Made by a program: the position numbers and the translations under genes
Origin: a virus
Lineage: Duplodnaviria > Caudoviricetes
Direction: 5' to 3' (one strand)
Virus record (IMG/VR): IMGVR_UViG_3300042807_000304
Location: 1-38,099 of that record
Length of the DNA stretch: 38,099 nt
Shown here: positions 1 through 38,099 of the stretch, one piece after another
Layout: each line of letters begins with the position of its first letter
How positions within the stretch are numbered: the stretch's first letter is position 1
The notes under the pieces: model-generated
What the model was told of the DNA's origin: nothing
What the model saw: only the letters and a program-made list of their open reading frames with translations
The model's database searches: none

Positions 1-395
1 GGAAAATACTTAGCAATATGACGAACTTTTTCAATGCCAATTTGGCCACCTTTAGCAAGAGTACGAGCAGTGTTTAGACCAACAGGGGTACCGCCGCGCT
101 TGTGTTCCTTGCGCCACTCAAGAGCCTTCTTGGCCTCATTTTGGACACCCTTAGGAATTGTGTACATGCGACTGCCTGAGGCAATGATCTTAATCTCAAA
201 GTTGGCAAGCGCTCCAGCAGCTAGATCCTCAACCGCGTTGGAAACCTCTATGGGAGTAGAACTCCAGTCATAGGATAATGAAAGAGATCTTGTGCTTCCT
301 GTTTCAAGAACAAGGTTTACATTGGTGTCGATAACAACGGCGTTGTCACCAGACGCGAATAGGGCAAGTGTGTTGCTTGTTCCAATAAGATGCAT
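1..395 (-). CDS. Head-module protein, truncated by window edge (MHLIGTSN...IPKGVQNEAKKALEWRKEHKRGGTPVGLNTARTLA...)
   Basis: Not in ORF track; read manually. ATG at 395 overlaps the upstream TAA (TAATG) and the frame is open to base 1. The 'AKKALEWR..RGGTPVG..AR.LA' segment is a module I recognise from phage head-associated proteins. Confidence 0.75.
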   Translation of the reverse strand, partial: MHLIGTSNTLALFASGDNAVVIDTNVNLVLETGSTRSLSLSYDWSSTPIEVSNAVEDLAAGALANFEIKIIASGSRMYTIPKGVQNEAKKALEWRKEHKRGGTPVGLNTARTLAKGGQIGIEKVRHIAKYF

Positions 396-1474
396 TATGC
401 CTGTCCCTTACCTTCATCAGTAATTGGTCCGCCAACTACCCACGCATCACAGGTACGTGAAGCAGCGCACTTAAAGTCTAGCATCTCGCAATATCCAAGT
501 TCTGCCTGGTCAATTGCCGCGCTCCACTCATCGGTAGGCGCACCTTCGTTTAATCCTTCAGAGATGCAGTTCAAGACCTTTGTTGTTCTGTTGAACACAG
601 CGCAGTTACCGCAGGTGCTCTTCTTAGCATCCTCAATGGTTACTGCCCAGCGGTCAGCTTTGTCAGCCCAGAACTCTTCACTCGGTTCCTTTGGGTTAAG
701 AGGGCCATAGCCAATCTTCTCAATTGCATATTGGCGATTCTTTAGGTTAAGCTCGATGTCCAATGTTGCGGGTGGGCAGGCGTCACCGTAGTCAGCATCT
801 GCGACCAGCGCGGAAGCCTGTAGTGCACCACGGAACTCAACCTTGTATTTCTCGACGTCGTCAGACAGCAACGCATCGTCACTAGCTTGTGCCATGTCAA
901 AGATCTTAATAAACTTAGGATCGACCTCTAAAACCTCTAGGTCATCTAGTGATTCATCGTCCTTTGGTAACTTAAACCAAGCACCGTTATCGCGGATGAA
1001 TAGGCCAGGCTCGCTTGAGTAGACTAGGAACTTAACCGCATTGGTCTCGTCGTCAACCGCAGCGTAGAGGTTCTCATCGTCAGCTGGTGCCTCAGGTGAA
1101 AATGCGTTCTCTACCTCTGTCATGTACCGCTCCTCAAGTGCCTGGGCAGGAACGTCAGTCGCAAGGGCAGATGCCCAAGTGCCGTCCGAGTCCTGGAATC
1201 CTCGTATGGTATAAATCTTACCGTAACTGGAGAATGTTATCTCGCCTTTAGCCTGGTCGACTTTGATATCTGAGCCATTTTCAATCGGGTAGTAACGTGT
1301 GCCACTTAGCATTCCAGCCGCGACGTGCGGGGCAGAGTCAACCTCTTCTGTGCCTACGTAATGAATAGGGTAGTAAACAGGTGTGCTGTCCTCGTCGTCA
1401 ATTGTCTCCAAGACCGCAGGAGAAAGAATCAATCCCTTTTCCTTGACCTCGTCTTCAGGTGTAAACTCTAGCAT
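395..1474 (-). CDS. Acidic head-module protein with C-terminal Cys-rich domain (CPPAT...CGNC...GYC...C...TCDAW)
   Basis: 359 aa ORF with AAAGGGA RBS. C-terminal Cys spacing suggests metal or Fe-S binding. Confidence 0.7.
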   Translation of the reverse strand: MLEFTPEDEVKEKGLILSPAVLETIDDEDSTPVYYPIHYVGTEEVDSAPHVAAGMLSGTRYYPIENGSDIKVDQAKGEITFSSYGKIYTIRGFQDSDGTWASALATDVPAQALEERYMTEVENAFSPEAPADDENLYAAVDDETNAVKFLVYSSEPGLFIRDNGAWFKLPKDDESLDDLEVLEVDPKFIKIFDMAQASDDALLSDDVEKYKVEFRGALQASALVADADYGDACPPATLDIELNLKNRQYAIEKIGYGPLNPKEPSEEFWADKADRWAVTIEDAKKSTCGNCAVFNRTTKVLNCISEGLNEGAPTDEWSAAIDQAELGYCEMLDFKCAASRTCDAWVVGGPITDEGKGQA

Positions 1475-1493
1475 GTCGTATGTCCCTTTCCTA

Positions 1494-4400
1494 TTAGTTC
1501 GGATTTACTTGAGAGCCAATAATGATTACCGCCTCGAGTGGACGACCACCGATCTGGTCAATACCCATCTGGCGAAGCTTCTGAATAACCGCTGTTCGAG
1601 TTGCCTGGTTAGCAACAACAATGCTATCAAGGTCATCAAACGATATGCGGTGCTTAAACATAAGTTCGTAGGCACCAACCTTTGCCGCATTTATAACGTC
1701 CTGGTTTACCTGACGCTTACCAAAGTTATCGCCCGAGTTGGCATAGAAGTCTAGGCGTTGGTAGAGCTTAACGGGGTCAAAATACATAACTACTCCGTTA
1801 GTTCCAAACTCCTTAGCATCCGTGATCTTTACCGGCTTGGTAAACACGTAGTCAGCTCCACCAGTTCCAACGTCAGCCGAGCTTGACATTCCGCTTGCGC
1901 CAATGCCTTCAGTCCAACGTGTCGTTGTGGAAAGTAATCCACCCTGCGGAGTACCAATAAGCTTGGAAAGCCAGTCAGTTCGCAACTCAAACTGTTCTTC
2001 TGGAGTACCGCTACTTCCGTAGAATCCAGGGACCGTAATGTTGTGCTTAATAGCAGTCGGGCTTCCTGTTGCTGTAACGATCTTTTGAGCACCCTCTGGT
2101 GATAGTCTTGTTTCAATACGGCCAGATGCTCCTGTGGTGACGATAACGTCATCAGGTGTAATTCCGTACTTGTCCTTGATGCGCTGTAGGCTTGCCTCAC
2201 GGTCTGCACCCTTAGGGTTCTTGGTTGCGTCAACCTTGCCATCAAAGATACTCATCAGGCGATTCTCAACAAGAATGCGTGAATCGGCAGGTGTTGCAGG
2301 GCGAACGTCAGAGACACCAGCCTTCTTTAAAGCATCAGCGATCTGCTCATTTGTTACATCAGCTGGAGCCTGGATCTGTACCAAGTTGTGGAATGCACGT
2401 GGTTGACCGTACTTGCTGGAAGAAAGTTTAGATGTGGCATCATAGTTGCCACGGTATATCTTGATGACAACACCTTCTGGCGTTGTAATTGTCCAGGTGA
2501 CACCGTCACCCTGGTATGAGTTCTTGTCCTTCGAGATCTGGCCAACGCCATCAGCACCAACGTCAATACGGTCAACAACCATCTGTCCTTTTGTGATACC
2601 TTCTGCCTCGCGCTGTTCTGGCGTCATCTCCATTATTTCTTTTACGCGGGCGTTTCCAGCCCACGAGGTTAGCTTAAACTTAAGGCGAAGACCGTCAGTG
2701 CCTTCCTTGTCACGAACACGCATTATGCGAACATCAAGATCTTCAATTGAATCAGCGTCAATGGCAGCAGATGCACCCTTCATCGCTGCAAACTTATCGT
2801 CAGGGTTTTGCACGAGTGCAATTGCATCAGATAACGCTGGGACGTTCTCAAACTCGCTTGTGTCCCAACCTGCAGGGTTCTCAACGAACACCGCCTTTGT
2901 GCCTGCCGGTGTCATCTTTCCAGGCGTTGCCTTTGGAGCTGCCTTCTTGATTGACTCGTTAAACTCGCCTGTTGTTGAGACTGATCCTGCAGAGCGCCAA
3001 CCGGTTTTACCGTCCTCGAACTGAACAAAGACATAGTTGTCCTTGTTTGGTCCTTTTAGAACAGTTCCCTTGTTACCTTTTTTATCAGTAACTTCTGCTC
3101 CTGGCTCTAGTGTTGGTGCCTCTGTCTCGGTCTCGGCCTCATCGCCTTCGCTTGGGCCCTCGTTTTTAGGAGTTCCATACGGAACTGCGTTATCAGCTAT
3201 TTTCTTTAGTAGAGCATTGTTCTCTTCTTCAGAAAGAGGCCTCCACTTAAATACCTGTCCGCCGTCACCATCTGGTCCAAAGAAAGCTGGATCAGCAGGA
3301 CTTATAAAGCTCGTGTTTTTCTTACCGTCAAATATGTAAACTTGTTCTCCGTCTGGTGTAATTGCTATAGTTCCATCGGACTCGTTTACTGCAATGATTT
3401 TTCCTTCTGGAGTAAACCCATTCTCAAAGGTTTTTACTACGAGATCCGCTGCCTTGTTTAGCGCAACCTCGTTGCCAAAAGGCTCATCAACTTTTGCCTC
3501 GGCTTGTGGCTCTGGAAGTATTTCTGGCTGAACGTCAATTTCATCGTCGTCACCATCGTCACCTAGTCCACTGAGGTCTGCGCCAACAGCCTCGGTAATT
3601 GCCTCAATCAAATCTGAGTCTTCTGCCGCAGACCAGTTCATGCCAAGCAGATCATTTTGCTCGATCATGTCGCGTATCTGAACAGCCTGCTCGTCTGTAA
3701 TAGTCTTACCCTGCTGAGCTACAAGATCTTTGATCCACTGCGCGTGTAGCTGCAGTTTCTTTGGCTCGGCAATAGGTTCCTCGGCAGTTACAGCTTCTGG
3801 CTTACTTCCGTCTGGGATCTCTTGCATCTGTTGAACGGTAAAGTTCTTCTTCTTGCTGTCATCGCCAAGATCCTCGCCATAGACGTTGATCTTTCCGTTC
3901 TTCTGGTTTTCCCAGATACTCATCGGCTTCATCGTGCGAATCTTGCCGTTGTAGTAAAACGAGATGAGCTGGCTGTTGTCAATCGCGGATTGAATATCCT
4001 TTACCGCAGCCTCGACCGTACCGGTTGTGTCAATTACTTTTGGCTTGTCAGTCTGCTCTGTTTGAGTAGATTCATCTGTTGGACTCGGCTTTTCAGGCTG
4101 TGGGTCTTCATCTTTTGGGCCGCCACCGTCACCACCGTCGCCATTGTCATCTTTGTTTAGAGACTCAAGCTGCTTAGTAGACTTGTTCTTGATTGTGCCG
4201 TCTTCACCTTGAACATAGACGTAATTGGAATTTCCCTTATCATATTTGATAACGGTTCCAACCTCGCCAGTTTTCTTGTGGCGAACCTGCATTCCTGGCT
4301 CAATAGGTACACCATCACTTGTAACGTATGGGTTACCTGGATCCTCCGATGGAATCTCCGGCTTAGGTGTAACTGGTTGCTCGACTTCAACTGCTGGTAC

Positions 4401-7400
4401 TTCCTGCTCTTCATCTTCAACCTTTGCTGTCTCAGCGATAAGAGAAGTGTCATCTCCGAGAAGGTTGTACTTTTCAAGAATAAATTGGCGACGTGCCTTT
4501 AGCTTATCTTTTAGTTCATCAGCCTCAGGTGAATCACCTAGCGTAGAGTCAACAAGATCGTCAATGTCGCTGTGTGAGATATCAAGAAGCTTAGACGCTG
4601 AAGCCTTTAGGTCCTCGTCGGTCATGTCACCAAACAACGCAGCGCTGGTTGGGTTCATGCTTGAGTTTCTTAGGGTGTCAAGTTCAGTAACCTCGTTACC
4701 AAACGCGGAACCTTTAGGAGATCCCATTGCACGGAACAACAGCGCACCGCCAGTGTCAATGCGGAATGCATCTCCGTCCTCGTCAATGATGATGTTGTCG
4801 TTTACAAGACCAGCGACATCCCAGTTTGCAAGCCAAGCGTCGATGGCGAAGCCTTCCTGGATTTGTTTCTTGGTCTCTGGCGTTAGATCTGTGTCGCCTA
4901 GCGTGCTGCCAGGGATGATTGATGAGAAGATCTTTTCCTGGCCATCGTCAGCTGAACCAAAACGCATCTCAGCGGCGTTAACGCCTGCAAGCTTATAGAA
5001 CGCAGACGCAAGAAGTTCATTGCGACGGTGAAGCTCAGACTTAGGAGACTTGACGTAGTACTCGTTACCTTCAGCGTCCTTAAATGTTCCACCTTGGTTT
5101 GATCCTTGTTGTGGTCCTGTCTGCTCAAAGCCTTCAAGGTCGTATTCCTCGCCAAACTCTTCAATGATTCCAGCAAGCGGGCTGTCTGCAACTGGCGTAA
5201 TAGCTTCAGCGTCAACTTCCGTAGCCTCAACATCTTCCTCAGTGTTTGCAATATCCTTTAGTACCTCATTTGTGTTGATACCTTGAATCTGCAGTGCGTC
5301 GCGAACAGCCTCGGCATCAACGGTGTATTCCTTTTTGTCATCGATAAGCTGGATCTTGCCTGTGCCATCTTCGATTGAACCTCTAAAGGCAGCAATCAGA
5401 TCTTCCATCTCGTATGCTCGCGCGATGTAGAGAGGGTTGTTTGTTAGCGCAGCGTCAATCTCATCCGCATCCTCTAGGGACTCAGTGTCAACGTTCTCAA
5501 AAGGAGCAGGAGCAATTGAGTAATACTCCGTTGGAAGATCAATCTGCTCATTGTCAATTAGTAACGAGTCATAGTCGTTGTTAAGTCCTTCAAGAACCTC
5601 ACCACGCTTATCAAGAGCCTCTAGCTCAACGTTGTAGAGAGTCTTACCGGCAGCATTTACCTTCTTGCCTACCTTTACAATTCTGTAGTTTCCCCAGGCA
5701 AGCTGCTCACGCTCCTCCTCGAACATGGAGACATTGTCGATCTTTGCAACGCTGCCCTTACCTGCAGGAATCGTGAAGATAACCGCGGCCTTGTCCTCGT
5801 TTCCGCCAAACGCGCCTGCGAACTTACCAGCCAACGCCTTGTCATCAGAGAAGCTACGCGGATCAAGTGATAGCACCTGTCCTTCTTCATAAAGATCTAA
5901 ACCTTCAGAATCAAGAGGAATCTGAATTCCACGGTACAAGCTCACTGTGTTTGACGTGCTCATAGATGCAAGCAGCCTATACATTGAACCAGCAAGAGAT
6001 TCGTCCATGTCAAGGGTTTCTTCACCATTGGCAACCTTTGACTTACTTCTTACAAGGTTCTCGAAGTAGCCAAACTCCTTGAATACGGCTTCAACTTCCT
6101 CGATGGAAGGTTCTGTGCCATTGTAGCTCTGCATTGCGTCTGACACTGCGTTAAACAGCATGGAATCATCTACGCCTGGCTTGGTGTATCCTCCGTCAGC
6201 TGAAAGTAGCAAGCCCCATAGAGAACGGAATGCCTGCTTCTCATCTCCGCTGCCACTAATTGCCCAGCCGATATACTTTCCAAGGAACGATGAAAGATTG
6301 GTTGGTGACTTAAGGCTGTTGATGTCAACCGCAACATCGCGAATAAAGACGTTATCTTCTCCGGCAGCCTTTGCGTCATTGATCTGTGCAACTGCAACAG
6401 CTGCGGCATCCTGCTTGGCAACATCCTCGTTAAGCGAGATAATGTCCATTGCATCTTTATCAAAATCATCAAGAAGTACTGAAGGCTCCTGTGCCTTAAC
6501 ATCCTCTGGTGAACGTAGACCTTCAAGCATGTCAACGTTCTTTGACTCGCCGGTTGGGAGATCATAGATCTCAGCCGCGAGCATATCAACGTCAATACCT
6601 TGTTCCTTTAGTGCAGAGTAGATTGCCTCAGCCGGAACGTTCTCGTCACCAAACGCAAAGTCAAGCTGACCATAGCCAGTTGCCTTGTTAATCTTTATTT
6701 TCTTTTTCTTAGGACCAGGCTTTTTCTTTGTGCCCTCTTCCTCGTCCTCGTCATCTAGATCTTTAAGCTCGTCAAGGAACTCTGTGGCAAAGTCCTTTAC
6801 GCCAATGATTGCCTGAGCAAGCGCGTCCTTTAGCTGCTCTGAGGAGAACTTGTTGGCAAGAACCTTTGGGTCATCTGTAAAGTCAGATGATTCCTCGTCT
6901 ATGCGACCTTCAGGCTCGTACTCGTCTGCTTTATAAAGTTTGAACGCGCCATCAGGAAGAATCCAGTCAATGTCGTCTGCCTTAGGCATATTCTTGTAAG
7001 GCTCTGCGGCCTTTTCTCTACGCTCTTCCTTAGGAACAGGAATAGGAACCGGTGAGTCCTTGTAGCGCTCTGCGGCCTTTTCTCTACGCTCTTCCTTAGA
7101 TAGAGGCTGAACCTTGACATCCTCGTTTGGATCTTCAAAGGTCTTGAACTTCATCTTCTTAGTCTCTGGGTCTCTAAACGAAACCATTGTGCCAGAGTCT
7201 ACAGATGAGATTTTTTCAATTGTTTGTGGCTTGCCTTTAGAGTCAACGATGACATCGCCAACCTCTAGGTCACTAGCCTTCTTTGTTGTTTGTTCTGGAA
7301 GTTCTGCCTTTACCTCTTGACCAGCAAGTGGCTTAAACTCAAGTGGCATCTGATTGATGGCATCAATGCCCTTACCAAACTTTGCCCATTTTTCTTTTTG

Positions 7401-9332
7401 TGCTGGCTGAGGAAGATCTACTGCCCAGCTTGTGTCAAGGTCTTCCTTCGCTGCTTTCCACGCAGGATTCTTTGCAAGCTCTGCACGAATCTCTTCACCG
7501 GACGCGCCGTCCTCAAGCATCTTTGCGGCTGTGCCATTTTCGTCGTCGTACTGAGCAATGTGATCTGCTGCGTCCTTACGAATCTGCGCGATGCGCTCCT
7601 TGATTCTGTTCTCAAACGACTTGTTTGCTTCATCCCAGTTCGGAATGTTGTTGTTCTTGACGTCAAGGAACGTTCCATCATCAAACTGGCGAAGTTGTTC
7701 GCGAACACCTTGCTCAAAACGTGAGAAGAACTTAGTAGCCTCTGCCTTAGAGAAAGGCTGAACGTTTACCTGGCCTTTGTACTCAGAAGGCTTTAGCGCT
7801 TCCTCGTCAATTATTGGCGTCCAACCCTCTGGAATCTCTTTACCGAAAGGATCTAGCCCCTTGTCAAGATTTGCGCGGGCAATTGCCTTGTTCTCTTCGT
7901 TTTTCTTAAACTGTTCTTCAGCAGTCTTCTTTGCTGCCTCGTTCTGAGCCTTTGACTCAGCTGCAGCCTTCTCCTGCTTAGTCTTCTTCTCCGCATTTAC
8001 CTTTTCAGCTGCGTCGTAGTACTTCTCAAACTTATCTTGGTCAGCCTCGGCAAATTCTTGAATATCAGACCAACGCTGCGCCATGACAACTGCCTGTCGC
8101 TGTGTCTCAGGAGTTTCAACGCGGTACAAGTTATAAACTGGCTTTTTGCTGTCAAACTTAGCCTTCATGTTTGGTCGACCAGCCGCATCAACGCGCTCTG
8201 TGAAGTTACCAACTGGCATACCAGGGACCTGTGTCATTATGCCCTTGTTGAACTGATAAGCCTTTTGTAGATCTGCGTTTGTGTAGTTGCCTGCCTCAAA
8301 GACTTCAACCTCGTAGCCGTCATCAGTTGCATAAACCTTGTCAGGGCCAGTTTCGCCTTCGCCTTTTTCTCTTACAAGCTTCCAGCCGTCTGGAACGTCC
8401 TTTGCCTTCATGTCAGCAAGATTGACTACCTCGACACCTTCAGGTAGGCTAACCGCTCCAGCATCGTCACCTGGAATGATTGCCTCGACTGCCATAGTCA
8501 TGCTTGCAGGAACTTGGTAGATACCATCTGGCAGATCAGGGTCACCAGATACTTCTATGAGGAAGTCGGTTCCATTTTCTGCGTTACCTGCGTGGCTTCC
8601 AACCTTTGACTTGTATGTTCCGTCCGGCATGCTAACATAGAACTGCATTCCGCCGCCCTGCTCAGCGAATTGACCGTCACGGTCACGTAGCTGCTTCTTT
8701 GCACGACGTGAACGCGCAGCGGAAGAGTTACCTCCACCAAAGATGCTGCGTAGCCAACCCATAAATGATGCGGTAATTGGCTGAAGCTGTGCGTCAATAA
8801 CAAATTCCTGTGGAACTAAACCTGCAGGTAGCGCGGCAAGTCGCGCAACTGCGTGCTCGTAATCTACCGAGCCAAAGCCTGTCATGTAGACTGCCGCAAC
8901 AATTGGGCGAGCCTCGTCTGCAATGCGTGGGTCAGCTGCAATCCAACGCGCAACGGCCTCGGAGTACGCTGATGCTGTCATCGCATGTGTGCGAGTTGAC
9001 AGCGGGTGACCAATAGCAAGAAGATCTCTGTTTTGAGTAATCTCAAACTGGTTCTTGCCAGTAGTGGCAAGTGTAACAAATGAAGCAACTTCCTTATACG
9101 CCGCAAAGAATCGGCTTGCACGCTCTAGACCAACTGTCTTGTTTAGTGAGCGGGCTGCAACAATCTCGATGTCACGCTGGGTAACGCGACGTTCAACAGG
9201 AACCTTTGCGTTTTCCTGTGTGGCAAGCTCTGTGATGGCGCGACGAAGTGACTGAGCATCTCTAGGCTTTGCCTTCGAGCGGACTGCACCCTTCTCCTGT
9301 GACTTAACCAGCAGGTTGATCAGCTCATACAT
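1494..9332 (-). CDS. 2612 aa polyvalent, probably virion-packaged protein: R-S-E ADP-ribosyltransferase, PI3/4K-HipA-like kinase, WYL-like domain, SH3/KOW-like barrels, C-terminal DarT-like ART fold
   Basis: LYRG..SFS..EEERE (~5610-5960); GSNQGG..YYVK..NE..DAWLANWD..N..RIDTGG (~4465-5130); IQSAIDNSQLISFYYNGKIRTMKP (~3820-4010); H..GLLS..DYVF..ELMF..I..IVV (~1500-2050). Lies just downstream of the portal. Confidence 0.8.
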   Translation of the reverse strand: MYELINLLVKSQEKGAVRSKAKPRDAQSLRRAITELATQENAKVPVERRVTQRDIEIVAARSLNKTVGLERASRFFAAYKEVASFVTLATTGKNQFEITQNRDLLAIGHPLSTRTHAMTASAYSEAVARWIAADPRIADEARPIVAAVYMTGFGSVDYEHAVARLAALPAGLVPQEFVIDAQLQPITASFMGWLRSIFGGGNSSAARSRRAKKQLRDRDGQFAEQGGGMQFYVSMPDGTYKSKVGSHAGNAENGTDFLIEVSGDPDLPDGIYQVPASMTMAVEAIIPGDDAGAVSLPEGVEVVNLADMKAKDVPDGWKLVREKGEGETGPDKVYATDDGYEVEVFEAGNYTNADLQKAYQFNKGIMTQVPGMPVGNFTERVDAAGRPNMKAKFDSKKPVYNLYRVETPETQRQAVVMAQRWSDIQEFAEADQDKFEKYYDAAEKVNAEKKTKQEKAAAESKAQNEAAKKTAEEQFKKNEENKAIARANLDKGLDPFGKEIPEGWTPIIDEEALKPSEYKGQVNVQPFSKAEATKFFSRFEQGVREQLRQFDDGTFLDVKNNNIPNWDEANKSFENRIKERIAQIRKDAADHIAQYDDENGTAAKMLEDGASGEEIRAELAKNPAWKAAKEDLDTSWAVDLPQPAQKEKWAKFGKGIDAINQMPLEFKPLAGQEVKAELPEQTTKKASDLEVGDVIVDSKGKPQTIEKISSVDSGTMVSFRDPETKKMKFKTFEDPNEDVKVQPLSKEERREKAAERYKDSPVPIPVPKEERREKAAEPYKNMPKADDIDWILPDGAFKLYKADEYEPEGRIDEESSDFTDDPKVLANKFSSEQLKDALAQAIIGVKDFATEFLDELKDLDDEDEEEGTKKKPGPKKKKIKINKATGYGQLDFAFGDENVPAEAIYSALKEQGIDVDMLAAEIYDLPTGESKNVDMLEGLRSPEDVKAQEPSVLLDDFDKDAMDIISLNEDVAKQDAAAVAVAQINDAKAAGEDNVFIRDVAVDINSLKSPTNLSSFLGKYIGWAISGSGDEKQAFRSLWGLLLSADGGYTKPGVDDSMLFNAVSDAMQSYNGTEPSIEEVEAVFKEFGYFENLVRSKSKVANGEETLDMDESLAGSMYRLLASMSTSNTVSLYRGIQIPLDSEGLDLYEEGQVLSLDPRSFSDDKALAGKFAGAFGGNEDKAAVIFTIPAGKGSVAKIDNVSMFEEEREQLAWGNYRIVKVGKKVNAAGKTLYNVELEALDKRGEVLEGLNNDYDSLLIDNEQIDLPTEYYSIAPAPFENVDTESLEDADEIDAALTNNPLYIARAYEMEDLIAAFRGSIEDGTGKIQLIDDKKEYTVDAEAVRDALQIQGINTNEVLKDIANTEEDVEATEVDAEAITPVADSPLAGIIEEFGEEYDLEGFEQTGPQQGSNQGGTFKDAEGNEYYVKSPKSELHRRNELLASAFYKLAGVNAAEMRFGSADDGQEKIFSSIIPGSTLGDTDLTPETKKQIQEGFAIDAWLANWDVAGLVNDNIIIDEDGDAFRIDTGGALLFRAMGSPKGSAFGNEVTELDTLRNSSMNPTSAALFGDMTDEDLKASASKLLDISHSDIDDLVDSTLGDSPEADELKDKLKARRQFILEKYNLLGDDTSLIAETAKVEDEEQEVPAVEVEQPVTPKPEIPSEDPGNPYVTSDGVPIEPGMQVRHKKTGEVGTVIKYDKGNSNYVYVQGEDGTIKNKSTKQLESLNKDDNGDGGDGGGPKDEDPQPEKPSPTDESTQTEQTDKPKVIDTTGTVEAAVKDIQSAIDNSQLISFYYNGKIRTMKPMSIWENQKNGKINVYGEDLGDDSKKKNFTVQQMQEIPDGSKPEAVTAEEPIAEPKKLQLHAQWIKDLVAQQGKTITDEQAVQIRDMIEQNDLLGMNWSAAEDSDLIEAITEAVGADLSGLGDDGDDDEIDVQPEILPEPQAEAKVDEPFGNEVALNKAADLVVKTFENGFTPEGKIIAVNESDGTIAITPDGEQVYIFDGKKNTSFISPADPAFFGPDGDGGQVFKWRPLSEEENNALLKKIADNAVPYGTPKNEGPSEGDEAETETEAPTLEPGAEVTDKKGNKGTVLKGPNKDNYVFVQFEDGKTGWRSAGSVSTTGEFNESIKKAAPKATPGKMTPAGTKAVFVENPAGWDTSEFENVPALSDAIALVQNPDDKFAAMKGASAAIDADSIEDLDVRIMRVRDKEGTDGLRLKFKLTSWAGNARVKEIMEMTPEQREAEGITKGQMVVDRIDVGADGVGQISKDKNSYQGDGVTWTITTPEGVVIKIYRGNYDATSKLSSSKYGQPRAFHNLVQIQAPADVTNEQIADALKKAGVSDVRPATPADSRILVENRLMSIFDGKVDATKNPKGADREASLQRIKDKYGITPDDVIVTTGASGRIETRLSPEGAQKIVTATGSPTAIKHNITVPGFYGSSGTPEEQFELRTDWLSKLIGTPQGGLLSTTTRWTEGIGASGMSSSADVGTGGADYVFTKPVKITDAKEFGTNGVVMYFDPVKLYQRLDFYANSGDNFGKRQVNQDVINAAKVGAYELMFKHRISFDDLDSIVVANQATRTAVIQKLRQMGIDQIGGRPLEAVIIIGSQVNPN
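7001..7099. repeat. 33 bp exact in-frame direct repeat (7001-7033 and 7067-7099) encoding KEERREKAAE twice
   Basis: gctctgcggccttttctctacgctcttccttag occurs twice, 66 bp apart. Confidence 0.9.
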
Positions 9333-10032
9333 TGTCGTTGCCCTCTACTTCTTGTCTCGGTAAAAGATCTGCATCCTTAGAGTCATACAGCGCTGATGCA
9401 AGAACGGCTGCACGCGCAAAAGGTGATTCCTTGTCGCGAACACCACGTAGCCATGCCGCGCGTAGCGCTGGGATAAGCTCGTAGCCTTGGCCTGATAGCT
9501 CTGCAAGAGCAAAGATTGCGTGTTCAGGTGACTCGTAGTCGTGTTCGTCACGTAGCTCGACATCTAAACCATCAACTTCATCACCGGAGGCAACGATGGA
9601 GTTGTCTCCCTTGCTGGAGCGTGGGTGCTTTGCCGGTAGAAGATCATTGTCCTGCTTGTAGTTTGGGTTAGCAGGTCGTCCAGACTTTAGCAGACGCAGA
9701 AACGCATTGACGCGAGCCATTGCCCACTGGTCACGGGTCTTGCCAGGACGGTGCGAACTAGAGAACGCGCCTGAACCACGACGATACACAGCCTTAAGCA
9801 TTCCAAGGGTTGCCTTACGGCCTTCAGGAGCCTTCTTGTTGTGCTCCTCAACCTTGTTACGCAAAGATGTCTCGATCTTCTTTGAGAAAGTTACCTTTCC
9901 CTTGCCATCAGCTGAACCAGGACGGTTACGCTTTGAGCCGTAGATGCGATCTTTCTTTGGTGCAGGACGTGACTTTGCAAAGTCCATGTCTTCTGTATCG
10001 TCCAAGTCTTCCTTAGGCGGTTGGCTGTTCAC
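9325..10032 (-). CDS. DUF5824-like conserved viral protein
   Basis: LKAVYRRGSGAFSSSHRPGKTRDQWAMARVNAFL matches the pattern I recall for DUF5824. Overlaps both neighbours. Confidence 0.65.
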   Translation of the reverse strand: MNSQPPKEDLDDTEDMDFAKSRPAPKKDRIYGSKRNRPGSADGKGKVTFSKKIETSLRNKVEEHNKKAPEGRKATLGMLKAVYRRGSGAFSSSHRPGKTRDQWAMARVNAFLRLLKSGRPANPNYKQDNDLLPAKHPRSSKGDNSIVASGDEVDGLDVELRDEHDYESPEHAIFALAELSGQGYELIPALRAAWLRGVRDKESPFARAAVLASALYDSKDADLLPRQEVEGNDNV

Positions 10033-11731
10033 CTGGTGCCTCCTCCTCGGCTACTGGAGTCTCTGTTGGCGTCTCTTCAGTTGCTGGCTGTGGACCCTTG
10101 AGTAGTCTCTCAAGCTCAGGAGGTATTGGTGCTATGGAATCGGCCTGCGACGCCATGCGCGCAGCCTTTATGATCTCTGGAGCAACCGCACCTAGCATCG
10201 CCTCGGTTAGCTCAGGAGTAATTGAGCCCTTCTCTACGAGTAGACGCAAGGCCAACTCTGTAGGTTCAGGTGCATCGGTCTCCGTGAAGCCGTGTGCGCG
10301 ACGCCATGTGTCCATTGAGACTGCCATGCGATCAAATCCGGCATCGGCATCTGCCGCGCGGTCATTTCTTGTGGCAACCTGGCTTGGGTCGTACCAAACG
10401 CAAACGCGTTCAACAACCGCTGGGTCAAACCCTGCGGAAAGTAGGTACGGGCGTAGGTACACAACGGTCAGTGCGTCTGAGATCAGAAGCATCAATGGCT
10501 CGATGTGTGCCTTGTATAGTGATTCATCAATTTGAAGAGCGTTCGAGTATTTCACGTTGGCAAGACCGGTTACTATATCCTTTGGAACATCAAGACCCTG
10601 AAGGATTCTTTCAAGTACTCGATCTGCACGTTGAGCCAGCGCAGGGTCGAACGAACGCTCAAACTTGAACTGCTTTATCTTGTCGCCAAGTTCGGCTGGA
10701 CCACGGATAATCAAAGGTACAACTGCGCTCGCTGAGTCCTCGTCGCGAATCGGAGTTGTCATCGCGTCCATAAGCTGATCCTCAAACTCGTCAGCTGCTT
10801 CCTCAGGGGTAAAGCCCGTGTTTAGATCCGAATCCTCATCATAAGGATAATCAGGATCTGGGCTACCCGCAACAGAAAGACCGTCTGGCAAGTAGAGAGC
10901 ACCAGCGTTTAGACGTGAACGTGCAGTTGCACGGAAGGTACGGTTGAGAAGTAGAAGCTCAGCGCAAAGATCTAGTAGACCGCGCATGCTTGAATCGGCT
11001 TCGTCAGAGAAGCGAGGGTGTGCCTTCCAGATACGTCCAACGAACGCACCCTTTGGAAGCTTGATGCCCTCCATGTTTGAGCCGCCGCCCATGCTGGTAC
11101 CTTGACCGCGTGGAGTAATTGTGTAGTTTGAGCGCTGATCAATCTGCAGCTCATCAACTGAGCGAATGTCCCAGCTCTCAGGTAAACCTGTACCGATGCG
11201 CTCGGGCATCTGCACGAGATAGCATTCACCTGCAACGGAAAGATTTAGTGCCGCGTCCTTGAGGAGACCAGCCTGGCCACCATACGCGGAATCAAGACGA
11301 ACAATTGCACGCTCTGCCGCGCTTGCAAGACGAGCGTCAACAAAGTCAGAGTTGCGGATTGGAACCGGAGGCTCAGATGGATCCTGAACGATTGCGGCAT
11401 AAAGACGAATACGAGAAACAACTGACGCGACAAGGTTAAACGCATATTTTACCTCGCCAATGGCGTCGTAGTATTCCCAGGCTTCAGACTGCCAAGAGTT
11501 TGAGCCATTTGCACGACGGGATCTAAAGCGCTCGGCTTCTCCCTTGTCGTTAATGATAATCTGTGATGCGGCTGCGGTAAGTGAGCGCGGTGCGCTATAC
11601 GCAGCTGGCGCGTAACCGTCACCTGTGTAAAGACGGGTTACCTCTGTTGTAAGCTTAGGCTGTTGACGAGCGGCGCGTCGTCGTGCGGCGCGGTTAGCAG
11701 GCTTTGACTCTTCGCGGCTGAATACACCCAC
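10013..11731 (-). CDS. Portal protein
   Basis: 572 aa. WQSEAWEYYDAIGEVKYAFNLVASVVSRIRLY resembles the N-terminus of actinophage portals. Lies downstream of terL with an AGGAG RBS. Confidence 0.85.
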   Translation of the reverse strand: MGVFSREESKPANRAARRRAARQQPKLTTEVTRLYTGDGYAPAAYSAPRSLTAAASQIIINDKGEAERFRSRRANGSNSWQSEAWEYYDAIGEVKYAFNLVASVVSRIRLYAAIVQDPSEPPVPIRNSDFVDARLASAAERAIVRLDSAYGGQAGLLKDAALNLSVAGECYLVQMPERIGTGLPESWDIRSVDELQIDQRSNYTITPRGQGTSMGGGSNMEGIKLPKGAFVGRIWKAHPRFSDEADSSMRGLLDLCAELLLLNRTFRATARSRLNAGALYLPDGLSVAGSPDPDYPYDEDSDLNTGFTPEEAADEFEDQLMDAMTTPIRDEDSASAVVPLIIRGPAELGDKIKQFKFERSFDPALAQRADRVLERILQGLDVPKDIVTGLANVKYSNALQIDESLYKAHIEPLMLLISDALTVVYLRPYLLSAGFDPAVVERVCVWYDPSQVATRNDRAADADAGFDRMAVSMDTWRRAHGFTETDAPEPTELALRLLVEKGSITPELTEAMLGAVAPEIIKAARMASQADSIAPIPPELERLLKGPQPATEETPTETPVAEEEAPGEQPTA

Positions 11732-11770
11732 GTTATTCTCCTCGTCCTTGTTTTACGGAACGGTCTATCA

Positions 11771-12073
11771 TTAGTGATCCAACCGTGCAGCAATGATACC
11801 GGCCAGAGCAGACAGGGCTAGGACAAGCGATGCCGCCATAGTAGGTACAGGTACAATAATAAATAGAAGTACAAGAAGTGATGCGACCCAGAACCCTACA
11901 CACCAATAACAGGTAATAAGGTAACCGATACCATGCGACGAGTTGTATCGGCTCCACACGGCCTCTCTCAGCCGCTCGGTAACCGTGTCCTCGATAATTA
12001 GGCGGGCAATTCGGTATGCCGCAAGTGCAAGTATGACTAGGTCAACCACGCTCATATTTAAAGTTGATTCCAT
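11771..12073 (-). CDS. DUF1360-like membrane protein
   Basis: LALAAYRIARLIIEDTVTERLR...GYLITCYWCVGFWVA; hydrophobic helices. Confidence 0.8.
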   Translation of the reverse strand: MESTLNMSVVDLVILALAAYRIARLIIEDTVTERLREAVWSRYNSSHGIGYLITCYWCVGFWVASLLVLLFIIVPVPTMAASLVLALSALAGIIAARLDH

Positions 12074-12084
12074 GTCTTCATCTC

Positions 12085-12453
12085 CTATTCAGTTGGATCC
12101 TTCGTTGAGTACAAGTGCTTGTACGGGTTCCACGAACGTAGGCGTGAGCCACAGCCGCAGTTTTCGTCCTTTGAGTAGACGAGCATCTTTCCGGACTTAG
12201 TAACGACGTACGAGTCCTCGGTCTTGACATTTGACTTATCAAAGGTCTCATACTGCTCGTTAAACAGGATCACGGGACCCTGTGGACCGTCGTGAGCAAC
12301 GATTACGCTTGTGTTGGTTATAACCACGCGTGTCTTTGTTAGGTTGTAGGTGTCGTCCATCGGTGGGTGACTTCTTAGATCAAAGACATTGGTATATGCT
12401 CCAGGAGCCGCAACCGTAAGGTGGGCTGGGAAGATATCGTGAACGATCTGCAT
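12085..12453 (-). CDS. Hypothetical protein with C-terminal CGCGSRLRSW motif
   Basis: TAATG coupling to the upstream gene. Confidence 0.75.
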   Translation of the reverse strand: MQIVHDIFPAHLTVAAPGAYTNVFDLRSHPPMDDTYNLTKTRVVITNTSVIVAHDGPQGPVILFNEQYETFDKSNVKTEDSYVVTKSGKMLVYSKDENCGCGSRLRSWNPYKHLYSTKDPTE

Positions 12454-12953
12454 TATCGCCCTAACCTTCGTGCCATCGCGCGGTACGTAACTCCGGCGGC
12501 CTCGGCAAGTTCCTTGACCGTCACGTTACTTTCAATAAGTGACATACATATTTCGGTTAATGAAAGATTGGCAATTGCCTCTGGTGTTGTGGCGTTCATC
12601 TTTGAGCGATAACGACGTGCCAACGGTGCAAGTGCCTTGATCTGCGTAAGTTCAGTTGGTGGAATACCAGGGCTCTTTGGTCGTCGTGAAACATAGCCGC
12701 GAGGTTTTAGCCTTGGCCTTGGAACGCTGGAGGCAATCTGAGGGTATTCTCCACGAACAGTGCGGTTTGCCCAGTAGCGAACTGTTGAGCGTCTCCTTGG
12801 CGGCGAGAACGCCTGTCCAATCGCGTCAAGAGTCCAACCTGCGTCATATAGGGCACGAATACGTGTATACAGTTCCTCGTCCCAAAGGGAATTTAGAACC
12901 GCAGCCTCTTCCACAGGCAGTGCCTGTTGTCGAGCGATTCTTCTCTCTTCCAT
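12453..12953 (-). CDS. Double helix-turn-helix DNA-binding protein (paralog of 15090-15686)
   Basis: GWTLDAIGQAF and VTVKELAEAAGVTYRAMARRL HTH motifs. Confidence 0.75.
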   Translation of the reverse strand: MEERRIARQQALPVEEAAVLNSLWDEELYTRIRALYDAGWTLDAIGQAFSPPRRRSTVRYWANRTVRGEYPQIASSVPRPRLKPRGYVSRRPKSPGIPPTELTQIKALAPLARRYRSKMNATTPEAIANLSLTEICMSLIESNVTVKELAEAAGVTYRAMARRLGR

Positions 12954-12990
12954 GTGTACAACGATAACACACTTTGTACTTTATATGTTG

Positions 12991-13062
12991 CTCCCTGCCA
13001 AGGATTCGAACCTCGAATAGCTGATCCAGAGTCAGCAGTGTTGCCAGTTACACCAACAGGGA
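12991..13062 (-). tRNA. tRNA-Gln(CUG), CCA not encoded
   Basis: Minus strand TCCCTGT..TGGTGTAACTGGCAACA..GCTGA CT-CTG-GA TCAGC..GGTTCGAATCC..GCAGGGA-G gives a full cloverleaf, followed by CAA. Confidence 0.93.
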
Positions 13063-13066
13063 ATTT

Positions 13067-14479
13067 TTACCGAACTCTAAATCCGCCATTGCCGCTACCA
13101 CCACGGAACAACGGTAGCTTGCGAGAAGCCATTGACTTGGCTGTGATCTTTCCGCCGAGGAATCCTTGCGGAGGTTTAATGAGAAGAGCCGTAAGGGCGT
13201 GAACAAGAGCGTCAACGCGGTCTGGTGACTTTGATGTTTCACCTGGGATCCAGCTGATCATCTGTGACTCAAGCTCCGCCATGTAGTTTACGTGGTGAAC
13301 GCGGTTCTGCTCGTAGGCAAGGGTGATCGGTTCTGCTCGAAGAGCCTTGCCGTACTTGGAGTGAACCTCCAAAACCTTTACAGTTGGATCAATGGTGTTG
13401 ATTGCGTTACGCACCAATGCTCCACCTTGGTTAACTTCCGCTACAACAGGTGCGCCCCACTTGCGAGCCATCTGCACAACCTTATTTGCCCAAACATCAG
13501 GAGAACCGTGAACCGATGCGTCCTCAAGAACCCACGCGTTTCTCTTATACAGATCTCGCTCACCGGTTGAGGCACAAACAACAATTCCACACTCGTCTCG
13601 TGGATTTTCAGCTACCGATGGGTCAACGCCAATAACGCGTAGAGGTGTTCCCATTGGAAGTTGTGATTCACGACCACGGTCAATAAGTTCAGGCACCCAC
13701 AAGGCACCTTCAACGTCCGAGAGCATCTCACCGTAGAGTTCCTGCTGCGCTAGACGTGTACCTTCGTACACGCCCATGATTGCCTCCATATAGGCATTGG
13801 ACAGGTTTCCACGGTTATCCATTGTTGAACCCTTGGTAACGATTACCTTGCCAGGATTCTTTGTGCTCTCCGCGATAAGGGCATAGAGAAGCGGAACACG
13901 CTTAGGTGTGGTGGTAACAAGGATCTTTGGCTTTTGCCCAAGACGTGTACCAACGCGTAAGTTATCAAATGCGGTCATACCTGCAGCATCTGGAGTTTGA
14001 CGCCAGGCAGCAACCTCGTCACCCCAGGCGTGCGTGAACTGCGGACCACGGAGAGAATCAGGCTCATCTGCGGTGAACAAAGTCGCCGTGTTTCCGTTCG
14101 GCCATGTTAGACGACGTTTCGATGGTTCGTAGTGAGGTCGTTCGCTAGGCGGTGAAACATTGATGATGCCCGACTCACCTTCTACAATAACATCGCGGAC
14201 GTCAGCTGCAGTTCTTGCCACCAGGGCAAAACGACGTTGTCCAGTGTTTGTATACTTGGCTTGTTCCCTTACCCACTCTGCGGCGGTTCTTGTCTTACCA
14301 AAACCACGACCTGCAAGTAGGAGCCAAAGGTTCCAGTCATCTCCAGGTGGAGCCTGCTGCTCTGGTCTTCCCCAGAACGTCCAGTCCCACTGTAAGGTCT
14401 CGGGATCAAACCCTTGAAGTATCTCGCGCTGCTCGTCCTGCGGCAGCATTGCGATTGTCTCGGCGAGTGATTTACCCAA
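13067..14479 (-). CDS. terL: Terminase large subunit
   Basis: Walker A AGRGFGKT, Walker B AWGDE, coupling motif TTTP, nuclease IGVDP...SPDRVDAL. Confidence 0.95.
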   Translation of the reverse strand: MGKSLAETIAMLPQDEQREILQGFDPETLQWDWTFWGRPEQQAPPGDDWNLWLLLAGRGFGKTRTAAEWVREQAKYTNTGQRRFALVARTAADVRDVIVEGESGIINVSPPSERPHYEPSKRRLTWPNGNTATLFTADEPDSLRGPQFTHAWGDEVAAWRQTPDAAGMTAFDNLRVGTRLGQKPKILVTTTPKRVPLLYALIAESTKNPGKVIVTKGSTMDNRGNLSNAYMEAIMGVYEGTRLAQQELYGEMLSDVEGALWVPELIDRGRESQLPMGTPLRVIGVDPSVAENPRDECGIVVCASTGERDLYKRNAWVLEDASVHGSPDVWANKVVQMARKWGAPVVAEVNQGGALVRNAINTIDPTVKVLEVHSKYGKALRAEPITLAYEQNRVHHVNYMAELESQMISWIPGETSKSPDRVDALVHALTALLIKPPQGFLGGKITAKSMASRKLPLFRGGSGNGGFRVR

Positions 14480-14990
14480 CTTTAATCTCCTGTGGCATCA
14501 TGTCTGAGAAGTCGGCGGGGTAGTCCGCGCCTGGAGTCCACATCTTAAACTGTCGAACGTCTGAGGTATACACGTTACTTCCTCCGGTAATTCTTACTTG
14601 AACAGCAACAGGGTACTTTGTAGTTATGGTCCAGCACTGTGAGCCAACCCACTGGCTTCCCGGCTTTGACGTCACGGGATAGATATTCGTTGCGGTGGTG
14701 TCGTTCTTGCCAGGCTTGATCCTGGTAAACCTAACCTTGACGTACTTAGGCTTCTTCTTGCCCTTCATGTCAAGCGCGACCTGGTAGCAAAACAAGGATC
14801 TCTTACCGTTGCCCTTGATTGTTGTCTTGCCGTTAAAGCTAAGGGTTGTCCACGTGTTCTTCTTGATGGTCTGTCCATGCGTGGACTTATACCGAATCGT
14901 GTCGTCCGCAACCGCAGGTGGAGACGCAATAACGCTCATTGACGCAACAACGTTGGTTGCAATAACCTTCTTAAACAAGCTTCTATTCAT
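14472..14990 (-). CDS. Basic hypothetical protein with signal-peptide-like N-terminus
   Basis: N-terminal K/R, hydrophobic stretch and AVA-D site; overlaps the terL start. Confidence 0.7.
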   Translation of the reverse strand: MNRSLFKKVIATNVVASMSVIASPPAVADDTIRYKSTHGQTIKKNTWTTLSFNGKTTIKGNGKRSLFCYQVALDMKGKKKPKYVKVRFTRIKPGKNDTTATNIYPVTSKPGSQWVGSQCWTITTKYPVAVQVRITGGSNVYTSDVRQFKMWTPGADYPADFSDMMPQEIKVG

Positions 14991-15089
14991 TTACCGTTCC
15001 GTCCATCTTGATCTCTCCTGGTTCGCAGAAGATGCAGTACTCTCCGTCGCGGTGAACGTTTTGCGTTCCGCAGTCAGGGCACTTAAACA

Positions 15090-15686
15090 TTATTCCTCGA
15101 CTGGGTGCGGTGACGAGTAGCTGTCTAGACGGTTTTGCTGAAGGATCGGCGTGTACGCCTTGGACTCCGCGGAAATTGCCTGCTTGTATCCGTAACGCAC
15201 AAGACGGAAGCGTAATGCTCCATGTGTAACGCCAAGACGCTTTGCAAGACGGTAAAGGGTCACACCCTCAACGGTGTGGGCATGATTTATAAGCCAGGTG
15301 TATTCCTCGGCCTCCTCGCGGTACTTGGTGCCGTATGAGCGTACCTGTTGCGCGAAAGGCTGGAGTTCTAGTAGACGTGAAAGAGTCTCGGGGGTAGGCT
15401 CGACATACTTCTGCGAGGCAGGAACCTTTTCCTCATACTTTGGTGGCTCAGGCAAAGGATAACCATTGATGGCAACGCGTAAAGCCTCGGCCATCGGGAT
15501 ACCTGACTCAATTTGGCGAACACGCTCACGTGTTACACCAGAAACTGCGGCGATGGACTCGAGTGTCCAACCTCGCTCGCGTAGTGCCTTCATGTAGGCA
15601 TTGCGGTCACGATCTGCGGTGATCGTAGAGAACTGATCAAGTACTTCCTGCGGAAGTGTTATGTTGTGCTTCTTGTATTTTGCCAT
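15090..15686 (-). CDS. HTH DNA-binding protein with sigma70 region-4-like motif
   Basis: GWTLESIAAVSGVTRERVRQIE; second HTH VTLYRLAKRLGVTHGAL. Confidence 0.8.
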   Translation of the reverse strand: MAKYKKHNITLPQEVLDQFSTITADRDRNAYMKALRERGWTLESIAAVSGVTRERVRQIESGIPMAEALRVAINGYPLPEPPKYEEKVPASQKYVEPTPETLSRLLELQPFAQQVRSYGTKYREEAEEYTWLINHAHTVEGVTLYRLAKRLGVTHGALRFRLVRYGYKQAISAESKAYTPILQQNRLDSYSSPHPVEE

Positions 15687-15742
15687 GGCTGAATTGTATC
15701 ACGTAGGTGCGACATTTACGGAGTCCATGGTATATTTACGAC

Positions 15743-16324
15743 ATGAGTAATTTTCCAGATTGGTTCGGTAGGGTCCAGCCAGTATTTGAGCGATACCTAG
15801 ACGAGTACCGTGGACAGGACAACCTACTTTTTCTCCAGATCGGCGCATATACGGGAGACGCCTCCGAGTGGCTATGCCGCGAGATCTTGACGAGCCGCAG
15901 CTCTATACTCGTGGACGTTGATACCTGGCAGGGGTCTGACGAGGAAGCTCACAAGCGCATCGACTTCAACGAGGTTGAAGCCTATTATGACGAGCGCATG
16001 AAGCCATACCCACGAGCTATCAAGTGCAAGGCACGCTCGTCTGACTACCTAATTGCGGCTGAAAAAGAGAACTTTGACTTTATATACGTCGACGGTGATC
16101 ACACCGCCGCGGCTGTGATTGAGGACGCGATACTTGGGTGGCGCGCACTCAAACCGGGAGGGATCATCGCGTTTGATGACTATCGCTGGTCTCACCCGAA
16201 AAAGGACGAGCGCTACAAGCCACTTCCTGCGATTGACTTCTTTATAAACTACTATGTGCTTCGGGAGAATTGTTTCATCTACCCCGTTGACAACCTCGAA
16301 CAGGTGTGGATCAAAAAGCTCTAG
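15743..16324 (+). CDS. Class I SAM-dependent methyltransferase (Methyltransf_24-like)
   Basis: LQIGAYTGD, VDTWQGS, FDFIYVDGDH, LKPGGIIAFDDY. ATG 15743 lies 6 nt after TGgTATATT. Confidence 0.88.
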   Translation: MSNFPDWFGRVQPVFERYLDEYRGQDNLLFLQIGAYTGDASEWLCREILTSRSSILVDVDTWQGSDEEAHKRIDFNEVEAYYDERMKPYPRAIKCKARSSDYLIAAEKENFDFIYVDGDHTAAAVIEDAILGWRALKPGGIIAFDDYRWSHPKKDERYKPLPAIDFFINYYVLRENCFIYPVDNLEQVWIKKL

Positions 16325-16621
16325 CGCTGTGATCTTGTGTACAAACTGACAACGAACAGTACGTTTACGTTTTTTGCCTTGGGCGTGAGAGAGCGCTGCG
16401 CCTATATCGGGAGCAGTGCAGAAGTGTCTCGAGCAGAAAAATGGTTTTTCTAAGATCTTGTGATTTCTTAGCGCGAGCAAGCTGGCAGGCACCTGCTTGC
16501 TAATTTTTTGCTGTCAGGCAGGCAGGCAACAATTATTTTTTTTTATTCTTACTGGGGTGTACAGACTGGAGTCTACCTGTTATAATAGTAATGATGTAGT
16601 GACATAACGACGAGGAGTGAC

Positions 16622-16912
16622 ATGACTGAACATATCTACTATGCGATTGGGTACAACTATCAGAAGCCTACAGAATGGTTTGCTGGTACTCATAAGGAAG
16701 CATTGAATGTCTTTGGCGAAGCTGTCATTGAGAACAAGACAAGCAGAGTACGAGTTCTTGTAGAAGTCTACAGTGTAGATGATGATAGCAATGATGACGA
16801 ACACGTGTGCGAACGAGGTTGCCCTCTGCATTTAGCTGGCAAACATGTATGGACCTATAAAGGCTGGGAAGTCCCAGCATGGATGCGTAAGGTAGCAGCC
16901 AAGGTTTCATAA
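16622..16912 (+). CDS. Hypothetical protein (inverted promoter-RBS-gene cassette)
   Basis: Preceded by the only plus-strand promoter copy and ACGACGAGGAG. Confidence 0.8.
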   Translation: MTEHIYYAIGYNYQKPTEWFAGTHKEALNVFGEAVIENKTSRVRVLVEVYSVDDDSNDDEHVCERGCPLHLAGKHVWTYKGWEVPAWMRKVAAKVS

Positions 16913-16917
16913 AGGAA

Positions 16918-16947
16918 GAAGCCCCCTGGCTAACGCCAAGGGGCTTC
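16918..16947 (-). terminator. Intrinsic terminator between convergent genes
   Basis: gaagcccc-ctggc-taac-gccaa-ggggcttc hairpin. Confidence 0.75.
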
Positions 16948-16961
16948 CTACCTGTAAGGGT

Positions 16962-17405
16962 TTAGTCTGTATTGACCCGCACGTTAGGGTCACCCGCAAA
17001 GATGCCCTCAATTGTTTTAGCATTCATCAAGCCTGTAGGCTCAACCTTGTTATCCTTTTGCCAAGCCTCAACAGCAAGCTTGGTTAGGTCACCGTACCAG
17101 CCATCGCGGTCTGCCGCAGCATCCGAATAACCTAGCTCAGCAAGGCGACGCTGTAGGTGATGAATCGTAAGACTCTTGCGAGCCCTAGGGTTCTTGAATA
17201 CGGCTTGCTTTAGGAACACGTCGTCCTTATCCTTACCGCTTACAACGTGCGTAGCTGCCGCACTGGTTGTACGTGGCTTAGGCTTAGGCTCCTCAACGAT
17301 AGCTGGTTCAGCTACCACAGCAACAGGTTCCTCAACAATTACCGCAGGTGTTTCATCCTCGACGGCAGTAGCCTCAAGGTTATCTGTGTTTTCGCGTTCA
17401 TTCAT
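16962..17405 (-). CDS. Peptidoglycan-binding domain protein (PG_binding_1-like)
   Basis: LQRRLAELGY..DGWYGDLTKLAVEAWQKDNKVEPTG. Confidence 0.85.
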   Translation of the reverse strand: MNERENTDNLEATAVEDETPAVIVEEPVAVVAEPAIVEEPKPKPRTTSAAATHVVSGKDKDDVFLKQAVFKNPRARKSLTIHHLQRRLAELGYSDAAADRDGWYGDLTKLAVEAWQKDNKVEPTGLMNAKTIEGIFAGDPNVRVNTD

Positions 17406-17427
17406 AGTTGATAATTTATCCTACTTC

Positions 17428-18057
17428 CTATTTCCCGACTCCAGGGTACTGGTCATACCACTTCATGATGGTCGACTCTCCCGCACCTGATCGGTATGCG
17501 TTAGGTCCAATACCCCACGCACCAAAGTCGCTCCCTCGCCCACTCATGTGGTAGGCAATCTCAGCGTTGCGTAGCGGATTGAACAGCTCGGTGTTTGATG
17601 CTAGATCAAACTTCTCACGACGGTCCGCGCCTAGGGAACCGATCATGTTTATCTGGAATAACCCGTGCGAGTTATCGCCTGTATTGGCATTGCCGTTATG
17701 CGCCTTCGGACGAGCTGTCGACTCGCGCATGACAAGTGCCCAGGCTATCTTGTGGGACTTCCCTTCGAAGCCCACCAGGGTAAGCAGCTCAGCGAGCTCC
17801 TTGCCTGTTAGCGGTTCGCGCTTGTTGGCGAAGTAGGCTTCCCTACTTTCCCTTGAGCGTGATGCCTTTTCTGCTGTCGCAACTGATCTCTGCGCAAGCA
17901 GGCGATTAGTTTCGGCATTTGTTATTGCTGTTAGTTCGGATTCCGCCTTAGCAGTTTCCATTGTTGTTAGTTGTACCGCAGCTACTGATGATACCACCAA
18001 TAGTGTAACCGCGTAAGCTACTGACGTCAGTGCTAGTCTTTTTGGAGAACTTCGCAT
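17428..18057 (-). CDS. Secreted or anchored lytic transglycosylase (SLT/lysozyme-like)
   Basis: N-terminal hydrophobic helix; ALVMRES (catalytic Glu), GLFQIN, LFNPLRNA. Confidence 0.85.
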   Translation of the reverse strand: MRSSPKRLALTSVAYAVTLLVVSSVAAVQLTTMETAKAESELTAITNAETNRLLAQRSVATAEKASRSRESREAYFANKREPLTGKELAELLTLVGFEGKSHKIAWALVMRESTARPKAHNGNANTGDNSHGLFQINMIGSLGADRREKFDLASNTELFNPLRNAEIAYHMSGRGSDFGAWGIGPNAYRSGAGESTIMKWYDQYPGVGK

Positions 18058-18109
18058 TGCTAGTTCGCCTCCTTAGGTAGGGGACAGGGACAGAAAGAGA
18101 TTTCGCCAT

Positions 18110-18511
18110 TTACGACTTATACTCTTCCAGTGTTTGCATAGAAGATTCCTCCCAGGCCTTGTCTGCCTTACGACGCATTGCATGAGCTTCCTCATCCTCT
18201 GCGTCCAGCATCGTGGCCCACACCTTTCCCAGTGTGTGTGCAAACGTCTTTCCTCGGGTTACCGCAACCTGTGATTTGAAGTTGGGGTAATCGAGAAACT
18301 TGATTGATTCGCTGACCCATGAATCGAAGTCAGCCTTGTGAATGATTACGCGGTATGGGTAATCGGAATACGCGTTGGTCGTGATTTCAACCTGGTGCTT
18401 GGCCTCAATTGGCTCAAGGCTTTGTCTATCGCGCGCGCGAACAACCAATAGGTCTGGGTTGTCCCGGTGTTGAACAGCGGATACGAATCCGGTCTCAGTA
18501 AATAGCCACAT
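18110..18511 (-). CDS. Conserved phage hypothetical (MWLFTETGFVSAV...VRAR...DYPYR...DYPNFK)
   Basis: Start moved to ATG 18511 behind GAAAGGA. Confidence 0.8.
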   Translation of the reverse strand: MWLFTETGFVSAVQHRDNPDLLVVRARDRQSLEPIEAKHQVEITTNAYSDYPYRVIIHKADFDSWVSESIKFLDYPNFKSQVAVTRGKTFAHTLGKVWATMLDAEDEEAHAMRRKADKAWEESSMQTLEEYKS

Positions 18512-18577
18512 GTGTCTTTCGTCCTTTCGTAATTTGGATACTGTAACAGGCATCTGCCTGTTTTTTAACTAGCTCGG

Positions 18578-18760
18578 CTAGTTGACGTCTAATGTGACGC
18601 CCTCGGGTAATTGGGTTAGAGCTTCATCGACTACATCCTCATAGCCCTCTTCCCAAAGAAGCTTGGACGCGTATCGAGCCGCGTCCGGTGAAACATACTG
18701 CACAATGGCAGCTTGGCCACCGCGCATTCCGGTGAGCTTGTAAGCAACTACATCGTCCAT
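18578..18760 (-). CDS. Hypothetical protein
   Basis: ATG 18760 with AAAGGTGG RBS; TGATACAAT upstream. Confidence 0.7.
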   Translation of the reverse strand: MDDVVAYKLTGMRGGQAAIVQYVSPDAARYASKLLWEEGYEDVVDEALTQLPEGVTLDVN

Positions 18761-18804
18761 GGTTCCACCTTTCGTGTATGTAGAAATTGTATCATCTGAC
18801 CCTC

Positions 18805-19374
18805 CTACTTCCCGAACTTCTTGCGGCACTCTGGGCCAAGCTGAAGCTCACGGCTCTTTGGGTCTGTTAGTTCAGCTCCACAGCTACCGCAGCAGCTGTA
18901 GATCTTGCCAAACTCACGGGCGTACTTGTATGGGTCCTGCGCGATGTGGTTCGCAATCAGGATGGCGTCGTCATTTGCCACGCGAGAACGGGTAAAACCG
19001 CCCAGTGAGCCGTGCAAACGGCGCATGTATAGATTTCCCATGTACTCACGGATTTCAATGAACAGGTAATCGCCTGTAAGCTTGGTTGACGCGAGGCTGA
19101 TGTCCAGCTCCTCGTTGGCGATTGCGTACTTAGATTTAGGTGCACCAGAAAGTGCTTCCTGAAGCTTGGTTCCCGCGCTACCTGGGACCTTTGTTGCGGC
19201 CTTTGGGAGCTTTAGCAGAACGTCGATGAGGTTCGATGCTGCCTTGCGGTCCATTAGAGCTAGTGCCGCACGGAATCCGGTGCGTGCCTCAGCTTCAAGC
19301 TCACGCTCATCAAGTAGTGAGTTGATAAAGGCTACCTGCTTCTCGCTAGGACCAAATAATGTCGCTGTTGTCAT
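18805..19374 (-). CDS. DUF6011-like Zn-binding protein
   Basis: C-terminal CGSCGAELTDPKSRELQLGPEC. Confidence 0.8.
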   Translation of the reverse strand: MTTATLFGPSEKQVAFINSLLDERELEAEARTGFRAALALMDRKAASNLIDVLLKLPKAATKVPGSAGTKLQEALSGAPKSKYAIANEELDISLASTKLTGDYLFIEIREYMGNLYMRRLHGSLGGFTRSRVANDDAILIANHIAQDPYKYAREFGKIYSCCGSCGAELTDPKSRELQLGPECRKKFGK

Positions 19375-19541
19375 TTTGTCTCCTTCTTGTTTACCTTGTC
19401 CGCCCAGCGGCGGGTGGTTTCCTCGAACTGGGCAAGAAAACCAAGCGCAAACATGCGCTGAGTGTGCTCGACCTTAGCTCGGTTCTTGCTTGACCCTGGC
19501 TTTGCGGCCTTTAGGACCTTGCGTGGTACGTATAGACTCAT
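19371..19541 (-). CDS. 56 aa hypothetical (MSLYVPRKVLK...)
   Basis: Manual ORF; AAGGAG RBS behind promoter 19567; ATGA overlap with the next gene. Confidence 0.75.
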   Translation of the reverse strand: MSLYVPRKVLKAAKPGSSKNRAKVEHTQRMFALGFLAQFEETTRRWADKVNKKETK

Positions 19542-19610
19542 TTGGTTCTCCTTCCTGTTGATAGTTCTATTATATCAGGTAGGTTCGAAGATTTGGAGTA
19601 TTTACATGAA

Positions 19611-19664
19611 TTAGCCCCGCCCCTAGCCCAATGAACAAGAAAGGAAGGCTAGGGACAGGGCTAA
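19611..19664 (-). terminator. 18 bp stem hairpin with 18 nt pyrimidine-rich loop (UUCCUUUCUUGUUCAUUG)
   Basis: ttagccccgcccctagcc ... ggctagggacagggctaa; G-U pairs fit the minus strand. Confidence 0.75.
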
Positions 19665-19666
19665 AC

Positions 19667-19837
19667 CTACTCGCGTGTGGCCAATAGACCCATGGTTATA
19701 CCTGCAAGACCCAGTGAAACGGCCAGTACGGGCGTCTCAGAGGCCGAGAAGGCCGCAATCACGGATGCTCCGGCTAGTACCGCGGCTAATACCGCAGGCC
19801 AGACGAGATCCCTGAGGCGTGACAGCCAGTCGGGCAT
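19667..19837 (-). CDS. 56 aa membrane protein (MPDWLSRLRDLVWPAVLAAVLAG...)
   Basis: Manual ORF with two hydrophobic segments. Confidence 0.65.
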   Translation of the reverse strand: MPDWLSRLRDLVWPAVLAAVLAGASVIAAFSASETPVLAVSLGLAGITMGLLATRE

Positions 19838-19839
19838 GG

Positions 19840-20142
19840 TTACTTGACCGGACGGGTACGGCCCTTTAGACGTGAGCTTGCGTCACGAATTGGGGTTCCG
19901 GACTCGTTGATAAGGCGGCGAGCCTTACCGTAGGTGATGCCAAGTTCCTTGGCTACCTCAACAACTGGCTTTCCAGTTGAGTAAAGCTGTGCTGCAGCTT
20001 GCGCGTTGACTTCGGCCATGATGGCTTTTCCTTTCGTAGTGTGTACTTTTGTTTTTGTTTCCTGAGGCTCGACTGGATTTGCATCCATCCAAGCTCGGCT
20101 CTTAGCGTGCAGAGCCTTTGCCTCGGCCAGCAGCGAGCTCAC
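19840..20142 (-). CDS. Small HTH DNA-binding protein (alternative start 20019)
   Basis: YSTGKPVVEVAKELGITYGKARRLI; strong RBS ACGAAAGGA before ATG 20019. Confidence 0.75.
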   Translation of the reverse strand: MSSLLAEAKALHAKSRAWMDANPVEPQETKTKVHTTKGKAIMAEVNAQAAAQLYSTGKPVVEVAKELGITYGKARRLINESGTPIRDASSRLKGRTRPVK

Positions 20143-20453
20143 GGCTGCTGCTTTCCAAGGATTTCCTTTACCGCGCGGAATACAACAGTGTTCCTCGGAA
20201 CGAAGTTGTTTTCGCTATGGCAGGCAAAGCATAGGTACTCATTACGGCGATGACCTGGGTCGCGAAACACCAGCTCATCTGAACCGCACTTATCACACGC
20301 TTGCTTGGTTGGGTTCTTGCGAGCCCAAGCGCGTGCATGTTCGGCGCACACGAGCTGTTCACCACGGTCGTACACCAGAACGTTTTGCTCATTGCAAACC
20401 GCGCAGGTGTCGTAGACGTAGATCTGCTCACGCTGAATGGTACCTTTGTCCAT
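20139..20453 (-). CDS. Cys-rich Zn-finger-like protein
   Basis: CxxC..CxxH..CxxC..CxxC. Confidence 0.75.
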   Translation of the reverse strand: MDKGTIQREQIYVYDTCAVCNEQNVLVYDRGEQLVCAEHARAWARKNPTKQACDKCGSDELVFRDPGHRRNEYLCFACHSENNFVPRNTVVFRAVKEILGKQQP

Positions 20454-20472
20454 GCTTTACCTTCCTGTAAAA

Positions 20473-20754
20473 CTATAATCCTCGACGGCGTCTTTTGTAA
20501 AACCGTGGTCCATGTTCTCTTGGACCAGGGCGACTTGGATAAACCGCGCCGAGTAACGCAAGTGAATTGTCTAGTCTCTCGCGATTGCGTGTTCGTTTGA
20601 ATAGAACGATACCTCCGATGATTAGACCTAACCCAGCCATTACGCCTAGGTGTAGATCAAGCATCAGTGCGTTGTGGATGTAGACTACCAACCACCAATC
20701 TTCAATTGACAGTGCGAAATACGCTTCGTGCATGTTTTGCCCTTTCATTAGCAA
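20473..20754 (-). CDS. Putative small membrane protein (start uncertain)
   Basis: Hydrophobic segment and basic tail; fills the gap. Confidence 0.5.
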   Translation of the reverse strand: MLMKGQNMHEAYFALSIEDWWLVVYIHNALMLDLHLGVMAGLGLIIGGIVLFKRTRNRERLDNSLALLGAVYPSRPGPREHGPRFYKRRRRGL

Positions 20755-20971
20755 AGTGGTCTTCAGCTACCGCAAGGCAGTGTCCTGCAAGTAGTAGCAA
20801 CGGAATGCAACCGCCAGCTGTAAGTAACACTGCTGCTGCAAACGCTTCCCAGCTTGGGAAGATGAAGAATGTTGATGCTGCGTACGGGAACCAGGCAGCT
20901 GCCACAAGCGCTAAACCTGCTGCGTAGCGACGGTACCTGTATCCTGCGAACTTGTTGATGTTTAGACTCAT
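20702..20971 (-). CDS. Membrane protein
   Basis: ATG 20971 behind GACGAAAGGA and promoter 21020; two TM-like helices. Confidence 0.75.
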   Translation of the reverse strand: MSLNINKFAGYRYRRYAAGLALVAAAWFPYAASTFFIFPSWEAFAAAVLLTAGGCIPLLLLAGHCLAVAEDHFANERAKHARSVFRTVN

Positions 20972-21036
20972 AGTGGGAAGTCCTTTCGTCTCTGTGTCCC
21001 AGGCTTTCACCTGATAGTACTATTATAACAGGTAGG

Positions 21037-21237
21037 TCAGGAAGATGCAGCCATTTCATCTACCGGTGTTTCTTCCTGAGCTTTACGGGTCTTCCGGTCT
21101 ACTCGCCGCGTAGAGATTTCACACTCCGCAAGCTTGTATCCCTTTGACTTGAGCCAGTCCTTGGCCAGCTGCTCGTTCATGAACTGTCCTACCCAGATTC
21201 CATCGGGCAGGTAGACGCTTACCATCTCGTAGTTCAT
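21037..21237 (-). CDS. Hypothetical (paralog-like to 22040-22180)
   Basis: ATGA coupling. Confidence 0.7.
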   Translation of the reverse strand: MNYEMVSVYLPDGIWVGQFMNEQLAKDWLKSKGYKLAECEISTRRVDRKTRKAQEETPVDEMAASS

Positions 21238-21359
21238 CGGTTCTTCCAGCTCTCGAACTCGTCCGCATCATCCGGGAGCTCGATTGGAAGTTTAGTTCCC
21301 AGCCAGCTTCCAACAGCGGCAGCGGCGAACACGATTACAAGTATGTAGAAGATACTCAT
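21234..21359 (-). CDS. Small single-TM protein
   Basis: MSIFYILVIVFAAAAVGSWLG. Confidence 0.6.
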   Translation of the reverse strand: MSIFYILVIVFAAAAVGSWLGTKLPIELPDDADEFESWKNR

Positions 21360-21363
21360 TGTT

Positions 21364-21582
21364 TTACCCAAACATCTCTGACCAGCAAGCTGGGTGATAA
21401 CCAGTCTTGAGCTGTTCACGGATTGGTGCTGGTGTATTTGGCAAACGCTCTTGAATCAAACCTGAACCATGTTCAAAGTTTATCCAGTCTGCGAAGGTTA
21501 GCTCGACTGTCCCAGTCTTACCGCACCAGGTACACATTGGAGTTTCCACCACGTAGATTTCGTTCATTAGGTCCTTTGTCAT
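21364..21582 (-). CDS. Hypothetical with CxxC/HxxC
   Basis: Behind promoter 21607 and GGAAGGAG. Confidence 0.75.
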   Translation of the reverse strand: MTKDLMNEIYVVETPMCTWCGKTGTVELTFADWINFEHGSGLIQERLPNTPAPIREQLKTGYHPACWSEMFG

Positions 21583-21627
21583 TTTGGCTCCTTCCGCCTG
21601 TTAGTACTATTATATCAGGTAGATCTT

Positions 21628-21807
21628 TTATTTGCCTGAATACTGAATGTAAGTGTAGGCAATTCGACTAAAGTTAGAAGAATGCTTTGTTCTTACTTGG
21701 CGAATAACTTTTTGTTCTGATGCCGAAGCACAAGCCTGAGCGTCTCTGTGGAATGCTGCACCTGCGGCAGGCTTGCCGCAGGAGCCACAATTGAGTTCTT
21801 TACTCAT
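21628..21807 (-). CDS. 59 aa hypothetical (MSKELNCGSCGKP...)
   Basis: Manual ORF; TAATG coupling. Confidence 0.6.
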   Translation of the reverse strand: MSKELNCGSCGKPAAGAAFHRDAQACASASEQKVIRQVRTKHSSNFSRIAYTYIQYSGK

Positions 21808-21947
21808 TAGTTTTTCTTCTTAGGTAGGTCGCGAACAATGAAAGGACCTTCTTGGTCTTCAGGGCTTAGGAACTCGCCTAAATCATTACATTTTTCATCT
21901 GGAGCGTGGCTGCCTAAGCACCAGTGTTTTTCTTGTTCTTTGTTCAT
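21807..21947 (-). CDS. 46 aa hypothetical (MNKEQEKHWC...)
   Basis: Manual ORF behind promoter 21987. Confidence 0.6.
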   Translation of the reverse strand: MNKEQEKHWCLGSHAPDEKCNDLGEFLSPEDQEGPFIVRDLPKKKN

Positions 21948-22039
21948 TTTGTCTCTTCTCTATCAACAACGGCTTTGTTGATAGTTCTATTATATCAGGT
22001 ATATGGAGTGGTACTCGGCAGGGGGTGGGGGGTGTTTCT

Positions 22040-22180
22040 TTACGGGTACTTGCTTGGGCCCATTTCGAGCCTGTAGTCGTTTATGTCCCATCCTTGCTCA
22101 GCTACCCACCGCACGCATACCTCCGCGTTGGCAAACTGAGCTACCCAGTTCCCAGCGGCATCGAACAGATGAACCCACAT
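22040..22180 (-). CDS. 46 aa hypothetical (MWVHLFDAAGNWVAQF...)
   Basis: TAATG coupling to the peptidase gene. Confidence 0.6.
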   Translation of the reverse strand: MWVHLFDAAGNWVAQFANAEVCVRWVAEQGWDINDYRLEMGPSKYP

Positions 22181-22776
22181 TACTTGCTCCTTGCTTTCTT
22201 TCCGTGCTGTGTCTTTACCACGATTGGCTGATTTGAGTAGGCGTCCCACATGCAGGCAACCTCAACGGAACGCCGCACGATGCGAGCTGCCTTCTCTGGC
22301 TCGTCCATAAGCTTTTCAATTCCAAGAGCTACCATCGCTCCAAGAGCTACGTCTCCACCTGAACCACTGTAGTAGATGTTTCGAACCTCACGGTCCCAAG
22401 AGTAGTCTTCAGAAATTGGATAGATAACTCCATTTACGATTACAAGAAGTGGCGAGTCCTGCGTTGCCGCATCACCTTCTGGCTTTGCATCGTAGCCAGC
22501 TTCGATAAAAGCATCGCGCAGCTGAGGAATGAACTTGCGTGTCATGAACTTATCAAGATTTGTGATGTTGCCGATTTCCGGCGGAGCTGGTGGAGTCCAA
22601 CCAAACTGAGCGATGTTGCCACCGCGCGAAGCTCCAGACACAGCAATGAGGTACGCACCATTTTGCACGACCTTTGGTGTTGCAAGATTCATGACACGAC
22701 CAGACTCGTCACTGGCTCGTGAATCGCAGCCAATGACTGCCCAACCATTTCCTTGGAATGCCGCAAGCGTGGTCAT
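22180..22776 (-). CDS. Ntn-hydrolase, HslV/proteasome beta-subunit-like peptidase
   Basis: N-terminal M-TT, IGCDSR, K, SG, GSGG..A.GA, A...D..S pattern. Confidence 0.85.
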   Translation of the reverse strand: MTTLAAFQGNGWAVIGCDSRASDESGRVMNLATPKVVQNGAYLIAVSGASRGGNIAQFGWTPPAPPEIGNITNLDKFMTRKFIPQLRDAFIEAGYDAKPEGDAATQDSPLLVIVNGVIYPISEDYSWDREVRNIYYSGSGGDVALGAMVALGIEKLMDEPEKAARIVRRSVEVACMWDAYSNQPIVVKTQHGKKARSK

Positions 22777-22833
22777 AAATCTCTCCCTATTAGGTATAGA
22801 TCATAAACCACACCTGCAACAGTCTAGGGCAGG

Positions 22834-23160
22834 CTAGGCAGGGTCGACGATGCTAATTGGAACAGTAATCTGGGCAGACTCTGGTCCTGATGGCGTCATG
22901 CGGACGAACCTACCTGTAGGTGCATCAAGTTTGACTACCAGCTTTACCTTCTTGCGTCCTACCACAGTTGCAGTATGACCGATGAGGTACCGCGTACCGC
23001 AGCTATTGTTGAACCGAACCTTGTCACCAATACCGAAGTCAGTGGTGGTTAGGCTGCCTCTGATTGAGTCAAGGCGGTGTTGAACCTTGGTGCTGATTTC
23101 ACCCAGGTTGGTGTCCAAGGCACCCGAGTCTATTTGCTCGAGGAGTGTCTTTATGTCCAT
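22834..23160 (-). CDS. Hypothetical with SH3/KOW-like C-terminus
   Basis: ATG 23160 behind ACGACGAAGGGA; FGIGDKVRF...ATVVG. Confidence 0.75.
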   Translation of the reverse strand: MDIKTLLEQIDSGALDTNLGEISTKVQHRLDSIRGSLTTTDFGIGDKVRFNNSCGTRYLIGHTATVVGRKKVKLVVKLDAPTGRFVRMTPSGPESAQITVPISIVDPA

Positions 23161-23203
23161 GTCGTGTCCCTTCGTCGTTGTTAAATCTATTATATCAGGT
23201 AGA

Positions 23204-23470
23204 TCAGTTCTCGTCTGACCACATGGTCTCGCGTAGTGCGTGTTCGTATTGGTCTCCTCTGTAGGAGTTTGAACCAAAGCTGATATCCTCATTCTGAATG
23301 AGTCTATCGAGACTTAGCACCGCAGTGTGTCCCTCAGCCTCAAACATAATAACGAGCTTGACATCACTCTCGGTTGGGTCATCAACCAGCGCAACCTGGA
23401 ACGGCATTCCTGCCACACCATTTCGGTGGAAGTCCATGTCGATGATGGTTAGGTTCTTTAGTTCACTCAT
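23204..23470 (-). CDS. Conserved phage hypothetical (HRNGVAG.PF...YRGD)
   Basis: ATG 23470 directly after the upstream stop. Confidence 0.75.
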   Translation of the reverse strand: MSELKNLTIIDMDFHRNGVAGMPFQVALVDDPTESDVKLVIMFEAEGHTAVLSLDRLIQNEDISFGSNSYRGDQYEHALRETMWSDEN

Positions 23471-23471
23471 G

Positions 23472-23627
23472 TTATACGTCTGCTTCCTGGGCAGCTCTCT
23501 GTAGAGCTTCCGCGTTGGCACAATCATAGCAAATCTTTTCAACCCGGTCAATGACACCGAGTAAGAATGCAGCTGTTCCCGAGTAGACTAGACTTTCAGT
23601 AGTACCGCATGTTCCGCACTTGTTCAT
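23472..23627 (-). CDS. 51 aa CxxC...CxxC protein
   Basis: Manual ORF with GAAAGGA RBS. Confidence 0.7.
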   Translation of the reverse strand: MNKCGTCGTTESLVYSGTAAFLLGVIDRVEKICYDCANAEALQRAAQEADV

Positions 23628-23687
23628 TTGTTTTCCTTTCCTCGTTGGTGGGGTGGGCAGTTTTGAGAGTTGCCCAGCTCCACGAAA

Positions 23688-23930
23688 CTAAACTGTGTAA
23701 GCTACCTCGTAGCCCTTTTCCAGTTTTTCCTGAACCTTCATCGCAGCGAACTGACGAGCGTAGTGAGCGTCGAAGAAGTTCTGTACCGCAGTCTGGCGGG
23801 ATTCCTTTTCAGCCATTCCCCAAACTGTGCGAACCTTGGTTCCATCGAGGATAACCTCGTAAACCTTTTTCTTACCAACCGCGCCGCGTACTCCGTCGCT
23901 TGTCTTTAGTAAACACCATTTCTTGTTCAT
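23688..23930 (-). CDS. WGR-domain-like protein
   Basis: KVYEV..V...WG....Q...F...A...K..EKLEKGY. Confidence 0.7.
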   Translation of the reverse strand: MNKKWCLLKTSDGVRGAVGKKKVYEVILDGTKVRTVWGMAEKESRQTAVQNFFDAHYARQFAAMKVQEKLEKGYEVAYTV

Positions 23931-24028
23931 GTTTCGTCCTTTCGTCGTTTTACCAAGTTTCCTTGATAGATCTATTATATCAGGTCGACTCCACTTTAGG
24001 GCACGAATTGGAGTATGTTATCAATTTG

Positions 24029-24436
24029 TTACTTAGTGGAGTACAGCTCTGAAAACAGCTCGCGGACATAAACCTTTGGGAGTTCAAGTGCCGCACGTGG
24101 GATTTCCTTTGAGAGGTACACCCAGCTTGTGGCATTCCCAAAGAACGCCGCGCTGTGGTCAGTCCCTGCTTCCCAGAGCCCTACGTCAGTCTTAGAGGTT
24201 TTGATTTCCCAGACGTGAATCGAATCATGGGGAACCAGGTTGAAGGTTATCTCGGGCATCAGAGGGTTTGGCTCGTGGTGAACGTGGTCAAGTAAACGGA
24301 ACCACATGAATTGAAGAGCATCGCCTGGAGTTTCGGCCGCGTAGATCTCGCCGAAGTTTGATTTGAGTCCATCAGCGTTGATGCTACCCAGCACACACTC
24401 GGGTGCCGCGTGGTAAAGCTTCTTAGGAACTGTCAT
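24029..24436 (-). CDS. Putative ADP-ribosyltransferase-fold (Tpt1/KptA-like H-Y) protein
   Basis: LYHAA...LGSINADGL...IYAA...A..F...WVY..EIP. Confidence 0.6.
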   Translation of the reverse strand: MTVPKKLYHAAPECVLGSINADGLKSNFGEIYAAETPGDALQFMWFRLLDHVHHEPNPLMPEITFNLVPHDSIHVWEIKTSKTDVGLWEAGTDHSAAFFGNATSWVYLSKEIPRAALELPKVYVRELFSELYSTK

Positions 24437-24479
24437 TTTGTCTCCTTGCGTCATTGTGTATCTATTATATCAGGCGACT

Positions 24480-24689
24480 CTACTTGGGTTGGATTGGTCC
24501 TTTGTCTCCCATGTACACCATGTCGATCTTTGCGTTCTCTGCTGTTCGCTTTGCATCCGCAACAGCTTTGATCTTTAGCTCGGCTGCCGCAGCCTCGGAG
24601 ATTTCAACTTCATGCTCAACGTAGCGATGTTTCGTCAGGTCAAACACAACCAGGTAGCACTCCGGGCAGCTGGGGAATTCTATTGTCAA
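24480..24689 (-). CDS. Hypothetical with C2H2-like motif
   Basis: CPEC...H...H; AAGGAG RBS. Confidence 0.7.
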   Translation of the reverse strand: MTIEFPSCPECYLVVFDLTKHRYVEHEVEISEAAAAELKIKAVADAKRTAENAKIDMVYMGDKGPIQPK

Positions 24690-24847
24690 TCTGTCTCCTT
24701 CTGTTCTTCAAGAGCTCTCCGCTTCTTTTCAGAGCGGGAGCGATTTCGCTTTGTGCGTCTGTCTTCAAAGATTTGGAACTTCTGGTTTTGGACATACAGC
24801 CCAGGCGTCCCCCGAAGGAGACGCTTGAGCTGACTGTCCTTTTTCAC
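24686..24847 (-). CDS. 53 aa basic protein (...DRRTKRNRSRSEKKRRALEE)
   Basis: Manual ORF; GTGA and TTGA overlaps. Confidence 0.65.
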   Translation of the reverse strand: MKKDSQLKRLLRGTPGLYVQNQKFQIFEDRRTKRNRSRSEKKRRALEEQKETD

Positions 24848-25050
24848 TTTGCTGCCATCTCCTGAAGTACCTTGCCGCGCGAGTTCATAAGAACTATCTT
24901 ACCCTTCGCCCAAGGACCTGTTTGCTGTAGGTGTGCCTCGTCCATGATGAAGTTGATGGCATCGAACACCGCACCTTCATCGTTGACTTGTTCGAAGGTT
25001 CGTGTTGATGTGACTGAACCTAGTTCCGCTGTCAATGTGTATCTGCTCAT
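24844..25050 (-). CDS. Hypothetical protein
   Basis: Behind promoter 25076 and GACGGAAGGAG. Confidence 0.75.
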   Translation of the reverse strand: MSRYTLTAELGSVTSTRTFEQVNDEGAVFDAINFIMDEAHLQQTGPWAKGKIVLMNSRGKVLQEMAAK

Positions 25051-25120
25051 TTGAGCTCCTTCCGTCTTGATGTTTCTATTATATCAGGTAGGTGTGACAA
25101 TTTGGAGTAAATATGAGAAA

Positions 25121-25152
25121 AGACCCAGGCAACTTCCCCTGTGCCTGGGCCT
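25121..25152 (-). terminator. Intrinsic terminator
   Basis: agacccaggca...tgcctgggcct with a T-run on minus. Confidence 0.7.
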
Positions 25153-25166
25153 AATCCTCTCTTCGA

Positions 25167-25439
25167 CTATGCGAAGGTTTTTTCACCGCGGCGAATCGCG
25201 GACATGGTCTGCGATGCTTCCTTGGTGTTTGCGACCTGAATCGACTTTCCAGTGTTGGTGTCGAATACGAGGTAGTGGGTCTTGTCGACCGCACGAAGTA
25301 CCGCAAGTGTCTTACGCTTACGGAAATACGCTGGTTCGTAGCTTTTCGGCATACGCACGCCCTTGCCCAATTCGGGAAGAGACTCAGTGCGCGTATACGG
25401 CTTCACTCGCACCAGCTTTTTCTTGGTGGCTGTTGCCAT
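25167..25439 (-). CDS. Basic hypothetical protein
   Basis: ATG 25439 behind GACGAAAGGA. Confidence 0.75.
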   Translation of the reverse strand: MATATKKKLVRVKPYTRTESLPELGKGVRMPKSYEPAYFRKRKTLAVLRAVDKTHYLVFDTNTGKSIQVANTKEASQTMSAIRRGEKTFA

Positions 25440-25653
25440 GTTGCGTCCTTTCGTCATTTGTTTCTAGAGCGAGTTTATCTCGTCTATTATCTATTATAAC
25501 AAGTATCCAGCCTAAAGTAAAACTGAATACGAGTATAAGTAGAAACCTTGAGTAGTAGCTCACCGCGAAGCGGAGAGGTCCTACCGCACCATCACTCAGC
25601 TTTCCTGTGATGGTCATCATGCCCTCATGGGTTTTTTCCATGAACCGCATCAT
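25384..25653 (-). CDS. Putative membrane protein (reads through variant promoter 25491)
   Basis: ATGA coupling; TM segment. Confidence 0.5.
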   Translation of the reverse strand: MMRFMEKTHEGMMTITGKLSDGAVGPLRFAVSYYSRFLLILVFSFTLGWILVIIDNRRDKLALETNDERTQHGNSHQEKAGASEAVYAH

Positions 25654-25844
25654 GAAATTGCGAGTGGGTCACACTCTGGAAGAGCGTGCGTTCTCCATTC
25701 TGTCAGAATGCGCTCAACCACTTCCTCATAGCTTCCGCCACTCTGCTTTCCGAGTAGCCGCAGCGTAATGAAGTCAACTGCATTTGCCTGTGCACTTTCC
25801 TCGTGCTGCTCTTCATTCTGCGAGCAGTGCTGGCACTCGCTCAC
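25650..25844 (-). CDS. Hypothetical protein
   Basis: GTGA coupling. Confidence 0.65.
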   Translation of the reverse strand: MSECQHCSQNEEQHEESAQANAVDFITLRLLGKQSGGSYEEVVERILTEWRTHALPECDPLAIS

Positions 25845-26191
25845 GCGAGCCCAGCTCTCACTAGGATGTCGTGACTCGTGCGAGGAGTTGTGTTGAGCAT
25901 CTCCGCAACAATCTCGAGTGCGCGACGTGAGTCTCCGCCAATGTTCCAGTCAGTTCGCTCATCCATCGCTGGAGTTCCAAGTTCGTATCTCTTCCAGTCG
26001 TAGATGGTTGCTTCAGTTCCATCCTCGAAGCGAAGGCACCACTCGACAGTGAGTTTTCCATCACCTGAGAATGGTTCGACTGCTTCGTCGAATGTTGGTT
26101 TCCCAAACACTGCTTCAATCTCCGCACGGGTCACATTCCAGATGTATCCCATTCCGCTTCCGCCAATGTTTTCATCGTGTTCGAATTTCAT
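25841..26191 (-). CDS. Conserved phage hypothetical (FGKP..DGK..EW..TIYDWK..WNIGG)
   Basis: Behind promoter 26217 and the extended SD. Confidence 0.8.
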   Translation of the reverse strand: MKFEHDENIGGSGMGYIWNVTRAEIEAVFGKPTFDEAVEPFSGDGKLTVEWCLRFEDGTEATIYDWKRYELGTPAMDERTDWNIGGDSRRALEIVAEMLNTTPRTSHDILVRAGLA

Positions 26192-26288
26192 GTTGCATCC
26201 TTTCGTCGTTGTAGTTCTATTATATCAGGTACTTTAGAGATTCTGACCTGTTTTGGAGAAATACTTCAAACTTTTTTAAGAAAAATAA

Positions 26289-26324
26289 GGAACCCCGCAC
26301 CTTTGGGGGAAAGGTACGGGGTCC
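26289..26324 (-). terminator. Intrinsic terminator with C5 loop
   Basis: ggaaccccgcaccttt-ggggg-aaaggtacggggtcc with a T-run on minus. Confidence 0.8.
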
Positions 26325-26341
26325 CAGTCAGGGAGCCTGTG

Positions 26342-26686
26342 TTAGCAGGCTGTGATGAATGTGTAAGGTGTCTGCTTCAGAGTCGCGTCATAAGCTTCTG
26401 GGAAGACCTCAAGGAGCTTCTTCTTGTCGATGCTTGTGTTTGTGCGATGAGCGAGTTTGAAGATCTCTTCACCCTCGACTGCAACTGTCTCTGCGTCGCC
26501 AAGAATCTCGCGCAGGGTTGCTTCTGCCGCAGCCTTTTGTTCATCAAGAACTTTTTGAGCTGCCTTTAGAGCATTGAATGCGTCAAACGCTTTCTTTGCT
26601 TCCTTGCCCGCAACTCCTGAGAGATTGCGAACTGGTGTTTCGACTGAGACCTTGGTCTCAACTGTTTTCTTTACGGTGCTGGCCAT
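26342..26686 (-). CDS. Coiled-coil hypothetical resembling the YqaJ/gp157-type C-terminal segment
   Basis: ..LREILGDAE...SIDKKKLLEVFPEAY. Confidence 0.7.
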   Translation of the reverse strand: MASTVKKTVETKVSVETPVRNLSGVAGKEAKKAFDAFNALKAAQKVLDEQKAAAEATLREILGDAETVAVEGEEIFKLAHRTNTSIDKKKLLEVFPEAYDATLKQTPYTFITAC

Positions 26687-26808
26687 ACGACCACTTCCCT
26701 TCATCTTTATGTCGTTTTATCAAGCGTTTGCTTGATGGTACTATTATAACAGGTGGTTTTGACATTTTGGCCTGTTTTGGAGTATTTCTTTATAACTTTT
26801 TGATAAAC

Positions 26809-27051
26809 CTACTGGTCGGCGACCAGTATCGTGCGAATTGACTCGACCAATGCCTCGTCATCTGGGTAGTCGCAGTTCTCGAAGTCCTCGACAACACGAA
26901 CCCACTGTTCCTGGGTTAGCTCTAGCTCCTCAGACTCTGAGTATTCCCACAGGTCCTCGGCAATCGCCTTTGTGTAGATGGTTGGGACCGCAACGATTTC
27001 ATCGTCCGCGATGTCCTTTAGTCTTTCCAATACTTCGGCTTTTGTGCTCAT
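26809..27051 (-). CDS. Acidic hypothetical
   Basis: Behind promoter 27084 and the extended SD. Confidence 0.75.
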   Translation of the reverse strand: MSTKAEVLERLKDIADDEIVAVPTIYTKAIAEDLWEYSESEELELTQEQWVRVVEDFENCDYPDDEALVESIRTILVADQ

Positions 27052-27086
27052 GCTTTGTCCTTTCGTCGTTTTGTGGTACTGGTCTA

Positions 27087-27335
27087 TTATAACAGGTCAT
27101 CTGTCAAAAGCTGGTACTTTGGAGTAACATGATAGTCATTTGTCCAATAATCTTCTGGGCGGCCTAGCCGCACGAACTCAGCCATGTCCTGGGCAAATGC
27201 CTTCCGGTCCCAGGGAGGAGTATCATCAATCATCTCCAGCTCGCTGGATTCCCAGCTGTTCACCTCGATGAAGACAAGTCCGGAGGCATCTCCAAACTGT
27301 CCGTCATCGGTAAAGTAAAAAACGTTGTTGCTCAA
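27087..27335 (-). CDS. Acidic hypothetical; stop codon inside promoter motif
   Basis: TTGA coupling; TAA at 27087. Confidence 0.7.
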   Translation of the reverse strand: MSNNVFYFTDDGQFGDASGLVFIEVNSWESSELEMIDDTPPWDRKAFAQDMAEFVRLGRPEDYWTNDYHVTPKYQLLTDDLL

Positions 27336-27919
27336 AATAAACCGCTTCCGATTACGCTATTAAACTTGATTGTCCAGCCCAAATGCCCATAGGCGTCTTC
27401 AAGCTTCACGACTCTGGTTGTGTAGGTTTCGATGGTCGATTCCACGACCAGCCCGTCTCCAACGTAGATGCCGATGTGCTCCACGCCTTTGCCTCGCTCA
27501 AATGAAACAAGGTCGCCAGGCTGTGGCACGCCCGTCCATGTTCCGGTCCGGCTTTGCTTGCCGGCCGAATGTTCAAGATCAATTCCAAACTTTGCAAACA
27601 CGTATCTGGTGAAGCCTGAACAGTCCCAGCCTGACGGGGTCGAGCCCGTCTTTACATACGGTACCTGGCCTACATAGGTTAGGGCTTCCGCAACAATGTG
27701 AAGCCTGAGCTCCATTTCTTGTGCCTGTGCCAGCTGCCGTTCGACTGCAAGCCGTTGATCTTGTACGCTGGCCGTCTCGTTGTTTGATTCGACTACGGCG
27801 TTCCACTTATCTTGAATTGACGGATCCGACTCCGTTGCCTGTGCCGCTCCGATGTTTGTCATCAGAACCAAGCCGATCATTAAGACGGCTGCCTTTTCTC
27901 TAGAGCTCAAAGGTTTCAT
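27332..27919 (-). CDS. Secreted NlpC/P60 (C40) cell-wall peptidase
   Basis: Signal peptide; PY..G....GWDCSGF, PQPGDLV.F, HIGIYVGDG. Confidence 0.9.
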   Translation of the reverse strand: MKPLSSREKAAVLMIGLVLMTNIGAAQATESDPSIQDKWNAVVESNNETASVQDQRLAVERQLAQAQEMELRLHIVAEALTYVGQVPYVKTGSTPSGWDCSGFTRYVFAKFGIDLEHSAGKQSRTGTWTGVPQPGDLVSFERGKGVEHIGIYVGDGLVVESTIETYTTRVVKLEDAYGHLGWTIKFNSVIGSGLF

Positions 27920-28060
27920 TTGTATCCCTTCATCTCTCCCGATTCCATTATACCGTCTAGGGCTTTCCGTCCCGCACTATTAACCAAGCCTGTGCCGTTG
28001 CCAGCTTACGAACTGCCCAACCGATTAGGTTGATGAGCTTGCCACGCCAGGTGGTCCGTC

Positions 28061-28267
28061 TTATTCGCCGTCCCATTCCGTTATGTACACCGCCTCGAAG
28101 TCCGTTGCCGGTCTACCAAGCCCGATCCGTGCCATGTCTAGGTACCGTGTGACGTCGGCGTGTCGCCGTGCCCGAAACCTTGAGATCTTCTCGCCCGTGT
28201 ATACGTCGCGGATTTCCCATATGCCTGCCGACGCATTCTTGCGCCGTGGTGCCTTAGCCTCGGTCAT
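28061..28267 (-). CDS. Hypothetical protein
   Basis: ATGA coupling. Confidence 0.7.
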   Translation of the reverse strand: MTEAKAPRRKNASAGIWEIRDVYTGEKISRFRARRHADVTRYLDMARIGLGRPATDFEAVYITEWDGE

Positions 28268-28491
28268 TTCTCGCCTTCATGGTAGTTCATTACCAGCTCG
28301 TAGATCTGAACCGCAAGCTCCGGTGTGATTTGGTATCCGTGCTGCATTGCGATTTCGTCCAGGCTGTTTGCATCTGACATGCTTCCCTCGGTGTCATGCT
28401 TTTCAGCATCCGCCTTTGAGATGATGTATCCGGTGTCGTCCATGGTGAACCATGTATCCGTGCCGGTGTGACAGATCAATATCTCATCCAT
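28264..28491 (-). CDS. Hypothetical protein
   Basis: TAATG coupling, GGAGG RBS. Confidence 0.7.
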   Translation of the reverse strand: MDEILICHTGTDTWFTMDDTGYIISKADAEKHDTEGSMSDANSLDEIAMQHGYQITPELAVQIYELVMNYHEGEK

Positions 28492-28664
28492 TACGCTACC
28501 TCCAACTTTTGTCCGCGCCCGGTTCCAAGCCCGGTTCCTAGCTCATTGAAATGTGATTCGCACATGTTTGCCCAAGGGCCCATGATTGTCTTGGCGTCAT
28601 ACTCTGCTTGCTTTCCGCAGATGTCGCAGCTCGGAAGCTGCTGTACTTTTACTGATGTACTCAT
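28491..28664 (-). CDS. Small Zn-ribbon protein (CDIC..YDAKT..GPWANMC..H..GLGTGRGQ)
   Basis: ATG 28664 behind ACGACGGAAGGA and promoter 28694. Confidence 0.75.
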   Translation of the reverse strand: MSTSVKVQQLPSCDICGKQAEYDAKTIMGPWANMCESHFNELGTGLGTGRGQKLEVA

Positions 28665-28701
28665 TTGGATTCCTTCCGTCGTTGTGTACATGTCTATTAT
28701 A

Positions 28702-28956
28702 TCAGGCGTCTTTACGCTTTGCCTTGCCCTTTACGAGTCTTGGTGTTTTACGCACGCTCTTGATAACGGCAGCCGCTTCCTTGGTTAGCCTGCGGGCTGT
28801 CGATTTCTTTTCCTTAACTTGATCTTGCTTGATCTCTTCGAACTCTTGCATAGTCTTTTCCATTGCTGCAAGTGCCGCATTGATACTTGCAATGAGTTCG
28901 TTATACCGAACCTCATCGAACAACGGGGTATCTGTGTCTTTGTTCTTCTTTACCAT
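28702..28956 (-). CDS. Coiled-coil/basic hypothetical; stop inside promoter motif
   Basis: GAAGGA RBS; TGA at 28702. Confidence 0.7.
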   Translation of the reverse strand: MVKKNKDTDTPLFDEVRYNELIASINAALAAMEKTMQEFEEIKQDQVKEKKSTARRLTKEAAAVIKSVRKTPRLVKGKAKRKDA

Positions 28957-28987
28957 ATGTCTTTCCTTCTGTTTGTATTTTGGGTGT

Positions 28988-29032
28988 CTGGTAGGGAGGG
29001 ATACTTTGACGGAAGGATTACCTCCCCACCAG
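28988..29032 (-). terminator. 3'-UTR hairpin (12 bp stem) with 21 nt loop containing AUCCUUCCGUCA
   Basis: CUGGUGGGGAGG/CCUCCCUACCAG stem right after the vWA gene stop. No U-tract follows, so terminator function is uncertain. Confidence 0.7.
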
Positions 29033-29039
29033 AACTCTA

Positions 29040-30821
29040 TTAGGCAGCCGCGCGAGTACTCACTTTCATGATTGCCGCAGTCGCAGCCTTGCCAATTTCT
29101 GTTGCCGCACTTGCTGGGTCGAGCGTTCCTTCAAGAACAACTGCGTCAGTTCCACGAGCAAGATGTGTTGCCATGCCACCGCGTTCGAATGGTAGCCACA
29201 GAACTGCAACACCTGTTTCCTGACAACGCTTCAACCACTTCTTTGCGTGTTCCTGTTCGTCAGGTGTGTAGTGTCCATCACTCACAACGACAAGCAGACG
29301 AGCACCTGTGCCCTGCAGTAACTGCAGTGAACCATCAAGTGCCTTGAATGCTTTGTTGAACTTTTCAGTTCCATCAGGAGCAGTGTACACGTTGACCTCT
29401 GAGAGATGCTGTCCTGGCTTGAGTGTAGGGAACACTTCGGAACCATAGTAGACCATCGCGCACTTCGCCTGAGTCCTCTTAGCGGCTTCTGACATTACCC
29501 ATGCAGTCACTGCCATTGGTTCCATTGCGTATCCCATTGAACCTGAGATGTCGACCATCACACCAACTGTGAGTGTTGGGTCATCAGTGTGCTTGCGTAC
29601 TGTGCGCTTCCATGGTTCTGCCTGTGACATAACACCCTTTGATTTGAGTGCTGCGTTCTGCACAATCGCGCGAGTGCGTAGACGTCCTGGAGGAAGAACT
29701 GACTTGATGTCAGTCTCTGAGCGTTCGCGATACTTTGCGCGCTCTAGCATTGTTGCAACCTTTACTGCAGCCGCACGCTCTGGTCCTGTTGGTAGACGCT
29801 TCTCACGAAGACGTGAACTAGTCTTTGAGAATGGTTGAGGTCCTGTGCCCTTTGAGAAGATGTCGTTGGCAGCGTCGCGATTTTCCTTCGCTTCCTTTGA
29901 CGCCTTCGACTTTGTGGTAACGATCTCTGCCCACTCTTCACTTGTCTGCTGATCGCCAAGTTCGTCCTGCGCGCCAATCGCTGCTACGTCTGCTGCTTCG
30001 CCAAGTGCGTCCATCAACTCTTCGATGAACTGTTGCATCTCTGGTGTTGGCTGCTCAGATACTTCACCGCGCTCTGTGGCTGCATCCTCGACAAGCTTTA
30101 CCCACTCGCGTGCAAGATCATACAGTGGCTTTGGGTTGTAGTGCTCATCGTGCATTTGGAAACGATTCCACACTGAACGAAGTTTTGACATTAGGTCTTC
30201 GCCAATGAATGAGTCAAGTAGATCTGCGATTGGTTCGACGTCCTCACGCTCAAGCACGTCTGCATCAACACGAGCAAGTGTTAGTCCTGCAAGATGTGCA
30301 GCCGCACGAGTAGATGTAAGTTCGCCAATGGTATCGGCAACGTCTGCAATCACGATTTCAAGTGCACACGCACGCAGGAACCCACGATTTGCGGGCATGT
30401 CATTGACACCTGCTGCTTCGATTCGTGTCTCTTCAAGAAGGTTGATTGCTTGAAACTCTTTGTCAGATAGCTCACGCATTGCATCAACTAATGACCAACG
30501 TGAGTACTTTGCATGTAGTGCCTCATGAAAGATTGCGCCTGAGGCTTTAGGCCACTCAAACTGTGTGGTGCGCTCAGTGAGGTCACCAATAGCTTCTGGG
30601 GTTAGACCCTTGCCGAACGCAACGTCAACATTGACTTCGATTTCAGCGAGCTGTGGATTGAAACATGCAGGTGCAGGTCCACCAGCTCCTGGTCCAACGT
30701 AAGCAACAAGATCACCGCGTGATGACCAGTCACTTGCAACGCGACCAATCTGTGCGCCAACCTTGAGCCATTCCATCGGAGTGGCTTCCGCGCGAGTCGC
30801 GCGAGTTCTAATGTGTTCCAT
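29040..30821 (-). CDS. vWA (MIDAS) domain protein with N-terminal HExxH region, CobT-like partner of the AAA+ ATPase
   Basis: VDISGSM, GT, VVVSDG; FHEALH...NLLEETRIE. ATG 30821 behind TGACGGAAGGA. Confidence 0.88.
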   Translation of the reverse strand: MEHIRTRATRAEATPMEWLKVGAQIGRVASDWSSRGDLVAYVGPGAGGPAPACFNPQLAEIEVNVDVAFGKGLTPEAIGDLTERTTQFEWPKASGAIFHEALHAKYSRWSLVDAMRELSDKEFQAINLLEETRIEAAGVNDMPANRGFLRACALEIVIADVADTIGELTSTRAAAHLAGLTLARVDADVLEREDVEPIADLLDSFIGEDLMSKLRSVWNRFQMHDEHYNPKPLYDLAREWVKLVEDAATERGEVSEQPTPEMQQFIEELMDALGEAADVAAIGAQDELGDQQTSEEWAEIVTTKSKASKEAKENRDAANDIFSKGTGPQPFSKTSSRLREKRLPTGPERAAAVKVATMLERAKYRERSETDIKSVLPPGRLRTRAIVQNAALKSKGVMSQAEPWKRTVRKHTDDPTLTVGVMVDISGSMGYAMEPMAVTAWVMSEAAKRTQAKCAMVYYGSEVFPTLKPGQHLSEVNVYTAPDGTEKFNKAFKALDGSLQLLQGTGARLLVVVSDGHYTPDEQEHAKKWLKRCQETGVAVLWLPFERGGMATHLARGTDAVVLEGTLDPASAATEIGKAATAAIMKVSTRAAA

Positions 30822-30869
30822 TTTGTATCCTTCCGTCATTTGGATAGTTCTATTATATCAGGTGGGTGA

Positions 30870-30899
30870 GAGGGAAGCCACACCCAAGAGGCTCCCCTC
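30870..30899 (-). terminator. 3'-UTR hairpin with loop UCUUGGGUGU
   Basis: gagggaagcc/ggctcccctc stem; two more small hairpins at 30904-30938. Confidence 0.65.
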
Positions 30900-30935
30900 C
30901 CAACCTGGTTTGCCAGGATTCTAGGGAAGGCATTC

Positions 30936-31919
30936 CTAGATCTTGGCTGGACGGCATTCCTCGCCGAACACCCTAGTGAACACGTCCGCAACGACGGGGC
31001 GATCGAGTTCAGGTGCTGCAGCAAGTAAGTTCGCGATTGCGAACTTGCTGCCGAAGGTCTTTGATAGATCTCTAAAGGCAAGCAACTCACGCATTTGTGG
31101 TGCCCAGGATACTTCACCTGTCTGTTGCTTCTTTGCGAGATTTTGTGCAGCAGTGACGATGGTTGCAGGGGAACCAAGCTTTTTAGCAAGACCCCAGTCA
31201 GTTGTCATCTCTGCATGAATTTGGAAACGTGATAGCAATGCCTCACTGAGTCGCACACCTGGTGCGTTTGGGTTTGTCGCCGCAATGACGTAGAACCCAT
31301 CCTTTGCTTTGACAGTCCCGCGTTCTGGGTTTGCTGTCACAACAAGTTCGCGTCGTCCATCCATAAGTCCATATGCAAGTGATAGAACCTTTGGATCAAT
31401 CAGACCTACCTCATCAATGAGAAATGGTGTACCTGAGATGGCTGCCTTGACAAGTGGACCATCTTCCCAGATGAAGCCACCTGATGGGGTTTGCACGTAT
31501 CCACCAACGAAGTCTGCAACTTCAGTGTCGCCTGTACCAATGATGGTGTGTAGTTCTTCACCGAATGCTGCTTCAACAAGTGCAGTCTTACCGCAACCTG
31601 GCGCACCATACAGTAGAACGTATTGGCTAGTTTCACGTGCCTTACGGAGAACCTCAACGTCGTTGTGTTCACCCCAGACTCGTGAGAAGTAGTCGTCACC
31701 ATTTGGACGCTTGTACTTATCTGAACCTACAAGTGCATCTGCTGATATCACTGGAACTGCCTTCTTTGGTGCTGTCGCGCGAGCTGTTGCTCTTCCTGGG
31801 ACTGGCATCAACTCATCTAAAGATGATGCAAGATCCGAGTTGACAGACTGAGTTACCGCACTAGCGATGACTCCTGTAAGCCCCGGATGGAGCTTATCGT
31901 AATCTATGGTTACTGACAT
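30936..31919 (-). CDS. MoxR/CobS/CbbQ-family AAA+ ATPase
   Basis: Walker A GAPGCGKT, Walker B FLIDE, sensor AATN, arginine finger ALLSRF. Confidence 0.92.
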   Translation of the reverse strand: MSVTIDYDKLHPGLTGVIASAVTQSVNSDLASSLDELMPVPGRATARATAPKKAVPVISADALVGSDKYKRPNGDDYFSRVWGEHNDVEVLRKARETSQYVLLYGAPGCGKTALVEAAFGEELHTIIGTGDTEVADFVGGYVQTPSGGFIWEDGPLVKAAISGTPFLIDEVGLIDPKVLSLAYGLMDGRRELVVTANPERGTVKAKDGFYVIAATNPNAPGVRLSEALLSRFQIHAEMTTDWGLAKKLGSPATIVTAAQNLAKKQQTGEVSWAPQMRELLAFRDLSKTFGSKFAIANLLAAAPELDRPVVADVFTRVFGEECRPAKI

Positions 31920-31967
31920 TGGGTGTCCTTTCGTCGTTGGGTGTTGATAGATCTATTATATCAGGTA

Positions 31968-32429
31968 CTACTCTGCGAACAGAGATTCCCCGAAGTTGAG
32001 TGCCCTGCGGCAACGTGTGATTCGACCAAGAATCTTGTAAGGAGTCTTTGAGAGACGAATGTCCTCGAGGTCTTCTTGAGTTACCTCGACAACAATTGGT
32101 TGCTTGTACAGTTGCCAACCTGAAGTTACGAGTTGGTTGAACAAGTTATCTGTGTACGAGATGCGATCCGCAACTGTTGCAAGTGCGTGCTCTTTACCGA
32201 GCGCAACAAGTTTATTTGTCATTGGGTCGATCTCACTGCGGAACACTGTGCTCATCTGCTTCCAAGTCTTACGTGGACTTGAACTTGAGATGCGACGACG
32301 ATAGGTAGTGATTGGCACATACTTACCTGAAGCGTTGATTGCCTCAGGTGTGATGATTACCTGGTTCGTGCTACCTCCATGTCGAAACTCTAAGTAGAGA
32401 GCTTTTCCGACAACCTTTGTATCTGTCAT
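31968..32429 (-). CDS. Hypothetical protein
   Basis: Behind promoter 32463 and the extended SD. Confidence 0.8.
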   Translation of the reverse strand: MTDTKVVGKALYLEFRHGGSTNQVIITPEAINASGKYVPITTYRRRISSSSPRKTWKQMSTVFRSEIDPMTNKLVALGKEHALATVADRISYTDNLFNQLVTSGWQLYKQPIVVEVTQEDLEDIRLSKTPYKILGRITRCRRALNFGESLFAE

Positions 32430-32470
32430 GTTATTTCCTTCCGTCGTTTTGGATGTGTAGTTCTATTATA

Positions 32471-32764
32471 TCAGGCGACTTTGAAGTTCGGCAGCCGAAC
32501 TGTCACCATCATCTGTGGGTACTCAAGATCGAAGGACTCAGTCTTGGTGACCCAGACTTCGTTGTCATCTTCGTCGTAGTCGTCAACTACCTTGTAGGTA
32601 ATCTCTAGACCTTCGTCGCCATGCTTGACTTCGATCAGTTCGATGTCAGTGTAGGTGACAAACTCGCTTGGGTTCTGTCGTGCATACTCAATTAGTGTCT
32701 CCATGTCTTCGTACATGAAGTCCTCGCACTTGATTATGTCCGCGCAGTATAGTCGTTCACTCAT
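32471..32764 (-). CDS. Acidic hypothetical; stop inside promoter motif
   Basis: TGA at 32471. Confidence 0.75.
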   Translation of the reverse strand: MSERLYCADIIKCEDFMYEDMETLIEYARQNPSEFVTYTDIELIEVKHGDEGLEITYKVVDDYDEDDNEVWVTKTESFDLEYPQMMVTVRLPNFKVA

Positions 32765-32802
32765 TTAGCGTCCTTTCGTATTTCGTCGTTAGTACTATTA
32801 TA

Positions 32803-33018
32803 TCAGGCAGGTGTGTCATCTTCGAGTATTGAAACACCGAAGTCGAGTTCAATACCGCGATTTCTTTCGAATGCCTTTGGCAGGTCAGAGATGTTCATCT
32901 CGTCTTCCTCACACTTGCGCATGAGTTCCTTTGCCTCTTCTTCATTGGCTGCCTCGAACCAGACCTGGTTCATTGAGACCTCGTTGAATCTAAATGTAAA
33001 TGTCTTCATGTCACTCAT
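32803..33018 (-). CDS. Acidic hypothetical; stop inside promoter motif
   Basis: TGA at 32803. Confidence 0.75.
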   Translation of the reverse strand: MSDMKTFTFRFNEVSMNQVWFEAANEEEAKELMRKCEEDEMNISDLPKAFERNRGIELDFGVSILEDDTPA

Positions 33019-33370
33019 AGTAGTGTCCTGTTCCTGTTGACTTGATCAGATCGACGACTGACTCAGCGTCCGCATCGATTTCTTCTTCGTACTCGTCAAA
33101 GTCGTCCTCGCGCTTTTGGACAGACCATGACGCAACGAGCACTGGGTGCTTCGCGTCTTTATTCTTTGCGTGGTACCACCAAAAGGAGATGCCATCGTAC
33201 TCAAAGGTGTCGTGGGCTGGGTCTTCAATAGTTTCCCACTTGAAGGCTTCACCTTCGATCTTGACATTTTTTGTTTTCCAATTTACGGAGTAGCCATACT
33301 CGCCATCCTCATTTGTGAGTTCGGCAAAGATCGCTTCCATCTTGCTTGGGTCGTAAACGTAGTTGTCCAT
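33011..33370 (-). CDS. Acidic hypothetical
   Basis: Behind promoter 33395. Confidence 0.75.
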   Translation of the reverse strand: MDNYVYDPSKMEAIFAELTNEDGEYGYSVNWKTKNVKIEGEAFKWETIEDPAHDTFEYDGISFWWYHAKNKDAKHPVLVASWSVQKREDDFDEYEEEIDADAESVVDLIKSTGTGHYYE

Positions 33371-33397
33371 TTGTGTCCTTCCGTCGTTATGGATCTA

Positions 33398-33703
33398 TTA
33401 TATCAGGTCGCGCCTGACAACTTCAGGTTCTACAACTTTACCTTCGCGGGTTGGGCAGTAGTCAACCTTGTGTGACTTTGAGTGATTTGGGAAGAGTGAG
33501 TCCTTGCTCCAGTATTCAACGTATGTGTATACTGTGTGCTGCCATACTCCATTGTCAAGTGCAGAGTTGGTGACTGATTCACCGCAGACCTCACACTTGC
33601 CAAACCAGAGACGATTGTCCTTGCGGAATCCATCTGCTGGATCTAAAACCTTGAAACCATTTCCGATTCCAAGTTCGCGTACCATTTCGAATGTTATTTC
33701 CAT
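33398..33703 (-). CDS. Hypothetical with CxxC; stop inside promoter motif
   Basis: TAA at 33398. Confidence 0.75.
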   Translation of the reverse strand: MEITFEMVRELGIGNGFKVLDPADGFRKDNRLWFGKCEVCGESVTNSALDNGVWQHTVYTYVEYWSKDSLFPNHSKSHKVDYCPTREGKVVEPEVVRRDLI

Positions 33704-33738
33704 TTGGGTGTCCTTCCGATCAATAGTTCTATTATATC

Positions 33739-33782
33739 AGGTAGGTGTGACAGAAAGAGGTAAAAAACTGCCACACCTACCT
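33739..33782 (-). terminator. 15 bp hairpin overlapping the upstream edge of promoter 33729
   Basis: aggtaggtgtgacag ... ctgccacacctacct. Confidence 0.7.
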
Positions 33783-33793
33783 AATTCCTCTGC

Positions 33794-34456
33794 CTAGGAC
33801 AGAAGTTTCTTGAACTGGGCCAGCTTGGCATTCGCCTCGTTGAGCTGAGCCTGGAGATCCTTGGTACGTTCCGCAACGATCTTCTCAATCAGGTAGTCGA
33901 TTGCGTTGTCCTGGTTTCGATTGATGTCCGGAGCGCCGATCGGCTTTGTTACCTCGATCTTCTTTCGTGGACGTCCAGCTCGGGACTTGGCGCCTGCGCC
34001 AACATCAAACAACTTGTAGCCATCAACCACGGACGCAACAGTGCGAGTACGAGGTGATGAGCCGGAGTTGAACAGATATGCTGGCTTAGGTGATGTGTTC
34101 GCACCATTGGCGCGAAGCTTACGCTCAGTTGGAGTTTCCAAGTGAACTGCGATCTTGTGTGCTAGGACGAGCTGTTCTAGCGCATACTTGACTCGGTGGT
34201 CAACAAGTTCGATGTTGGCTTCATTCTTAAGATACATCTGCATCTCTTGAGTTGAAACCGGCTGCTGTAATTCTTCAAGGGCTACCTGAATGATGTCCTG
34301 CAGACTTAACTGTTCGCTGTGGCGATCTGCTAGAAACTTCTTGAACCCTGGGTTATTTGCATTGTTATGCTTTGTAGTAGTGGGTGATGTCATAGGTGTA
34401 GTTATTGTCGCTTTCTTGTAGGGCGTGATTCTCGCCATGTCTCGTATCTTTGTCAT
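33794..34456 (-). CDS. Putative DNA-binding protein (winged-helix-like core, AT-hook-like GRPRKK, C-terminal coiled coil)
   Basis: IIQVALEELQQPVSTQEM...VKYALEQLV; AGRPRKK. First gene of the early array. Confidence 0.65.
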   Translation of the reverse strand: MTKIRDMARITPYKKATITTPMTSPTTTKHNNANNPGFKKFLADRHSEQLSLQDIIQVALEELQQPVSTQEMQMYLKNEANIELVDHRVKYALEQLVLAHKIAVHLETPTERKLRANGANTSPKPAYLFNSGSSPRTRTVASVVDGYKLFDVGAGAKSRAGRPRKKIEVTKPIGAPDINRNQDNAIDYLIEKIVAERTKDLQAQLNEANAKLAQFKKLLS

Positions 34457-34559
34457 GATGTCCTTCCGTCAGAGCTGGTCTCTAACTGTTTGATTATAAC
34501 AGGCGCATGTGACATTTGCGGATTATGAAACACCGGTGTTTGGGATGGGGCTGTTTTGA

Positions 34560-34633
34560 TGTCTACACGGAAGTTAGACCGGATCGAGCTCGATGCCCGA
34601 TCGGATCAGCCGGTTTGTCTACACGGAAGTTAG
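34560..34633. repeat. 18 bp direct repeat TGTCTACACGGAAGTTAG x2
   Basis: 34560-34577 and 34616-34633, intergenic. Confidence 0.85.
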
Positions 34634-34642
34634 GCCAGGAGT

Positions 34643-35413
34643 TCAGGCCGTCACTCGAAAGCTACCGGTCTCACGGCCTAGCCGTGAAAGGCTTGACTCA
34701 TCTGGCATGCCCGTTACGTCAGCTCCGGCGTATCCGATCATCCGTTGCCATTGCGAATACGCTGATACGGTCAGGCCGTCCCAGCTTCCGTTCGTCGCGT
34801 TACGCAGGCCCGTCTTAACTGAGAGCGCAACCTGTACCCGTTCGATATGGGAATTACGTTTCCCAGGCCTCAAATTAGAAAGCTTGATCTCGGGCAGGCC
34901 GTCTACCTCAGGAGCTGGTCTCTCCCTACCAGGCCTGAAGTCAGGCCGCCCGAAACCAAGGATCTCATGACGTGAGCGTACCCGTTCGTACACGCCGTCA
35001 AAGCTTTTTATGTTTTGCTTGGGCAGGCCGCTATCCGTCATGCCCTCGATGACTCTTACCAGGCCTCGCCTGTTCCAGTCCGTCACCTCGATGACTATTC
35101 CGACGTGTCCCTGGCTAAAGGATTCAGCGCCCGTTGGGAAGTTATAAAAGACGATGTCCCCAGGCCGTGGTCTCGCGTGCCACCGTCTGGCCCGTATAAA
35201 CTCGGCCAGGCCGCTTGTTGTATTTACGCAGGCTGGAATAGTGATGCCCGTCTCGCGGGCCACAACGTCAATGAAGGCACCGTTCCATGCCAAGCCTTGA
35301 TATCCGACCAGGCCACCGTAATAAGAGTCCGTGCCCGTCCGGGAACGATACCCGAGGTGCGTCCGTGCCTGAGCTATAAAGTCAGCCCGTCTGTCATTTG
35401 TCTTTTCGGCCAT
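34643..35413 (-). CDS. CHAP-like amidase fold plus PG-binding domain (endolysin-like; canonical Cys replaced)
   Basis: AWNGAFI, PRPGDIVFY, GHVGIV, IEGMT, ILGFGRP; C-terminal VQVAL..GSWDGLTVSAYSQWQ. Confidence 0.8.
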   Translation of the reverse strand: MAEKTNDRRADFIAQARTHLGYRSRTGTDSYYGGLVGYQGLAWNGAFIDVVARETGITIPACVNTTSGLAEFIRARRWHARPRPGDIVFYNFPTGAESFSQGHVGIVIEVTDWNRRGLVRVIEGMTDSGLPKQNIKSFDGVYERVRSRHEILGFGRPDFRPGRERPAPEVDGLPEIKLSNLRPGKRNSHIERVQVALSVKTGLRNATNGSWDGLTVSAYSQWQRMIGYAGADVTGMPDESSLSRLGRETGSFRVTA

Positions 35414-35422
35414 GCCGTAATC

Positions 35423-35602
35423 CTAAACCGTTGAGGCAGCTTTTAGAATAACGAGCTTATATAGCCCGTCAGCGAGAGTCTCGGCCTCGTTAAGCCTGGC
35501 CGTTAACCGAATGTGCTCAATCCGCGAGGCCGCCAGCTCGATGTCGTTGTTAAGTCTGTCCGCATGTTCCCGTGCCGCGTGATATAGATCCTCGATGTTC
35601 AA
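35423..35602 (-). CDS. 59 aa helical hypothetical (MNIEDLYHAAREHADRL...)
   Basis: Manual ORF; TTGA coupling. Confidence 0.65.
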   Translation of the reverse strand: MNIEDLYHAAREHADRLNNDIELAASRIEHIRLTARLNEAETLADGLYKLVILKAASTV

Positions 35603-36525
35603 TCGGTGTCCGTCGCCTTCTCTTCATTGGTCTCCTCGATTATCACTGCGTCACTGACTTCAGAGTCGATTGTAACACCCTGAATGATCAAATCGGTCGA
35701 ACTCTCCAAGGCTTCAGGTGCAAGCCGTGCAAGCCGTTCGGCGATAATTTGCGCCGCAGGCCGTCCGTCAACAACCTTGGCTGTCACGTCGAACTCCTGG
35801 CCGCCACGGATTCCTGCACGGTCGAGGATCTCGGTGGAAGCCTTAAGCTTCACCGGTTCCGAGGCCGCGTTTAACATTAGGTCCTCAAGCATGTCAACCG
35901 CGTACGGTGCTGCCTGGGTAAGCTTTTGCCGTGCCCGTTCGATGTCCTCGCCTGGCCGCTTCTTAATACTTCTTAAGTGAACACGGCAGAGGCCGTCATC
36001 CTTAGGCCGTCCGCTACTCCAAAGCATGCATCGGAGGCCGTCGTCTTTCACGGCCCGACATCTGTGTGGAAGCGCCGTGGCCTTCTTGGTTTCCGTGGCT
36101 ACTGGCTCGTCTTGTTCCCGAACCCACATCTTGGTAGCACCAAGAACCCAAGGCGGAACGAGGTAGTCCGATGCCGACTCGGCTAGAAGTTCCAAACCGG
36201 TCAGGTAGTCTGAGTTTGGGCGGTCGCCGTCAACCATGATTGGTTTCTTCTCGGCTAGAGACAACATCCGTCTCTCAGTGGCCATCGCCTGTGACCGCGC
36301 CTGGATCAGGCCGGTCGGAACACCGTTGGTTGAGTAGACAGTATCCCAGCCCATCTTTGCACCGCGCAGGATCTTACGGTTCTCGAAGGTGTCCTCGCAG
36401 ACGCCGCGTTCGGCCTCAACGATTCCGAGCTCTGAAAGATCTGGCCGCAGGTTAACTGGGTCATCAATGCGGACCTCGGGGATCTCGTCCTCGGCGTCGC
36501 CAAATAGGTTTACGTCTGTACTCAT
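35599..36525 (-). CDS. Putative terminase small subunit / DNA-binding protein
   Basis: C..K..G.RC......LCRVH Zn motif followed by AAPYAVDML..L......VKLKASTEILDRAG, a helix pattern common in TerS-like proteins. Confidence 0.55.
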   Translation of the reverse strand: MSTDVNLFGDAEDEIPEVRIDDPVNLRPDLSELGIVEAERGVCEDTFENRKILRGAKMGWDTVYSTNGVPTGLIQARSQAMATERRMLSLAEKKPIMVDGDRPNSDYLTGLELLAESASDYLVPPWVLGATKMWVREQDEPVATETKKATALPHRCRAVKDDGLRCMLWSSGRPKDDGLCRVHLRSIKKRPGEDIERARQKLTQAAPYAVDMLEDLMLNAASEPVKLKASTEILDRAGIRGGQEFDVTAKVVDGRPAAQIIAERLARLAPEALESSTDLIIQGVTIDSEVSDAVIIEETNEEKATDTD

Positions 36526-36556
36526 GATGAGACTATAGTATCTTTAGAAATGAAAG

Positions 36557-36606
36557 GAGACGGACACCACATCTCCGGGGAGAGGACTGGATGCGGTGCC
36601 CGCCTC
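36557..36606 (-). terminator. 17 bp stem terminator with CU-rich loop CAGUCCUCUCCCCGGA
   Basis: gagacggacaccacatc/gatgcggtgcccgcctc; G-U pairs on minus; followed by CUUUCAUUUC. Confidence 0.75.
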
Positions 36607-36693
36607 GTTCTGACTCAAGTAACCATCACCTGCACGGGCGACGTCACTTGAAACTTAAAGCGTCGCTGTGTTGTGAGGTAGGTTAGGTTCGGT

Positions 36694-36942
36694 CTACTTC
36701 TTTTTCTTCGGGGCTGTCTTCTTAAGCGCCTCGGTTGCGATTGCCTGAGCAACGCGGCCGAAGGCTGGATCCTTCGAGTTTAGGAAGCGGATTGCCACCG
36801 GGACCACTGCCGCGATTCCAGCGTGAATAAGGACCACAGGGTCCGTTTCACCAGCTGTGTATAGAGCAATGACCGCCGCTAGGAAGCTGCGTCCCCAGGA
36901 GGCTGCCATAGCCTTGACCTGTGGTGTAAGTAGTTTATCCAT
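36694..36942 (-). CDS. Holin
   Basis: Two TM helices, SWGRSFLAA...RFLNSKDPAFG, basic tail; downstream of the M23 endolysin. Confidence 0.75.
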   Translation of the reverse strand: MDKLLTPQVKAMAASWGRSFLAAVIALYTAGETDPVVLIHAGIAAVVPVAIRFLNSKDPAFGRVAQAIATEALKKTAPKKKK

Positions 36943-36969
36943 GTTCTCTCCTCTTGCAGACACGTAGCC

Positions 36970-37097
36970 TGCGAGGACAACTGTATCGGGTGTTCTCCTA
37001 GGTGATCTCGGAAGTTTTTCACGAGAGTGGGGAGAACGGGCCAGGCTATGGTATCCTTAGAAACAGTTGGACCTGTCCGATTTAGGTTGTCCTCGCA
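36970..37097 (+). ncRNA. Putative structured RNA or nested inverted repeats between endolysin and holin
   Basis: 12 bp closing stem tgcgaggacaac/gttgtcctcgca with internal helices. Confidence 0.4.
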
Positions 37098-37117
37098 AAC
37101 TGCTTTGTTTTCTTAAT

Positions 37118-37804
37118 TTACTTTGTGATGTGTTTCCAGGTTGCTGGACCAACAATGCCGTCAGGTGTACCTAACGCCTTGTTTGCTTCCTGGGCAGCAA
37201 CGACCGCAGACTTGGTTGTCTCGTCATAAACGCCAGTCTGTGGTACACCTAGCTTCATCTGCATGAACTTGATGTAGTCACCTGAAGCGCCAGGACCAAA
37301 CGGCTTACCTGGGAACTTAGGATCTGGTCCCGATGGGACTCCAGTATCTCTCTTGTCTGGTTTGCTTGCCGCAACCTTCGCCGCAATGGTTGTCTTGACA
37401 CCCGACATAATCTGGGCTGGGTCAATGTCCTTGTTGGCGTACTTCCATGGGGATACTCTAGCTTCGAAATGAAGATGAGGTCCAGTCGAGTTTCCAGTGT
37501 TTCCAGACAAACCGATCTGCTGACCTTCGGTAACCTGTTGACCTGTCTTGACTTCTAGCTTGCTCAAGTGAGCATAGACTGCACGGATACCGTCTCCGTG
37601 GTCGATGATGATAGCGGTCCCGTAGGATCCGCCCCAAGTCACACCTGCTTTAGCCTCGAGGACTTTTCCGTCCTTGGCTGCGTAGATAGGTGTTCCTGTT
37701 GGAACTGCGAAATCAACTCCTGTGTGATAACCACAGCTCCAGTGTTTTCCCGGACGGCGATATACCGTCGTGATCTTGAACTTACTCGGGACTGGTGATG
37801 CCAT
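37118..37804 (-). CDS. M23 metallopeptidase endolysin with C-terminal PG-binding domain
   Basis: HTGVD, YAHLS, GNSTGPHLHFE; DGIVGPATW. Confidence 0.92.
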   Translation of the reverse strand: MASPVPSKFKITTVYRRPGKHWSCGYHTGVDFAVPTGTPIYAAKDGKVLEAKAGVTWGGSYGTAIIIDHGDGIRAVYAHLSKLEVKTGQQVTEGQQIGLSGNTGNSTGPHLHFEARVSPWKYANKDIDPAQIMSGVKTTIAAKVAASKPDKRDTGVPSGPDPKFPGKPFGPGASGDYIKFMQMKLGVPQTGVYDETTKSAVVAAQEANKALGTPDGIVGPATWKHITK

Positions 37805-37840
37805 AAAACCCTCCTTAGGTTTATGACAAGTAATCGTATT

Positions 37841-38099
37841 CTAGGAGTTCAGAGTTCGTTCTTCGCCGCGCAGGATATCCAGGGCTCGACGAGCGCCCAA
37901 TGTGTAGAGCGTATTGTCGTCCTCGATCTTGGCTTCCCACTCGGCAATCAACATCACGATCTCTCGCTCAATGTCGCCAGCCCAGTCATTAACCACCGTC
38001 TCGATTAGTCGCTCAATCATTGCGAACTTTAGCGGCCACTCTTCTTCAGGGGCTAGGGCTTTCATCGTCGAGATCAACTTGTCCTTCAGTAGGTCCCTC
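37841..38099 (-). CDS. Hypothetical protein, 5' end probably beyond window
   Basis: Frame open to the window edge (RDLLKDKLISTMKALAPEEEW...). Confidence 0.65.
   Translation of the reverse strand, partial: RDLLKDKLISTMKALAPEEEWPLKFAMIERLIETVVNDWAGDIEREIVMLIAEWEAKIEDDNTLYTLGARRALDILRGEERTLNS

Follow-up and report, generated by a model that had tools for sequence, protein, structure and literature searches.

The AAA+ ATPase gene and the adjoining vWA-domain gene on a 38,099-nucleotide stretch of DNA from an uncultured phage (the whole stretch analysed, hereafter the window) are each followed by a predicted hairpin whose loop is complementary to the leader of the same gene; in relatives this complementarity covaries, and it is restricted to the AAA+/vWA module. 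As judged from comparative sequence evidence, the tail of both mRNAs likely folds back and damps its own translation. A first-pass annotation had proposed seven such cognate leader/3' pairs (cases 1 to 7). The letters and coordinates that it gave for cases 1 to 4, 6 and 7 and for the case-5 Shine-Dalgarno (SD) sequence proved correct in a script check, and the case-5 loop is present (read from the sequence, then folded). Relatives strongly confirmed cases 1 and 2 (vWA and AAA+, respectively) and lent no support to cases 3 to 7, which look like chance.

Organization of the AAA+/vWA module

All features described here lie on the minus strand and are given in window coordinates. The early region contains 19 copies of an extended -10 motif, CCTGATATAAT, which we take to be a promoter from its TGnTATAAT consensus. 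The copy at 32465..32475, found by motif search, is the putative promoter of a conserved 153-aa gene (family 1; 31968..32429) that has homologues in relatives and lies upstream of AAA+; a homologue also precedes AAA+ in Microbacterium phages. Its leader (32436..32456) can pair with both loops of the module, ACATCCAA (32456-32449) with the AAA+ loop (one G-U, -9.7 kcal/mol) and GACGGAAGGA (32445-32436) with the vWA loop (10 bp). The fraction of 3' hairpins in this gene family was 0 (56 loci). The 153-aa protein was modelled with a pLDDT of 94; its best fold match had a Z of 6.0 (VIA), with WGR domains at 4.6-5.4, and searches returned no significant Pfam/PHROG match, no Atlas match and no Foldseek match at E<=0.001.

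The AAA+ gene (30936..31919) encodes a 327-aa MoxR/CobS-like ATPase (Pfam AAA_5, E 7e-19, and AAA_3; PHROG 16448 and 249), the label MoxR resting on these family assignments. Its extended -10 motif lies at 31955..31965 (motif search), and its leader holds two ACACCCAA targets flanking GACGAAAGGA (31919..31944; sequence check, -12.5 kcal/mol), one upstream of the SD (31944-31937) and one comprising the spacer and the A of AUG (31926-31919). The 3' hairpin (30859..30907; fold and covariation) has a predicted energy of -36.5 kcal/mol (z -2.2) and presents UUGGGUGU (30887-30880) in its loop (30889-30880). The vWA gene (29040..30821) has its extended -10 motif at 30852..30862 (motif search) and a leader target, UGACGGAAGGAU, at 30827..30838, which spans the SD from -17 to -6 (sequence check and covariation). 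Its 3' hairpin (28987..29033; fold z -4.4 and covariation) exposes a large loop (29020-29000) containing the 12-nt anti-RBS (29018-29007). Promoter motif, ORF and hairpin are colinear for both genes. The 593-aa vWA protein has an N-terminal HExxH motif (HEALH in the window; HEAMH together with DISGS in the relative L003) and, from these sequence features, is likely a metallopeptidase-vWA co-chaperone. As in MoxR AAA+/vWA chaperone pairs, an AAA_5/AAA_3 ATPase adjoins a vWA-domain gene, the vWA match (Pfam VWA_CoxE, E 0.0014) being under Pfam's curated cut-off. Rfam covariance models yielded only tRNA in the window at E<=1.

Cognate pairing within the window

Over 44 window genes, the cognate leader/3' helix averaged 5.45 bp versus 5.20 bp for non-cognate combinations; without AAA+ and vWA the values were 5.24 and 5.17 bp. 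The vWA 12-mer is the sole 12 bp match in the window (0 of 1806 non-cognate pairs). Its loop also fits other leaders, that of the 34456 gene over 11 bp and four further ones over 10 bp, since the leader GACGRAAGGA recurs among many early genes. Ranking of the own leader among the 43-44 window leaders for each 3' element, by interaction energy with accessibility included, placed it first of 43 for vWA and third of 43 for AAA+; the ranks were 35/43, 14/44, 26/44, 17/43 and 12/44 for cases 3, 4, 5, 6 and 7, respectively. The 3' part of the case-3 element sits in a stem in the predicted fold, and folding gave no stable hairpin for case 4 (z +0.88).

Leader and 3' element covary in relatives

Relatives were gathered through the ATPase, and a gene counted as positive when its 3' region and its own leader could form a perfect helix of 8 bp or more. 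Such helices were present for 38 of 59 AAA+ and 44 of 56 vWA genes (fewer than 8 perfect bp at the remaining 21 and 12 loci), as compared to 9% and 17%, respectively, for other leaders of the same locus. The paired segments fall into 18 (AAA+) and 9 (vWA) sequence classes that share no 7-mer. The AAA+ cognate helix averaged 8.0 versus 6.0 bp over 60 loci (0 of 20,000 permutations; direct-repeat control, 5.7 versus 5.3), and under a within-locus null the observed means of 8.07 versus 5.74 (AAA+) and 9.21 versus 6.12 (vWA) were reached in 0 of 10,000 permutations each. This within-locus signal was kept among representatives of less than 70% identity (n = 14 and 38) and, for vWA, also of less than 60% (n = 24). 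The own leader was strictly the best at 15/59 AAA+ and 19/56 vWA loci, where about 2 are expected, and 83% and 81% of the other promoter-bearing leaders of the same locus paired worse. When it was exchanged for the leader of the nearest relative, the own leader was better, tied or worse in 24, 29 and 6 cases for AAA+ and in 30, 17 and 9 for vWA. Adjacent branches of a quick tree carry different matched pairs (L071 with GGGAATAGGAA versus L073 with GATAGTAAGG; L037 versus L015; L039 versus L061/L062). The prediction that the 3' element changes with its own leader was thus borne out for AAA+ and vWA, by many separate compensatory changes, and failed for the other five cases.

The elements lie in predicted unpaired regions (0.83 versus 0.45 and 0.66 versus 0.37), and in the vWA stem 9 of 11 pairs show compensatory change in 14 relatives, with a constant loop core. 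Stem G-U pairs occur mainly on the mRNA strand (130 versus 14 and 72 versus 37, for boundaries chosen on that strand). The corresponding G-U versus A-C test of the leader/loop duplexes did not separate the strands, as these are nearly pure Watson-Crick with too few mismatches. The median distance from the first stop-codon base to the vWA stem is 8 nt. At 14 of 60 loci, the AAA+ element that matches best begins no more than 7 nt from the stop codon and is directed at the SD. U-tracts follow the hairpin in only 3/58 AAA+ and 5/40 vWA loci, which departs from a canonical intrinsic terminator; U-less termination, as in actinobacteria, is conceivable. Since U-tracts are mostly absent and 34 of 55 genes downstream of vWA have no -10 motif, the primary transcript may extend beyond the hairpin.

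The signal is confined to the AAA+/vWA module

Counted at 8 bp or more, case 3 (34456 family) was positive as a cognate pair in 0/30 of its own relatives, and case 6 (WGR gene, 23930) was recovered in 0/20. Case 4 (18511) reached 2/17 distinct loci (5.65 versus 5.35), case 5 (holin, 36942) 4/23, none of them at the SD, and case 7 (20019 operon) 2/22 (5.68 versus 5.53, after removal of two loci that lacked a start call and two that lacked a second gene). The absence of covariation in these five cases indicates that the element is module-specific and not the genome-wide shut-off system initially envisaged. In nine relative genomes (G001-G009 without the last 3 kb of G009, and G010 left out altogether), our own gene caller predicted 1,200 genes, of which 752 are followed by a 3' gap; among these, AAA+/vWA gave 15/17 positives versus 39/735 for other genes (5.3%, null 3.5%), and no other family was consistently high.

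Two further candidate pairings were rejected. The loops of the hairpins near 26300 (C-rich) and 25130 (G-rich) are complementary as a pair in the window and in L049; in most relatives that have both genes, however, the G-rich loop persists and the partner loop differs, which argues against a kissing interaction. A general anti-RBS upstream of promoters was not seen in 532 leaders (4.75 versus 4.75).

A fold-back model and its alternatives

We infer fold-back silencing in cis, in which the AAA+ or vWA 3' hairpin pairs with the ribosome-binding region of its own mRNA and damps translation, and give this reading a probability of roughly 0.58. Strong early promoters would start mRNAs with short leaders, on which ribosomes load before the 3' end exists. 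The nascent mRNAs look translatable, unlike toxin mRNAs, because the AAA+ and vWA leaders are predicted to fold weakly (-4.6 and -3.4 kcal/mol, in the range of -3 to -5). Once the hairpin is transcribed, the nearly free 5' end would wind around the open loop and form a long-range pseudoknot of the H type. The vWA loop would thereby mask the SD, while the shorter AAA+ loop would cover the SD, the start codon or C/A-rich sequence preceding the SD, and would often act on both cistrons of the 153-aa-gene/AAA+ message; at the 14 loci with a near-stop AAA+ element, that element would mask the SD instead. Re-initiation would fall and decay accelerate, which would cap an early pulse of the chaperone-peptidase machine. 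The best reading of this cis fold-back is that less translation and faster decay act jointly, as proposed for S. aureus icaR. The sign of the effect is not given by sequence alone.

A second reading, which we consider unlikely, is shut-off in trans: hairpins left over from mRNA decay would act as 3'-derived small RNAs that repress the many early genes sharing the leader motif, timing the end of early expression. With a mean of about -28 kcal/mol the stems are highly stable, and their loops are open; the window vWA loop matches five other early leaders over 10-11 bp, and in relatives vWA loops form at least 8 bp with 27% of the other promoter-bearing leaders. Where the own leader is unusual (L037, L071, L072, L073), however, the loop tracks that leader; none of the remaining leaders at the locus is an equal match in L037, L071 and L072, and 1/29 is in L073. 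AAA+ loops, moreover, fit chiefly their own (64%) and the upstream gene's leader (47%, at least 8 bp), with 2-18% at other gene offsets. Given these 27% for vWA and a runner-up leader in the window that comes very close to the vWA loop's own (-16.4 versus -16.5), some trans action is conceivable.

Similarly improbable, in our estimate, is a protective or closed-loop pairing that guards the 5' end against RNase J or E, or keeps ribosomes close to the start as they terminate, and so stabilises or boosts long early mRNAs. AAA+ and vWA are the two longest genes of the window's early region, many AAA+ targets precede the SD, close to where the mRNA presumably begins (28/52; the AAA+ helix overlaps the SD in 20/52), and a long-range interaction restricts cleavage of B. 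subtilis hbs mRNA (PMC5737220). Against this, at 44/48 loci the SD core lies within the vWA helix, which would hinder initiation, and other long genes with a 3' gap show no signal (9/138 versus a 3.7% null, nine relative genomes).

The notion that the complementarity has no RNA function, with C/U-rich loops meeting purine-rich leaders by chance or inverted copies serving as DNA sites, accounts well for cases 3 to 6 and for the nearly pure Watson-Crick duplexes without strand signal, but for AAA+ and vWA it is disfavoured to the point of being very improbable by the within-locus permutations, by the RNA-type covariation of the stems and by the diversity of sequence classes, which a DNA-binding protein of fixed specificity would presumably not allow.

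The cis fold-back could also be part of a ribosome-traffic switch and early-phase timer in phage MoxR-vWA messages, an extension that is doubtful with all its steps taken jointly. With the anti-RBS near the stop codon, every ribosome that terminates would pull the tail away from the start site, so that the mRNA stays on only while ribosomes finish and locks when host translation falters; released hairpins would then shut other early genes that share the leader. If true, large phages would have a sensor and timer of their early phase that needs no protein.

Occurrence and significance

One version of the element occurs in the cultured Microbacterium phage Pumpernickel (genes 226-227; gene 226 leader segment CAACGACAAGG). 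It was not found after vWA in four Microbacterium phages, nor in the checked, distant AAA+/vWA or CobS loci of seven Gordonia/Brevibacterium phages and three cyanophages. Phage Zooman (Microbacterium) has no hairpin. In the Microbacterium phages A3Wally and Cece the loop matches the upstream leader over 7 and 8 bp, respectively; we rejected these as upstream-leader cases because the downstream rIIA-like leader fits equally or better (7 and 9 bp). A literature search, with limited coverage of subscription papers, found no phage report of such an element; the main text of Weinberg 2017 (PMC5737381), as far as available, does not mention MoxR, and its supplements could hold such a motif.

Natural bacterial 5'-3' UTR pairing has so far been known from few single genes. 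A phage family that keeps the pairing on one gene module while rewriting both sides many times provides strong comparative evidence for selection. It points to tight control of dosage or timing of a widespread, unexplained phage MoxR-vWA machine and suggests a protein-free way of limiting early expression. Pumpernickel offers a cultured test system, and the element a compact part for synthetic expression control.

Comparison with known systems

The gene pair is of the type described for group 2.2 jumbo phages, where a MoxR AAA+ and a metallopeptidase-vWA protein were proposed to form a chaperone-peptidase (PMC7824862); the available text of that report mentions no RNA element, whereas the present pair lies among early-promoter genes.

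The analogy with fold-back in type I toxin mRNAs, drawn in the first-pass annotation, holds as regards direction. In hok, as discussed in PMC3868564, and in H. pylori aapA3 (PMC6733600), the 3' end of the finished mRNA likewise pairs with the 5' region, in connection with translational silence. The AAA+ and vWA mRNAs encode a 327-aa ATPase and a 593-aa protein instead of a small toxin, no antisense antitoxin was found near their leaders (a plus-strand search for TATAAT-type promoters found no TATAAT), and their leaders, predicted to fold weakly, give no indication of the SD sequestering during transcription seen in hok/aapA.

In S. aureus icaR, a pyrimidine-rich 3'-UTR motif matching the SD of its own mRNA was proposed to block initiation and to make the mRNA a substrate of RNase III, with action in cis or trans left undecided there (PMC3868564). 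The phage module shows two features of an icaR-type element, a 3'-UTR stretch that can pair with the gene's own SD region and a gene-specific pairing kept by compensatory change, and we propose the same combination of initiation block and faster decay. Whereas the icaR motif belongs to a long UTR, the phage element, known from sequence, is part of a hairpin that lies at most about 70 nt from the stop codon; it concerns two linked genes and was rewritten many times across relatives.

B. subtilis hbs mRNA is stabilised by a 14-bp 5'/3' interaction upstream of the RBS that limits RNase Y cleavage (PMC5737220). The phage helices resemble it in length, in being perfect and in adjoining a 3' hairpin; unlike the hbs helix, that of vWA covers the SD. 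The target of many AAA+ loops is C/A-rich sequence immediately before the SD, much as GcvB silences ACA enhancers at such a position (PMC3879156), although GcvB is a trans-acting sRNA of enteric bacteria and any enhancer in the phage leaders is putative.

Finally, as in the phage module, a downstream anti-RBS pairs with the own RBS region in B. subtilis reporters, where distal anti-SD sequences of 8-12 nt lower mRNA and protein from hundreds of nt downstream (PMC12697547). In that study protein fell by 44% when a 12-nt anti-SD was placed over 500 nt from its target, and the earlier proposal that self-silencing of finished transcripts confines translation to a co-transcriptional burst probably goes too far. 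Distal anti-SD sequences are depleted from natural genes (PMC12697547), whereas in the phage module they are kept and covary with their leaders.

Cognate pairing within the window

The first-pass annotation had proposed that seven genes carry a 3′ element complementary to their own ribosome-binding leader, and all seven matches were present where it had placed them. Helix length over 44 window genes was 5.45 bp for cognate and 5.20 bp for non-cognate combinations, or 5.24 and 5.17 bp with the genes for the AAA+ ATPase and the vWA-domain protein removed; the main confounder of this comparison is a leader motif common to many genes. The 12-nt vWA match was equalled in length by 0/1806 non-cognate window pairs, and the vWA loop also formed 10–11 bp with five other window leaders. 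When each 3′ element was compared with all leaders, opening energies included, the own leader came near the top only for vWA (rank 1/43) and AAA+ (3/43), with ranks of 35, 14, 26, 17 and 12 for cases 3 to 7 (the 34456 gene, the 18511 gene, the holin, the WGR gene at 23930 and the 20019 operon).

Covariation in relatives

The 3′ element is real for two of the seven cases, AAA+ and vWA, which are distinguished by complementarity, covariation, position and gene specificity. An ATPase-based scan yielded 121 relatives. The best 80 were analysed further, and 59 of them were distinct (60 loci with the window). For AAA+ at these 60 loci, the longest perfect helix that the leader could form with the 70-nt 3′ region of the same gene averaged 8.0 bp, compared with 6.0 bp for swapped combinations, a mean approached by none of 20,000 permutations; a direct-repeat control was almost flat (5.7 versus 5.3). 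For the comparison of all genes, a purpose-made gene caller was used, the AAA+ start agreeing with the earlier call in 58/60. Among the same best 80 of 121 relatives, own-leader helices of at least 8 bp were found at 38/59 loci for AAA+ (background 9%) and 44/56 for vWA (background 17%), leaving 21 and 12 loci, respectively, below this length. Comparison of 1,934 genes from this set with the other leaders of the same locus singled out these two families only.

The signal persisted in representatives of <70% identity (n = 14 for AAA+, n = 38 for vWA), and the own leader was better than, tied with or worse than that of the nearest relative in 24/29/6 cases for AAA+ and 30/17/9 for vWA. The paired segments fell into 18 (AAA+) and 9 (vWA) classes without a common 7-mer, and in a quick vWA tree neighbouring branches bore different matched pairs, e.g. 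GGGAATAGGAA in locus L071 and GATAGTAAGG in L073. Among 14 close relatives, the vWA stem displayed compensatory change in 9/11 pairs around an unchanged loop core. The proposal that the 3′ element tracks its leader thus holds for AAA+ and vWA and fails for cases 3 to 7, for which own-leader pairing recurred in 0/30, 2/17, 4/23, 0/20 and 2/22 of their own relatives.

In nine relative genomes, helices of at least 8 bp occurred in 15/17 AAA+/vWA genes versus 39/735 others (null 3.5%), with no further family consistently at this length. Phage DSL-LC01 had a 13-bp vWA match and just 6 bp for AAA+; in cultured Pumpernickel, an 11-bp match joined the AAA+ loop to the gene 226 leader, this gene being homologous to the 153-aa gene upstream of AAA+. 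A3Wally and Cece gave ambiguous results. No such element was present at the loci checked in Zooman, in seven Gordonia/Brevibacterium phages or in three cyanophages, a single 8-bp match in Sixama falling inside the coding sequence of the next gene. After vWA in four Microbacterium phage loci (L085, L087, L089, L091), a hairpin kept a GU/CCCCGCA-type loop in 4/4; no partner for it was found in the stretches searched.

Anatomy of the two elements

The predicted vWA stem is stable and carries a large, open loop; the median distance from the first base of the stop codon to the start of the stem is 8 nt. The vWA helix is centred on −17 to −7 and overlaps the SD in 44/48 loci having at least 7 bp. 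AAA+ targets lie upstream of the SD (28), over it (20) or on the spacer or AUG (4); in 14/60 loci the best AAA+ element is at most 7 nt from the stop, where it masks the SD. The leader of the 153-aa gene also fits the AAA+ 3′ region (47% at 8 bp or more; other offsets 2–18%), in the window with one G-U. As the 153-aa gene lacks a 3′ hairpin in the relatives' loci, it likely shares one message with AAA+. Its product (31968–32429) is conserved and almost always encoded upstream of AAA+; the confident protein model (pLDDT 94) resembles WGR and CYTH-like folds only weakly (Z 4.6–6.0). U-tracts seldom follow the hairpins (3/58 AAA+, 5/40 vWA) and 34/55 genes after vWA lack a −10 motif, so read-through is likely.

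Genomic setting and neighbouring hairpins

The window, a 38-kb piece of a tailed phage, had terminase, portal, M23, CHAP and NlpC/P60 genes in its domain annotation. The closest annotated relatives of the AAA+ and vWA proteins are from the metagenome-assembled Actinomycetia phage DSL-LC01, whose host assignment is itself a prediction in the accessible text of PMC10611076, and cultured Microbacterium and Gordonia phages, from which we infer an actinobacterial host. On the minus strand, the 18.5–34.5 kb interval contains 19 copies of an extended −10 motif, CCTGWTATAAT(AG). Each copy precedes a short leader rich in A and C, with GACGRAAGGA in many of these leaders; several copies are preceded by TACTCCAAA, and the resulting units are mostly short and early. 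A methyltransferase gene (15707–16324) and a 96-aa gene (16622–16912; own early-type promoter at 16581) lie on the plus strand, opposite to the general gene direction. An Rfam search of the window matched only a tRNA. A tRNA-Gln(CTG) gene follows terminase (12990–13062, minus strand).

The case-7 loop (19629–19646) paired slightly better with the downstream 19541 leader than with the proposed 20019 leader (−12.7 versus −10.5), and this anti-RBS for a downstream gene is a separate feature. In 9/21 distinct loci (L188, L190, L191, L193–195, L198, L201, L202), the HTH and small-gene operon is followed by an 11–13-nt anti-RBS immediately before the next −10 box. Its pairing partner is the RBS of the gene that follows this promoter; several sequence variants and two different downstream genes are represented. 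Only on read-through RNA would the downstream gene be silenced in this way, as in T4 e/soc. Such anti-RBSs upstream of promoters were not general among the other leaders examined. In the hairpin downstream of the putative holin gene (36545–36610; L010, L017, L019, L021, L023, L047), a CCUCUCCCC loop is retained across differing stems, conserved in sequence without covariation with the leader. Downstream of the 25439 gene family (25121–25150; L005, L006, L007, L021, L035, L041, L047), a hairpin retains a GGGGAAG/GGAGAAG loop; its kissing with the 26300 hairpin was unsupported. In relative genome G009 (L154, minus strand), the leader of a 471-aa gene and its stop codon are linked by a perfect inverted repeat of 15 nt. 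For one member of this family in G001, a 14-nt match connects the 3′ region with the leader of the gene upstream.

Proposed mechanism

We favour, at a probability of roughly 0.6, a model in which the hairpin, once transcribed, would pair in cis with its own leader, reducing initiation and hastening mRNA decay, because the helix sits over the SD and because precedents exist. In the accessible parts of the respective reports, these are the icaR mRNA 5′-3′ UTR interaction (PMC3868564), ACA enhancers that can be silenced (PMC3879156) and the Bacillus subtilis distal anti-SD, where half-life fell to 1.7 min from 11.2 min with an 8-mer at +467, and a 12-mer more than 500 nt away lowered protein by 44% (PMC12697547). 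The latter value suggests that the effect would be damping more than complete shut-off. A released hairpin acting in trans on other early leaders is an unlikely alternative: 27% of these form at least 8 bp, but the own leader pairs better than 81% of them. Equally doubtful is that pairing stabilises the mRNA, as the accessible text describes for hbs (PMC5737220). Chance matches or DNA sites are very improbable. Stem G-U pairs favour the mRNA strand (130 versus 14 for AAA+, 72 versus 37 for vWA, boundaries picked on that strand); G-U bias tests of the long-range duplex, which had too few mismatches, did not separate the strands. A MoxR/metallopeptidase-vWA pair of jumbo phages was proposed to be a chaperone-peptidase in the accessible part of PMC7824862, and cis pairing could serve as dosage control of such a machine.

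Comparison with known systems

Among the papers listed by the literature search, none reported such an element in a phage. The AAA+/vWA elements are not a type I toxin-antitoxin system, since they lack a small toxin and their leaders are predicted to be weakly folded. They would instead work like icaR and are candidate members of that type.
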